Source: an uncultured bacterium (GTDB lineage: Bacteria; Acidobacteriota; HRBIN11; JAKEFK01). From it: a stretch of DNA of 64,000 nt. Position 1 is the stretch's first letter. Every line of letters begins with the position of its first letter. This document shows positions 1 to 64,000 of the stretch, in pieces. Under the pieces are notes generated by a model. That model did no database searches. It was not told where the DNA came from and saw only the letters and a list, made by a program, of their open reading frames with translations. The position numbers and the translations under genes were made by a program. The stretch covers positions 352,001-416,000 of the forward strand of contig CAVZQN010000004.1 in the NCBI GenBank assembly GCA_963777505.1, in the 5' to 3' direction.

Positions 1-183
1 TGGTGTCGAGTTGGGACAAATTGCATTCGTTTTGCTCTATCTTTTATTTCTTCGTTGTCTCAAAGTTTTACAAGTTCCCGCACCTCGCTGGGCTCAATCA
101 ATTCCAGCGTATGTAATTGGATCACTCGGGGCTTACTGGACAATCGTCTATATCACAAAATTTTTTACGTCCGGAGGTTCGAT

Positions 184-786
184 GTGATATTCCCACATTC
201 GAATTGGAAACAGCTGCTCCTTCTTCTTGCATTGATTGCAATTCCTCGTTTTGCTTTTGCGCATGTTGAAGGTGGAAATGCTGCCGGGTTTGTTTCAGGA
301 TTCACACATCCGATTTCAGGTTGGGATCATATTGTTGCAATGATCGCAGTTGGGTTATGGGGTGCACAATACGGTGCACCAGCAATTTGGGTTTTGCCTG
401 TTGCGTTTCCAATGATGATGGCTTTTGGAGGTCTACTTGGCCTTATTGGAGTTCCACTGCCGGCCGTAGAAATTGGAATTGGAGCTTCCGCACTTGTGTT
501 GGGCATAATGGTCGCTTTTGAACTGAAGCCTCCTTTATATATATGCATATTGATTGTTGCAATCTTTGCGATATTTCATGGATACGCGCACGGCGCAGAA
601 CTAGCGCCAGGGACCAACCCGATTAGTTACAGCTTGGGCTTTGTAGTATCCACAGGATGTCTTCATGGCATTGGGATTTTGATCGGACTGATCCATCAAT
701 GGCAGTTCGGCAGACACGCAGTACGTTTTGCCGGCGGCATCATTGCAGCCGCAGGAGCATACTTTGTTTGGAAAGCGTTACTTTAA
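184..786 (+). CDS. HupE/UreJ family nickel/cobalt transporter
   Basis: Signal peptide ending AFA-H, then GFTHPISGWDHIVAMIAVGLW and FAIFHGYAHGAE motifs; GGAGG at 173-177 before GTG 184 (ORF track starts at 55). Confidence 0.92.
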   Translation: MIFPHSNWKQLLLLLALIAIPRFAFAHVEGGNAAGFVSGFTHPISGWDHIVAMIAVGLWGAQYGAPAIWVLPVAFPMMMAFGGLLGLIGVPLPAVEIGIGASALVLGIMVAFELKPPLYICILIVAIFAIFHGYAHGAELAPGTNPISYSLGFVVSTGCLHGIGILIGLIHQWQFGRHAVRFAGGIIAAAGAYFVWKALL

Positions 787-802
787 TCGACTGAGTCTGC
801 AT

Positions 803-876
803 GTAGAGGCGGGTCTTAGACCCGCCCGCCCGAAAATCTGTAGCTTTATTCGTGCGGGTCTTAGATCTTCCCCTAC
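803..876. repeat. GTAG-type REP doublet (REPIN-like)
   Basis: GTAG-A-GGCGGGTCT-T-AGACCCGCC hairpin (803-826) and a degenerate inverted copy GCGGGTCTTAGATCTTCCCCTAC (854-876) ending in CTAC. Confidence 0.65.
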
Positions 877-877
877 A

Positions 878-1444
878 GTGATCTTTTTATTATTCTTTCA
901 CCAAATCGCTGATGCACATCTGGTTTCAACAGGAGCAGGGCCTTTTTACGATGGTTCAGCACATTTCTTTCTAACCTATGAAGAGCTTTTACCGGTTATA
1001 GCCCTTTCTTTATTTGCTGGATTACGCGGAGCACGAAATGGAAGATGGCTCATTGCTGTACTGCCTGTTGCATGGATCGCAGGTGGATTGACCGGATTAT
1101 ACTTTCCAAAACTTGTTTTACCATCTGTACTCAATACCGTGCTGTTATTGTTAATACCCGGCGTACTCCTCGCGTTCGATTGGAATCTGCCATTCAAAGC
1201 GGTGCTAACCATCACTTCTCTTCTTATATTTTTTCTCGGCTTTTCAAATGGAATCGCTTTTTCTGAAGAAACAAGAATTCTAGGAGTTTTAGGCTCCGCC
1301 AGCGCGGCATTGATTGTTGCAGTATTTAGCGCCGCGTTAGCAATCGTATTAAGCAGCGGTTGGACACGGATTGCGATTCGTGTGGCCGGAAGCTGGCTAA
1401 CAGCCCTCGGTCTGCTTGCTCTAGGCTGGTCGCTGCGAAATTGA
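878..1444 (+). CDS. Second, divergent HupE/UreJ family membrane protein
   Basis: ADAHLVSTGAGPFYDG..HFF N-terminus and IRVAGSWL C-terminus; hydrophobic; start uncertain (ORF open from 728, in-frame GTG at 878). Confidence 0.8.
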   Translation: MIFLLFFHQIADAHLVSTGAGPFYDGSAHFFLTYEELLPVIALSLFAGLRGARNGRWLIAVLPVAWIAGGLTGLYFPKLVLPSVLNTVLLLLIPGVLLAFDWNLPFKAVLTITSLLIFFLGFSNGIAFSEETRILGVLGSASAALIVAVFSAALAIVLSSGWTRIAIRVAGSWLTALGLLALGWSLRN

Positions 1445-2272
1445 TTAGCGCTAAGTTGTTACTTTGTTTCTCCCCTTCGCACTCACCATTTCTTTTTAAC
1501 ACCGTGAGTGATCTTTACACTTCAACTCCCGGGTCATTGTTCTTGTGAGCAGAGAATAAAAGTAAATTCTGAAGGGATTTCCGCGAGGTGTTATGAAGTC
1601 GCTAAGTTCCTTCTTCCTCCGTTTGTGATTAACCGAACATAGAGATTGACTTAAGTTCATTGTTCATCGGTTAATTTCAGACCTGGATCCTGCGAGGATT
1701 TCGATTTTTGCGACTTCCGATAGCGGATATATCGTATTTGGTACCGGGTTCTTACACCGTTTATAGTATCGTAAAATTGGATTCTGAAGGATCGGTGTCA
1801 GGTTGTGAATCGTATTACAGGCTTCAGTTTGGCTCAACCACCAATACTCCTTTCGGCCCATTCAAGTTCGCCGCGGTCAATGTAGTATCCAATCAGTTGT
1901 CACTGAATCCGTTTGTACTTGGACTGAGTTCTGCTGTGACACAACATTTCATTACAACCATTTGTCCTTAAAGATTTTTACAGATTCATGAAGCCGGTGA
2001 ATATCATGCTAGCGGGAGGGCTATTAATAGGTTCGTAAATCCTGGACATTGTCGAATCATGGACTTACAAACGAAAAACAAGATACAATACTAATATCAA
2101 CCTAAAAAGGCCTTTGAACCATCCAATTAGGCTGGAAAGCAACAACAGCGTGATAATTTAACTCCTGGATGGTCATCCGTTCACACTGGAAGTTAAGGGG
2201 ACCATTAAGCTGAAAAAGCCAATCCTGTTTCTACCGAAATTTCTTTACTGCACCTTTTGCTTCGTTATCCTC

Positions 2273-4864
2273 TTGTGTAGTACATCAGCATTTGCGCAAA
2301 AACAGTTTGGAACTGCTCAGGGAACCGTCTATGATGCGGAAGGGCAGCCGATTCCAGGCGTCAGTGTAGTGGCATCCAGTGAGTTGTGGGGAAGCACAGA
2401 TGTAAATACGGATAAGAGTGGACGTTACCGGATCGACTCTTTGATCCCGGGTACCTATAAACTGGAAGCTCGGTTGGCAGGATTTGAGTCTGTGGTGAAA
2501 GAAAACGTCCGAATCTCGGTCGGTAGCGTAAGCACTGTCGACTTCGTGCTTGAGCTGGAAAAGGTTGCGGAAACTCTAACAGTTCAGAGTGAAACTCCGC
2601 TGATTGATTTCACCACGACCGCTGTCTCGTACACAATTCCACCTGAAATCATTCAGGGTCTGCCAGCCACGAGACTTCAGGTCATTACTCGCGCTTACCC
2701 CTGGTGTTGGGGATGATGGCGTTGCTTATGGAGGTTCGCCAAATACCTCCAATCGCATCTGGATTGATGGTGTAGATATAAGTAATGCTGCAAACGGAGG
2801 ACTCTTCCTCACAACACGTTATCCTTACAATTGGATTGAAGAAGTTCAGGTTGTGGGGAATGGTGCGCCGGCAGAATACGGCAATTACTCCGGCGTAATT
2901 GGAAATTTCGTGACACGCTCGGGCGGCAATCAGTTCCATGGCTTACTGGAAACATTCTTCGAGAATGAAAATCTCGTCAGCACAAATATGCCGGATCCAG
3001 GTCGGGAACTTCCGTTCAAATCATGGGATCTGGGCGCTCAAATCGGCGGCCCCATACTTCGTGATAAGCTGTGGTTCTTTTCCGGCCTTCAATATTCGTC
3101 CATACAGACCACACCCTTTGGATATGACGGGGTCACGACAGATGAATTCTCCCAACTTCATTACCAAGCTAACTTACAAGCCGAATCAAAAGAACACGAT
3201 TCAAGGATTCGGTAAATTCAGCAATGGGCGGATCGACGGAAGTGGCGCAGGCTTTGGGGTTTTGCCGGAAACGACTACTGTAGATACCTGTGATGAGAGT
3301 AGTTGGAATGCGACATGGATTTCTCTTTTGACAGCAGCGACAACATTGGAAGGTCGCTTTGGAGGTTATTGGGCGAAGTGCGATTTTCTTCCTCGGAACG
3401 GGGATGTCGCAGCACCACTTCAACATGGATACAGGCGTTTGGTCAGGAAATGCGCCCAATACCATCAGACTCCGCAGATTTCGCCCACAGGGTAATTTTG
3501 CGTTAACCCATTATGCACAGGATTATTTGGGAAATCATGAGTTCAAGTTTGGAGTACAGTTTCAAACCTCCAGCGTGCGCGATGAGCACTCCATTAACGG
3601 CGGATTTATACCTATAGTTACTATGATAGTTCGATGGCATATCCATCAATTGGCGCTTATTCCTACCTTCAGAACACGAACAAATTTAATGGTGACATTG
3701 ACCAGATCAGTCTGTATGTCCATGATACGTGGAATCTGAATGGTCACTTCGCGTTGAGTCTAGGCTTACGGTGGGATCACAACCGGGGAAGTACCGACCG
3801 CGGAGTTGTTAGTTCCACCGATCCGGTTGCACCGCGAATCGGGGCAATCTGGACGATTCGCGAGAATAAGCCGATCGTGATCAAAGCTCATTACGGTGAC
3901 TACTATGATGCTCTCCTCACCCGGCAGTTCGTTTTTTTGTCGGATCAACAGTTTGGTTATCAGTGGGATGACTTCGATAACATTACACAGCAATGGCTTA
4001 ACGAACGAATCCGCGAGCAAAATGTATATTTTTCCGCACCTGACAACAAACATCCATTTGTACGGCAGTTCACGGTTGGCATGGATCAGGAGTTGCCTGC
4101 CGGGATTGCAGCAGGCGTCCATTACATCTATCGCAAGTGGCACAACATCCTGGGAAGACGTAGAAATGAATCCCGACTACGAACCTGTTCCTTTTAGGAA
4201 TCCTGTAACCGGGGAAATCGATCACGGTTTATAGTCGGCCGGCGAGCAGTGTAAGGTACACGCTTCTGACGAATCCCGAGGGGCTTTATCGCAGGTATGA
4301 CGGATTAGAGGTCTATCTGAATCGGCGATTCCTGAATAATCTTGCGCTTTCCGCTTCTTTTGTCTATTCGAAGACCCGAGGCAATATTCCGAATTCGCGT
4401 GAGAGTTTTTTAATTCCGGTTACTACGAAATTCTAAATGATCCAAACAGCCTCATCAATTTTACAGGGCATCTCGTCAATGATCCGGCTTTTGCCTGGAA
4501 GTTTTCAGGTATATATGACCTTCCATACGGGCTGAATCTCGGCTTTTTTTTCCGGCACCAAAGCGGCGACACGTGGGAGCCGCTGGTGGACCTTATGGGA
4601 AGTTGTGAATCAGGGAGGCGTGATTTTCGGTCTTCCACGTGGCTCGTTCAGATTGCCTTCCACAAAATATACTGGACCTGCGGATCGAGAAGCAATTTGA
4701 AATGTTCAGCGGACAATTCCGTCTTACCGCTGACATCTTCAACGTAATGAATGCGGCATATGTCACCAGCGTGGAACCCGTGGTGGGGATACGATTACTA
4801 CGGTCAGCCAACTTCATTTGTCGATCCCCGCAGAATCCGACTGGGTTTGCGTTACACGTTTTAG
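2273..4864 (+). CDS. TonB-dependent receptor with N-terminal carboxypeptidase-regulatory-like domain (Oar-like), broken by several frameshifts
   Basis: Fragments GTVYDAEGQPIPGV, IEEVQV..GAPAEYGNYSG, GGPILRDKLWFF, LSLGLRWD, LDLRIEK and a terminal LGLRYTF-stop at 4864; spread over six or more frames. Confidence 0.88.
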
Positions 4865-4895
4865 TAGATTCACCACAGAGCCACGAATCACGGAG

Positions 4896-7787
4896 TTATT
4901 TTTTCAGCAGCGACTTCCAGTTCAGCAGGACGGTGATTTCGACCGGTGCTGTATTTTCAATCATTGTGTTGATCAGGAAGCGCTGACCGTTAGATCCAAC
5001 GAAATACTGTCTGCGGCTCACCATGGCCAGTCGTGTTGATTCTGGGCTCAGCGTGCGTTTGAAAAAGCAATCTTCCGGGTCCTGCTTCGAATGTTTGTCC
5101 AGTTTTCACTTCGGTTGCCATCAATTTTTTGTCCAGCGTCAAGTAAAAAAGTTCCTTTCCATCGCGACGCCACGTCGGCTGCTCAGCGCCTACGGTTGAG
5201 ATCTGCCACTTGCCTCCCGCCTATCGTAGGAAAACTCCTTACGTAGATCTCGGGCTGTCCTGTTTCATCCGATTCATACGCTATCCATTTCCCATCGGGA
5301 GAAAACCTCGCATTATCTTCGCGCGCACTCCGTTTCTAAGTAGGGAAAAGGTTTACGATCTCCGAAAAGAGGCACCACCCACAGATCATATTGCGTATTT
5401 GGATTGGAGCGAGTGAAAATAATGAATCTGCCATCAGCGGACCAACTCATGTTACGTACCCAGTCTGTGGTAACTTTTGGATCAAATAGAAGTTCTGCAT
5501 TGCCCGTCCCGTTCGAAAGCCTTTGATATAACTTGTCAGTGCTCTGATCAGCATAGACCACGTGGCTTCCATCCGGCGAAAACGCCGTATTACTTGTCAT
5601 CAGTAATCGCAAAGCGAACGAAAGAGCCTTTTAACAGATCAACCATCCATATTCTGCCATTCGTAAATTGTCAGCAAGCGTTTTTCGTCTGAAGACATAT
5701 CAGTAAAGTCATAAAAACCTGGATTTCCAAGGGAGAGATAGCTGATTTCCCGATCGATCAAACCAGACAGGCTGAGCATTCCATACTCGGCCGCCTCCTA
5801 CCGTAAACGAGCACATTGTTCTCTGACACGGAAAATATTGGGCCCACTACCCATGATGACTCCACATTGTCGGCAATCGGCGTCGCTTCACCGGTGAACT
5901 CAAGACGGTTAGTATTGAAGGGCTGGATCATCAATTTTTCATTAGAAACGAAAAGCCCGTATCCAGGTTCGACATATTCAACCGGTGTTGCTTCGGAGAA
6001 AAGCCGCTTCTTCTCTTTAGAGTCCAGAGAACCAACGTACAGACCTCCGAAATCAGGATCTGCTGGCTACTAATGATGTAAAAGAAGTGGCGTCCGTCCG
6101 GCAGAAAATGAGGAAAACGATGTGTTTCATCGTGCGCGAGATCGGGTTCCGTCACGGGAGTTGCTTCGCCACCGCCGGCCCGTATTCGATAAAGCCCGCC
6201 ACTCATTGTTGGGTGCAAAAAGTATTTCTCCGTATTGATTCCATGCACCGCCTTTAGGAATGTCTACTTCGTATAGAGATTGCGGCGGGCCCTGCTCCAA
6301 TTGTCAGTGTCTTTAACCTATCCTGCGCAAAGAAACCGATCGACCGGCTGTCAGGTGACCAGAACGGGAAAGATGCATCCTCTGTTCCGGGAACCTCTTC
6401 CGATTTTGTTGAATCCAGCGAGCGTAACCAAAGTTTACTCAATCCGGTGGGAGCATTCACTACGTAAGCCAACCGTCGCCCATCAGGAGAAATGGCCATG
6501 GTATTCAGGATCGAATGTTCAGGAAGTACGATCGAAAGTCTTCGCACATCGGGATTGTTCTGTGGAATGTTTTTTCCGCTGGATCGAAAAAGCAACACCG
6601 CAAGAACCAGTGTGGCTAGAAAAAAGAAAGCAGAAATAATCCATGCTGGTTGGATTGGTTTCTCTGCACGTAATGCTGCGACGGAAGAGTCCGAAGCTGA
6701 TGACAACGATTCGAGAGCAAATGCCAGATCCCTTGTGGACTGGAAACGATGGTCAGGATCTTTTTCAAGGCAACGCCGCACAATTCGTTCTAATCCAGCC
6801 GGCACTTTCGGATTGATCTGTAAGAATTCAGACGGATCTGTTTTGAGAATCGCATGCATGATTTCAATTTGAGACTCGCCACTAAAGGGACGTTTACCGG
6901 ACAGCATTTCATAAAGAACTGCTCCAAAGGCAAAAATGTCGGACCGATGATCCACCTTTAAACCGCGCACCTGTTCGGGAGACATGTAGACGATTGTTCC
7001 AACAATCGACTCCCGTATCAGTTTGGTGATTCATGATTGCCCAAGGTTGCAGACGGAGCTCAGATGACACCTCCGGATGAATTAGTTTCGCCAGTCCGAA
7101 ATCCAGAATCTTTACGCGTCCTTCCTTTGTGATGAAGATGATTTCCGGGTTTCAAATCGCGATGAATGATTCCTTTCTCGTGAGCAGCCGAAAGACCTTT
7201 TGCAATTTGCAAGCGCATAATCGATCGCTTTTCGAACCGGAAGTGGAGTGCCCCTTCAGTTTTTGGTCGTAGCACTTCACCCTGCAGTAGTTCTGATACT
7301 AAGTAAGGAGATCCGTTCTTGGATCCTGTATCATAAATCGCGACAATATTGGGATGATTGAGACATACCAACGGCGCGCGCTTCTTGTTCGAAACGTCTC
7401 ACGCGATCGGGATCCTGAGAATAGTGAGGAGGCAGTATTTTGACTCGCAACTTCTCGTCCGATCCGCGGATCGTCGCACGATATACTTCCCCCATTCCAC
7501 CAGCGCCTAGCAGGCGACAAAATCTTATACGGACCGATCGATTCACCAGGAGATAATCTGGATGCGGAGGACCTGCCAGAAATTCTGATGCTACCTGCAA
7601 CGCTGGTGAATCCGATAAGCTGTCTTCTTGCCTGTCGGAAGTCAAGCAGCGTTTCTACTTCTTTTCGTAGAGCTTCATCACCGGCGCAGGCTTCATCCAG
7701 GAACACGGCCCGTTTGTCCGGATCATCGATATCCAGTACTGCTGCCAGCAGCTCATCTATTTGTTTCCATCTCTCAGGATTCATCAT
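4896..7787 (-). CDS. Hanks-type Ser/Thr protein kinase with TM helix and C-terminal TolB/PD40-like beta-propeller, frameshifted
   Basis: MNPERWKQIDELL N-terminus, LGAGGMGEVYRA, HRDLKP, MSPEQVRG..DHRSDIFAFG, SPDGRRLAY and WSPDSR repeats, C-terminal VLLNWKSLLKK-stop. Confidence 0.9.
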
Positions 7788-7788
7788 G

Positions 7789-8359
7789 TTACTTTTGCAG
7801 TTCTCGGTGAAGCCAGGCTTTTGCTTTGCGCCATTCACGGCGAATTGTGCGTGATGAAACCTTCTCGAACTACTGCGACTCTCCTCAAAATTCAGTCCGC
7901 AAAAAATTTTCATCTCAACAATGCGGCTCTTCTGTGGATCAATCTCCGCCAAGCCCTCTTAATGCGTCATCAAGCACTATGAATTCTGCTGCTTTGTCCA
8001 TGGAGACAACTGCAGTTTCGTCCAACGAAACCTTGTTACATGCTACCACCTCGTTTTCCCCGCATGCGAGTCCGCGCATGATCCACCAGAATGCGACGCA
8101 TCAGTTGAGATGCAATACCGAAGAAGTGAGCTCGATTTTGCCATCGAACATTCTTCTGATCCACAAGTTTCAGGTAGGCTTCGTTTACCAGCCCGGATGT
8201 TTGAAGTGTATGACCTGGGCTCTCATGCCGCATATGGCGTGCTGCCATTCGATGTAACTCTTGATAAACAAGCGGGATCAAACTTTTCAGTGCTTCCTCA
8301 TCGCCATTGCTCCATGCGATAAGAAATTCAGAAACTCACTTCGACGAAGTTGTTTTCAT
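7789..8359 (-). CDS. ECF sigma-70 factor of the kinase-associated (TIGR02999-like) type, frameshifted
   Basis: [62 protein letters not shown]; directly upstream of the kinase. Confidence 0.9.
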
Positions 8360-8555
8360 GCGTTGCGGATCAGATGACAATGCAGTTCTAGCATCATTAT
8401 ACCTCGTACTTTTACCCGCGATTGAATGTTGGTATGTCCGCTTTTGCCCGCAATAGACGCGTTCATAGATGACAACTCAAAATCCGAACCAAAGTCATCC
8501 AGAAAGGAGAGCCGAGAAATGAGAATACAAAATTGAATTTAGGTCATTCCAAAAC

Positions 8556-9915
8556 ATGAAAAACCATCATTTATCTCTATTGGCAATCGCTGTAACCAGC
8601 GTGATGTTGTGCTGTCTTCATCCAATTCGATGCGGCGGAGCCCAAGCGAGAGATCAATGTCAGCACAGTTGACCAGTTATATGCAGCTGTGAACAACCAC
8701 GCAAATGACGGCACCACAATCCATCTCGCGCCGGGAACATATATATTGTCGGCCACAAACTCAGAAGGCGTGGCACGACCAAGTCACGGTGCGCTTCGGT
8801 TACGTCCCGGAATGTCACTGGTGGGCTCTGAGCAGCGGACTGATTACAACTTCGATGGTGTACCCGATCCGCCGGATCCCAATGATCCGGACATTTTCGC
8901 AGTCTCTGGGACTGAGACAAAGATCGATGGGTCGTTTCTGACTTTACCAGAGAAAGTACGCACGAATTGCGCAAGCACGTCCACCAAGTTTATCGAACCA
9001 GTGATTGCAATCAATCGAGATGTTTCAATTTCATCACTGTATCTATATGGTGAAAACAACATCGCGATTGGAGAGCCAGAAAATCCTATTGATTCCGTAG
9101 AGAGTTACTCAGTAACGATCCAGAACACGGTACTCGACAGTTTTTTAATCCCCTTGACTTTCGCGAATGCTGGCTGCGAAAGGAGCCATGCGCGTTCGAC
9201 TTTGATCTTCTCTCACAACGTGCTTCGAAATGGCGGCTTTTTCGGCCTTACCTTGTTCAACTTCATCACCGGCACGGACGCTGACGACACCTCGAATGGT
9301 CCCCAAATTAACGCGACCATCTCATTTAATCTTTTCTACAACAACCCAGGCACAGCATTTGGCCCGCGAGGTGGCAATATAGGCACTGATGGCGGTTTGA
9401 CTACGGTCGCAATGACCGGCAACATATTCCGGAATAATGGCAGGAACATTTTAGGAATTGGTGGCGGTGGAGGCAGGCCTGCACTGAGCGCATCAGTCGG
9501 AAACCGCCTTCAGCTGACCTCACGTTTCGACACCTTCGGTGAATCGTCATCAGGGGATTCGAGCATAGTCTTAATAGCTGGCGCACCAAGTAATATTGAG
9601 ACGCAACATAGTCAGCTTAATGTTCGGTTCTTTAACACTAGCTTCATAAGGGACACACCGGCAAATCCCGACAGCCCGGACATCTTTATCCTGGGTGGTG
9701 AAAGCAGCTCCGACAATCATGCCTGGGTGTTGATCCGCAAAGCCACGGTAAAAACGTCAGCGGGTGCACCCACGTTTGGGACACTAACAATCCAGCACGA
9801 AACCGTCATGGGTTCCATTCCGAATACCGCGAAACTCATGGGATCCAGAGAAGATTTCTTGCGACTGAATCAAGGGTTCCATGCACCTGCGGCTAAATAC
9901 TTTGTTAAGAAATAG
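8556..9915 (+). CDS. Secreted protein, probable right-handed beta-helix (pectin-lyase-like)
   Basis: VDQLYAAVN..TTIHLAPGTYIL start motif, Gly/Asn-rich strands; signal-peptide part (ATG 8556) is out of frame with ORF 8689-9915. Confidence 0.6.
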
Positions 9916-9929
9916 TGAAAGGAGAACTT

Positions 9930-11298
9930 ATGAATGCCATCAAAAAATTATTTCTGCTCCTGTTACTTAGTCTGTCACCGTCAATTATCTTTTCCCAAGA
10001 CAATACGTTTGTGAGAAAAGTAGAAGGAGCTGGAAGATTTCCAGGCAACAACTCAAACTGCGGATGGTGGTTATGTCACGGTAAGTTATGTTGATGAAAC
10101 AACTGTCCTTGTAAGAAGATTCAACGCTTCGGGTCAGAAAGGATGGGAACGAAGATTGGACTTGCATGTTGATACGTCTTTCCTCTACTCGTCTGCGCGC
10201 GTTAATGGAATCACTCAAACGACAGACGGAGGATTTGTCCTTGCTGGAACGGTGGGCTGTGATTACCGATGTTGGGATAACGGGTCTCCAATGTTAATCA
10301 AACTCCGATCAGATGGGACCTTTGAATGGAAGAGTCGCTTTAAGTTGGAAGGAATCCAAAGCTTCATCTTTTCTTCAGTAACTCCTATGCCTGATGGTGG
10401 AGTTATGGCAGCTGGTGTGTTCTACGCTGGAGAACATGTAACAAATCAGTTTTTCGTTGCAAGGTTTACGGCCGCAGGGAGTGTTGTCTGGGCAAAGAAG
10501 TTTGAAAATTTTCCTGACACAAACGTTTTTTTCCGACAATCCATGGTAAACACTGATAACGGACTCATTCTTGCGTTTACCACCGTAAAAAACATAAATG
10601 AACCGAACGGTGTTGATGTTTTGAAAATTACCCATTCGGGAAATGTTGATTGGGCAAAAAGACTAAAAGCCGATGGATTTACTTTTCAATCAATTGGAAG
10701 CACGTCCGACGGTGGAGTCATCCTGATCGGCACGATTGCACAATCAAACAAACTAAAGGTCATGACTCTAAAAAGCAACGGAATTCTTGATTGGAAAGCA
10801 GAATATTCGTTACGAGTCCCCGGAAAACCTTATTACGTTTCGACTCCGATACAACTGCCGAATGGTGAATATGCAATAACGGGTGGTTCTTTCGATGCAT
10901 CGACTACCCAATATCATGGTTTCATTGCGAAGATCGATTCATCTCGAAAAATCGCATTCCAGAATACTTTTGGTAACGGAGAAACGTTCGGAGAATCTGT
11001 TTTCGCTACCGCCAATGGCGGCTTTGTTTTGTTTGGCGGTATTAGTATTTATCATCAGGCCGACAATGCCATGCTTATTTTGAAAATGAATTCGGAAGGT
11101 TTGGTGCCTGCGTGCACGCTTATGGAGACCCATGAACTAGGTTCAACAACAAGCAGAGCGTTTGACTCATTGAGGATTGCAGGAGCTAGAATAAAGTCTC
11201 CCAGTCGAATCTTACTTAAGTCGCGAGAATTCGCACCAAGTTCTTCCGTTGCAACATTATCCCGATTCAACGATCTGCAATTAGTCGTTTCGATTTAG
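9930..11298 (+). CDS. Secreted beta-propeller repeat protein
   Basis: Repeats QTTDGGFVLAG / PMPDGGVMAAG / STSDGGVILIG / ATANGGFVLFG with GxxxW; AGGAG RBS before ATG 9930; frameshift before ORF 10156. Confidence 0.65.
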
Positions 11299-11311
11299 CA
11301 GGCATTCCAAA

Positions 11312-11346
11312 GGCTGATCGGCTATAAACCGTTCAGCCCCTTTTTT
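11312..11346 (+). terminator. Probable intrinsic terminator
   Basis: GGCTGATCGG..CCGTTCAGCC stem followed by TTTTTT. Confidence 0.6.
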
Positions 11347-11691
11347 ATCTGCTGGATCTTCGATTTAAGTTTCGATAACCGAAACTCGGGACAAGCCAGA
11401 AAACTGAACATAACATCAGCAATCATTGTAGGCTCAAGTCGTTGTAAAATCATCGTTTCTTCGACAAAAATGTCAGCCGTATCTTCATCGATTTTTCCTC
11501 CGGAAATCTTAGAATCAACTAAACGAAGCGCAGGCCATTCCGACCGAACTTCTACCTGGAAAGTGCTATCCGTAAAATTGCCCAGATTTTTCCCTTTAAA
11601 CCGTGATCATTACCGGCAAACTCCAGCCATCATCTGTCCGAATTCGAATGTTTTTTTGCGTTCATCACACTCAAGAGATACAATTGTGACA

Positions 11692-12438
11692 ATGCGGGGG
11701 CCTCTTATTAAAAAATTAAGACTTCAGGTTTTATTCTTAATACTCACTTTTTTTGTGTCTTCTTTTTCTTGTTTTGGATACACCGTTGTTTTGAAATCCA
11801 AAGGGACACAAATAACAGGCGATTTAATCTCTGAGGACGAACATCAACTCCGTTTACGCGACCAGAAAGGCATAATCCTCGTTTTCAAAAAAGCAATACT
11901 GGATCTTCAACAAATGGAACTTCTCAACAAGGCGTTGCCTAAAGAGCCACCGCCTGCTCAGACTCAACCTGGCGCTTCAAATGTAGCCAAGAGAAAACCT
12001 ACACTTTCGGATGCCATAGCAAAGAAAACTGGTAAGGCAAAAGTATTGAAGCTTGAAGATTTGGAAAATACACCCGAACTATCAATCATTGGCTCAGAAA
12101 AATCCAGCGAAGAAGAAACATCAAGTGAAGAAGAGGAAGCAGCCGAGGAAAAACCTGCAGACACCTCTGCAGACGAACAATACTGGCGTGATCGAATGAA
12201 ACAGCTCCGTATGCAAGTGGAAGACTTTAAAAAGAAAGCCTCTGAATCTGACATTGAGTGTGAGCGGACGGGCGGCAGAAGTTCCCAAGAGAAAGCAGGA
12301 AGTACTTATCTACCGAATACCAATTGCAAGAACGCAGATGATTTTAGAGCCCAAGCCGATGCTGTTGAAGAAGAAATTAGAAAACTTCGCTTAGAAGGTA
12401 CCGTTAAAGATCTCCCACCGGAATGGTTTCAGGAATAG
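11692..12438 (+). CDS. Hypothetical exported protein with acidic linker and C-terminal coiled coil
   Basis: Signal peptide, YTVVLKSKG..ITG, EQYWRDRM coiled coil with two Cys. Confidence 0.65.
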   Translation: MRGPLIKKLRLQVLFLILTFFVSSFSCFGYTVVLKSKGTQITGDLISEDEHQLRLRDQKGIILVFKKAILDLQQMELLNKALPKEPPPAQTQPGASNVAKRKPTLSDAIAKKTGKAKVLKLEDLENTPELSIIGSEKSSEEETSSEEEEAAEEKPADTSADEQYWRDRMKQLRMQVEDFKKKASESDIECERTGGRSSQEKAGSTYLPNTNCKNADDFRAQADAVEEEIRKLRLEGTVKDLPPEWFQE

Positions 12439-12606
12439 AAGCGGCAGTAGAATTGATTCATTTCCACCTCAGAAAACTTTTTCAGCACAAACAATAAATA
12501 ACCGATCCTGCGCTGAACGAACAATCATTGCGAGCTGATCGAAATTTCTGTACGAAACAATTACGCAAAACCTGCGATAATTGCTTTGAATCCATGGAGG
12601 TGCTTT

Positions 12607-13824
12607 ATGGTCCGTCCTGTCGATGGCTCGTCTCAACCCCCAGTCAGTAATACTGAGACTACTCCCGTTACAAGCAGCAATGCTGATTCAGCGAAAGCTG
12701 AAAGTGCGACGCCTTCCAGTCCAACATCCGAAACACAATCTACGAAAGTTTCAGATCCTGGAAAACAAGTTGCAGAGCATTCAATCGGCGGACAAGCTCG
12801 CGCTGCGCAACTTCAATCACAACTACCTGTGACTGAACCAAAAGGCCATGCTGCCGATGGAGCAACAGCAACCGCCACTCCACAGCCAACCCAAACAAAA
12901 AGCATGCAGAGTGTCATGAAAGATTCAGGCATGACAAATGTATCGGATCCACCAACAGAAGCTGAACTAAAAACATACTATTCTCAAAAAGCACCGGCAC
13001 ATGAAAAAATCGCAGCTGGAAAATACGCAGATGCTGCAACCGAATATAGAAAGCTTGCAGCGGCCTCGAACGATGATGCCGAGAAAGCGCGACTGAATCA
13101 GACTGCAAAGCAATTAGAAACCACTGACAGAATGAGCACTTCTGGTGTGAAGAATTTGAGTTTTCCTCCTACCGAAGGAAATGTTGATGCATATTTCGCA
13201 TCCAAAAAAGGAAAGCCGATTGGAGAAATAAAATCAGCATTCGAAGATTATTCAAACTCCTTCTATGTTCATTCAGAAACGAAAGGAGTAGATAAAGGCG
13301 ATATCAAATACGATCCAGAAACTCATCAAATAGGGAATACGACTTACAAAACGAATACTGTAGAGGACTGGGCAGACATAAACAATAGCCGTGAAATGCA
13401 TACCGATGGCCGCCGAATTGTCGATTGTGAAGGCTATGCTTATTTGGGTCAAAAAGCATTCAAAGCTGCAGGATTTACCCAGGGCACTTATGCAGGAGCC
13501 TTGCGCAAAGATGATCCAAATACTCCAGCAGATGAATCATTACAACAACATATGATGTACGCCGCACGAAGAACTGTAACCGATGAGAATGGAAAACAAC
13601 GGACAGAAGTGATTGCTGTCTCCAATTCGAAGACATACACCGCCGATACAGACGCCTTCAAGAACGGTGAAGAAGCTGAAGCCGCCGCGCTGACTCGCGG
13701 ATATCGCGATGCGTACCGAAGTGGGAATGTCAGTCCTGGAGGTGCGATCGTCAGAGAATCTGAACCGTGGAAGGTGATGTGGGAACTGGATAAGCAAGTG
13801 GATCAGCTAAAATCCAAAAAGTAA
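12607..13824 (+). CDS. Hypothetical protein with disordered N-terminus and putative transglutaminase/papain-like catalytic domain
   Basis: GGAGG RBS at 12596; Ser/Thr/Pro-rich N-terminus; VDCEGYAYL motif plus downstream His (QHMMY). Confidence 0.7.
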   Translation: MVRPVDGSSQPPVSNTETTPVTSSNADSAKAESATPSSPTSETQSTKVSDPGKQVAEHSIGGQARAAQLQSQLPVTEPKGHAADGATATATPQPTQTKSMQSVMKDSGMTNVSDPPTEAELKTYYSQKAPAHEKIAAGKYADAATEYRKLAAASNDDAEKARLNQTAKQLETTDRMSTSGVKNLSFPPTEGNVDAYFASKKGKPIGEIKSAFEDYSNSFYVHSETKGVDKGDIKYDPETHQIGNTTYKTNTVEDWADINNSREMHTDGRRIVDCEGYAYLGQKAFKAAGFTQGTYAGALRKDDPNTPADESLQQHMMYAARRTVTDENGKQRTEVIAVSNSKTYTADTDAFKNGEEAEAAALTRGYRDAYRSGNVSPGGAIVRESEPWKVMWELDKQVDQLKSKK

Positions 13825-13860
13825 GCTTAGCTCACCATTCCATAAATCCAAAGAAGCCAT

Positions 13861-13886
13861 GGTAGTACTATTGATATAGTACTACC
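13861..13886. repeat. Perfect 11-bp inverted repeat between convergent genes
   Basis: GGTAGTACTAT-TGAT-ATAGTACTACC. Confidence 0.75.
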
Positions 13887-13907
13887 TAACGTGGAGATTC
13901 GTTGTTC

Positions 13908-15630
13908 TTATGGCGTGTACCAAATTGGCGATGTATATGCACGCTCGGTGATGGTCATCTTTGTTCCAGGAAGCGGTGTGGAGCCGTAATACTTCGCATC
14001 ATATGCCGTCCAGCGTGGTGTCGGTATTTCAATCACGCGCGCGTAGTAAAACGCCTTCAAGCGTTGGATCGAAGTCCGGATCTTTCCACACTGTGATCAA
14101 TTCGCTCGAACCGATTGTGTTGGTCCATGTCGCGTTCGGAACATCAACTGTATTTCCGACTGAAGTTTTGCAGCGGCCATCCGCTTCAATCTTGCGTCCG
14201 CCGGAAACTGCTACATCATAAATGCGCTCTTGCAACTTACCGTCTTTACCGAGCCAACCTTTGATGACCTGGATGCGATCAAGATTTCCACTAATTGGAT
14301 CCTTAAGCGCCGCAACTAGAAACGTCGGTGACTTTACCCTGAGGTGCTTCTGTTAAGTCGCCGCCCATCGGCACACCTTTGGTGTAACCAACTCTTGCTG
14401 GCAAGCGATTGTTTGCGTCGTTCGACTCGAAGTCCCAGCCGCCAAAGAAGCGAACGATCATTCGCGAGCCGGTGGTTGCATAAGTTTCCTTGCGTTGCAT
14501 CGCGTCCCAAATTGATTCGCGCGTATTTTCCTGAGCCCACACTGCGGCGTAACCGGATGAGGATACTTCCCAATCCATGATCTTCACGCCGGTCTTTTGG
14601 TTATCCATGAACTTGCCGGTCATTCGATGTGCACTTGGCTCTTGCGGTGTGGTCTTGCCAAAGAAATTATCTTCTTCGAATGATGCAAGGCCGGTGTGTG
14701 CATCACTGCTGCCGACGAGTCCGAATTTGTATGGATTTACTCCGAGCTTCGCTTCCAGCTTGAGTCCGTTTTTCAATGCTGAACGGGTGTATTCGAATTC
14801 AAGCATGTTCTTTCGTCTTCGCAACGCTAGCATCGAGATTGCCTTTGTCCCAAAGTTCGTAGTTTGCAAACTCGTCAGTCGGCGAAAGGTATGGATGTGC
14901 CTCGCCATCGCCTTTCAGTTTGCGTTGCTTCGTAGAGACGCTCCCACTTCATGCGCTGCTTCAGCATACGCGCGATCAATCGGTTTTCCGAATTCTTCGA
15001 CGATCGGGAACATTGTGCCGTTGCTCAGGTTACCATTGTGCGCGATAGCCAGCACGTTGCCGCCGGTTTTCTTTTCGTAAGCATCCATCCATTTCCAAAG
15101 ATCAAGTGGATTGGTGCTGCCTGCTGGCGGGTAACAGGTGAATGGTTCAACCTGGCTCGCTTTGTCACCATTGTCGCGGAAGATTACATTGCGATGCAGA
15201 TTGTTACCCTTATCAAGCGAGGTCCATTCGTAGCCGATAAATGCGGTGAAGCGGCCGGGGTCGTTGTAGTGTTCGGCGGCAGCGATGGTTTCCTGCCAGG
15301 CGCCGCGATAGAACTTCGTGCCTGGAAAATACATGAGCTCTTTAGGAAAGGTGCCTTGAGCAAAGTTACCAATGATATCGAGAGCGGCATCGGCGCCTTT
15401 GCCCGACTGCATCATGTCAAACCACTGGCGGCCCTTCGGATGAGCGAGTATCTCGGGCTTGCCGGTGAACAGATCGGGAAAAAATCCCATATTGTCGGAA
15501 TGGGAAAGACTTTCGCGGCCTCTTCTTTATCAAGCGTGCCGGTGTCTGTTGTGTTTTGTGCTGAGACGAACGTTGCGAACGAGAGACTGGCAACGCATAA
15601 CAAAAGAATTGTCCTGAATGTTTTTTTCAT
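13908..15630 (-). pseudogene. DUF3604 (PHP-like metallohydrolase) protein copy 1; frameshifted and missing an internal N-terminal segment
   Basis: [45 protein letters not shown]-stop; the signal region joins directly to HSDNMG, so GDTHLHT is absent. Confidence 0.8.
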
Positions 15631-15663
15631 AAAGTGCTTCCTTGTTTAAGGGCGTTTGACTTT

Positions 15664-17594
15664 TTAGGGTGTATACCAGATTGGCGAAGTGTAAGCGCGT
15701 TCCTCTGTTGTCATTGGAATTTTCGGATCTACATTCTTGATGCCAAATCTCTTAACATCGTATGCGGTCCAACGCGGCGTTGGAATTTCGATGACACGAG
15801 CGTAATAAAAGGCGCGAAGCTTCGGATCAAAATCGGGATCTTTCCAAACAGCGATCAACTCTGAATCTCCGATCGTGTTGGTCCACGTTGCATTCGGAAT
15901 ATCGACAGTATTTCCAACCGCTGTTTTACATCTTCCATCTGCATCAATTTTGCGGCCATCAGAAACGGCAACATCATACACACGCTCCTGAAGCTCACCC
16001 TTCGAATCCAACCAGCCTTTGATGATTTGAATCCGATCGAGATTCCCGCTTAACGGATCTTTCAAAGCCGCTACCATAAAAGTTGCAGATTTCCCTGCAG
16101 GCGCTTTACGGAGATCGCCGCCCATAGGAACACCTTTTGAATAACCTGCTTCTGCAGGACTGCGAGTTTCTGCATCTTTCGCATCAAAATCCCAGCCGCC
16201 AAAAAATCGGACGAGCATCCGCGAGCCGGTGGTTGCATAAACTTCCTTACGCTGCATTGCATCGAACAAAGCTTCGCGCGTATTTTCTTTCGCCCACACA
16301 CCAGCGTATCCGGATGCAGCCTGGGTCCAGCCAAGATATACAATTCTCACCAAAACAACCAACATTATGAGACATACGTTCAGCGTTTGGTTCGGTGCCA
16401 GCATGCTTACCGAAGAAATTATCTTCTTCTGCAGTAGCCAGCCCTGTGTGTGAATCCGTTGAGCCTATCATCCCGAATTTGTATGGATTCGTGCCCAGCT
16501 CATTCTCCAATTTCAATCCGATCTTCAACCCGGAACGGGCATATTCGTACTGGAGCATTTCCGGTTTTTTTGGAACGCTCATATTGAGATTGAACTTATC
16601 CCATGTTTCATAATCTGCGAACTCATCGTTCGGAGAAAGAAATGGATGTGCTTCTCCGTCTCCTTTGATTTGAGTCACTTCGTAAAGCGGTTCCCATTTA
16701 GCACGCGTTTGTGCATAGTCACGATCCACAGGTTTGCCCGTGAAGGATTCGATCACAGGGAACATGATTCCATTGCTGAGATTCCCATTGTGAGCGATCG
16801 CTAGCACTTGACCGCCGGTCTTTTTTTCATAAGTATCTAAATATTTCCAGAGGTCACGCGGATTGTCGCTGCCAAGCGGCTTCAACGTTGTGTAAGGCTC
16901 CATTTGAATTGCTTTGCTACCGTCATCTCTGTAAATCACAACGCGGTGAAGATTATTGCCACCCGTGTTCGACGTCCATTCATAACCGATAAAGGCAGTG
17001 AAGCGACCGGGATCATTGTAATCTTCGGCTGCTTTGATTGTAGTTTCCCATGCAGATCGATAAGCAGTCGCTTCCGGGAAATGATGCGAGCGCGGGAGGA
17101 AATGTGTTTTTTGAAAAACGATCGATGACCTCTGTTGCGACTTTGACACTTTCCGATCACCGCCAGCCTGAATCATGTCGTACCAGCGGCGTCCTGTTTC
17201 ATCCGCAAGAAACTCAGGATCACCGGAAAAGAGCTTCGGGAAAAAACCCATGTTATCGGAATGATCCGCAACAACAAGAAAGTCGAGCGGTCGCGACAGT
17301 TTTACTTGAAGTCCACCGGATGAGGTTAACTCTTCACCTCTTGCAAACCTGTATGCATCTGCAGGAACCAACCGCGCGCCAAATGCACCAGCATCCATCG
17401 ACGTACGACGTATGCAAATGAGTATCACCCCAGAAAACACGAGTTGGATAATTGCGTCCTGCATAGGGAGAAAATTTCTTTACAGCAGGAAATGCATGCT
17501 TGAGATTTTCTGCCGGTGGTGGAGCTTCTTGCGCAAAGACGGAAAAGGACAACATGAGCAAAATTGCGAATAATTTTATATTTTTCGAATTCAT
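15664..17594 (-). CDS. DUF3604 domain secreted metallohydrolase copy 2 (frameshifts probably artefactual)
   Basis: Signal peptide, [48 protein letters not shown]. Confidence 0.9.
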
Positions 17595-17653
17595 AGGTCT
17601 CCTTGAGGCGTCAGAAAGTTAACTTCAAACAGGAATGAGTATTTTCCATTTAA

Positions 17654-17684
17654 ACAAAAAAAGAAGCAACATGCGCTGTTGCTT
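17654..17684 (-). terminator. Intrinsic terminator after the sigma-54 activator
   Basis: AAGCAACA-N5-TGTTGCTT hairpin (17664-17684) followed by a T-run on the minus strand. Confidence 0.65.
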
Positions 17685-17726
17685 AGCTTGTTTTCCGTTG
17701 GAATCGGTGAGGTTTTTGGGAACAAT

Positions 17727-19370
17727 CTAAGGACGTTTGATGCCGAGTTTGGCCATACGAGTTTCGAGGGTGGTTGGTTTCATGCCTAAAGTGTCTGCCG
17801 CTCCCTGTTTGCCGCGGATTTTCCATGATGCATTTTCCAGTACTCTTCGGATGTGTTGAATTTCCATCTCTTTCAAAGTGAAAGCTGTAGACGTTCCATT
17901 AGAAGAAGTCACTTTTGGAATTTCGATTTCGAGTTTTGATGAATTCGAAATAATCATCGCTCTCTCGATCGCATTTCTCAATTCGCGGACGTTCCCAGGC
18001 CAGGAGTACTCTATAAGAGCTTCCATGCACTTTTGTGAAATGCTCTCCACTTTTTTCCCAAGTTCATTGCAGAGTTCCTCCACAAATGTCCAGACTAGCA
18101 TTGGAATATCCTCACGGCGTTCACGCAGTGAAGGTACGTGTATTGGAAATACATTCAACCGGTAATACAAATCTTTTCGGAATGTTCCATCTTGAACAGC
18201 TTTTTCAAGGGATTGGTTTGTAGCCGCGATTACACGAACATCGATATGTATAGGTTTCGGATTCCCTAATCTTTCGATTTCCCTTTCTTGTAAAACACGA
18301 AGCAACTTGACCTGGGCTTCCATTGGAAGAGAGGTAATTTCATCCAAGAAAATTGTAGATGTGTCTGCTAGTTCAAAGCGTCCAATTTGACGCGAAAGCG
18401 CTCCTGTATAGGCTCCTTTTTCACGTCCAAACATTTCACTTTCAACTAAGGCAGCCGGAATTGCGCCGCAATTTACCCGAACCATCGGCTTGAGTCCGCG
18501 TGGGCTCATTCTATGAATCATTGAGGCAAAAACTTCTTTTCCTGTTCCGGTTTCTCCATGAAACAGAACGGTCGCATTCGTTGCCGCTACTTGCTCAGCT
18601 TTGGAGAAAGCTTCTCTAATTGCAGGACTCTGACAAATAATCTTTCGAGCCGGACTTGAGGCTTTCAATTCACTTCCGCTATGCGCATCATCATCCGTCT
18701 TCTGCTTTTTTAGCTTTTCAAGTTCCAGTAGGCATTGATCAAGTTTTTGCGCTTTCCTTCTCAGCAGGATTGAGCTGGAAAATACATGAGCTGCTACATT
18801 CATCAGAGGCATTATCTTTTCGGCAGAGACAATCTCCTTTGCTGCGGTAAGAGCAAAAATGCCGTAGATTCTGTCATCATCAAATAATGGAAATGCCAGA
18901 AGGAAATGATCCGGACCAAACTTGCGAAGAGTCTCTTTATCTATGATTGCTGCTTCCGGTAAATCATCGATTCGCGAATGCCTGAACTCATGTCCGCTTA
19001 AAAGCTGTTCAAACATCCATGGAAACGAATCTGTGGCAAAGAAAGGTTTCTCGTCAAGATGACCGTGTCCTGACGCAACAATAATGTGCGTACAAGCAAA
19101 CCTTTTGCTGCCTCCTTCTTCTTGTTGAAGCAAGACTGCTCGGTCAAGATGCAGAAAATCAAGGACACTCTTGATATTTGCTTCGATGGCGCTATCTAAA
19201 TCTTCCCAACCACAACGAGCCATCCTGGAAGAGATGTCCGAAATAAGTAGTTCGAAATCGGTGGCGGCAAAAGCTTCATTTTTGCGAATAAAATCAATTT
19301 TTTTCTGTTCACGACCTGCCGTAGAATAGTAATCAACAAACTTGAGACTCGCTTCGGAGTATTTCTGCAT
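17727..19370 (-). CDS. GAF-domain sigma-54-dependent transcriptional activator (FhlA/NifA-like)
   Basis: GETGTGKE Walker A, ESEMFGREKGAYTGA, IFLDEI, DLYYRLNVFPI, WPGNVRELRN, Fis-type HTH. Confidence 0.95.
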   Translation of the reverse strand: MQKYSEASLKFVDYYSTAGREQKKIDFIRKNEAFAATDFELLISDISSRMARCGWEDLDSAIEANIKSVLDFLHLDRAVLLQQEEGGSKRFACTHIIVASGHGHLDEKPFFATDSFPWMFEQLLSGHEFRHSRIDDLPEAAIIDKETLRKFGPDHFLLAFPLFDDDRIYGIFALTAAKEIVSAEKIMPLMNVAAHVFSSSILLRRKAQKLDQCLLELEKLKKQKTDDDAHSGSELKASSPARKIICQSPAIREAFSKAEQVAATNATVLFHGETGTGKEVFASMIHRMSPRGLKPMVRVNCGAIPAALVESEMFGREKGAYTGALSRQIGRFELADTSTIFLDEITSLPMEAQVKLLRVLQEREIERLGNPKPIHIDVRVIAATNQSLEKAVQDGTFRKDLYYRLNVFPIHVPSLRERREDIPMLVWTFVEELCNELGKKVESISQKCMEALIEYSWPGNVRELRNAIERAMIISNSSKLEIEIPKVTSSNGTSTAFTLKEMEIQHIRRVLENASWKIRGKQGAADTLGMKPTTLETRMAKLGIKRP

Positions 19371-19594
19371 TCATCCCTCCAAAAAATGGACAAAGGCGGG
19401 ATCTTTCCAAAACCATTGTGAGATGTGGTGCTCCCGTACCTACGATCGCTCCAAAGAAGGGTAACGGATGTGAACTTGATTGAATATTGGACCTTAGTCC
19501 AATCTGAGGGGAATGAGGTTTGATCAGAGCGAAATTGATAATAGGATTACAGGATATGCGGCGGGCTATAAAAACCCGCCGGGTTTGAATTGAA

Positions 19595-21827
19595 TTGATG
19601 GAAAAAGAGAATAGATCCGTTGATCGAAGTACTCAAAAACAGGAGAACAAAGGTTTTCTTGGCGGTCTCACAACATCTCAACAGATTTTGATCGGTCTCG
19701 TTGCAGGAGTTGTGGCGGGAATTTTTTTTGGCGAAAAAATATCCTTTTTGAACTGGCCTGCCAAAGTCTTCATCAGCCTTTTACAGGTCACAGTGCTGCC
19801 CTACATTGTAGGCTCGCTGATTGTGGGTATTGGCGAGAATACGGGAGAAAACGCGCGCAGACTCGCGATCTGGGGTGGCCTGGCCTTGTTGATCATTTGG
19901 ATTTTCACTCTTTTCATCGTGTTTTTAGTTCCATTTGCGCTGCCTCCTGACAAAGGTGGAGTTTTTTTCAGCGCTATTCCTAGTGACCAAACAAGCATTG
20001 ACTGGCTGGATCTTTATATTCCCACGAATCCTTTCCGTTCACTTGCGAACAATACTGTCCCGGCGGTCGTGATCTTTTCGATTCTTATCGGTATTTCATT
20101 AATTGATCTGCCTCGTAAAGAGAGGATCATTGAGCCACTAAAAGGGTTGAATGATGTATTAGCACGGGCCGCAAGTTTTCTTATCAAGCTGACTCCGTTT
20201 GGAATTTTTGCAGTAGCGGGACATGCCGCGGGTACGATGAGAGTGGATGAATTCCAACGGATCGAAGCTTTTTTCTTAAATTACATCGGACTCTGCCTGA
20301 TTCTGACGTTCTGGTTGCTGCCTGGTTTGGTTTCAGTGATTACGTCAATTCCCCACCGGCGAATTATTTCACTATACATGGATGCGGTTATAACTGCTTT
20401 TGTAACTTCAAGTGTGTTCGTGGTATTACCTCTGATTTCCGAAAGGACGAAACAATTATTAAAAGAAATTAACTTATCTCGCGATAGTGAACAGGATTCT
20501 GCGGATATTTTGATCCCAGCCTCCTTCAACTTTCCTGCTAGTCCAAAAATTCTGAGCCTCACTTTTATTTTGTTCGCTGGTTGGTTTGCAGGTACACCCA
20601 TTGCCATACATATGTATCCATTGGTTGCAAGTGTTGGTTTACTCAGCTTCTTTGGCAATCTCAATTCTGCCGTTCAATTTTTACTAAATCTATTGAGAAT
20701 GCCTGCAGATCTTTTTCAAATGTTCGTTGTTTCTGGAGTTGTGAATAGCCATGTTGGTAGTGGAGCTGGTGTGATGCATACGATGGCCGTTGCGGTTATT
20801 GGATCGTATCTAATGTCGCGCCGATTTCCAATGAATATTGGGAAATTACTCCGCTTTACTGGACTTACGATTCTGCTGGTAGCAGGATTCCTTTTTGCCA
20901 GTAGAGTGTTCCTTCAAGAGACTCTTCCCGATCCGAAAGAAAGTGCAGCAATTCTGGATAAGTTGAAGCTCTCCGGCGCGTGGGGGTCGTTGGCTGAAGT
21001 GAAAATTTATGATGAACCACAGGCGTCTCCATCTAAAGCACCAGTCAGAGAAGAACGATTGAATGAAATCGTTCGGCGTTCCGTTATTAGAGTCTGCTAT
21101 ATAGATGATGCATTGCCCTGGTGTTTCCGGAATTCACGTGGAGAATTGGTGGGATTTGATATTGGGATGGCCCATACTCTGGCTGTTCAACTTCAAGTTC
21201 GATTGGAACTCGTACCGGTAACAAGGGAGACAATGGACGAATCGCTGAATGCCGGTGTCTGTGACATCGTTATGTCGGGAATCAGGGCTACGCCTCAGCG
21301 CGCAAAGTTCATGAAGTTTTCCAAACCTTATGCCCAGGAGACCGCTGCATTTCTTGTTCGTGATCACCTCAGAGAAGAATTTTCACAACTATCGAAAATT
21401 CAAGAAATGAAATCACCGAGAATTGCCGTTCATAATATTCCCTCATGGATTGACCGTCTTCACAATACTTTTCCAAAAGCAAAAATTATCCCGGTTGAAT
21501 CGATAGAGCTTTTCGTGAATGACAGAAACAACCGTTTTGATGCGATGTTTACTGGATGGGAACGCGCGACGCCCTGGAGCCTTCTGCATCCGGAGCTTGC
21601 TCCTGCGATCCCTGAACCTGGGATGGGCGGATTTCCGTTGGCATATGCGGTTCCAAAATATGAAGAAGACCTGCTTTCATTAGTGAATACCTGGATTGAT
21701 GGTCGGATTTCCAGCGGCCTCATTCAGACAAAAAATGGATTATTGGGTCTATGGCCGTGATGCCAGCAGCCTGCGCGAGGCCCGATGGTGCATCGGTGCG
21801 AATGTTCTTGGATGGTGGAAGCCGTAA
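19595..21827 (+). CDS. Cation:dicarboxylate (DAACS/SDF) symporter-like protein fused to a C-terminal periplasmic amino-acid-binding domain
   Basis: LYIPTNPFRSLANN, LTPFGIFAV in the membrane domain; GELVGFDI..FSKPY in the SBP_bac_3 domain; frameshift near 21735, probable true stop at 21827. Confidence 0.85.
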
Positions 21828-21835
21828 GTCAGAAA

Positions 21836-23434
21836 CTAGTGATTGTCAGGGCGGAAGATGCCGAGTTTTGCCATCCGCGTTTCCAATGTAGTTGGTTTCA
21901 TTCCTAGAATTTCGGCCGCTCCTAGCTTGCCGCGGATTTTCCATGAAACACTTTCCAACACTTTGAGGATGTGTTGAATCTCCATTTCCTTCAGAGTTAC
22001 AACGACTGGAGATCCGATTGAAGTATTTACCTTGGGAATCTCAATATCAAGCTTTGGTAATTTTGAGATAATCATTGCCCTTTCAATTGTGTTTCTCAAT
22101 TCACGAACGTTACCTGGCCAGGAGTATTCCATAAGCCCTTCCATACTTTTGCTTGAAATGCTCTCCACTTTTTTCCCAAGTTCATTTGAGAGTTCATCGA
22201 CGAACGCCCAGGCAAGCAGTGGAATATCTTCTCGACGTTCCCTCAGGGGAGGTACATCAATGGGAAAAACATTTAAACGGTAATATAAATCCTGCCGGAA
22301 TTTTCCTTCCTGAACAGCTTTTTCCAAATCTTGATTGCTTGCGGCAATAACACGTACATCAACGTGTATGGGTTTGGGATTGCCTAATCGCTCAATTTCT
22401 TTCTCTTGTAATACTCGTAACAACTTTACCTGAGATTCGAGCGGAAGTTCTGTTATCTCATCCAAAAAGATAGTTGAAGAATGTGCAAGCTCGAAACGGC
22501 CGATCTGACTGGATAACGCTCCAGTATAAGCACCTTTTTCACGGCCGAATAATTCGCTTTCGACCAGTGCAGCAGGAATTGCGCCGCAATTTAATCGAAC
22601 CATAGTCCGCTTGGAACGTGCACTCAATTCATGAATCGCGGAAGCGATCATCTCCTTTCCGGTTCCGGTTTCTCCGGACAACAGAACGGTGGCATTCGTG
22701 GCAGCTACCTGCTTAACTTTTGCAAGCACTTCGGTCAAAGCCTTGCTTTGATAAACAATTTTTGCGGGAGATGAGCGAACATTTATCTCCTGGCGTAGAT
22801 ATACATTCTCACGCTCCAATTGAGTCTTCACTGTTTTAAGCTCTTGAAGCGTCTGCTGAAGTTTTTGTTCCGTTTTGTTCCGAAGCAGCGCACCCGAGAA
22901 TACTTGTGCTGCTACACGAAGACGAGGTGCGAGTTCCTCTGGCCAAATCAACTCCGCTGCAATCCCAAGGGCGAGAATCCCATAAACTCTACCGCCATCA
23001 AATAAAGGGATAGCCATCGCGGAATACTTTGGACCGAATCGTCGCAGAGTCTCTTTATCGATGGATGCTTCCTCCGGCAGATCATCGATCCGTGAGTATC
23101 TCGTTTCGCGGCCGCTTAAATGTTGTTCTAGCATCCATGGAAACGAATCTGTGGTGAGAAAAGGCTTTTCTTGAGGGCCGCATCCGGGCCGAACTCTGAG
23201 ATGCGTAAGGACAAACTTTCTGCTACCTGGCTCTGCTTCTTGAAATAATGCTGCCCGGTCAATGCAGAGATAGTCGAGAATCTTCTGCAGGCTGGTTTCG
23301 ATTACAACATCTAATTCTGTTGAATCGCAATGAACGAGCCTGGCGGAAATATCAGAAAGAAGAAATTCAAAATCGAGTCGCGACTTTTCATTGAGAGAAA
23401 TAGCGCGCTCATCTTCTTTAGACACAACAGACAT
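21836..23434 (-). CDS. Second GAF-domain sigma-54-dependent activator (paralogue of 17727-19370)
   Basis: Same AAA+ motifs including GAYTGA and a nearly identical HTH (LGMKPTTLETRMAKLGI). Confidence 0.95.
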   Translation of the reverse strand: MSVVSKEDERAISLNEKSRLDFEFLLSDISARLVHCDSTELDVVIETSLQKILDYLCIDRAALFQEAEPGSRKFVLTHLRVRPGCGPQEKPFLTTDSFPWMLEQHLSGRETRYSRIDDLPEEASIDKETLRRFGPKYSAMAIPLFDGGRVYGILALGIAAELIWPEELAPRLRVAAQVFSGALLRNKTEQKLQQTLQELKTVKTQLERENVYLRQEINVRSSPAKIVYQSKALTEVLAKVKQVAATNATVLLSGETGTGKEMIASAIHELSARSKRTMVRLNCGAIPAALVESELFGREKGAYTGALSSQIGRFELAHSSTIFLDEITELPLESQVKLLRVLQEKEIERLGNPKPIHVDVRVIAASNQDLEKAVQEGKFRQDLYYRLNVFPIDVPPLRERREDIPLLAWAFVDELSNELGKKVESISSKSMEGLMEYSWPGNVRELRNTIERAMIISKLPKLDIEIPKVNTSIGSPVVVTLKEMEIQHILKVLESVSWKIRGKLGAAEILGMKPTTLETRMAKLGIFRPDNH

Positions 23435-23490
23435 GACAAGTGACCCTTAGCTAGAATAATTAAGTGCTGAAAGAGATGCAACTGTTTGTC

Positions 23491-25161
23491 TTACGAATAA
23501 GTTCGAATGGCCGATTCAACGACGTCATGGACTGAAATGTGGCGACTGATTGTTCCAACACGTTGTTCCAACTGTTCAGCTCTCAAAATGTCACGAACAT
23601 TTGAACGGGTTTCCGCTAACTTTAACTCAATTCCTCTTTTGCTTAGCTCATCATTCAGCTTTCCAATCATGCGGGCTCCCGCTAAATCAACATTTGGCGA
23701 TGCGGAAAAATCACAAATCACGAATCGTGGCGATATCGAATTCACTTTTTCCAGAACAGCTTTTCTTACGGATTCAACATTGAAGTACAGCAGCGCAGAT
23801 TCTACGCGAAAAATTAAGACTCCTGGAATCACTTCATTATCGGGATTCCTTTCAATGTCTGAATAGCGATTCGTGCCTGGAATTCTTCCAAGGAACGCAA
23901 CATGGGGCCGTGAGGCTCGCGCAAGCAGCATTAAGATTGAAGCAATAGCCGCGAGCATGACGCCTTTTAGAATTCCGAAAATTAGCACACCTGCGAAAGC
24001 AACCATCGATACTCTGAACTCAAATTTGCTAACACGATAAAGATGCCGAAGGGCACTAATATTAATGAGGCCTTTTACAGCGATTAGCACAATGACTGCC
24101 AGAACCACACTTGGAAGATTGCGTAATAGACCGGTTAGAAAAAGTAAACAAAGTGCCAGAGTTATGGAAGTAAAGACAAGAGCCAATGGCGTTTTTGCGC
24201 CTGCTTTATCATTCACCATTGACTGCGAAAGACCACCGGCTACCGGATATCCCTGGCCCAATGATACGGCTAGATTTGCAGCGCCCAATCCAAGTAGCTC
24301 TTGCCGCGCATCAATTTCCTTTTCATGCCTGTCTGCAATTGCGCGAGCTGCCGAAATCCCCTCGATGTACGCAAGTAAGAAGCAGGCAAAGGCCAAAGGA
24401 ATCACGCCGTCTACATCGCGCAATCGAAGCGATGGCAAACCTAAGGGGGGCAAGCCTTGCGGTATTTCTCCAACGACCTTGATTCCGTGTTCCATCAGTG
24501 AAGTGGTGGATACGACCACAATCGATGCAACAACTAATAGGAGCGCCACCGGACGTCCTGGCAAGATTTTTTCTCCCAGTAATAAGAAAACCAGCGCAAC
24601 AAGCCCAAAACATAGTACTACAATGTTAGTACTACCTAATTGACTTAGGAGTGTCCCGACTTTTTCAAAGAAATGTTCACCGCCGCCAGGAACACCGAAT
24701 AGTTTTGGCAACTGGGTCATTGCAATCGTGATCGCTGCACCGGCTTTAAATCCCACGAGGATTGTTTCGCTGATAAAGCTGATCAAGGTGCTTAAACGCA
24801 ACGCCCATGCAACGATACACATGACAGCGACAACGAACGCTGTTAATCCAGCGATAGAAATCCATCGTGCCGGATCTCCGCCAGCCATGGTTGCCACAGT
24901 GACACCAACGAGCATTGAGATTGCAGAAGTAGGGCCAATAGCAAGTTGACGTGATGTGCCGAAGAGCGCATAAAACAGTCCGCCAATTAAATAGCAGTAA
25001 ATCCCATTTTGTGGTGGCAATCCCGCAAGTGATGCGTATGCGAGCGATACTGGAACTGCATAGGCAGCTAAAGTGATTCCAGCAATTAAATCTTTAGGTA
25101 ACCATTTGGGATTATATTCTTTGAGCCATTGTGCCGGTGGAAAGATGGAACGCAATGTCAT
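23491..25161 (-). CDS. sulP: SulP/SLC26 family anion transporter with STAS domain
   Basis: DLIAGITLAAYAVPVSLAYASLAGLPP, GTSRQLAIGPTS, C-terminal STAS. Confidence 0.95.
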   Translation of the reverse strand: MTLRSIFPPAQWLKEYNPKWLPKDLIAGITLAAYAVPVSLAYASLAGLPPQNGIYCYLIGGLFYALFGTSRQLAIGPTSAISMLVGVTVATMAGGDPARWISIAGLTAFVVAVMCIVAWALRLSTLISFISETILVGFKAGAAITIAMTQLPKLFGVPGGGEHFFEKVGTLLSQLGSTNIVVLCFGLVALVFLLLGEKILPGRPVALLLVVASIVVVSTTSLMEHGIKVVGEIPQGLPPLGLPSLRLRDVDGVIPLAFACFLLAYIEGISAARAIADRHEKEIDARQELLGLGAANLAVSLGQGYPVAGGLSQSMVNDKAGAKTPLALVFTSITLALCLLFLTGLLRNLPSVVLAVIVLIAVKGLINISALRHLYRVSKFEFRVSMVAFAGVLIFGILKGVMLAAIASILMLLARASRPHVAFLGRIPGTNRYSDIERNPDNEVIPGVLIFRVESALLYFNVESVRKAVLEKVNSISPRFVICDFSASPNVDLAGARMIGKLNDELSKRGIELKLAETRSNVRDILRAEQLEQRVGTISRHISVHDVVESAIRTYS

Positions 25162-25243
25162 CTTAAGCCTTCAATTAATTTTTGTCCCATCGACATCTTT
25201 CATGCCGGCCTGCAGTTCTTTCAGCTTTGCATCATTTGCAGAT

Positions 25244-26143
25244 TTATTCTTCTTCCACCGGACTCCAGGTCTTGTCCGGGTTGAAACGCTCCAGCTTCTT
25301 GAATTCCTCGGCTGTTTTTTCTCCAAAGTCTTTTTCGTAAACGACGCCGTCGTGGCTGACCATCAACGTCTTCACACCTGTAACACCGTATTCGGCGGGA
25401 GCAGCCACGAGGGCATAGCCCCCAATCATCGCTCCTTTCACAACAAAGTCCATTTGGCCGAGTGGTGCGGCAGGCCCTTGTCCCTTTAGTACTTTAAAGA
25501 AATAACCATGGTAGGGAAGTTCTTTGGTGTAGCCCTCTTCGATAGCCTTCGCCACATTTTCTCCAATAGGGCCGTCCCATTTGCCATCCGGATTTTTCCA
25601 CGCGAGTCCATCCTGTTTTCCAGGCGAACTAATGATGCGCTGAGCGTATTGGTTTACGTTGGATCCATCATGTTTTTCAAGTGCGTATTCTTCTTGTGCT
25701 TCCACAAAGCCGCGGCAGATTTCAATCGCATCCAGTTCATTGCCGCCAATGCGGCGATAGATGAGCTCCTGTCTTCCTGCTTTAGTGTCAAAGAACCATT
25801 TGCCGTTCTTCTTAATGATTGGAACTGAAAATGGCCAATCATCTTTGCCAACGAGTAAAAATGCGAGGTTTTTGTTTTTCGAATCCACTGAAACAGATTT
25901 TTTTTCGCGGGCGAGTTCAGCAAAAGTTTTGGCTATTTCTTCATCGCGTGGAGGTTCTGCGCTGATAACGAGGTCTTTGCCATCGGGACCGAAAAGTTTT
26001 TCCAATGCAACAACGTCAAATTTCTCTGCCGCTTCGACTAGAGCATCAGCTGCCTGCTCTGGAGTTGCGAAGGTGATCTGAGGGTTCGACGATGCCTGTT
26101 GTGCGAAGAGTATTTCTGTTGCTTGTAAGCAGAGTAAAAACAA
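25244..26143 (-). CDS. DUF2950 family exported protein
   Basis: FATPEQAADAL, RRIGGNELDAI, PYHGYFFKVL, PAEYGVTGVKT; true start probably ATG 26201 via a frameshift. Confidence 0.9.
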   Translation of the reverse strand: MFLLCLQATEILFAQQASSNPQITFATPEQAADALVEAAEKFDVVALEKLFGPDGKDLVISAEPPRDEEIAKTFAELAREKKSVSVDSKNKNLAFLLVGKDDWPFSVPIIKKNGKWFFDTKAGRQELIYRRIGGNELDAIEICRGFVEAQEEYALEKHDGSNVNQYAQRIISSPGKQDGLAWKNPDGKWDGPIGENVAKAIEEGYTKELPYHGYFFKVLKGQGPAAPLGQMDFVVKGAMIGGYALVAAPAEYGVTGVKTLMVSHDGVVYEKDFGEKTAEEFKKLERFNPDKTWSPVEEE

Positions 26144-26215
26144 TGGCGCAAAAAATACATGCGGATCTTGGAAGAAGGTTTTTCGAAGTTTGAAGTTTCA
26201 TATAGGTACTCCGAC

Positions 26216-27478
26216 TCATCTTCTACCTCCTCGACCGCCACCGCCGCGCGATCCCATACTGGATGAGCCGCGGCTGCTGCTGCTACGTGTACGAGAACCG
26301 CTGTAACTCCCGCGGGAACCGCTGCCCATTGCATTATTGCTACGGCTATGGCTGCCTGGACTGCGTGACATATCACGGCTGCCAATGTGATCGGATCCGC
26401 CTGATCGGCTGGAGGATGGACTTGTCGAACGTGGACTCGTACTACGCGATCCACTGCGTTCACCACTTTGCATGTTGCCGCCCTGGCGGTTTACTTGTTG
26501 CCGTGCACTCGACTGTCGATTTGACAATGACTCTCCGCGCGAATTCCCACCATATTTATTTGCGGTTGCACGATCCGAATACGGAGCACCACCACGATGC
26601 TGTGAGTTGTGCTGCCATTTGCCGCTGCCGCTCCGGTTGACCTGGCCGCTCCTATTAATATTGGTGTTACGGTTAAAGTTTGCGTTGCGGTTAAAATTAT
26701 TGTTGACGTTGATGTCGATGTCATTGCCGCCCCAGCCGCAACCCCATCCCCATCCACCACCACCGCCGCCCCAGAACGCGCCCATCGCCACACCGACACC
26801 AAAAGAAATGGCGGCACCGGCCGCGTAATATCCTGGTGGCGGATAATAAATCGGGGGATAAGGATAGACAGGCGGACCATACACCACAACTGGATCGTAA
26901 GTCGGAACATAAACGATCTGCGGGTTGGGTTGTTCAATGATAATTACTTCTTTAGTTTCAACAACCTTTGTTTCAACCTTTATTTGCTCGCTCGATTTCA
27001 AGTTTCCTTTTTCATCGGCTTTCTTGCGCATGCGCTGTACTGCATCCATTACGTCGCTTTGCTGTGCCAGGAATGCGTTGCCTAGATCCGTAGTCCATTG
27101 AATGTCGTCTGCGAGGCGTTTTACAACATCTGGAAGTCCAGCCATAGCTTGAATACTGGGATCCCACGGTTCTTTCATCACCGCATCTGCAAGTGCTTTG
27201 TCCTTCAAGTTCTGGTTTTTCACCAACCACTGCTGAAGCTGGACAATCTCGAGTGGATATGTGGAAGCTGCGAGTGTTTGTGCCAGCATTGGATCCGGAT
27301 AAAGTGCAATCGGTGCCACCAAAGCATCAAGCTGTTCAGCCGGAATTTTTGCAGCTTGTTCCTGAGACGACACATTAGTTGATGGCTCTTGCGCTGGCAA
27401 CGAATAGGGCACACAGATTGCCACACATAAAATGGCAACAAAGTTTCGTGCACTTCGTTTTGCGGCTTTAATTTTCAT
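26216..27478 (-). CDS. DUF3300 family exported protein with Gly/Arg/Ser-rich tail
   Basis: LDALVAPIALYPDPMLAQ..ASTYPLE, WDPSI, DVMDAVQRMR; adjacent to DUF2950. Confidence 0.92.
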   Translation of the reverse strand: MKIKAAKRSARNFVAILCVAICVPYSLPAQEPSTNVSSQEQAAKIPAEQLDALVAPIALYPDPMLAQTLAASTYPLEIVQLQQWLVKNQNLKDKALADAVMKEPWDPSIQAMAGLPDVVKRLADDIQWTTDLGNAFLAQQSDVMDAVQRMRKKADEKGNLKSSEQIKVETKVVETKEVIIIEQPNPQIVYVPTYDPVVVYGPPVYPYPPIYYPPPGYYAAGAAISFGVGVAMGAFWGGGGGGWGWGCGWGGNDIDINVNNNFNRNANFNRNTNINRSGQVNRSGSGKWQHNSQHRGGAPYSDRATANKYGGNSRGESLSNRQSSARQQVNRQGGNMQSGERSGSRSTSPRSTSPSSSRSGGSDHIGSRDMSRSPGSHSRSNNAMGSGSRGSYSGSRTRSSSSRGSSSMGSRGGGGRGGRR

Positions 27479-27572
27479 AATACACCTCGTTCCCTGAGTC
27501 TGAACTCCGTAAAAATGCAATATTGTTTTTGAAAACTTTCCCACTCTTTTGATTAACTCCTCCGTTCATATT

Positions 27573-28085
27573 TCATTTAACCAGCGGAACTTCCGATGCA
27601 ATTTGCAGATCAATCAGGAGATCGGTTTGATTTTCCAATTGTAACAATCGTGCCACAGTTTTTGGAGGTAGAACATTTTTTAACTCTACCATGTAGCGTT
27701 TTCTTAATGCGAATCTTTTATCCTGAAAATCCATTGCACGCATAATCAACTCGGCTGCTTTTTCATCCGTCATGGTCTGGTAATTTTTTGCATAGTCCTG
27801 GATCATTGCCAGCCGCTGATCGTTTATCTTGATCAACTCTTTTTCGTAATTGTCATAAATAGGCCAATACGCTTTGTTCTGTTCATCAGTAAACTGGACT
27901 GCCTTTTGTATTAGCGTGCGTTTGTTTGCTCGCAGATTGATCCGTTGTAGTTCGAGCGAAGCATCTTGATAGGTTTTCGCAGCGCTTTGATACGCCTTGA
28001 TTGCATCTTCGGTCGAAGTTTGAGCGTTGATTCTACAAAGAATTGCTGTGAAGACCACGAACGTTAGAATTAGGATTTTTTTCAT
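27573..28085 (-). CDS. Periplasmic helical protein (Spy/CpxP-like hypothetical)
   Basis: Signal peptide; FTDEQNKAYWPIYDNYE; helical; paralogue at 62755-63258. Confidence 0.7.
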   Translation of the reverse strand: MKKILILTFVVFTAILCRINAQTSTEDAIKAYQSAAKTYQDASLELQRINLRANKRTLIQKAVQFTDEQNKAYWPIYDNYEKELIKINDQRLAMIQDYAKNYQTMTDEKAAELIMRAMDFQDKRFALRKRYMVELKNVLPPKTVARLLQLENQTDLLIDLQIASEVPLVK

Positions 28086-28100
28086 TTTGCGCTCTCCTTG

Positions 28101-30387
28101 TTACCGTCTTCCGCCGCCGCCACGGAAACCGCCACCGCCGCGTGACATTGAGGAACGGCCTCGATTAAAGGATTGTGAACTTCTTGCACGCTGGTTCCCT
28201 TGATTGCGTTGACTGTGTTGGCGATCCAGTTGATTGATCGAATCACGATTGCGGTCAGTATTAGGAGTTGGCCGGTTCGCATCTCCGCGATTTACATCAT
28301 TCCAACCGCCATTGTCCCAGTTTTGCCAACCACTATCGGAGCGACGATACACATTGCCATCTCTACCTGCGTAGAGATCATCACCTTTGCGTCCAACAAA
28401 ACCGCTGTTGCCATCGGAAGTGCGATATCGCATACCGCCACCTTCCTGTCCACGGTAATGACCTGATTTCACCCAATCATCACCGCGGCGAACAGCACTG
28501 CTTCCCCAACTTGAGTAATAGTTGCTTCCTTGTCGAGTTCTAGCGGAAGTACCGGTTCGAGGATTGTATGCTTCGGCATATCCACGCGCGCCATAAGGTC
28601 CATATGCAGCGGCTCCTCGTGCATATGTTCCCGTGCTCGGATTGTAACGTGCTCCGTATCCAACACCACCGTATGGTCCGTAAGCCCAACCATTTCTTCC
28701 AAATGTTCCTGTGGCCGAATTGTACCAGGCTGAAGCACCGTAACTGCCGTAGTGAGGGTAATAATAAGGATAGTATCCACCATAATATCCATAATAAGGT
28801 GGATAATACCACCCGGTTCCCCAATAGACACAACCACCAGCAACCATGGTTCCGAAGTATCCGGCTGTGACTGCCGCCGTTACCCACTCATCATCATCAT
28901 CGTCTTCCTGGATCGTTACATAAGTCACATTGTGAGCAGGATCACTTGGAGGAATTTTGTAAATTTCTGCAGGAATCGTATCCGCAACAGCCCAGGGTCC
29001 TGTGGAACTTTTAGAAACAAACCAGACACCTTCATAGCAAAGATAAAATTCATCTTTGACTTGAATTACATCCTGATCAGTATTTACAGCTCGGTTCAGG
29101 GTTGTCGATTCAATCGGTTTAAACTCTGCCTTTCCTCCTGCATACGATACCTCTGGTGCCTTAGCTGTTTTTTTGTTGATCCTGGCTGTCTGAGGAATCG
29201 TGGCTTGTATGACTGCCTCATCAGCTTCACGAGTTCCCGGTATAGATGCCCTTAAGTTACCAATTTCATGATCTGCTGGAATTTTCTTGAAATCCTCTGG
29301 CAGTGTTGGTGTCGTAAAACTCCATGGTCCATTTTCTAAACTTTGAGTTTTGAACCAGCGCCCCGAAACGAGGTAGTAATAATAACTATCAGCAGGGTTA
29401 AAGATGAGATCACTTTCCGTGTTGGAAACCCAGGTGATACTCGTTTGCGGAATCGGTTTATAATCCGGCTCCCCATTCAATATGATTAGTTCAGCGGGAA
29501 CTTCTGAGACAAAAATAACAGGCATGTTTTCAGCTGTTAATTTCTCAGGTGGATTGCTGGTTAAGACGTCTTTCCAATTGTCATTCATTGGAAGTTTCTT
29601 GAAACTATCTGGCAATTTATCGGCAGGAGAATAGGGCCCATTCGTGTTTTCTGCTTTCAGCCATGTTTTGTTGTTCCGCAAAAAATAGGTTTTTTCCTTT
29701 TCGATGAAGAAGACGTCCCAGTTTGTATTCACAACAAACTGCAGGTCCGAATCTTTAATTGGACTTAATAGCGGTTTCCCATCGAAGATCACAAGGACAG
29801 CAGGTTTTTTGCTGAAAAAGATTTTCGGTGGATCATTTTTAAGTTCAACATTTCTTACGCCTCCCCGTTCAAGCGAAACCAGCATCCGGTCCAGATCGAT
29901 ACTTCGAACAGTATCGCTATTCAGCATGGCTCTGAGATCAGTCAGCGCTTCTTCATTTTTTTCTTTTGTTGATCCAGGAAAGTTTGATGCCGTAATTTGA
30001 AGCCGTGTCAACTTAACCAGTCTTGATTCGAAGTCGACTTCTGTTCTGGCTTGCATTTCAATGATTCCAAGCTTCGGATTGTCTGTGGCCTTTAGGCAGG
30101 AATGCGACTGCTGATCGAGCCTTTACGACTTTGTAATCAGGCCATTCATCAATCTGAGGTTGATAGATGACCACTTTGCCTTTAGCATGTTGAAACTCTT
30201 TTGGCCATTCTATCGGTGTACTTTCGGCTTGTTCAGCCGCGGGCTTCGTTTGTGTCTGTTGGGTTTGTGCCGGTTGCGTTTGTGCCGGCTTTGTTTGAGC
30301 AGTCTGTGAAAAAACCTGCTGTGGAATAACCAAACCTAAGGTTATAATTGCGAATAGCGAACACGTGAGGCTTTCGCGGAAATACAT
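28101..30387 (-). CDS. Large secreted protein (family often labelled carbohydrate-binding family V/XII), one frameshift at ~30057
   Basis: Signal peptide, WPK..GKVVIYQPQ, NDPPKIFFS, YYLVSGRWF, Tyr/Gly-rich region and RGG tail. Confidence 0.75.
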
Positions 30388-30427
30388 TGTAATTCTCCTG
30401 TAATCATTCTTAACATTAATCTAAAAT

Positions 30428-30443
30428 AGCAAACTAGGTGCCA
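30428..30443 (-). promoter_or_regulatory. Sigma-54 promoter for the leftward operon
   Basis: Minus strand TGGCAC-CTAGT-TTGCT, 41 bp upstream of ATG 30387. Confidence 0.85.
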
Positions 30444-30495
30444 GAGCCTTCTATCACGGAGCTGAGGCCGAGTATCTGAAATAGTAAAATCCTGA

Positions 30496-30531
30496 CTCCG
30501 TAATACCGGAGTGGTCTCCGTAATTCTGGAG
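30496..30531. promoter_or_regulatory. Tandem palindromic upstream activator sites (putative enhancer)
   Basis: CTCCGTAATACCGGAG (30496) and CTCCGTAATTCTGGAG (30516), 20 bp apart, between divergent sigma-54 promoters. Confidence 0.7.
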
Positions 30532-30645
30532 GACATTCTACATCTTGTTGCTGACTTTCACAGTTAAGGCGGTTCATAGTTTATTCTTATTTCCCCACTA
30601 TTGCATCTGAAATTGCTCAGATAGATGTACAACAAAAATCAGGAG

Positions 30646-30661
30646 TGGCATAGGCCTTGCT
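30646..30661 (+). promoter_or_regulatory. Sigma-54 promoter for the RND operon
   Basis: TGGCAT-AGGCC-TTGCT, about 42 bp upstream of ATG 30703. Confidence 0.8.
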
Positions 30662-30702
30662 AAATCGTACCTGAACTTTCCGAAGCTGCATCCGAGGTAA
30701 AT

Positions 30703-31947
30703 ATGAAAGACTGTTTGCGACCAATCGTAGGAATCATAATTTGTTCCATAATTTTTTCAGCATGCAAGAAAGAGGAAGCCCCACCACCGCCGCCTCCGCC
30801 AGAAGTGAAGGTCGCAGTTGTTTTGCAGAAGACAGTCCCAATCTACGTTGAAAATATTGGCGAAACGACAGGTTCAATCGATGTAGAGATTCGCGCTCGC
30901 GTTGAAGGATTTCTGGAAACTGTGGACTTCCAGGAAGGATCTCTTGTTAAAAAAGGGCAACTGCTTTATACGATTGATCCACAGCAGATTCACGCCGCGT
31001 TGGCAGAGGCTCAAGGTCGTCTTGCGGAAGCGCAAGCAAGACTGGCAAAAGCTCAGCAGGATGTGGCTCGTTACAAGCCTTTGGTGGAACAGAATGCAAT
31101 TTCCAAAGAGGAGTATGAAACCTCGGTCTCAGCCGAACAAGCTGCTTCTGCATCCGTTGAAGCGGCTCGCGCTTCGACAAAGGACGCGGAACTGAATCTT
31201 GGATATACAAAGATAACCTCACCCATCGATGGCCTTGTTGGAAAAACACAAGTAAAACCTGGAAATCTTGTTGGCCGCGGAGAAAACACACTTCTTACGG
31301 TTGTTTCAAATGTTGATTCTATTCACGTGCGTTCCAATGTTAGTGAACGCGATTATCTTAGACTTGCCCGTGCTAAAGGACCGTCGGCAGTGCAACCTCC
31401 GGATACTTTTGAGCTGGTACTTGCAGATGGCACGGTCCACAAATATAAAGGCAGTCTTATTTTTGCAGATCGTGCAATCGATCCTCTTACGGGAACCCTC
31501 GGAATTGAAGCAACCTTTCCAAATCCGGACCGGCTTTTGAGGCCTGGTCAGTATGCCCGCCTTCGTGCAGAGATTGATCAAAAACAAAATGCAATCCTTG
31601 TTCCTCAAATAGCGGTACAGGAACTCCAGGGAACTTACAGTGTTGCCGTTGTTGGTTCAGATAACAAAGTGAAATTGCGTCCTGTTCAAGCTGGAGAACG
31701 GGTCGGTTCCCTTTGGGTCATTGATTCTGGATTGAATGCTGGCGAAAAAGTCATTGTGGAAGGAATTCAGAAAGTTCGAGATGGTGTAACTGTCAATCCC
31801 ACTGTGGTTGAAATTAAGGAAACAGTACCAACGATCTCCAGCTTCGGCGACATAGGAGGAGGATCATGTCTGAATTTTTTATACGTCGCCCAATCGTCGC
31901 AATCGTTATTTCAATTGTCATGGTTATCATGGGCCTCTTCACACTGA
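30703..31947 (+). CDS. RND efflux periplasmic adaptor (MFP) lipoprotein
   Basis: Lipobox FSAC, VEIRARVEG, LNLGYTKITSPIDG; the true stop may be TAG 31853-31855 via a frameshift. Confidence 0.95.
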   Translation: MKDCLRPIVGIIICSIIFSACKKEEAPPPPPPPEVKVAVVLQKTVPIYVENIGETTGSIDVEIRARVEGFLETVDFQEGSLVKKGQLLYTIDPQQIHAALAEAQGRLAEAQARLAKAQQDVARYKPLVEQNAISKEEYETSVSAEQAASASVEAARASTKDAELNLGYTKITSPIDGLVGKTQVKPGNLVGRGENTLLTVVSNVDSIHVRSNVSERDYLRLARAKGPSAVQPPDTFELVLADGTVHKYKGSLIFADRAIDPLTGTLGIEATFPNPDRLLRPGQYARLRAEIDQKQNAILVPQIAVQELQGTYSVAVVGSDNKVKLRPVQAGERVGSLWVIDSGLNAGEKVIVEGIQKVRDGVTVNPTVVEIKETVPTISSFGDIGGGSCLNFLYVAQSSQSLFQLSWLSWASSH

Positions 31948-34900
31948 AGGGACTGAGTTTTGAAATGTATCCCTTTTTGGCACCACCGATGATTCGCGTG
32001 ACAGCTACGTATGTTGGTGCGTCTGCTGTTGCTGTAGAACAATCGGTGGCTACTCCGATCGAACAGGAAGTGAACGGTGTGGAAGGAATGATTTACATGA
32101 AATCTTCCAACACGAGTGATGGCCGAATGCAGCTTGATGTTAATTTCGAAGTCGGTACGAATCAGGATACTGCGAACGTTCTCACTCAAAACCGTGTTTC
32201 CTCTGCACAAGCGCGTTTACCGCAGGAAGTGATTGCGCAAGGTGTTACTGTCAAGAAACAAAGTCCCAGCATTTTGATGGTTATTTCTGTCGGTTCACCG
32301 AACCAAAGCTATGACGCGAACTTCCTGATCAACTATTGCAGTATTAATTTGCGGGATCAGCTTCTCCGAATTCCTGGAATTGCTCAGGTTGATCTTTTCG
32401 GTGGCTCAGATTATGGAATGCGAGTATGGCTTCTTCCGGATAAGCTTGCCACTTTTCAGCTAACACCATCGGATGTGATTAATGCAATCAAGGAACAGAA
32501 CCTTCAGGCTCCCGGAGGCCGAGTTGGCATGTCGCCTTCACCAAAAGATCAAGCGTTTACATACACTGTGAGTGCTCCTGGACGTCTTGTAACTCCGGCA
32601 GAATTCAGCAATATCATCATCCGCGAAACGGAAACAGGCGCACAAGTCCGAATAAAAGATATAGGGAGAGTCGAGCTCGGTTCGCAGGACTATAACTCTT
32701 TTGGAAGACTCAATGGAAAGCCGGCCGGCTCGATGGCAGTTTATCTTCTTCCGGGAGCGAATCAGCTTGAAGCATCCGAAACGATCTATGAAACGATGCG
32801 CCATGCAAAGGAATTGTTTCCGCCCGATATGAATTATGAAATCGTTTATGATACAACTCCGGCCGTAGAAGCCTCGATTCACGAGATTGAGAAAACGTTT
32901 GTTGAAGCTCTAATACTTGTCACGTTCGTTGTTTTCATCTTCCTCCAAAATGTTCGTGCAACCATCATTCCTCTCCTGACTGTTCCGGTTTCACTGATCG
33001 GGACTTTCATATTTTTTCCTATGCTTGGATTTTCTGTAAACACGTTATCGATGTTTGGTTTGGTGCTGGCAATTGGAATTGTTGTTGATGACGCAATTGT
33101 CGTAGTTGAAGCTGTTATGCACCACATTGAACATGGCATGGGTCCAAAGGAAGCGACACAGCAAGCGATGAAGGAAGTGTCTAGTGCGGTTATAGGAATT
33201 GCATTGATTCTTTGTGCTGTATTCATTCCTGTTGCTTTCTTGGGAGGCTTGACCGGTAGAATGTACCAGCAATTCGCTTTAACGATTGCGATCTCGGTTT
33301 TGCTTTCTGCTTTCAACGCACTATCGCTTACTCCTGCTCTTGTCAGCAATGCTTCTTAAACCAGCAAAACCCGGGCCTGCAAGGGGACCACTGGGGAAAT
33401 TCTTTGCTCTCTTTAATCGCGGGTTTGACAAAACCACGAAGGGATATGTCAGCGTTTCCAGGTTGCTTGTACGCAGAGCGATTCTGAGCATTGCGCTTAT
33501 TGGTGTGGTGATCGTTGGCGTAGGATTGCTCGGAAAGCAATTGCCTGCGGGTTTTATTCCTGAAGAAGATCAGGGCATTCTGGGTGTCAATGTGCAGCTT
33601 CCACCTGCAGCTTCCCTTGAGCGCACAAGCGCCGTGCTGGCGCAAGTCGAACAAATTATTGGCAAGACAGAAGGTGTTCAAGCTTTTACAACGATTGGCG
33701 GTTATGGTGTTGTCACAAGTACATATCAGCCGAATTTCGGCACTGTCTTTGCGCGATTGAAACCATGGGAAGAGCGCCAAACAGAGGAGCTGAAGATAAA
33801 AGGACTGATGGCAAATCTTCAGAAACAGTTCGCACAGATTCCTGAAGCAATCATTTTTCCATTCAACATTCCAACTATTTCAGGTTTTGGAGCTTCGGCT
33901 GGATTTAATTTTCTGTTGCAAGACAGAAGTGGAACGTTGAGCGTGCCGCAGCTGGGTGAGCAGACACGGATATTCCTTGAAGAAGCGCGCAAACGACCGG
34001 AAATTGGAAACTTATTTACCTCGTTTGATCCACGCTATCCGCAAGTCAAAGTGGAACTGGATCGTGAAAAGGCTCGCAAGCTGGGAGTTCCAGTGAATGA
34101 AGTTTTCCAGGCAATGTCATCCGTTTTGGGCGGCTCATATGTAAATGACTTTAATCGCTTCGGGCGGCTGTACCGCGTCTACGTTCAAGCGGAATCAGAT
34201 TATCGCCGCAAGCCTGAAAATATCGGCGAGATTTATGTGAAGAGTAAAACTACAGGAGACATGATTCCGTTATCAACCATGATGAATGTTACAACGGAAT
34301 CGGGTACAGAAATTACAACCCGTTTCAACTTATTCCGTTCTGTAGAAATCAATGGTGTACCCGGCGGTGGTTACACTTCAGGACAGGCTCTTGCAGCGTT
34401 GGAAGATACTTTCAACAAAAAGATGCCGAAGGAAATGGGTTTTGCATATAATCAGTTGTCTTATCAAGAAAAAGTAGCGCCTCCTGCCACCCCAACATTT
34501 ATCCTTGCGATTGTTTTCGTATTCCTTCTCCTGGCAGCCATGTATGAAAGCTGGAAACTTCCATGGGCTGTCTTGCTTGGATCGCCGCTCGTTGCCCTGG
34601 GAGCATTCTTTGGAGTATGGATGATGGGTTACGACAACAATGTTTATGTGCAGATCGGTTTGATCATGCTCATTGGTTTGGCGGCAAAGAATGCGATCTT
34701 GATTGTTGAGTTTGCAAAAGCCAAGCATGAAGAAGGAATGTCTGTTGAAGACGCAGCGCTGGAATCTGCCCGCCTTCGGTTCCGCCCCATTCTCATGACA
34801 GCTTTTGCCTTTATTCTGGGAGTTGTTCCGTTAATGCTTGCCAGCGGCTCCGGGTCCGGTGCTCAAAACGTGATGGGAACCGCTGTATTTTGGGGAATGT

Positions 34901-35034
34901 TGGTCGCCACTGTACTCGGTGTATTTCTGATTCCTGGAAATTTTGCATTCGTTCAGGCATTGGGAGCAAAAAAGCGCAAGCCTGTGCCGACCCCTGAGCC
35001 ACCCAAGCCAGCAGTCGCTCATGGAGAACACTGA
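31866..35034 (+). CDS. RND efflux permease (HAE1, AcrB/BepE-like), one frameshift at ~33340
   Basis: FFIRRPIVAIV, GIVVDDAIVVVE, GLAAKNAILIVEFA, RFRPILMT. Confidence 0.95.
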
Positions 35035-35035
35035 G

Positions 35036-36478
35036 ATGAAATGGGTAATCGGTCTAATCGTAGTACTGACTCTGTCTCTTAGCGCTTGCAAACTTGGTCC
35101 TGATTACGTTCGTCCGCCTGTTAAACCACCTGATGCGTGGAAAGAGGACGTTCCACTTGATGCCACACTCGCAAATGTTCCATGGTTTGATCTTTTTCAG
35201 GATCCGCAATTGCAAGAATTAATCCGAATTGCTCTTGAAGAAAATAAAGATTTGAAAATTGCAGTCGAACGGATCGAAGAAGCGCGTGCTTTTTACGGAT
35301 TTCAAAAAGCAGATCTTTATCCACAGGTAGATGCTAACGCTTCGGCTGCAGGAGTGGAACTAAGCCATGACAGCGTCAGCAAAATACCGGAAGATATCGA
35401 TACATCAAAACCTCTATACCAGTTTAGTGCGAGCGTATTTTGGGAACTGGATTTTTTTGGAAGAATAAGGCGTGCAACCGAAGCGGAAAAAGCACTTTTG
35501 TTATCTACGGAAGAAGGACGACGATTTGCGGTAATCAGTATTGTTGCAGCGGTAGCGCAAGCGTATGTGGAACTGCGTGATCTGGATCTCAGATTGGAAA
35601 TTTCCCGCGGTACTCTGAAATCGCGCGAAGAGTACGTCGCACTCGCAAAACTTCGTTTCGAAGGTGGGAGGACTTCCGAACTGGATTGGAGACAGGCTGA
35701 GGCGGAATACTATCGAACTCTTGCAATTGTTCACGATTTTGAGGCACTCGTTGTGCAAAAGGAAAATGAAATATCTGTTCTGCTGGGACGCAATCCCTCG
35801 CTAATCATAAGAGGCCGCAGGATAGATGAAGAGATCGTGCCACCAGAAATTCCTGTTGGATTACCATCAACTCTTTTAGAGCGGCGGCCCGATATTCTTG
35901 AGGCGGAACAAATATTAATCTCATCGAATGCAAGAATTGGTGAAGCAAAGGCTCTACTTTTTCCACGCATCTCTCTCACCGGGTTCTTTGGTTTTGAAAG
36001 TACAGAGCTTGGAGATCTTGTAGAAGCGCCCGCGAGAGCATGGTCAATTGGCGCTAATCTGATTCAACCTATTTTCAACGCTGGAAAAAACCAACGCAGA
36101 GTTGAAGTAACGGAATCACAATTTCGCCAGACACTCTATGCATATGAATCTGTAATCATTCAGGCTTTCCGCGAAGTCGAAGATTCCTTGATCGATTTTC
36201 AAAAATCAGGGGAGCGCCGGCTTGCACAAACTGCGCGAGTTGTAGCTGAACGCAGAGTACTTGAACTTGCGGAGGTTCGCTACAGAGGCGGTGTCTCAGA
36301 TTATTTAGAAGTATTGGATTCACAGCGTTCTTTATTCGATGCAGAATTAGATTCTGTTCAAAGTATCAGTGATCAACTTGTATCATTGGTGCGTTTGTAC
36401 AAAGCATTGGGCGGTGGTTGGACTACTCCCAATGAAACAACGATGCCGGCGGAAGAACAATCCCCGGCAGCTCAATAG
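35036..36478 (+). CDS. RND outer membrane factor lipoprotein (OprM/NodT family)
   Basis: Lipobox LSAC-KLGPDY, WELDFFGRIR, LLERRPDI, LYKALGGGW. Confidence 0.95.
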   Translation: MKWVIGLIVVLTLSLSACKLGPDYVRPPVKPPDAWKEDVPLDATLANVPWFDLFQDPQLQELIRIALEENKDLKIAVERIEEARAFYGFQKADLYPQVDANASAAGVELSHDSVSKIPEDIDTSKPLYQFSASVFWELDFFGRIRRATEAEKALLLSTEEGRRFAVISIVAAVAQAYVELRDLDLRLEISRGTLKSREEYVALAKLRFEGGRTSELDWRQAEAEYYRTLAIVHDFEALVVQKENEISVLLGRNPSLIIRGRRIDEEIVPPEIPVGLPSTLLERRPDILEAEQILISSNARIGEAKALLFPRISLTGFFGFESTELGDLVEAPARAWSIGANLIQPIFNAGKNQRRVEVTESQFRQTLYAYESVIIQAFREVEDSLIDFQKSGERRLAQTARVVAERRVLELAEVRYRGGVSDYLEVLDSQRSLFDAELDSVQSISDQLVSLVRLYKALGGGWTTPNETTMPAEEQSPAAQ

Positions 36479-36503
36479 CATTTTCGAATTAGGAGGTTTT
36501 GTA

Positions 36504-37062
36504 ATGAAGATTTTCAAAAAAGCAACTTTTGGCATTGTAGGCATCTTTTTAATGATGTTTGCCGGTGCTGCGTTAGCTCAGGATGTAAACACAGATCACG
36601 ATAAGGCTTTCGATTTCAAAACTCTGAAAACTTTTTCGGTAAAGGTTGGAACAGCATGGGGTAACCCTCTGGGTGAAAAACGTGTTGTTAGTGAAATAGA
36701 AACAGCGTTGACTCAAAAGAGGTTGGACAAAAGCGGCCGATGAAGCATCCGCAAATGCAATCGTTGTCCTTCATGGCGCAACAGAGGATAAGAAGGATCT
36801 GAATACATTCTATTCCGGTTACGGTGGCTATGGTGGTTATGGTTGGGGAGGCTGGGGCGGAATGTCTACCGCTCACACGACCGTTCATGAGTACAGAGTA
36901 GGCACTTTGGTAGTGGATATCTTTGACGCGAAATCCAAAGCACTTGTTTTTCGCGGTATTGCTCAGGACGAACTTTCAGATAAACCAGAAAAAAATCAGA
37001 AAAAAGCTCAAAAAGCCGCTGAGAAAATGTTTAAGGATTTTCCTCCCGGATCAAAATCCTAA
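36504..37062 (+). CDS. DUF4136 domain exported protein (frameshift near 36720)
   Basis: AQDVNTDHDKAFDF, YGGYGWGGWGG, EYRVGTLVVDIFDAKSK. Confidence 0.85.
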
Positions 37063-37076
37063 TAGTACACACCTAA

Positions 37077-37117
37077 CCGCAGAGGCACTGAGCTCATTAC
37101 TTTGTGTCTCTGCGGTT
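37077..37117. repeat. Hairpin or REP-like element, possible terminator
   Basis: ACCGCAGAGGCAC ... GTGTCTCTGCGGT inverted repeat. Confidence 0.55.
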
Positions 37118-37124
37118 TCCTACC

Positions 37125-37160
37125 CTCCGTAATTCCGTAGATAGCTCCTTTATTCCGTGG
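37125..37160. promoter_or_regulatory. Second pair of putative activator sites
   Basis: CTCCGTAATTCCGTAG (37125) and CTCCTTTATTCCGTGG (37145), again 20 bp apart, ~100 bp upstream of a sigma-54 promoter. Confidence 0.65.
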
Positions 37161-37258
37161 GAATCTGGTTCATTCTTTGAATCGCCAACTCAGGCTGCCC
37201 ATCTCCTAACTAACTCTAATACAACAACTTAGACAGCACGATTCTTGCGAATGTATGA

Positions 37259-37274
37259 TGGCACCTCGTTTGCC
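37259..37274 (+). promoter_or_regulatory. Sigma-54 promoter for the ABM-amidohydrolase-porin-glutaminase operon
   Basis: TGGCAC-CTCGT-TTGCC. Confidence 0.85.
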
Positions 37275-37286
37275 AATTAGCAAAAC

Positions 37287-37613
37287 ATGATACTCATGAA
37301 TTTAAGAATAGTGCCGGTTCCTTATCGAACAGCTGAACTGATTGATGCTTTGCGACTGCACATGGGCCGGACACAAGTTCAACCTGGATGTATCCGATGC
37401 CGCATTAGCCAGGATTCAGAACAAAAGAACATCGTTCTTTATCAAGAGGAATGGAACACCTGGGAGGAACTTGATAAACACATTTGCTCTGATCGTTTTT
37501 CTTGGATTTTGGAATTGATGGAGCAGTCGAGCAATATGCCGGATCTCAATTTCTGTGACGTTCATGAAACTCGGGGAATTGAATACATCAAGAAATTACG
37601 CAAGGTGAACTAA
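37287..37613 (+). CDS. Antibiotic biosynthesis monooxygenase (ABM)-fold protein
   Basis: QPGCIRC..YQEEWNTWEELDKHI pattern, 108 aa. Confidence 0.75.
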   Translation: MILMNLRIVPVPYRTAELIDALRLHMGRTQVQPGCIRCRISQDSEQKNIVLYQEEWNTWEELDKHICSDRFSWILELMEQSSNMPDLNFCDVHETRGIEYIKKLRKVN

Positions 37614-37633
37614 AAGAATTTTGTGGAGAATAA

Positions 37634-38758
37634 GTGATGGAGTGTTCAAAAGCAGTAATTCCAAATCGATGTAAAAGAGAAATCATTAAAACTTTGATCC
37701 ATGATTTTTCAAAATGGCACAGTTTGTTCATTATTGTGCTCTTTTTTTTGTTGGCGCCATTTTCGTTATTCGCGTATGAGTTCAATGATTCACACTTTCA
37801 TTTGACCAGTTATATTCAGGAAGGGACAGACATTCATGAATTCGTAAAAATAATGGGAACGACTGTTGGCCGTTCTACTTTATTCGGAATTCCGTTGCAG
37901 CAGCAATGGGCCTACGGAAACACGGGCGATTTTGCTCCGACTTACTATCTTCAAACGGATGCTCCGCTTTATTACTACTCCTTTACAGATGCCCACATTG
38001 CGACGGCATATAAGTCTTTGAATCCCGAACAGCAGGCGCGTCTGGATCCGATGATTACCGGATTCAATCCTACAGACATGTATGCAGCTGATCATATCCG
38101 GCGCGTGCTTCAAACATTCCCTGGAGTGTTTACGGGCATCGGTGAATTTACTATTCACAAAGAGTTCGTCTCATCAAAAATTGCTGGTGATACTGCAAGC
38201 CTGACAAATCCGGCCTTAGACAAGATTCTGGACTTCGCAGCAGAAGCAGGGTTGGTTGCGATTCTTCACAACGATATCAATATGCCGTTTCCCAAACCGG
38301 ATCAGGAGCCATACATGCTCGTGCAATTAAAAGAGCTATTTATGCGGCATCCGAAAACGACAATCATCTGGGCCCACATTGGTCTGGGGAGAATTGTCCG
38401 TCCTGTAGACGAACAAGCTGCATTGATTGAACGTGCTCTCAACAACAAAGAAATGAGTCACGTTTACTTTGACATTTCATGGGACGAAGTAGCGAAATAC
38501 GCTGTTGCTACTCCCGAAGCTACAAAAACAGTCGCAGATTTGATCAATCGATTTCCGGACCGCTTCCTGTTTGGGACCGATGTGGTCGCGCCTAAAAACG
38601 TAAAAGCGATGACGGATGTGTTCCATATATATGATCCCGTCTGGAAGTTACTTACCAAAGAAGCAAGCCACAAAGTTCGGATCGGAAATTATGAGCGGCT
38701 ATTTAATGACGCCAGGACAAAAGTCAGAGCCTGGGAAAAAGTAAATATACGGAGATAA
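37634..38758 (+). CDS. Exported amidohydrolase-family (TIM barrel) protein
   Basis: DSHFHL, GIGEF, ILHND, IWAHIG, RFLFGTD; start uncertain. Confidence 0.85.
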   Translation: MMECSKAVIPNRCKREIIKTLIHDFSKWHSLFIIVLFFLLAPFSLFAYEFNDSHFHLTSYIQEGTDIHEFVKIMGTTVGRSTLFGIPLQQQWAYGNTGDFAPTYYLQTDAPLYYYSFTDAHIATAYKSLNPEQQARLDPMITGFNPTDMYAADHIRRVLQTFPGVFTGIGEFTIHKEFVSSKIAGDTASLTNPALDKILDFAAEAGLVAILHNDINMPFPKPDQEPYMLVQLKELFMRHPKTTIIWAHIGLGRIVRPVDEQAALIERALNNKEMSHVYFDISWDEVAKYAVATPEATKTVADLINRFPDRFLFGTDVVAPKNVKAMTDVFHIYDPVWKLLTKEASHKVRIGNYERLFNDARTKVRAWEKVNIRR

Positions 38759-38762
38759 ACAG

Positions 38763-40073
38763 ATGAGATATAGAGCCAAGTTTTCTTACATCAACATCGG
38801 GTGGCTGTGGGGATTCGTTTTAATATTTTTCCTCGCGCCATCCATATACGCAGAAGCAAATGAGGTCGAATCTTTTGATTTAGTGGCTTCTGCATCATTG
38901 GATGATGCTGCAGCGCAGGATGCTGAGACAGTTGAAGCAAAACCAAAATTTGATATTTACGGTTTTGCAATGTTGGACACCGGATATCAAACCGGACAAA
39001 ACGATCCGAATTGGTTTGATGTTGTAAGGCCGACAAAACTTCCTTCTTTTGACGATGAGTTTGGCGAAGATGGCCGCTGGTTCGCAGGAGTTCGTCAATC
39101 GCGTTTTGGTGCGAAGGCTTACTTCCCAACAGATCTTGGCGAATTAAGAACAACATTTGAATTCGAATTATTTGGTACAGGTGTAGATCAGGGACAGACG
39201 ACATTTCGTTTGCGACATGCATATGGTGAGCTAGGTCAATTTGGTGCAGGCCAATACTGGAGCCCGTTCATGGATATCGATGTGTTCCCAAATACGATTG
39301 AGTATTGGGGACCAACCGGAATGGTATTCTTTCGGAACGTTCAAGTACGCTGGATGCCGATCCAGGGTGATTCACGTTTGACGATAGCAGTTGAGCGGCC
39401 TGGTGCCAGTGCGGATGCCGGCTCCATCGCAGACCGTATCGAACTTCAAGGTGTTCGCGGACGATTTCCAGTGCCAGATATTTCTGCTGAGTACCGCTAT
39501 GGCGGAAATAGCTGGGGCTATGTCGAAGCGGCAGGAATTTTCAGAAAGATGTACATAGATGATACCAATACGGATGAATTTGATCTGGATCAGGATTTAA
39601 CCGGTTGGGGCATTAATTTAAGTTCAAACCTGAAATTCGGAAACGATACGCTTCGACTTCAATACGTTTTTGGTGAAGGCATTCAAAACTACATGAATGA
39701 TGCGCCGGTTGATGTTGGAGCGAAGAGCAATCCTGGAAACGTCGTAACGCCAGTTGAAGGTGAAGCGCTTCCACTTCAAGGACTCGTTATTTTTTATGAC
39801 CACACCTGGGGTGATGGTGACTGGACCACTTCAGTCGGCTATTCAATGATCGACATTGAAAATAGTGATCTGCAATTAGCAAGCGCTTTTAAGGCCGGTC
39901 ATTACGCAATCGGCAACCTTCTTTACTATCCCGCACCGAACGTGATGATGGGCGGCGAACTTCAATGGGGCCGCAGAGAAAACTTCGCTGATGGCTTTGA
40001 AGTCGATGATTTTCGCATTCAATTCTCATTCAAATATAACTTTTCGGTCTCTTTAGGAGGTAACGAATTATGA
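38763..40073 (+). CDS. dcaP: DcaP-family outer-membrane porin
   Basis: Signal peptide; IYGFAMLD, VRQSRFG, FRLRHAYGELG, RNVQVRW, terminal FSFKYNF. Confidence 0.88.
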   Translation: MRYRAKFSYINIGWLWGFVLIFFLAPSIYAEANEVESFDLVASASLDDAAAQDAETVEAKPKFDIYGFAMLDTGYQTGQNDPNWFDVVRPTKLPSFDDEFGEDGRWFAGVRQSRFGAKAYFPTDLGELRTTFEFELFGTGVDQGQTTFRLRHAYGELGQFGAGQYWSPFMDIDVFPNTIEYWGPTGMVFFRNVQVRWMPIQGDSRLTIAVERPGASADAGSIADRIELQGVRGRFPVPDISAEYRYGGNSWGYVEAAGIFRKMYIDDTNTDEFDLDQDLTGWGINLSSNLKFGNDTLRLQYVFGEGIQNYMNDAPVDVGAKSNPGNVVTPVEGEALPLQGLVIFYDHTWGDGDWTTSVGYSMIDIENSDLQLASAFKAGHYAIGNLLYYPAPNVMMGGELQWGRRENFADGFEVDDFRIQFSFKYNFSVSLGGNEL

Positions 40074-42256
40074 GCAGCGTAATGCGATATATAAAACAAC
40101 CATGGCTACTGCTGCTTGTAATAGCCATGTTTACAGTCACATCAGCACAAGCTCAAACCGCTGATGAGATTAATGCTGCACTGAAAGCAGCATATGACAA
40201 ATACTTGACTCTTCAAGAGGGTAAAAATGCTGACTATATTCCTGCACTTGCAAAAGTAGATCCAAATGTTTTTGGAATCGCGTTGGTGACAACCGATGGA
40301 AAGGTCTACACAACAGGAGACATTACGACCGAAGTATCGATCCAATCGATTTCTAAAGTTTTCACAATGGCTCAGGTGATTCAGGAACAAGGATTGGATC
40401 AAATCAGAAATACGATCGGTGTTGATGCAACAGGCGCGCGATTCAATTCGATCATCGCAGTCGAAGGAGTTCGCACAGTTGTTGGCACCGGAGCTCCGGA
40501 AATGAATCCGTTAGTAAATGCAGGCGCAATTTCATCGACCGGTATGGTAAAAGGAGCAAATGCCGATGAGATTTGGAACAAGATCATAGGAATTCATAAT
40601 GATTGTGCCGGGCGTCAGCTTACAGTACTGCAAGATGTTTACAAGTCTGAATCAGATTCGAATCAACGCAACCAGGCAATTGGCGCATTGATGCTTGCGT
40701 ATGGTTACATCAAGACCGATTGGGAACGTGCAGTGGATCTCTACACGCGGCAATGTTCTATCGGCGTGAATGCAAAAGATTTAGCATCAATGGCGGGAAC
40801 ACTCGCAAACGGCGGTAAAAATCCTGTAACTGGCAAACAAGTAATCGATGCGGAGAAAGTTCCAGGAGTACTTGCCGTAATGGCAACTGCAGGTTTGTAC
40901 GATGATTCGGGCAAGTGGCTTTTTGCAACAGGACTGCCTGCGAAAAGCGGAGTTGGTGGCGGCCTCATTGCTATATCACCAGGCAAATTCGGGATCGCGG
41001 TGATCTCTCCACCACTTGATGATGCAGGAAACAGCGTTAAAGCACAGAAAGCGATCACAGATATTTCAAATGCGTTAGACGGAAATCCATACGCAGTAAC
41101 CCCGGGTGATACTGCAGATATCCAGGGAGAGGTAAAACCAAAATTTGATATTTATGGTTTTGCAATGATGGATACCGGATATCAAAGCGGACAAAACGAT
41201 CCGAATTGGTTTGATGTTGTAAGGCCGACAAAACTTCCTTCTTTTGAAGATGAGTTTGGCGAAGATGGCCGCTGGTTCGCAGGAGTTCGTCAATCGCGTT
41301 TTGGTGCGAAGGCTTACTTCCCAACAGATCTTGGCGAATTAAGAACAACATTTGAATTCGAATTATTTGGTACCGGTGTAGATCAGGGACAAACGACATT
41401 TCGTTTGCGACATGCATATGGTGAGCTAGGTCAATTTGGTGCAGGCCAATACTGGAGCCCGTTCATGGATATCGATGTGTTCCCAAATACGATTGAATAT
41501 TGGGGACCAACCGGAATGGTGTTCTTTCGGAACGTTCAAGTACGCTGGATGCCAATCCAGGGTGATTCACGGTTGACGATTGCAGTTGAGCGGCCTGGTG
41601 CCAGTGCGGATGCCGGCTCTATCGCAGACCGTATCGAACTTCAAGGTGTTCGCGGACGATTTCCAGTGCCAGATATTTCTGCTGAGTACCGCTATGGCGG
41701 AAATAGCTGGGGCTATGTCGAAGCGGCAGGAATTTTCAGAAAGATGTACATAGATGATACCAATACGGATGAATTTGATCTGGATCAGGATTTAACCGGT
41801 TGGGGCATTAATTTGAGTTCAAACCTGAAATTCGGAAACGATACGCTTCGACTTCAATACGTTTTTGGTGAAGGCATTCAAAACTACATGAATGATGCGC
41901 CGGTTGATGTTGGAGCGAAGAGCAATCCTGGAAACGTAGTAACGCCAGTTGAAGGTGAAGCGCTTCCACTTCAAGGACTCGTTATTTTTTATGACCACAC
42001 CTGGGGTGATGGTGACTGGACCACTTCAGTCGGCTATTCAATGATCGACATTGAAAATAGTGATCTGCAATTAGCAAGCGCTTTTAAGGCCGGTCATTAC
42101 GCAATCGGTAACCTTCTTTACTATCCCGCACCGAACGTAATGATGGGCGGCGAACTTCAATGGGGCCGCAGAGAAAACTTCGCTGATGGCTTTGAAGTCG
42201 ATGATTTTCGTATTCAATTCTCATTCAAATATAACTTTTCGGTCTCTTTAGGAGGT
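38939..42256 (+). repeat. 1123-bp near-identical direct repeat (38939-40061 and 41134-42256)
   Basis: Porin coding region duplicated at offset 2195 bp with roughly 18 mismatches (by eye), mostly synonymous. Confidence 0.95.
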
Positions 42257-42262
42257 CAATAA
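40070..42262 (+). CDS. glsA: Signal peptide-glutaminase A fused in frame to a complete DcaP porin
   Basis: GKNADYIPALAKVD, SIQSISK (SxxK), NPLVNAGAI, GLPAKSGVGGG, linker AVTPGDTADIQGEV, then KPKFDIYGF...FKYNF. Confidence 0.9.
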   Translation: MSSVMRYIKQPWLLLLVIAMFTVTSAQAQTADEINAALKAAYDKYLTLQEGKNADYIPALAKVDPNVFGIALVTTDGKVYTTGDITTEVSIQSISKVFTMAQVIQEQGLDQIRNTIGVDATGARFNSIIAVEGVRTVVGTGAPEMNPLVNAGAISSTGMVKGANADEIWNKIIGIHNDCAGRQLTVLQDVYKSESDSNQRNQAIGALMLAYGYIKTDWERAVDLYTRQCSIGVNAKDLASMAGTLANGGKNPVTGKQVIDAEKVPGVLAVMATAGLYDDSGKWLFATGLPAKSGVGGGLIAISPGKFGIAVISPPLDDAGNSVKAQKAITDISNALDGNPYAVTPGDTADIQGEVKPKFDIYGFAMMDTGYQSGQNDPNWFDVVRPTKLPSFEDEFGEDGRWFAGVRQSRFGAKAYFPTDLGELRTTFEFELFGTGVDQGQTTFRLRHAYGELGQFGAGQYWSPFMDIDVFPNTIEYWGPTGMVFFRNVQVRWMPIQGDSRLTIAVERPGASADAGSIADRIELQGVRGRFPVPDISAEYRYGGNSWGYVEAAGIFRKMYIDDTNTDEFDLDQDLTGWGINLSSNLKFGNDTLRLQYVFGEGIQNYMNDAPVDVGAKSNPGNVVTPVEGEALPLQGLVIFYDHTWGDGDWTTSVGYSMIDIENSDLQLASAFKAGHYAIGNLLYYPAPNVMMGGELQWGRRENFADGFEVDDFRIQFSFKYNFSVSLGGQ

Positions 42263-42264
42263 CC

Positions 42265-43309
42265 ATGAGCAGCTCAATATTAAAATTTGCAACAAGAACA
42301 TGGCTTCTGCTGCTTGTTGTTGCAATGTTTTCAGTAACGTCAGTTGCAGGCTCAAACACCGGATCAAATTAATAGTGCCTTGAAGGCAGCGTATGACAAG
42401 TATCAAAATTTGAAAGAAGGTAAGAATGCGGACTATATTCCTGCACTTGCCAAAGTAGATCCAAATGTTTTTGGAATCGCGTTGGTGACAACCGATGGAA
42501 AGGTTTATTCAACTGGCGATCTGAAGACTGAAGTATCGATCCAATCGATCTCAAAAGTTTTTACGATGGCGCAGGTGATTCAGGAACAGGGATTGGATCA
42601 AATCAGCAAAACGATTGGTGTTGATGCAACAGGCGCGCGATTCAATTCGATCATCGCTGTGGAAGCGGTCAAGACAGTAGTTGGTACGGGAGCACCGGAG
42701 ATGAATCCGTTAGTAAATGCAGGCGCAATTTCATCGACCGGTATGGTAAAAGGAAATTCTGCTGATGAGGTCTGGGCTAAGATCATCGGAATTCATAATG
42801 ATTTTGCTGGCCGACAGCTAACTGTTCTTCAGGATGTATACAAATCGGAGGCCGACACGAACCAGCGCAACCAGGCGATTGGCGCTCTCATGCTGGCTTA
42901 TGGATACATCAAGAATAATTGGCAGCAGGCGGTTGATCTTTACACGAAGCAGTGTTCGATTGGAGTTAACGCGAAAGATTTAGCCACAATGGCCGGTACG
43001 CTTGCTAATGGCGGAAAAAATCCAGTTACCGGGAAAGTAATTATTGATGCCGCAAAAGTGCCCGGTGTCCTTGCAGTTATGGCGACAGCTGGTTTATACG
43101 ATGATTCCGGCAAATGGCTTTTTGCAACAGGACTGCCTGCAAAGAGCGGAGTAGGGGGCGGCATTATTGCTGTGTCACCAGGGAAATTCGGAATCGCAGT
43201 GATCTCTCCACCACTTGATGATGCAGGAAACAGCGTTAAAGCACAGAAAGTGATCACAGATATTTCAAATGCGTTAGGCGGAAATCCTTACGCTACAAGG
43301 CCGCGTTGA
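42265..43309 (+). CDS. glsA: Glutaminase A with signal peptide (frameshift at ~42343)
   Basis: Same glutaminase motifs; ATG 42265 after GGAGG begins a signal peptide homologous to that of 40070. Confidence 0.93.
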
Positions 43310-43320
43310 ATTCATGCAGT

Positions 43321-43353
43321 AAGAGCGTGGGCAACAATGCCTGCGCTCTTTTT
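43321..43353 (+). terminator. Intrinsic terminator
   Basis: AAGAGCGTGGGCA-ACAA-TGCCTGCGCTCTT followed by a T-run. Confidence 0.75.
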
Positions 43354-43412
43354 CGGCATCAGTAATTTTGTCGGCTGGGATTAAACAGTTGAACAGAGAT
43401 AGGAGATTGTTT

Positions 43413-44915
43413 ATGAGGGTTCTCTCTGGATTCGGTTCGATATTTTTGCGTTATCTAGTCTGCATCGTTTTCTTTCTCGTTTTACCGCAATTTCTTTCGG
43501 CCCAGGCAGTCTTAATAACTTGTTCGTCCAAGGTAGGCGAGCGCCAATCGTGCCCTGCTGATACTTCGAGGGGTGTTGTTCTTGCTAAATCCTCAGGTGA
43601 GTCTGCCTGCCTGTTAGGGAAGACATGGGGCTACGATGATAAGGGCGTCTGGGTTTCGGACGGTTGTGTCGGTGAATTCATCGTTAAAGGAGGGTCGACA
43701 GAGCAACCGGAGAAGAAAGGGAAACCCGAATACATTCCCAACGCCGGGTTCCTTTTATATGAAGGCGAAAAGGGCGAAATATATATGAGGCTCTTTAGCT
43801 ATGTGCGTTACCTGAATCAGAAAGGTCTGGATCCGAACTATACTGACTTCTTCGGGAATACGTTCGAAGTAAAGCAACGCGAGGATGTTCAGTTAACCAA
43901 GTTCTTTCTGCCGTTTACCGGTTGGTTCTTGACTCCAAAGTTCCGCTACTACCTATATGTATGGTCAGCTAACACATCTCAAGGCGATGCAGCACAGGTG
44001 GTGGGCGCTGGCAACTTGAGTTACAGCTTCAACAGGCATGTGATTTTTGGTGGTGGAATTACCAGTCTTCCTTCTGTGCGAAGCACCGAGGGTCAATTCC
44101 CTTACTGGCACAGCGTAGACAATCGTCTTATTTCGGACGAGTTCTTCCGGGGCTCGTACACAAGCGGCTTTTGGCTCAAAGGAGAGATCTCCGCCGAATT
44201 GAAATATCAGGCGATGATCGGCAATAACCTGAGCACGCTCGGTGTGAGCGCAGCGCAACTGGACAACAAGCTCAATACATCCTCATTCATGCTCCAATGG
44301 TTGCCGACTACAGGTGAGTTCGGCCTTTACGGGACGTATGGCGATTACGACTTTCACGAAAACTTAGCTACACGGCTTGCAGGCCACTACACCCATAGTA
44401 CAGAGGATAGGCAGAGCCAGCCAGGTGCCAACAGCATTGAGAATAGCCAGATCCGGCTAACAGATGGAAGCGTTATCTTCACTCCCAATCTTTTCGGCGA
44501 TGGCATTACGGTTGAACAAGTTGACTACGACATGTCGAGCATTGATGCAGGACTGAAGTGGAAAGGTTTTGCGCTTGAAGGAGAGTACTACTGGCGCTGG
44601 TTAAGTGATTTCCAGGGAAGCAACATGGGAGGAATTGCCGACATCAACGATCACGGTTATCAGCTGCAATTTTCAGCAATGGTTATCCCTAAAGTCCTTC
44701 AGCCCTATATTGGCAGTTCTGGAATCTATGGCGACTTTGGTGATGCATCCGAGTTTCGAGCAGGCGTTAACTGGTATTTCATTGAGCAACGCGGACTCAG
44801 AGTGAATGCGGAATGGATTCATCTAAATAATTCTCCGGTTGGATACATAGCAGTTCCTTATCCAGTGGGTGGAAATGGAGACGTTTTCACCGCCGTTTTG
44901 GAGATGAATTTCTAA
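43413..44915 (+). CDS. DUF3011-domain protein fused to a porin-like beta-barrel
   Basis: ITCSS..RQSC..C..GKTWGYD..GVWVSDGC (DUF3011), then amphipathic strands ending LEMNF. Confidence 0.7.
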   Translation: MRVLSGFGSIFLRYLVCIVFFLVLPQFLSAQAVLITCSSKVGERQSCPADTSRGVVLAKSSGESACLLGKTWGYDDKGVWVSDGCVGEFIVKGGSTEQPEKKGKPEYIPNAGFLLYEGEKGEIYMRLFSYVRYLNQKGLDPNYTDFFGNTFEVKQREDVQLTKFFLPFTGWFLTPKFRYYLYVWSANTSQGDAAQVVGAGNLSYSFNRHVIFGGGITSLPSVRSTEGQFPYWHSVDNRLISDEFFRGSYTSGFWLKGEISAELKYQAMIGNNLSTLGVSAAQLDNKLNTSSFMLQWLPTTGEFGLYGTYGDYDFHENLATRLAGHYTHSTEDRQSQPGANSIENSQIRLTDGSVIFTPNLFGDGITVEQVDYDMSSIDAGLKWKGFALEGEYYWRWLSDFQGSNMGGIADINDHGYQLQFSAMVIPKVLQPYIGSSGIYGDFGDASEFRAGVNWYFIEQRGLRVNAEWIHLNNSPVGYIAVPYPVGGNGDVFTAVLEMNF

Positions 44916-44924
44916 GAAGGAAAT

Positions 44925-46259
44925 ATGTTTTGGGTCGAATTGATTCTATTCCTCGCATGCATCGTAGTTGGTGCGCGCATCGGAGGAATTGGACTTGGAA
45001 CAATTGCTGGTTTTGGTTTGATGGTGTTTGTGTTTGTGTTTCAGCTTCCGCCAGGTTCGCCTCCAGGTACAGTGCTTGGGATGATCATTGCAGTCATCAC
45101 TGCTCTTTCCGTAATGCAAGCAGCTGGTGGTCTTGATTATTTAGTACAAACGGCGGAAGGAATTTTGAAAAGTCGCCCGCGCCAGATTACAGTACTCGGT
45201 CCACTTGTTACATACATCCTGGTTTTTGCAGCGGGCACTCAGCATGTGGTTTATGCGCTGCTGCCGGTGATTGCCGAAGTATCGCGTCGCGCAGGAATTC
45301 GGCCGGAGCGTCCGATGTCCATCAGTGTGATCGCTTCACTTCAAGGTGTGATCGCATCGCCAGTATCAGCAGTAACAGTCGCTCTGGTAGGAGTGCTGGC
45401 GGTAAAGAATGTAGGTCTCCCGCAGATTCTGATGGTGATTATTCCATCCACATTACTGGGTGTAATGGCAGGAATCCTTTCTGTTTGGTGGACAGGAAAA
45501 GAGCTTGATAAGGATCCGGAATACTTGAAACGGCTTGCGGAAGGAAAAGTAAAGTCTGTTGAGCAAGCGCCTCCATTGGAAGGTCAGGCTCGCACGCGAG
45601 CGATTGGCTCCTGCATCGTATTTGTTCTCGCAATTCTTTCGGTTGTGGCCATTGGGTTATTTCCTGATTTACGGCCAACTTATCAGAAGGTTGTTGAAGA
45701 CGTCACAGAGACGGGCCAGGTTGAGATGGGCAGGGCAATCATGATTTTGATGCTTTGCGCAGCAGGTCTCATCATGGTTTTTTTTAAGGCGAGTCCAGAA
45801 GCCGCAGTGAAAGGAAGCATGATGAAAGGTGGTCTGGTCGCGCTCATTTCAATCCTTGGAGTTTCATGGTTGGGATCATCGTTTTTTGAAGCCAATCAAA
45901 ACATAATTGTGAATGCTATTTCTTCTACGATTCAATCACATCCATGGATTTTTTCTGTAGGCTTGTTCACTTTATCTATACTTTTATTCAGTCCAGCGGC
46001 CACCATTGCAATCCTTGCACCGGTTGGGATCGCTCTTGGTCTTGGTGCGCAGGAAATGATCGGTGCATATCCGTCAGTGAACGGACTTTTCTTTTTACCT
46101 ACATACGGCACAATTCTGGCTGCTGTTTCATTCGATCAATCGGGGACAACACGCATCGGAAAGTATTTGCTGAACCACAGTTTCATGATCCCGGGTATGG
46201 TGACAACTATTGTTGCAACTATCACGGCGTTGCTTTTGAGTTCAATCGTTTTCAAGTAA
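44925..46259 (+). CDS. Anaerobic C4-dicarboxylate transporter (DcuA/DcuB family)
   Basis: GARIGGIGLG, GIRPERPMS, ELDKDPEY, FFLPTYGT, GTTRIGKYLLNHSFMIPG. Confidence 0.93.
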   Translation: MFWVELILFLACIVVGARIGGIGLGTIAGFGLMVFVFVFQLPPGSPPGTVLGMIIAVITALSVMQAAGGLDYLVQTAEGILKSRPRQITVLGPLVTYILVFAAGTQHVVYALLPVIAEVSRRAGIRPERPMSISVIASLQGVIASPVSAVTVALVGVLAVKNVGLPQILMVIIPSTLLGVMAGILSVWWTGKELDKDPEYLKRLAEGKVKSVEQAPPLEGQARTRAIGSCIVFVLAILSVVAIGLFPDLRPTYQKVVEDVTETGQVEMGRAIMILMLCAAGLIMVFFKASPEAAVKGSMMKGGLVALISILGVSWLGSSFFEANQNIIVNAISSTIQSHPWIFSVGLFTLSILLFSPAATIAILAPVGIALGLGAQEMIGAYPSVNGLFFLPTYGTILAAVSFDQSGTTRIGKYLLNHSFMIPGMVTTIVATITALLLSSIVFK

Positions 46260-46415
46260 ATAGGAAGTCAATATGAAAAATTACTATAATATTAATACTA
46301 ATATGATCAGTCCCAATTGCTGTTCTGCCCAGGACAAGTCTCGGGTGTAGAAAGATCTACTTGGGTAAAAACAGATTCCTGCCGAAGCATATTACGGCGT
46401 GCAAACAGCGCGCGC

Positions 46416-46532
46416 TTTTCATTGGCAATAGCTGCAAATGTTGCAAAATCCTATGAATTAGGACTGGCCAGGAGTAAGCGCCCAAAGGATTTAAAAATAC
46501 ATTCAGGATCATATTTACGATCCAATAATTAG
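46416..46532 (+). pseudogene. Degenerate remnant of a malic enzyme C-terminus
   Basis: Reads FSLAIAANVAKSYELGLARSKRPKDLK/IQDHIYDP, versus ISLEIAVSVSEKAYELGLARIERPKDLKKSIQDYMYDP of the gene at 48785-50392. Confidence 0.75.
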
Positions 46533-46567
46533 GAAAAATGCAGGAATTATTAAGAGGTGTTTCGATT

Positions 46568-47245
46568 ATGAAAAATTTACGAATATTGTTTTGGATACTG
46601 TCAGGGTTGTTTCTTGCTTCATCATCGGCATGGAGTCAGGATGCTCCGAAAGTCGAATTTAGCTTTACCCTTGGATGGACTTTTAGTGATGGTGTAAGCG
46701 GAGAGACTGTGGTTCTTGGTCCTGATGGAAACCTTTACGATCGAATTGATCCCAAGGATTCTTCCTCATGGGGATTTACCGGAGAATATTTTGTTACCGA
46801 CAATATCGGAGTTGGATTTCTCTTTAACCGTCAGAAAAGCAAACTCGAAGTAGGAGGAACTGCAACACGCGAAATCGGTGATTTAAATCTGGATAATTAT
46901 CATGGAACATTTTCTTATAACTTCGGCTCGTCTGATACGCGGGCTCGCCCATTTCTACAAATGGGTATTGGTGCCACACACTACGGAGAAGTGGGCTTCG
47001 AATTGAACGGGAATCAGGGCAATATCGACGGTTTGACAAAAGCGTCGGTCACAGTAGGTGGAGGGTTGAAGTTTTTCGCAACAAAAAACATTGGATTCAG
47101 GTTACAGGCCCGTCTGACACCAACGTACATTAGCACGGATGAAGATGGTTGGTGGTGTGACCCTTTCTGGGGTTGTTATACCGTTGGGAATGTACAGTAT
47201 TCAAACCAGATAGAAATGGGAGGTGGAATCAACATCCGATTCTGA
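46568..47245 (+). CDS. Outer membrane beta-barrel protein (OmpA-TM/OMP_b-brl like)
   Basis: Signal peptide, alternating strands, WWCDPFWGCY loop, terminal GINIRF. Confidence 0.85.
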   Translation: MKNLRILFWILSGLFLASSSAWSQDAPKVEFSFTLGWTFSDGVSGETVVLGPDGNLYDRIDPKDSSSWGFTGEYFVTDNIGVGFLFNRQKSKLEVGGTATREIGDLNLDNYHGTFSYNFGSSDTRARPFLQMGIGATHYGEVGFELNGNQGNIDGLTKASVTVGGGLKFFATKNIGFRLQARLTPTYISTDEDGWWCDPFWGCYTVGNVQYSNQIEMGGGINIRF

Positions 47246-47354
47246 ACGCTCCTGGAACACATGATGAAAAGCAGGGAAGTGGAAATCTGGTTGTGCAAGG
47301 ATCCTGTTATCAACATTCAACGCAGATACGGGATTCAACTATGGAGATTTTTAC

Positions 47355-47621
47355 ATGACAAAGACAAAAGCCAGTTTGATCATTCGTTATAACGATGGAA
47401 ATCAAGAAACTTTTGCATTTGGGCGAGACGAAGAAGATTCGTCCGTTGCAATGAGGGTTGAAGAAGCATTGAAATCAAATCTTTTATTCCTGGAATTAAA
47501 TGACCGTGTGATGATTGTTCCTTTCAGCAATATAAAAAGCATTGAAGTCGTTCCGAAGCCTAAGAGATTTCCACGAACCGCAATCCGTAATCTAGAATTG
47601 ATTCAGTCGGTGGAGGGTTGA
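47355..47621 (+). CDS. Hypothetical protein, 88 aa
   Basis: GGAG RBS; IVPFSNIKSIEVVPKP motif. Confidence 0.7.
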   Translation: MTKTKASLIIRYNDGNQETFAFGRDEEDSSVAMRVEEALKSNLLFLELNDRVMIVPFSNIKSIEVVPKPKRFPRTAIRNLELIQSVEG

Positions 47622-47689
47622 AATTTTTCGCAACAAGTAACTGTTCGATGTTTTTTAGTTGAAATTCAATTTGGAGAGCGTGCCAGTTT

Positions 47690-48736
47690 ATGTATAAAAC
47701 TGAAACTTTACTTTCCAGGAAATTGCGAGTGCGATATCCGGTGACGGATGGAAGCAGAATTGTTTTACGGACGGAAATGGATTGGGACAAGGATCTAGAG
47801 CCTGAATCCATTCGGGACAAAGGACAGACCTTCGTCTTTAATCTTGAATGCAAAAAACCGTTCTTGTATTTCAAAGTCGGATTGCGAACAGGAGATCAGT
47901 TTCAATGGTCTGTCGGACCCAATTTGCTGGTTCTCATGACGCCTCAAAGCACGAATGATGTATATCCCTTTTTCAATTCACCAGAATCTGGCTCATTTAC
48001 TGAAGTACTAGAATTTGATTCAAATATTCTAGATCGCAAACATCTTTTACGCGTCTATTTGCCGCCGGGATATCATGAGAATACTCTCCAGTCTTATCCA
48101 ATCCTTTATATGCAAGATGGGAAGAATTTGTTTTTCCCGGAAGAAGCTTTTCTTGGAAGCGAATGGGGTGTGGATGACTCGCTATCGCTGTTAAATTCAA
48201 TGACGGCTATCGATCGTGTGATCGTAGTAGGCATCTGGTCGCATGATCGTTTTCTTGACTACACCAAACCGGGATATGAAAAATACGGGCAAGCCGTTGT
48301 GGAAGAAATCATTCCGGTGGCTAAGAGCCGGCTTCGCTTGCTTGAAGGCCCAAGAGAAACCGCTGTGATGGGCTCTTCTCTTGGGGGAGTCGTATCCTTT
48401 TATATGGCGTGGCAATGGCCGGAAGTTTTTGGTGTAGGGTTTTGCTTATCAAGTACATTTTCATATCAGGATGATCTGATTGATCGAGTCCTTTCTGAAC
48501 CGCTGCCGAAATCGAAATTCTATATTGATAGCGGATGGCCTGGAGATAACTATGAGGTGACGCTCGCAATGGCGATGGCCCTTAATGAGCGCGGCTTCCT
48601 CCCAGGCAGAGATTTCTTGCACGTGGTGTTCCCGTTGGCATTACATGATGAGAAATCGTGGGGAGACCGGCTTCACCTTCCGTTGCAACTTTTCCTGGGA
48701 AAAACATCGACAGCAACCCGTAGACGCAAGTCCTGA
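47690..48736 (+). CDS. Alpha/beta hydrolase (putative esterase, Fes/IroE-like)
   Basis: VYLPPGY, YPILYMQDGKNLF, GSSLGG nucleophile, HDEKSW. Confidence 0.9.
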   Translation: MYKTETLLSRKLRVRYPVTDGSRIVLRTEMDWDKDLEPESIRDKGQTFVFNLECKKPFLYFKVGLRTGDQFQWSVGPNLLVLMTPQSTNDVYPFFNSPESGSFTEVLEFDSNILDRKHLLRVYLPPGYHENTLQSYPILYMQDGKNLFFPEEAFLGSEWGVDDSLSLLNSMTAIDRVIVVGIWSHDRFLDYTKPGYEKYGQAVVEEIIPVAKSRLRLLEGPRETAVMGSSLGGVVSFYMAWQWPEVFGVGFCLSSTFSYQDDLIDRVLSEPLPKSKFYIDSGWPGDNYEVTLAMAMALNERGFLPGRDFLHVVFPLALHDEKSWGDRLHLPLQLFLGKTSTATRRRKS

Positions 48737-48784
48737 ATTCTTGCAATACAGAAACCGCTTCGCGTTCAATGCATTAAATCTAAG

Positions 48785-50392
48785 ATGACAAAAAAAGGTT
48801 TTGAAATTCTGCGTGATAAAGAATTGTACAAGTCCATTTCTTTTTCGCGCAAAGAAAGGGATGAGCTTGGCCTGACCGGGCTATTACCTTACGCCGTTGT
48901 TAGTCAGCAACAGTTAGTGGAACGCGTAATGGAATCACTAAGACGCCAACCAGAAGATATCGACAAATATATGTCGCTGTCCTCCCTTCAAGAACGGAAT
49001 GAGCGCCTTTTTTACCGCGTAGTCATGGATTACATTGAAGAAATCTTACCGTTAATCTACACGCCTACAGTAGGGCAGGCTTGCAAGAAATTTTCTCATA
49101 TTTCCAGAGAGCCGAAAGGCTTCTTTATTACGCCTGATGATAAAAACAAGATTAGAAAAATTCTTGATAACTGGGGGTCAAGCGACATAAGAGTGATTGT
49201 TGTAACGGACGGCCAGCGCATTTTAGGTTTGGGTGACCTGGGTGCGAATGGAATGGGAATACCGATCGGAAAGCTGGCATTGTACAGTGCATGCGGCGGC
49301 ATTCCGCCGCGCCATTGTTTGCCAGTCATGTTGGATGTAGGAACCAATAACCAGGAGCTTTTGGATGATTTTCTCTACCTTGGTTATCCGCACAAACGGA
49401 TTGAAGGAAAAGAGTACTTTGATCTGGTTGAAGAGTTTGTAACTGCCGTACAAGAAAAATATCCAAACGCCTTAATTCAGTTTGAAGATTTCTTAACTCC
49501 TAACGCATATGCGCTTTTGAATAAATACAGGAACCGGGTACTTTGTTTTAACGACGACATTCAAGGCACTGCCGCAGTAGCTGTGGCAGGCGTCTATGCT
49601 TCCACAAGAATTACGAAACTGAAGTTTTCCGATTTACGAATCATGTTTTTGGGAGCTGGTTCTGCCGCAACAGGTATAGCAGATTTAATGGTTAGCGCTT
49701 TTCAGCAAGAAGGACTTACTAAGGAAGAATCGGTTAACCATTTATGGTTTGTGGATGTAAACGGACTGGTTGTGTCAGGCAGAAACGATCTTATGGAACA
49801 TAACATTCCCTATGCCCACAAGTATGAGCAACTAAATTTTGTTGATGCTATTGATGCCATCAAGCCGCAGGTTTTGATTGGCGCTACCGGTGCGCCTGGT
49901 ACATTCACAAAAGAAGTAATCGAACATATGAGCGCAATCAATGATCGAGCAGTTATTTTTGCACTTTCGAATCCAACTTCAAAAGCGGAGTGTACGGCCG
50001 AGCAAGCCTATACCTGGAGTAAAGGCAAAGCTGTTTTTTCTAGTGGAAGTCCTTTTGGCAAAATCACGTATCAGGGTAAAGATTTTCGTCCAGGTCAGGG
50101 GAATAATGCTTACGTTTTTCCGGGAATAGGTCTGGGTGCTGTAACTTGCCATGCGCGAATCATCCCTGATGAATTTTTCTTGACTGCTGCCCGTACTCTA
50201 GCTCAATTGGTTGAAGAAAAAGATATACAACAAGGCTCACTTTATCCGCCTTTGACAGACCTCAGAAAAATATCACTCGAAATTGCAGTGAGCGTTTCGG
50301 AAAAAGCTTACGAATTAGGATTAGCAAGAATTGAACGGCCAAAAGATTTGAAGAAAAGCATTCAGGATTATATGTATGACCCGCGTTATTGA
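48785..50392 (+). CDS. maeA: NAD-dependent malic enzyme (MaeA/SfcA; malolactic-enzyme family)
   Basis: PLIYTPTVGQAC, VVTDGQRILGLGDLG, FNDDIQGTA, GAGSAATG, FALSNPTS, GQGNNAYVFPG. Confidence 0.96.
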   Translation: MTKKGFEILRDKELYKSISFSRKERDELGLTGLLPYAVVSQQQLVERVMESLRRQPEDIDKYMSLSSLQERNERLFYRVVMDYIEEILPLIYTPTVGQACKKFSHISREPKGFFITPDDKNKIRKILDNWGSSDIRVIVVTDGQRILGLGDLGANGMGIPIGKLALYSACGGIPPRHCLPVMLDVGTNNQELLDDFLYLGYPHKRIEGKEYFDLVEEFVTAVQEKYPNALIQFEDFLTPNAYALLNKYRNRVLCFNDDIQGTAAVAVAGVYASTRITKLKFSDLRIMFLGAGSAATGIADLMVSAFQQEGLTKEESVNHLWFVDVNGLVVSGRNDLMEHNIPYAHKYEQLNFVDAIDAIKPQVLIGATGAPGTFTKEVIEHMSAINDRAVIFALSNPTSKAECTAEQAYTWSKGKAVFSSGSPFGKITYQGKDFRPGQGNNAYVFPGIGLGAVTCHARIIPDEFFLTAARTLAQLVEEKDIQQGSLYPPLTDLRKISLEIAVSVSEKAYELGLARIERPKDLKKSIQDYMYDPRY

Positions 50393-50657
50393 AATCTCTA
50401 CCGGCAGATTAACCGCGAAGACGCAAAGTTAATTGAGAAATAATTCATTCTTGGCGACTTGGCGGTATGAGTTACTTTGTATTCAGATCTTGCAACGATT
50501 AAGATCATGAGCAGGATCACGATTACGATGAAAAAAATATTGACGAACAAAGACAACCGTCACTGCTTGAAAACGAATCAATTTTCGCGTTAGACCAAAG
50601 TCCAATAGTCCCTTCGTACGAATTAGTAGGATAATTTGTTCACGACGGAGGTGCAAA

Positions 50658-50975
50658 ATGGCAAATGCATTGAAAAAAGCAGCGGTGAAAAGAGCAGTGA
50701 AGAAAAGGGTTGTAAAGAAAGCCATTAAGCGAGCAGCTGTAAAAAAAGCGCTCAGGAGAAAAGCGTTAAAGCGAGCAGCTTTAAAGAAAGCTCTGAGGAG
50801 AAGAGCAATAAAGAAAGCAGCTTTAAAGAAAGCTCTAAGAAGAAGAGCCGTTCAGCGAGCAGCTTTAAAGAAAGCCCTCAAGAGAAGAGCTGTACAGAAC
50901 ATCATCAGGAAAGCTGCTCTAAAAAAAGGAATTAAGAGAAATGCTCTTCAGAAAGCAATTTTGAAAGGTGTGTAG
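50658..50975 (+). CDS. Very basic Lys/Arg/Ala-rich repeat protein (histone H1-like)
   Basis: GGAGG RBS; 44/105 residues K or R, no D/E; four 42-bp repeats at 50727-50894; own terminator. Confidence 0.8.
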   Translation: MANALKKAAVKRAVKKRVVKKAIKRAAVKKALRRKALKRAALKKALRRRAIKKAALKKALRRRAVQRAALKKALKRRAVQNIIRKAALKKGIKRNALQKAILKGV

Positions 50976-51002
50976 TATCTTTCAAACCCAACTCTGAAAT
51001 GT

Positions 51003-51032
51003 ATGCCTGTCAAACTGACGGGCATTTTTTTT
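51003..51032 (+). terminator. Intrinsic terminator
   Basis: ATGCCTGTCA-AAC-TGACGGGCAT followed by T8. Confidence 0.85.
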
Positions 51033-51204
51033 AAATTTACATGTGAATTTGATCGATAAACGGCTACCAATATGACTCTGTTCATTTTCTTTAACGAATT
51101 AGGATTAGCAAGAAGTGAACGGCCAAAAGATTTGAAGAAAAGCATTCAGGATTATATGTATGACCCGCGTTATTGAAATGTTCTTCATTGTATTAGGGGG
51201 AAAA

Positions 51205-52659
51205 ATGACACTGCGTACTTTGCATCTTTCATTTGCATTGGTTCTTTCGTTAATTCTCACAGTCCAAGAAACTGCTGGTGCTGATGAGGCGCAACCAAAA
51301 GAGACTGCGCGTCCTGCCATTAGTCAAAAATGGACAGGTGATCTCGATGGAATGGTAAATCGCCGGGTAATTCGCGTTCTTACACTCTATAACAAGACAA
51401 TGTATTTTCTGGACAAAGACACTCAGAAAGGAATTGTTTATGACGCGATGAAGGCATTTGAAGAAGATGTGAACAAGACACGCAAAACAGGCAACATGCG
51501 CGTTCATGTCGTATTCATTCCTGTAAGCTACGAGGAACTCTTGACCGCTTTAGCCGAAGGACGTGGGGATATCGCTTGCGCGAACATGACAGTCACCGAC
51601 GTCCAAAAGAAACTTATCGATTTCACCAATCCAATTCTGAAAGGCGTTAAAGAAATACTTATTTCTGGACCTACATCACCTGCAATTACATCGCTTCAGG
51701 ACCTTTCAGGCAAAGACATTTTCATCCACAAAACGAGCAGCTATTACGATAGCCTCATGAAACTAAATGAACAGTTCAAGCTAGAAGGTAAAACGGAAGT
51801 CACAATTAAACACGCGCCGGAAGAACTCACTGACGAAGACTTGCTCGAAATGCTCAATGCTGGATTGATTGAGTTCACGATACTTGATGATCATCTTGCA
51901 AACTTCTGGAAGCAAGTACTTCCAAAAATTACGCTTCATCCCGACATCGCACTTCGTAGCGGAGGAGAAATTGCATGGGCAATCCGGAAGGACAGTCCTC
52001 TGTTAATGAAAGAACTAAATCAGTTTATTCAGTCTCATGGCAAGGGAACAACGTTTGGAAACGTAACCTTCCAGAAATATTTGAAAACAACGAAATTTGT
52101 AAAGAATGCTGCTTCAGACACAGAACGCGAGAAATTTTTTGAGCTTGTAAAATTATTTGAGAAGTATTCTGGACAATATAATGTGGATACACTTCTCATG
52201 GTAGCCCAGGGTTATCAAGAATCGCAGTTGAACCAAAATGTGAAAAGTCCTGTCGGAGCGATCGGAGTCATGCAAATCATGCCAGCCACCGGAAAAGATC
52301 TGAAAGTTGGCGACATCAGCCAGGTTGAAGCAAATATCCATGGTGGCGTCAAATATATGAGATTCATGATTGATCGATATTACAAAGACGAACCGATGAC
52401 TGACCTGGACAAAGGTCTATTTACATTTGCCTCTTATAATGCCGGTCCGGCCAGAATCCGAACTCTCCGCAAAGAAGCCGAAAAAAGAGGATTAAATCCC
52501 AACGTTTGGTTTAATAATGTCGAACGTGTTGTTTCAGAAAAAGTTGGACGCGAAACAGTTACGTATGTAAGCAATATTTATAAGTATTACATTTCTTATA
52601 AACTCATAGTCGAAGAGCAGCAAGAAAGGGACAAAATCAAAAAAGGGTCAAAGAATTAA
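51205..52659 (+). CDS. mltF: MltF-like lytic transglycosylase (SBP domain + SLT domain)
   Basis: WTGDLDGM..RVIRVL, AQGYQESQL, GAIGVMQIMP, ASYNAGP, GRETVTYV. Confidence 0.9.
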   Translation: MTLRTLHLSFALVLSLILTVQETAGADEAQPKETARPAISQKWTGDLDGMVNRRVIRVLTLYNKTMYFLDKDTQKGIVYDAMKAFEEDVNKTRKTGNMRVHVVFIPVSYEELLTALAEGRGDIACANMTVTDVQKKLIDFTNPILKGVKEILISGPTSPAITSLQDLSGKDIFIHKTSSYYDSLMKLNEQFKLEGKTEVTIKHAPEELTDEDLLEMLNAGLIEFTILDDHLANFWKQVLPKITLHPDIALRSGGEIAWAIRKDSPLLMKELNQFIQSHGKGTTFGNVTFQKYLKTTKFVKNAASDTEREKFFELVKLFEKYSGQYNVDTLLMVAQGYQESQLNQNVKSPVGAIGVMQIMPATGKDLKVGDISQVEANIHGGVKYMRFMIDRYYKDEPMTDLDKGLFTFASYNAGPARIRTLRKEAEKRGLNPNVWFNNVERVVSEKVGRETVTYVSNIYKYYISYKLIVEEQQERDKIKKGSKN

Positions 52660-52684
52660 CGTCCTCAACTTTGTGTTTTTGCGG

Positions 52685-54766
52685 TTATTGAAAGTCCCGG
52701 GCAAAGGATTCATTCCATGTGCGTTCACGAATCTTTTTGCCATTTTCAAAAATACGGCGAGTGACTTTCACGCGAAAATTCTTTTCATCTGATTTCACTT
52801 CCAGTGATGTACGCAATTCAAGCCGCCTTCCATTTTTGAACTGAATATCATTTCCACCTTCACCTTCAAAACGTGAATCAGCTGGATTCATTTTATTCGT
52901 TTGATATGAAAATGTTTGGAAGTATTTGAGTGTGCCTTGCGGAAGCGAACTCGAATACTCTCCGGTCCAGGTAATTCTTTTGATCCCTGTATGCAAATCT
53001 TCTTTTACAACTAAAGATTCCGGCCATTTATATGTCAAATCCTTTGCATCGGGACGTTGTTCTTGCGGTTCGGGCTTCGCAAAATTCGGAACCTTTGTTT
53101 TTGCTTCCGGTATGATAGGCAAAATGACTGCTGAGTTTGATCCTGGATAAAGACGTGTGGTCATCATGGAAGGAGTAGGCCAGAGCATCGGCCAAAGTGC
53201 ATTCGAAATCGCGAGACGGATCCTATGGCCCGGATGAAATGTCCAGGTTGTGAAATGCATTTCAAATTCAATGTCATACACTTTTCCGGGTTCAAGCGGC
53301 TCAGGATTCAAACGCGAGTTCCGTTGCGATCCATTCAAGGCTCCGCCAGCCACCATTGAAACAGTTCCGTCCGGATGCACATCTTCCAGTTTTGCCATCC
53401 AATGCGCGAGTGGTGCATCTGCTGAAACGCGAAGTTGTACTTTTGGTAATCCGATGATTTCTATTTTTTTATCAAGCCGTTCAGTATCAAATGTAAGACT
53501 GCAAGCATCAGAACCGCGCATATCAGCAGTCAATTCACCCCACCATAATCCTGCTTCCATCCCGCATGCCGGATCATATTTCAGTTGTTCAAATTCAGTG
53601 GAGTTCGATGATTGTTCATCAAGCTTTTTTGATAGTGAAGGATAAAAGGAAGTCCACTGAGTGCGTGTGATCGGCCAATCTTCATAACGCCAGTGACCGG
53701 GTGTCATTTCTAAAGTTTTATCGGGCGGATGCGCGTCGCGGACAAATACTGCGAGTCGTGGTTCATTCAAGATTCCTGTATCTTTGCCTTTTAACCAATG
53801 ATCCCACCATCGAATTGCATTTTGCCGCCATTCATAATTTGGTCCTGGCGTTCCATGATCAGGCCAGCTGTGGTTCCACGGTCCCATTTCTGCTTTTACA
53901 GGAACTTTTAAATATTCCAGCATGCGTGGAACGAAGTCACGATAACCATCCAGAAGTCCACCGATTAAATAAACAGGGATTTTGATTCTGTCTTGATTGA
54001 ATCGCAGCGAATTTTTTCGCCAGAATTCTCCATCACGTTGTTGTTTGAAGTACGTGAAATGCCAAGGTGTGCTGTTGAATCGATTCTCAAAATATTCTTC
54101 GTCTACCTTGTAATCGGGCGGTTGAGGAAGATACACATCGTTTTCCATGTAAACCATGTATTCTTCTCCATGAAAAATTCCATCGATATAGTGAATATCA
54201 TCATGATAAAGATCATCGGTGGCATGGGCCGCGATGATTGTTTTCAAAGCAGGAGGCTGCCGCATTGCAATTTGTATTGAATTAAACCCTCCCCAAGACA
54301 GACCCCACATTCCAACGTTGCCATTACTGAAAGGCTTGCGTGAGAGTTGATCGATAATTTCGACACCATCATTTAGTTCTTCTTCCGAATATTCCCGCCA
54401 TGGCCATTTTCCGTTAGAAGCGCCTGTTCCACGAATATCTACTTTTGCAACGACATAGCCTCTTCTTGCGAAATAAGCGATCACAGGATAATCGCGTGCA
54501 TAAATCAAATCATCTTTACGATAAGGCAAATATTCCAGCACAACTGGAAATTTTTCGTTTGGATTGATTGGTTTAGGAATGTAATACGTTACTGAAAGCC
54601 GGATTCCATCCTTCATAGTCAACCAATCTTCTTGAACTCCAAATTCGTAAATAGGTTGAGAAGTACCAGCAAACAGTGTTGATGAAAAAAGAAATACGAG
54701 CAGGAATATTAGCACGCGACCTAGTGTTCCAGACTTTTTGCAAAGTTGCAATCCGCCAGGATGCAC
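52685..54766 (-). CDS. CocE/NonD family hydrolase (exported)
   Basis: MKDGIRLS, EYLPYRKDD, DIRGTGAS, GLSWGG, GPWNH, C-terminal PepX-like domain. Confidence 0.93.
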   Translation of the reverse strand: MHPGGLQLCKKSGTLGRVLIFLLVFLFSSTLFAGTSQPIYEFGVQEDWLTMKDGIRLSVTYYIPKPINPNEKFPVVLEYLPYRKDDLIYARDYPVIAYFARRGYVVAKVDIRGTGASNGKWPWREYSEEELNDGVEIIDQLSRKPFSNGNVGMWGLSWGGFNSIQIAMRQPPALKTIIAAHATDDLYHDDIHYIDGIFHGEEYMVYMENDVYLPQPPDYKVDEEYFENRFNSTPWHFTYFKQQRDGEFWRKNSLRFNQDRIKIPVYLIGGLLDGYRDFVPRMLEYLKVPVKAEMGPWNHSWPDHGTPGPNYEWRQNAIRWWDHWLKGKDTGILNEPRLAVFVRDAHPPDKTLEMTPGHWRYEDWPITRTQWTSFYPSLSKKLDEQSSNSTEFEQLKYDPACGMEAGLWWGELTADMRGSDACSLTFDTERLDKKIEIIGLPKVQLRVSADAPLAHWMAKLEDVHPDGTVSMVAGGALNGSQRNSRLNPEPLEPGKVYDIEFEMHFTTWTFHPGHRIRLAISNALWPMLWPTPSMMTTRLYPGSNSAVILPIIPEAKTKVPNFAKPEPQEQRPDAKDLTYKWPESLVVKEDLHTGIKRITWTGEYSSSLPQGTLKYFQTFSYQTNKMNPADSRFEGEGGNDIQFKNGRRLELRTSLEVKSDEKNFRVKVTRRIFENGKKIRERTWNESFARDFQ

Positions 54767-54909
54767 ATACCGGATCAGTCCATCTTACTAACGGCATAAA
54801 CGCCGAGGGTTTCCGGAGTTAGATTGCCACGTTATATGAACACTGAATGAACAAACAGTGACCTTTTTTATTGCCGGTGCTATATTTAGAAAATAGGAGT
54901 GTAAGCCAT

Positions 54910-55563
54910 ATGAACCGCATTGGTAATGAAGATGAATGGTTTGCAAAGAACGAGCGCACCTTAATCGAAGATCTCAAGAGGGAGCGTCAACGTCGCGAGC
55001 AAAGAGTTGCTGACGCCTTAAATCAAGAAGAAGGACAGCGTCGAAAAGAGTTGCACTGGATGAAATGTCCTAAGTGTGGTTCAAGTATGGCGGAAGAGTC
55101 TCTGCAAGAGAATGCTAAGATCGATCGCTGTTCGCGATGTGGTGGACTTTTCTTTGATCGGGGTGAACTGGAAGACTTTTTACTGTATTCACCCGAAAAG
55201 CGAAAAGGATTTCGGATTGGGATCATTCATCTCGTTTTGCCATCCTGGAAATCAAAAGACATGGACAGGGAAAAGATATTAAAAGACTTTGTCGAAGATA
55301 GAGATCGCCGCAAAAAACAAGTGGCTGAGTGGGTCTCATCGGAAGAAGGCAAAAAGCAAAAAGAATTACATTGGATGAAGTGTCCTAAAGACGGATCGGA
55401 TTTAGAAGAAACGAATGTCATGCATGGCTTGCTTGTGGATGATTGCACTCTTTGCCGCGGTGTCTTTTTGGATTATGGAGAGCTGGAGTCGATCAGTAAT
55501 CTGACAGAAGATGATCGTAAAGACATTCGAGAGCGCATCCTGAGTCTTTCAATCTCAAAATGA
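54910..55563 (+). CDS. Protein with two tandem zf-TFIIB zinc-ribbon modules
   Basis: KELHWMKCPKCG..DRCSRCGGLFFDRGELE and KELHWMKCPKDG..DDCTLCRGVFLDYGELE. Confidence 0.85.
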   Translation: MNRIGNEDEWFAKNERTLIEDLKRERQRREQRVADALNQEEGQRRKELHWMKCPKCGSSMAEESLQENAKIDRCSRCGGLFFDRGELEDFLLYSPEKRKGFRIGIIHLVLPSWKSKDMDREKILKDFVEDRDRRKKQVAEWVSSEEGKKQKELHWMKCPKDGSDLEETNVMHGLLVDDCTLCRGVFLDYGELESISNLTEDDRKDIRERILSLSISK

Positions 55564-55623
55564 GTGGCAGTTGATCGTACTACAACAATAGTATTATAGT
55601 AAGTATAAACATAAGTCACTTTT

Positions 55624-56610
55624 TCAGTGGTTGGCTTGATTGGCCAAGGCATCACGGCATCTGTCAAACGCCTCGTTTAGTGCAGCTCCATCCACTGCAT
55701 CGTGAGCTCCGATGGCGATGATCCGCGTCCCTGGTTGTCGGCCATTCCATTCATCTCCAACTTCGATATCAACTCGCTTACCAACAACCTGAAGGATTAC
55801 GCGGCGGCCTGGTACTTCAGCCGCGTGAATCACACCTTTGCATCGGTAGATACTGGCCGGAAGCTTGCGCGCTGTTTGCCGAAGAAGTTCCAATGAAAGA
55901 AGCTCGTCCGTTTCGTAGCTCCACGTACTGAAGACCTGATGGTCATGTAGAGGTGTGCTGTCGAGACGTGATGGATCAAACCGGCCGACAGACAACAAAA
56001 TTTCCAGAGGCACATTTCCGCCGGATGCTTGAACGAGCCGATAACGATGGAATCTATCATCGAGCCATGCCTTGATTCGATCGATCTCATCCGGCGTAAC
56101 GAGATCGACCTTGTTCAGGATGAGCATATCTGCGAACGCCACCTGGCGAAGCTTCAGTTCCATCATCTCTGGTGCTGCGAATATCTGCTCCGCATCCACG
56201 ACGCACATGATGCTGTCTAATCTGATGCGGTCGCGCATGCCTTCGTCCAGAAACGCAAGCGCAATGCCGGACGGGTCGGCCACGCCACTGGCCTCAAGCA
56301 GGATGTATTCGGGCTGCTCGGGGCGTGCTATTACCTGGGTTACCGCAGCGACCAAATCGTCGCGGATATTGCAGCAGACACAGCCGTTGGCCAGATTGAT
56401 GACATCCCCCTCGCTTTCGACTCCGACAACAAGCTCGGCATCGATGTTGATCGAACCGAAGTCGTTTACCAACACCGCGACCCGAAGGCCGTGATCGCCG
56501 GCAAGAATGCGATTCAACAGCGTTGTCTTGCCAGCGCCAAGAAAGCCGGTAAGCACCGTCAAGGGGATCGGCGCCGGTTTGTCCTTAGGGGAATAGTTAA
56601 AGACTTGCAT
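55624..56610 (-). CDS. COG0523/CobW-family G3E GTPase metallochaperone
   Basis: LTGFLGAGKTTLL, VLVNDFG, NGCVCC, EASGVADP, NKVD, CobW_C domain. Confidence 0.95.
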   Translation of the reverse strand: MQVFNYSPKDKPAPIPLTVLTGFLGAGKTTLLNRILAGDHGLRVAVLVNDFGSINIDAELVVGVESEGDVINLANGCVCCNIRDDLVAAVTQVIARPEQPEYILLEASGVADPSGIALAFLDEGMRDRIRLDSIMCVVDAEQIFAAPEMMELKLRQVAFADMLILNKVDLVTPDEIDRIKAWLDDRFHRYRLVQASGGNVPLEILLSVGRFDPSRLDSTPLHDHQVFSTWSYETDELLSLELLRQTARKLPASIYRCKGVIHAAEVPGRRVILQVVGKRVDIEVGDEWNGRQPGTRIIAIGAHDAVDGAALNEAFDRCRDALANQANH

Positions 56611-57067
56611 TCGAACTTCCTTTCGCGGCGTCGTCTGGCTGCCCTGCGATCATGCTATCGCCAACTTGGGCGAGTTGATACTTATAGGTGCAGATGGCGA
56701 AGAGGGTCGCCACGAGAAGAACGATTTTCCAAAGGACAAAGTCGAGTTCAGCACCGCGATCGAACAGGATGACCACAGCGAGGGCACTGACAAAAAACAG
56801 ACTTAGCTCACCTATAAACACTAGCAGGTGTCCCAGGACAACGTTGCGCTGAAACTGCAATTTGGGCCGCAGTCGAAACGCAAACCAATGAGCAACTTGC
56901 ATGAGAATGACCACGATGGTGGTCAGAACGAAGTCCTTTGAGCTGGCGCCTTCCGTACTCGGGGAGAGCAGCCGCCGGTATATGGGAAGTCCATTCCACA
57001 TAATGGCCTGCGATCCCGCCGCCTCTGTGAGAATCAAACACCAAAAGAGGATTTTGTTGCGCGTCAC
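56597..57067 (-). CDS. Hypothetical 4-TM membrane protein
   Basis: Four hydrophobic segments; packed between the MBL and CobW genes. Confidence 0.7.
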   Translation of the reverse strand: MTRNKILFWCLILTEAAGSQAIMWNGLPIYRRLLSPSTEGASSKDFVLTTIVVILMQVAHWFAFRLRPKLQFQRNVVLGHLLVFIGELSLFFVSALAVVILFDRGAELDFVLWKIVLLVATLFAICTYKYQLAQVGDSMIAGQPDDAAKGSSNASL

Positions 57068-57072
57068 CGGCT

Positions 57073-58613
57073 TTATTGTTCCTCAAGTTTGTCGATGATT
57101 TGCTGGATTTTCTCCTGCTCGGCTGTGAGTTTTGCCTTTGTCTCGCGGAGCTTTTTCTGGATGACTTGGCGGACATCAATCTTGAAGCCGCTCGGGAAAT
57201 TGCGCTGCGGTTCGCGATACATGTCGGACGGATAGTACTTCTTTGGGTCAATCTCCCGTTCGCGGACGGCTGGCTCCTGCATGTCGGCGACCGTATGCCG
57301 AGGATTCGGGAATCTGACCTCCAGATTCGAAGGACTCAGATCGAACAGGCCGACGGCATCTCTCGGACTCGGGCGAGCCATGTTGCCGGCTTCAGGGATC
57401 GCAGCCTTGCGAGTCCAAACAGCATCTTTGGTGACGTTGACGACCACTATGTCGGGCGCACCGAATTGGAAGAATCCGCTGTAATGGATGCGAATCCCGG
57501 CTAGGATTTCCGGGATCAATTCCTCGTCGTAACTCAGGTGTGTGACCATCGCGAGTCGCGGCTGAATCTTATTGAACATGTACCCGATCGCGTAATGTGG
57601 GCTGTGCGCCTGATCGATCGTCGTGTTAACAATGATGGGCGGCATGCCGAACTTCAACGCCTGGAGATTGGCTGTGTCAGGCTGGACTTCAGTGACGAAC
57701 ACGTCTACGCCCTTGGCGAGTTCCATCGAGAGCTCGTCCGGCCGCCCGTCACCGGTCCAAACGAATGATAGTCCGTTCCAATCGAGCCGATAGGCCGAGG
57801 CGCCGTCCTTGGTGTGCGATCGCCGCCAGTGGCGGATGACTACGCCATCCTTGTCGTAGCAAACCCCATTGTCGTCGCGGAAATCGAATTCGTTCACCTC
57901 GACTTCGTATCCGTCGCCAATCGGGCTGGCGTTGAAAGAGTCTGTGTGCCAATGAGTCATCATTTTCATGCCCTCGATCATCGTCTTGATGCCATCCTTT
58001 GGTGTCCGGCCCGATGGTCCATGGACGCGCAACGGCTTCCAGCGCCCCATCCACGGAGCGAAGGCGAAAAGGTAGGGAAGGTCCGCGTAGTGATCGACAT
58101 GGAGATGGGTGAAGAAAATATCGTTAACCGTCTGCAACGGCACAGCCATCGCGATGATGTTCCGCATGCAGCCTGAGCCGAAATCAAAGAAAAATCGCTT
58201 GCCGTTACCCAGTTCGACCATGATGCAGGTGCCTGCCTGCGCGCGTGTGACCGGGATCGGCGTACTGCCAATGAAGGAGATCCGCATTTCATCGGGGCCG
58301 ATCCGCTCTTGACCCGGGTAATAGATGTTGTTGCTGACGAGATAGGGAGTGGGCCGATAATACGCCGGTAAAGTGATTCCGCCGCCCGGCACGCCACCGT
58401 AAGGGTTCTGTGCTTTTATTTCGCCTGGTGTCGTTTCAGCCGCCTGCGACGCCGACGCAGCACCTACCCGTTATTATTGCGGCGGCTCCAGCGAGCACCC
58501 ACTTTCTTGAGCGCATCGCGTCGACTCATCGTCGGTCGCTGACCAGCATCAGCTTGATTACTCACAGTCTGTTCTTTGCTTGCCTCATCTTTCGGAAATC
58601 GATCGTTACTCAT
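57073..58613 (-). CDS. Tat-exported MBL-fold (RNase Z/AtsA-like, GntH-like) metallohydrolase; frameshift in the leader
   Basis: THLHVDH motif, WTGDG, AHS..TH; ATG 58613 with GGAGG and an SRRDALK twin-arginine motif upstream of ORF 57073-58392. Confidence 0.85.
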
Positions 58614-58893
58614 TCGTGCCCTCCTTCTTCTTTATCTGGTGCTGTTTTGTTAGCTCCCGGTCATCCGATATCCCGAGTTCGCAATGTTGACTTGAATCTG
58701 TTTTGCGGGCGCAGTCAATATTGCCTGCGACGTGTAAATCGTACCATCTGGAAACGTTGAAAAAATAATGTTCAGACTCACTGAATCTTTCGGGCTATCA
58801 ATAACAGTAAAAATGACTGACGATCGGATCGCCGTTTACATCAAATTGTCCGGCGCATCCTGAGTCTTTCAATCTCAAAATGAGTGAATACCC

Positions 58894-59997
58894 CTAGAAA
58901 CTCCAACCGAAAGATGTGTTGACGCTAAGGTTATTGTTGATTCCTCCGGGCGGTGGTCTGTTATCGTAGTTATTTGTGAAACCAATTTTCCAATAGAAGT
59001 CCATAACCATGTCCCATTTCCAATCGAAATCGGCATCGATTCGGAGTCGCCCTGGATCAGACAGACTGGGAAATACAAGAACATTTGTATTGAGCGATGA
59101 GCCACGAAAACGGTACGTTGAGAAAACTAAACCTCCTAAAGCCTCGGCATTATTTCTGTCTTGTTCATCAATAGAATAATTCTCATTCGTGTAAACCAGG
59201 CCACCAAGAACCCCCCAGATGGTGCGGTTCGTTTCGATAAGACTTCTCACGACACCTCCTCCAACTGTCGATCTCAAATCGAGATCCAGTTGCTTGTCAC
59301 TGAGTAGAGCACCTAAAACAAACGCTTCCCACCTTTTGTTTAAGACTCGCTCCGCCGTGATTTGCAATTCTTGCCGTGATGTTCTCTCTGCACCCGGTTC
59401 CCTGCTGAACTGAGAGGAAAAATTCAGATTCCCGGAATACTTCGGTTTCTGAAATGAACCGGAGAAATTGATATTACTTTGAGTCCTGCTATTCGCGGAT
59501 GTATATCCAGCACCTGCATCTATCGATATGTTCATACGAGAAAGAAAAGAACGCCCAATCACTCGAATGGAAATCACATTGGTGATTGGCAAATCGATTT
59601 GTCCACCACTGTTCAGAACAATACGAAGTGTAGAATCCGGAATCTCATAATTCAGATCGGCCGGAATAACGCCAACGTAAAAGTCATTGTCCTTAGTCTG
59701 AAATTCGTATTGCGCAATACTCTGAACGCGAATGACCTTCTCCCAATCGAGTTTCATAGTGTCAGCTACACGATCGGACTTGAAATGAAGAATCCCAAAT
59801 ACCATTTTCTTAATTTCCCCTGTATTCCGGTCGCCATTTTTCATAATAACAACATCATTGTTGTGCTCCAGCTTGATGGTTTCATCTTTCTTTTCAGTCT
59901 GTGCGATTAACAAGGAGGGTATAAACAAAAAATAAAGTGTGAATATTGACGAAATGACGCGGGAAATTGCCATGAATTTCATCTGCTCGGAATGCAT
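58894..59997 (-). CDS. DUF481-family outer membrane beta-barrel
   Basis: DVVIMKNGDRNTGEIK N-domain, LDLDLRSTVGGG, terminal SFGWSF. Confidence 0.85.
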   Translation of the reverse strand: MHSEQMKFMAISRVISSIFTLYFLFIPSLLIAQTEKKDETIKLEHNNDVVIMKNGDRNTGEIKKMVFGILHFKSDRVADTMKLDWEKVIRVQSIAQYEFQTKDNDFYVGVIPADLNYEIPDSTLRIVLNSGGQIDLPITNVISIRVIGRSFLSRMNISIDAGAGYTSANSRTQSNINFSGSFQKPKYSGNLNFSSQFSREPGAERTSRQELQITAERVLNKRWEAFVLGALLSDKQLDLDLRSTVGGGVVRSLIETNRTIWGVLGGLVYTNENYSIDEQDRNNAEALGGLVFSTYRFRGSSLNTNVLVFPSLSDPGRLRIDADFDWKWDMVMDFYWKIGFTNNYDNRPPPGGINNNLSVNTSFGWSF

Positions 59998-60001
59998 TCT
60001 T

Positions 60002-60268
60002 CTACCGGCGGAAGTACAAAATGTACCCGTCTGCTTGATACAGTTCCCAACCTTGAGCTGCTTGATCGTTCACAATTTTTTCAATTGTTTTCATTCGACC
60101 CTGTTCGGCATCGGACTGAGTCCGCAGTTCTGTCATTCCTGTCAGGGAAATTACTTGATATTGGTAACGTTTGGCGCTTTCTACCGGACGGTTCAAGAAC
60201 CCACCAAGGAGGAAAGCACTGAACACGAGAATCAAAAGTATGGAATTCTTCTGAATTATGCTTTTCAT
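60002..60268 (-). CDS. Small DUF4177-like protein
   Basis: RYQYQV..NDQAAQGWEL..LYFRR. Confidence 0.65.
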   Translation of the reverse strand: MKSIIQKNSILLILVFSAFLLGGFLNRPVESAKRYQYQVISLTGMTELRTQSDAEQGRMKTIEKIVNDQAAQGWELYQADGYILYFRR

Positions 60269-60387
60269 AGTTCGCTTCTCTCTTTTTTGTTACGTATCGG
60301 ATAGACAGCTCACTTTCGGCGCAGTTCTTGAATGTAGACTGCGTAAGAATTACACACACAAATCGAACAGCTCAGGCAGTACCTGAA

Positions 60388-61146
60388 CTACAATACAGTG
60401 ACCTGATAACCGTTGCTTACACGCAAATAATACGTTTCCCCGCAGACCTGGTAGTTTTGACCGTTAACGTTTTTTTCCTGGCAACCTGAAGGAAGCGTCG
60501 TGATAATCGCTCCGGCAGGTGGTGGAACGACTTGATATACAACCTGGCCTTCGTTATAAGCCTGCGTATAAAAGGCGTTATCATGATAATAGTATGATGA
60601 TCCACTCACTACAACTGTAGTAGATTGTGTTGGTGGTTTGGCCAGCATCGTTCCAATTGCAATGCCACCGATAACACCTGCTGCAACCTTCCAGCCTTCG
60701 TAGTCATTGTAGTATTCACCACGGTATGCACCGCCATATCTGCCGTCTACCTCACCAGATGCATAGACTCCTCCTCTGCGCCCTGCAGCCGCTACTCCTT
60801 CTTCACCAACAGCAACTGCTCCACGGCGTGTAACAGCAGCGGCTCCGTCTTCACCGGCAACAGCAACGCCACGGGGTCCTCTCGCTACGTCGACATCTTC
60901 GCCTGAATAGTTACGATTTACATTTGTATCGCGGTTCACATTCACATTTGTATTTCGGTTTACATTTGTATTCCGATTTACATTCGTGTTCCTATTTGAC
61001 CGTCGAACAGAGGAACCTGATGTGGATCGTGTCGATGAAGTTCGGGCAGATTTCTGACCTCCGCCACCTGATCTCCTTTGTGCCTCAGCAAAGGAAACTT
61101 CCATGAAAACAAAACCAATGATTAGAATTGAAAGTAGCTTATTCAT
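60388..61146 (-). CDS. Secreted low-complexity protein (NRNTNV repeats; DUF6515-like C-terminus)
   Basis: Signal peptide, NRNTNV x3, GxxGxAV repeats, YQVVPPPAGAIITTLP. Confidence 0.75.
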   Translation of the reverse strand: MNKLLSILIIGFVFMEVSFAEAQRRSGGGGQKSARTSSTRSTSGSSVRRSNRNTNVNRNTNVNRNTNVNVNRDTNVNRNYSGEDVDVARGPRGVAVAGEDGAAAVTRRGAVAVGEEGVAAAGRRGGVYASGEVDGRYGGAYRGEYYNDYEGWKVAAGVIGGIAIGTMLAKPPTQSTTVVVSGSSYYYHDNAFYTQAYNEGQVVYQVVPPPAGAIITTLPSGCQEKNVNGQNYQVCGETYYLRVSNGYQVTVL

Positions 61147-61961
61147 TGCTGATTCTCCTGTGTTTGTGTATTTGCTCCCGCAGGCTTCTCTTCCATTGGT
61201 ACACGGCCAATGATTTTTATTTTGTTATAGTCTGCCGGCGGTTGATGGGAAAACTTGTTTTCTGCAAGCTGCGGCGCAAAATTCCAATTTAGGTATGTTA
61301 TCGCAATTTTAGGCGATCCGTAATCCAACTTATAAGTGAGTTCTAATTTGCATGGCAAAGCTTGATCGCCAGCCGCAATCCAGATTCTCCAATCCAGGAT
61401 AGGATTCTGCAACGCGAGTTGATGACAAGACTTGCCATCAACTTTGTCGAGTTTCACGTATTTTCCCGTTGTGTCCGGACCAATAAAAGCCTCGTAAGGT
61501 GTGCTATAGAAAATGTCGGCCACCGGTGTCGGAACATTGAGTGTGTCGCTTATGTAATCCAGGGCTTCATCAATGGTTGGCGGCGTCTTCGTGCGCGCGT
61601 AAACCTTTTCTTTGTCAGATTGTAAAGTTATAGTCTTACCATCGTACCAAAGTAACAAATCACGGGACTTATCGGGAGCTTGACTGATGACATGACTCCA
61701 GAATCCATCCGGACGCCTGACGGCAATTTCTCGTGAAACTTTAGCCTGCACCTTTTTCCCTGATTCACGAATCTTGTCATGAACCTCCTTTGTGTTTAAA
61801 GTGAAACTCTTTGCGTTCGCAAGAAAATCGCTCATCTGATGCAACAATTTATCCGCTTTTTCATCTACATTTTGGGTTGGCTTCGTTTGTTGTGCAGTAG
61901 TAACATTTGCGACAAGAGATGCCGCACAAATGAATACTAAAAGAAAAGGAAGTTTTTTCAT
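61143..61961 (-). CDS. DUF2092 periplasmic protein (LolA-like)
   Basis: ADKLLHQMSDFL, VRRPD, WYDGKTITL, PPTIDEAL, DWRIWI. Confidence 0.85.
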   Translation of the reverse strand: MKKLPFLLVFICAASLVANVTTAQQTKPTQNVDEKADKLLHQMSDFLANAKSFTLNTKEVHDKIRESGKKVQAKVSREIAVRRPDGFWSHVISQAPDKSRDLLLWYDGKTITLQSDKEKVYARTKTPPTIDEALDYISDTLNVPTPVADIFYSTPYEAFIGPDTTGKYVKLDKVDGKSCHQLALQNPILDWRIWIAAGDQALPCKLELTYKLDYGSPKIAITYLNWNFAPQLAENKFSHQPPADYNKIKIIGRVPMEEKPAGANTQTQENQQ

Positions 61962-61995
61962 TATCTAATCCTCCATTCTATATTCTCATCACCAT

Positions 61996-62721
61996 TCAGG
62001 TTTTTGATTGATTTGCTATCAGCCACCGTTCGTGATGTTTTCGAAGAGAAGCTATCGCTTCATCTGCGCTGTTTAAACACACAGCAATTGAAATATCGTC
62101 AGGATTGGCTAACTGTGGTGCGCTGCTGAGCATGTGTTTACTTGCCCATTCAACGAGATCACTCCACATCTTTCCGATGAAGATCAGAGGGGTATCTTTT
62201 ATGTGGCGTACTTGAAGAAGTTGCCACACCATTGCAGCCTCAAGTAAAGTACCGATTCCTCCGGGAGTTACAACAAAAGCGTCAGAAGCTAAAACAAAAT
62301 GATGAAGGCGTGTAAAAAATGTTTGGTGCTGATAGACTTTCTGAACAAATGGATTGACTTCTTGTTCAAATGGCAGATCAATCCTGATTCCAATGGAAGC
62401 ATTCTGCGCTGCGGAAGTTGCGCCTTCGTTCGCGGCAAGCATCAAACCAGGGCCGCCTCCAGTAACTACATCGCATCCCATTTCAGTTAAGGCTCCTGCC
62501 AATCTTTTTACTTCTTCAAATGCAAACGTATCCGGTCCCATTCTTGCTGATCCAAAAATCGTGACGCGGTATCGTTCTTGTTTCGATGGACGCAGCCGCG
62601 TTAGATTGTTAACAATCTCCCACAGACCAAGAACAGAATTTACGAGGACTTGCTTGACTCCGTCTTCATCAGAAAGGCTCACCATTTGTGAACTGCTTTG
62701 TGCTGAATCATCAGCTTTCAT
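61996..62721 (-). CDS. LOG-family (lysine decarboxylase-like Rossmann) protein
   Basis: VTIFGSAR, VTGGGPGLMLAANEGA, LPFEQ..NPF, PGGIGTLLE. Confidence 0.92.
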   Translation of the reverse strand: MKADDSAQSSSQMVSLSDEDGVKQVLVNSVLGLWEIVNNLTRLRPSKQERYRVTIFGSARMGPDTFAFEEVKRLAGALTEMGCDVVTGGGPGLMLAANEGATSAAQNASIGIRIDLPFEQEVNPFVQKVYQHQTFFTRLHHFVLASDAFVVTPGGIGTLLEAAMVWQLLQVRHIKDTPLIFIGKMWSDLVEWASKHMLSSAPQLANPDDISIAVCLNSADEAIASLRKHHERWLIANQSKT

Positions 62722-62754
62722 CTGTAAACTCCAATCAGTTTCACAAATTCATTT

Positions 62755-63258
62755 CTATAACGGAATTTGTGCAGCGATTTGTGCTTCGATTTGCATATCA
62801 ATCTGATTTTCGAGCAGCAGCAAACGAAGCGCTTGTTTCGCTGTAAGCACTGTGCCGAGCTCCTTGACGTAGGCTCTTTTCATTTCTTGTCTCTGCAATT
62901 GAACCTGCATAACGCGATTGATCAGTTCTGTCGCCTTTTCAGCGGAAAGTCCGGATTGTTGATTCACATAATCGGCTATAAGTGCCAACCGTGTATCGTT
63001 GATTTTTTTCACTTCTGCTTCGTATTTGTCGTAAATCGGCCAGAACGCGCGGGATTGTTCAGATGTTACCGAAATAGCTTTCTTGATAATTTCTCGTTTT
63101 TGGTTTCTTAAGTTAGATCGTTGCAACTGCTGAACAGCATCGTTATATGCTTGAACAGCATTGTTGTAATTCTGCATAGTGTCATCAGATGAAGTTTGGG
63201 CGTCAATGCATGCGATAAAAATTAAAAGGCCACAAATAAGAGTTATGATCTGTTTCAC
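62755..63258 (-). CDS. Periplasmic helical protein, paralogue of 27573-28085
   Basis: AFWPIYDKYE..LLLLENQID..IAAQIPL. Confidence 0.75.
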   Translation of the reverse strand: MKQIITLICGLLIFIACIDAQTSSDDTMQNYNNAVQAYNDAVQQLQRSNLRNQKREIIKKAISVTSEQSRAFWPIYDKYEAEVKKINDTRLALIADYVNQQSGLSAEKATELINRVMQVQLQRQEMKRAYVKELGTVLTAKQALRLLLLENQIDMQIEAQIAAQIPL

Positions 63259-63284
63259 TCTTCAGCCTCCTCGTTTGACTGTTG

Positions 63285-64000
63285 TTACGTCTTCCAAATC
63301 GTGACTAAAGCCTGCGCGATTATGATTTTTATGATGATTGCTCCGGGGTACACCATTGCATATGAGACTTCAACGCGTTCAGAGGGCACAGCTTTTGAAG
63401 CGTACGAGATAATTGCCGCATTGCCAGCAAGACCAGATGTGATTCCAAAAAGATCATCAAATGGGATGCGCATTATAAAATGGCCGATCAAAAGGGGGAT
63501 GAATACAAGCGGAATGAGAATAATTGCAGCCATAATTACCAGACTCATTCCTGTTAATTGAAGTGTGGTTACAAACTTTTCACCTGAGCTCATTCCAATC
63601 TGTGCAAGAAAAAGCGAAACACCAAAATTACGAAGAATCACATTCGCAGAAAGCGGCATAGTCCAGGATATCGGCCCGGTGCGGCCCAATCTTCCAAGGA
63701 TCAACGCAACAATGAGTACTCCAGCGGGGATGCCAAGTTTCAGGCTTCCAATCCCTGGAAGTGGAATCGGAATAATGCTGACAAAAACTCCAAGCACCAT
63801 TCCGATACCAAGTGCAACATAGCTAAATTCGGTAGTACTTCGAATTGAATCTCCGAAAAATTTTCGAATTGTTTCAAAATGTTGGCGGTCACTTAACAAT
63901 CCAATGCGATCACCAAATTCAATAGTTACATCTGAATTTGCAATTAGATCGCTATCTCCGCGCCGAACCTGGACAACGTTTGCTTCTATTCCATCCGGAA
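63285..64000 (-). CDS. YidE/YbjL (AspT-like) transporter with TrkA_C domain, 5' part outside the window
   Basis: VRRGD..GDRI TrkA_C end, IPIPLPG..LKLG..GVLIVALILG, YAMVYP. Confidence 0.88.
   Translation of the reverse strand, partial: PDGIEANVVQVRRGDSDLIANSDVTIEFGDRIGLLSDRQHFETIRKFFGDSIRSTTEFSYVALGIGMVLGVFVSIIPIPLPGIGSLKLGIPAGVLIVALILGRLGRTGPISWTMPLSANVILRNFGVSLFLAQIGMSSGEKFVTTLQLTGMSLVIMAAIILIPLVFIPLLIGHFIMRIPFDDLFGITSGLAGNAAIISYASKAVPSERVEVSYAMVYPGAIIIKIIIAQALVTIWKT

Follow-up and report, generated by a model that had tools for sequence, protein, structure and literature searches.

A sigma-54-linked gene set with exported and porin-fused glutaminases in Acidobacteriota, a candidate amino-acid-dependent acid defence

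YbaS, the acid-active (pH 4–6) glutaminase of the E. coli glutamine acid-resistance system, depends on GadC (PMC6250119), and acid survival of Yersinia depends on aspartase (reviewed in PMC4773443). In Bacteroides thetaiotaomicron, nearly the same enzymes as those described below (glutaminase, aspartate decarboxylase, aspartase and asparaginase II) are co-regulated within a SigH-1 regulon, whose reported link is to amino-acid limitation and (p)ppGpp rather than to acid (PMC12596196). DcaP porins have a periplasmic N-terminus and an anion-selective pore (10.1101/306035).

The window, that is, the whole stretch of 64,000 nucleotides that was analysed, had been predicted to hold a single regulon for acid or organic-acid stress at 17.7–64 kb. 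Pfam and NCBIfam profiles, on which the gene-family calls are based, backed most of the proposed genes (the SDF-SBP_bac_3 fusion, SulP, DUF2950, DUF3300, the RND set, Dcu, malic enzyme, two DcaP porins, two glutaminases, DUF3011, DUF481 and DUF2092), whereas the DUF4136 ORF is present but broken by a frameshift and the YidE/AspT-type carrier was found but truncated by the window end (Table 1). The fusion ORF, the exported amidohydrolase and the aspA remnant had been missed. The core of the cluster lies at 37.3–46.4 kb and contains the exported amidohydrolase, a DcaP porin, a signal peptide–glutaminase–DcaP fusion, a second exported glutaminase, a putative DUF3011 porin, Dcu and a truncated aspA. 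Single-base frameshifts split at least seven genes of the span; since broken genes are also present to its left, and the nearest relative, locus L006, has its own reading-frame breaks at different places, long-read indels are the likely cause.

Conservation was surveyed in 75 genome loci around glutaminase, taken from the best 80 of 547 matches and considering genes within 10 kb of it; nearly all are from Acidobacteriota, so these loci are not independent.

Table 1. Features of the window, with the number of surveyed loci (out of 75) that hold a homologue
Feature	Position	Strand	Remarks
Sigma-54 activator 1, GAF-AAA-HTH, FhlA/HyfR-like	17727–19370	-	Profiles; GAYTGA loop; HTH tail is that of activator 2
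SDF dicarboxylate/amino-acid symporter fused to family-3 solute-binding domain	19595–21826	+	5 loci
Sigma-54 activator 2, GAF-AAA-HTH	21836–23434	-	Last gene of leftward unit
SulP-STAS anion transporter	23491–25161	-	Profile; 12 loci
DUF3300-DUF2950 exported pair	25244–27478	-	Profile; 3 loci
Small exported helical protein	27573–28085	-	48% identity to 62755–63258; 4 loci
Large exported protein, no Pfam family	28101–30387	-	First gene of leftward unit; frameshift near 30060
-24/-12 promoter, leftward unit	30429–30443	-	Conserved in L006
Two tandem enhancer palindromes, CTCCG-N6-CGGAG	30496–30531		Spacing 20 bp; between divergent promoters
-24/-12 promoter, RND unit	30646–30660	+	Conserved in L006
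RND efflux set (adaptor, permease, outer-membrane factor) and DUF4136	30703–37062	+	Profiles
Enhancer palindrome	37125–37140		134 bp 5' of core promoter; weaker second site near 37144
-24/-12 promoter, core operon	37259–37273	+	Conserved in L006
Small ABM-fold protein	37287–37613	+	Profile; 18 loci
Exported amidohydrolase_2 TIM-barrel metalloenzyme	37634–38758	+	Invariant HxH
Stand-alone DcaP-family porin	38763–40073	+	
Signal peptide, YbaS-type glutaminase A, short linker, DcaP barrel	40070–42262	+	Single ORF
Second exported glutaminase A	42265–43309	+	Single extra base at the junction of signal peptide and mature protein; intact in L006
Terminator-like hairpin with U run	43323–43354	+	z=-4.9
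DUF3011 domain, beta-barrel-like C-terminal part	43413–44915	+	
Dcu anaerobic C4-dicarboxylate/aspartate carrier	44925–46259	+	Profile
aspA (aspartase) 5' remnant	46300–46406	+	Intact aspA and ansB at the same place in L006
Small outer-membrane barrel, 88-aa protein, esterase, NAD-malic enzyme	46568–50392	+	Accessory; 12, 1, 3 and 3 loci, respectively
MltF-like lytic transglycosylase with solute-binding domain	51205–52659	+	3 loci
YidE-type carrier (partial), helical protein, LOG-like, DUF2092, DUF6515, DUF4177, DUF481	58894–64000	-	Leftward run

Both proposed GAF activators showed the GAF-AAA-HTH architecture, with a GAYTGA instead of a GAFTGA loop, although the GAF match was above the Pfam cut-off in activator 2 (E=2e-7) and below it in activator 1 (E=1e-3). 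They fit sigma-54 enhancer-binding proteins in their AAA domain, GAFTGA-type loop and HTH, as well as in having -24/-12 targets preceded by a palindrome, which they putatively bind. FhlA was the best NCBIfam match of activator 2, and the two activators scored 370.7 and 344.2 bits, below the 830-bit cut-off of that model; in a plasmid collection, all full-length matches of activator 2 (37–38% identity over 98%) were annotated as HyfR or FhlA. Activator matches were present in 20/75 loci, and activator 2, as the last gene of the leftward unit, is probably autoregulated.

The three predicted -24/-12 boxes, all of them intergenic, compare with 0.46 expected (1/100 shuffles as high). The shared enhancer motif (30496, 30516 and 37125) was not significant in the window alone, with 3 palindromes observed, 1.13 expected and 8/100 shuffles as high, but found strong support across genomes: 33 of 69 loci had a palindrome plus a -24/-12 box 5' of the operon, compared with 0.36% of 2747 random segments and 0/2070 shuffles. 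The first gene after enhancer and promoter was the DUF3011 gene, which usually opens the operon elsewhere, in 31 of 74 cases, and the ABM-fold gene in five. These genes thus appear to be tied together by a single activator family, a shared enhancer and promoters of the sigma-54 type. However, while the gene list and the three promoters are real, the 46-kb span did not emerge as one regulon: motif evidence reaches three transcription units only, at about 21.8–43.3 kb, as the original prediction had itself allowed for its promoters. Sigma-54 control past 43.3 kb was not borne out, with a terminator-like hairpin after the second glutaminase and no strong enhancer past 37144 by weight matrix.

Outside the core, the SDF-SBP fusion gene carries a frameshift near 21735, in an A run, and no sigma-54 box was found for it. 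DUF3300 and DUF2950 were adjacent in the four plasmid loci inspected. The Spy-like character proposed for the small exported proteins was not confirmed: a lone LTXXQ match (E=0.007, below cut-off) appeared in one of six members, and the six-sequence profile had no PDB match. Homologues of the large exported protein, mostly of 720–830 aa, were present in 13 loci, and the RND permease, which like DUF4136 is frameshifted (near 33350 and 36740, respectively), in two to three. The genes at 46568–50392 have no enhancer of their own, the MltF-like transglycosylase is possibly accessory too, the segment at 55.6–58.9 kb is an unrelated insert, and the promoter of the run at 58894–64000 falls outside the window. 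Homologues of DUF481, mostly at about 30% identity, were found in 43/75 loci, and YidE/AspT-type carriers in 9–11; in the truncated window gene the YidE-type model PRK03818 outscores TIGR03802 (AspT), whose cut-off was passed by a locus homologue of another type. Zn-ribbon, CobW, metallo-beta-lactamase-fold, DUF4177, DUF6515 and DUF2092 genes were present within 10 kb in 0/75 loci, a result weakened by that limit because in the window they sit 12–20 kb from glutaminase.

In the fusion protein, glutaminase occupies residues about 28–345 and the DcaP barrel residues 353–723. The PRK12356 glutaminase A cut-off (395 bits) was passed with 410.6 and 413.3 bits, E. coli YbaS was the closest solved relative (E=9e-78), and the SxxK and the other positions that we take to be active-site and substrate-binding residues in glutaminase A line up with YbaS (1u60). 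The alignment starts at YbaS residue 4, and by a hydrophobicity heuristic 90 of 93 locus glutaminases carry a leader built of basic, hydrophobic and AxA parts, while a hydrophobic leader was detected in 62 of 68 fusion homologues. The barrel passed the Pfam DcaP cut-off, and its monomer model predicts a 16-stranded barrel like that of DcaP 6EUS (Z 31, rmsd 3.0, 332 aligned residues, 20% identity). Judging from its homologues, this porin-tethered glutaminase is a natural family, as 69 of 120 among the matches listed, from JGI, ENA and NCBI sources, were full-length fusions with 61–74% identity and varied linkers. A very unlikely alternative accepts the regulon but sees in the fusion a functionally neutral by-product of a dcaP–glsA tandem duplication, and in most of the 46 kb a patchwork island without common function. 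The 98% identity between the DNA of the two dcaP copies, the free glutaminase found beside the fusion in mapped loci, the inserted segments bordered by duplicated gene ends and the dispersion of fused barrels over a quick DcaP tree (9 changes, no tighter than shuffles) would fit such an origin; against it stand both the number and variety of the fusions and the clustering of fused glutaminases, which fall into three groups (3 changes, against 19.5 in shuffles), the largest named comprising 18, so the fusion arose on more than one occasion and was retained. A distant amidohydrolase–glutaminase fusion, P0271 (hhalign 96.6%), was also detected.

The expected co-occurrence of the genes elsewhere was confirmed, with DcaP in 69, the amidohydrolase in 65 and the putative DUF3011 porin, for which PDB gave no match, in 56 of the 75 loci. 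According to NCBIfam identification of representatives, neighbours included AnsB (asparaginase II, 15 loci), AspT (13), AsdA (aspartate decarboxylase, 10), SdaA (serine deaminase, 9) and AspA (aspartase, 8); one or more of AsdA, AnsB, AspA and SdaA occurred in 25 loci, and AnsB, AspT and AsdA jointly in the operon in 10. The wider regulon thus holds many ammonia-releasing and proton-consuming enzymes. The emphasis on malate and dicarboxylates weakened, since malic enzyme appeared in 3/75 loci and Dcu in one; in L006, intact aspA and ansB follow Dcu and make it an aspartate partner.

PFL, AckA, Pta and an extra F1 beta subunit were found in 8, 9, 10 and 10 loci, respectively, along with a PFL activase, and the enhancer motif also lies 5' of MFS-Pta-AckA(-PFL) in three loci. 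These genes, the HyfR/FhlA likeness of activator 2 and the Dcu-aspA-ansB order of L006 would agree with an anoxia or fermentation regulon, possible although on the unlikely side, in which a formate- or organic-acid-sensing activator switches on amino-acid catabolism for energy, with ammonia as by-product and pH relief as secondary. Serine would yield pyruvate, then acetate or formate plus ATP; asparagine would pass through aspartate to fumarate via Dcu; and aspartate/alanine antiport would feed the proton-motive force. DUF3300/2950 also lie beside pta/ackA in Eleftheria and pta/ppk2/SulP in Caballeronia plasmids, and were induced in rhizobial symbiosis transcriptomes (PMC4653623). However, the invariant core of exported glutaminase, amidohydrolase and porins would yield no ATP, PFL, Pta or AckA occur in only 11/75 loci, and the molybdoenzyme near three loci, with a PhsA-like best match below cut-off, is not a formate dehydrogenase according to NCBIfam. 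Fermentation and acid defence are not mutually exclusive.

Sigma-54 commonly controls nitrogen scavenging. Periplasmic glutaminase, asparaginase and amidohydrolase could accordingly free ammonia for such a purpose, with glutamate and aspartate taken up by the SDF-SBP and Dcu carriers, and the amidohydrolase might act in the periplasm as an enzyme resembling ATP-independent 5-oxoprolinase; the P0271 fusion speaks for this scavenging reading. We consider the reading improbable. Aspartate decarboxylase with its antiporter sends nitrogen out as alanine, the sensor domain of the activators is a GAF and not a receiver, and the neighbour representatives scanned (81 plus 96, the latter from 193 remaining clusters) included neither an ammonium transporter nor PII nor glutamine synthetase. 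Precedents for nitrogen scavenging are the roles of E. coli AnsB, AspA and serine deaminases in nitrogen assimilation (PMC10936423), the need for DcaP porins in Acinetobacter carboxylate uptake (10.1101/2025.07.02.662759), a Sec-exported ATP-independent 5-oxoprolinase of Alcaligenes (PMC13274462) and the activity of the SigH-1 analogue under amino-acid limitation (PMC12596196).

The reading that we prefer, with a probability of about 0.5, is that an FhlA-like activator switches on an amino-acid-dependent, largely periplasmic acid defence through deamidation. The activator would bind CTCCG-N6-CGGAG about 100–135 bp 5' of sigma-54 promoters, a geometry that is conserved; glutamine would enter via porins, and exported glutaminase, free or hung under the DcaP trimer, would convert it to glutamate and ammonia, with glutamate leaving by the anion-selective pore or imported by a carrier. 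GadC would not be needed because the glutaminase would already be in the acidified compartment. In relatives this regulon also takes in asparaginase II, aspartase and serine deaminase, together with aspartate decarboxylase and its antiporter; the window has lost aspA/ansB and has a malic enzyme instead. Of the proposed stress regulon, co-occurrence, shared control and common ammonia-releasing enzymes thus stand, but not the single span. Acid is the presumed trigger, and the presence of PFL, Pta and AckA behind this motif would also fit anoxic fermentation. Unless the pH is close to, or lower than, the pKa of the glutamate side chain (about 4.2), glutamine hydrolysis takes up no net proton, so any benefit at mild acidity would be small, and classic acid markers, which count against this reading, are rare: the same 81+96 representatives included no HdeA/B, urease or Gad family member, and cyclopropane synthase, a Na+/H+ exchanger and a K+ channel as single cases. 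We hold as doubtful the more specific proposal of an antiporter-free defence in which an anion-selective porin has glutaminase physically coupled to its periplasmic mouth, the exported amidohydrolase handles glutamate or pyroglutamate, and the palindrome is bound by a GAF activator of an undescribed kind that senses pH or organic acids.

Compared with known systems, E. coli FhlA/HyfR regulons share the GAF-AAA-HTH activator, -24/-12 promoters and an upstream palindrome, but here the activator has one GAF, the targets are deamidases and porins instead of formate hydrogenlyase, and the palindrome differs from what we take to be the FhlA site. Aspartate systems (Yersinia AspA, the AsdA-AspT decarboxylase/antiporter, E. 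coli ansB-aspA-dcuA/B) have the same enzymes that occur inside the operon of relatives, where they are accessory modules; in the window aspA is a remnant, and ansB and asdA are absent from the cluster. The SigH-1 regulon uses an ECF sigma factor and includes glutamate decarboxylase, and the covered part of its description mentions no porin fusion (PMC12596196). Acinetobacter DcaP shares the barrel and the periplasmic N-terminus, but a whole enzyme replaces its periplasmic coiled coil and the neighbours differ; the operon was not found at four proteobacterial plasmid DcaP loci inspected. Finally, AR2_Q (E. coli YbaS plus GadC, Brucella gadBC-glsA-hdeA, Bacteroides gadB-glsA-gadC) has the glutaminase A family and its chemistry in common, but here the enzyme bears a leader and is probably not cytoplasmic, is often porin-fused and is under sigma-54 and GAF activator control, and GadB, GadC (the linked Gln/Glu antiporter) and YbaT are missing within 10 kb from all 75 loci, and from the window. 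In the more specific, doubtful proposal, the porin would be the counterpart of GadC at the outer membrane, letting glutamine in and glutamate out while ammonia is kept in the periplasm. If our preferred reading is right, soil Acidobacteriota would protect the cell envelope from acid by a conserved gene set with an exported, sometimes porin-fused, ammonia-releasing glutaminase where known systems use an inner-membrane antiporter.

A scan of other genomes, in which the best 80 of 547 confirmed glutaminase matches yielded 75 loci (of which 73 bear the title Acidobacteriota or Vicinamibacteria), revealed a DcaP porin beside the glutaminase in 69 loci, an exported amidohydrolase in 65 and a DUF3011 barrel in 56. 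Neighbours were counted within 10 kb of the glutaminase, and 18 loci were shorter than 19 kb, so that all counts are lower bounds. DUF481 (43 of 75), a sigma-54 activator (20), an ABM-fold gene (18), the 28101–30387 protein (13), SulP (12) and a small barrel (12) followed, and then SDF-SBP (5), DUF3300/DUF2950 (3), malic enzyme (3) and Dcu (1). Zn-ribbon, CobW, MBL-fold, DUF4177, DUF2092 and DUF6515 genes were detected within 10 kb in none of the 75 loci from these 80 matches. In addition, the same loci carry genes absent from the window cluster: asparaginase II (15 of 75), AspT (13), aspartate 4-decarboxylase (10), Pta (10), F1 beta (10), serine deaminase (9), AckA (9), aspartase (8), PFL (8), MscS (8), carbonic anhydrase (4) and aquaporin (4). 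The nearest relative, locus L006, is colinear with 29.1–46.4 kb of the window and has intact aspA and ansB at the point where the window keeps only an aspA remnant. In 10 loci (L011, L014, L016, L030, L040, L049, L050, L056, L067 and L068), the F1 ATP synthase beta gene, mostly with epsilon, ends just upstream of the operon, often followed by SulP. On plasmids of cultured Proteobacteria, glutaminase matches were all below 47% identity, a single amidohydrolase match was obtained, and the core operon was absent from the loci opened.

The enzyme–porin fusion of this operon is unusual. A single reading frame encodes glutaminase and DcaP domains behind a leader peptide, and both domains were present in 69 of 120 homologues among the matches listed (701–735 aa, 61–74% identity to the fusion). 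These fused homologues, together with short-read sources with varied linkers, ruled out an assembly artefact. The predicted structure (mean pLDDT 71, pTM 0.51), which informs on the single domains and not on their mutual placing, matches the E. coli glutaminase A YbaS and, at residues 353–723, the A. baumannii DcaP (Z 31). As the latter has a periplasmic N-terminus and an anion-selective pore, according to 10.1101/306035, the glutaminase part would hang beneath the pore. Among the 75 loci (best 80 of 547 matches), the glutaminase runs straight into a DcaP barrel in 20, with unbroken read-through in 9 and interruptions in the remainder. Fused glutaminases formed three groups in a FastTree tree of 114 rows, fused barrels were scattered over a quick tree of 53 DcaP barrels (each covering >300 query residues), and the two dcaP copies of the window are 98% identical, all of which would fit a repeated origin of the fusion plus exchange of barrel halves between adjacent copies. 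That the fusion is instead neutral, one more piece within a patchwork of genes, is a reading to which we give very little weight.

Several window genes are split by single-base frameshifts, which are probably long-read errors, since split genes also occur outside the cluster and L006 is broken at other places. The fragmented genes at the left of the window likewise point to indel errors or decay.

The three predicted –24/–12 boxes were recovered, all of them intergenic (0.46 expected). The palindrome that they were said to share did not exceed chance in the window alone (8 of 100 shuffles), but the same pattern, derived from the window and not from the loci, was enriched upstream of the operon across loci. 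Within 500 bp upstream, the enhancer was present in 38 of 69 loci, the box in 46 (a count partly post hoc, as the pattern was relaxed to NTGC, used by GC-rich relatives, after the loci had been seen) and both in 33, spaced by 75–173 bp, mostly 99–108. The combination appeared in 0.36% of 2747 random segments and in none of 2070 shuffles, and the strict TTGC promoter pattern gave 7 matches in the 75 loci versus 4 expected. The TCCG-N6-CGGA core alone was mildly enriched in the loci (110 versus 92 shuffled, 45–76 at other spacings); its signal lies in position, not in overall number. The first gene after the 74 enhancer–promoter pairs of all loci was a DUF3011 barrel in 31 cases, ABM-fold in 5, serine deaminase in 4, DUF2254 in 3, sortase-like in 3, amidohydrolase in 2, activator in 2, and aspartase, glutaminase and three others once each; 19 were unassigned, 13 of them small outer-membrane barrels by eye. 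Among neighbouring activators aligning to the C-terminus, 13 of 18 rows have the same PTTLE-R helix as the two activators in the window and, because of this shared helix, such activators are the likely candidates for enhancer binding. The enhancer was absent upstream of all four proteobacterial DUF3300 genes examined. Judging from the rhizobial box, sigma-54 control of the DUF3300–DUF2950 pair may be wider than Acidobacteriota. A second type of palindrome is possibly the site of another regulator.

Coordinates of features in the window and in the Sinorhizobium plasmid locus L004
Feature	Position	Remarks
–24/–12 boxes	30429–30443(–), 30646–30660(+), 37259–37273(+)	
Palindromes CTCCG-N6-CGGAG	30496, 30516, 37125	
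Strong enhancer sites, weight matrix	30495, 30515, 37124	
Palindromes, TTGGAC-N4-GTCCAA type	19487–19502, 50590–50605	upstream of SDF-SBP/activator 1 pair and of histone-like gene
Glutaminase–DcaP fusion	40070–42262	
Strong hairpin	37075–37117	z –6.2; between DUF4136 and core enhancer
Insert	55567–58852	54% GC; 34-bp direct repeats at flanks
Malic enzyme gene, 3' end	50310–50395	
First copy of this 3' end	51094–51179	99% identical; after histone-like gene
Second copy of this 3' end	46445–46523	74% identical; directly after aspA remnant
Histone H1-like protein	50658–50975	105 aa, Lys/Arg/Ala-rich; made of 42-bp repeats
38-nt match	47052–47089, 47604–47641	inside small barrel gene; end of 88-aa gene
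Broken genes	2273–7952	TonB-dependent receptor and Ser/Thr kinase-PD40, in several pieces
HupE/UreJ and two DUF3604 genes	55–1444, 14303–17464	left of the predicted boundary
DUF3604, HupE, PPIase	L004:13500–20813	divergent from DUF3300–DUF2950
Rhizobial –24/–12 box	L004:18410–18425	50 bp upstream of DUF3300; no enhancer palindrome

Pfam and NCBIfam bore out nearly all the gene content originally listed, the Spy-like nature of the small exported helical proteins being unproven. The proposal of one regulon for the whole cluster was not upheld over its full span: direct control is supported for about 21.8–43.3 kb, because the weight matrix placed strong enhancer sites nowhere else in the window and a terminator-like hairpin lies 3' of the second glutaminase, in agreement with the caution of the original prediction on the span of its promoter evidence. 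The genes at 43.4–50.4 kb may depend on read-through or separate control, and the rightmost run has its promoter beyond the window. The hairpin before the core enhancer is likely a terminator or repeat element. Besides CobW and a membrane protein, the insert encodes an RNase Z-fold enzyme homologous to the PNGM-1 metallo-beta-lactamase (E=7e-59), with a twin-arginine-like leader separated by a frameshift, and the malic enzyme copies look like scars of repeated insertion. As L004 combines similar genes with DUF3300–DUF2950, the island possibly reaches further to the left. Scanning the window for Rfam families and tRNAs gave no matches.

The exported amidohydrolase was modelled as a confident TIM barrel (pLDDT 82), its metal ligands being invariant; fold searches returned only the generic amidohydrolase_2 barrel, at ≤19% identity and with no close structure. 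Because a distant relative is fused to a glutaminase in the 672-aa exported protein P0271, a related amide or lactam is the probable substrate of the enzyme; PMC13274462 and PMC8453981 describe an ATP-independent 5-oxoprolinase of the periplasm. As for the glutaminase, a hydrophobicity heuristic over 10 residues, run with visual checks and without negative control, detected a hydrophobic leader in 90 of 93 N-termini of the loci and in 62 of 68 fusion homologues, whereas E. coli YbaS has no such leader. Among more distant cluster representatives, 6 of 12 look exported by eye.

Glutamine hydrolysis brings net proton uptake only near or below pH 4.2–4.5, values attainable in the periplasm and rarely in the cytoplasm. 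Our leading explanation, with a probability of roughly one half, is an acid defence that depends on amino acids and has been shifted into the periplasm, in which each accessory enzyme would release ammonia or consume a proton. YbaS is active at pH 4–6 and in E. coli requires GadC to reach its substrate (PMC6250119). GadB, GadC and YbaT were found within 10 kb in none of the 75 loci (best 80 of 547 matches); the antiporter could be missing because an exported glutaminase would meet low pH and glutamine directly. Against acid defence count PFL-Pta-AckA, Dcu-AspA-AnsB and an FhlA-like activator, which are also the signature of anoxic amino-acid catabolism, a tentative and rather unlikely second explanation, for which a formate dehydrogenase beside the operon was unsupported. 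Nitrogen scavenging, in line with the role in nitrogen assimilation that PMC10936423 gives to the E. coli counterparts, seems more doubtful still; this role, too, counts against acid defence. A further point against it is that PMC12596196 ties the SigH-1 regulon of Bacteroides, in which similar enzymes occur, to amino-acid limitation.

In the literature searched, subscription journals and supplements excluded, no account of the fusion, the operon or the motif was found, and the system is apparently undescribed so far. Titles and abstract openings on DcaP and glutaminase held no fusion; among the matches listed, counts for periplasmic, secreted or extracellular glutaminase were zero and Acidobacteria papers held nothing on the system. 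In their accessible portions, PMC4653623 describes DUF3300–DUF2950 only as a co-localised, symbiosis-induced pair, PMC9600279 gives E. coli yacH as CpxR-regulated and lists it under protamine, not acid resistance, and PMC12915299 has no bearing on the system.

In conclusion, the system is real and conserved, and we infer a function of amino-acid-dependent stress or catabolic type. Acidobacteriota are abundant soil bacteria, mostly uncultured, whose coping with pH swings is, to our knowledge, poorly explained; a concrete operon, an activator and a candidate binding site are now open to testing. The exported amidohydrolase, the DUF3011 barrel, DUF481, the ABM-fold protein and a 760-aa exported protein gain a context, in a system where a textbook cytoplasmic enzyme would be relocated to the periplasm and joined to a diffusion porin at its periplasmic end. 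Compared with known systems, the window activators fall short of FhlA by score, and both the linked GadC and the cytoplasmic enzyme (by the leader heuristic) of AR2_Q, the glutamine-dependent acid resistance of YbaS and GadC, are missing; by analogy, however, the system would work in the same way as AR2_Q and the aspartate systems.
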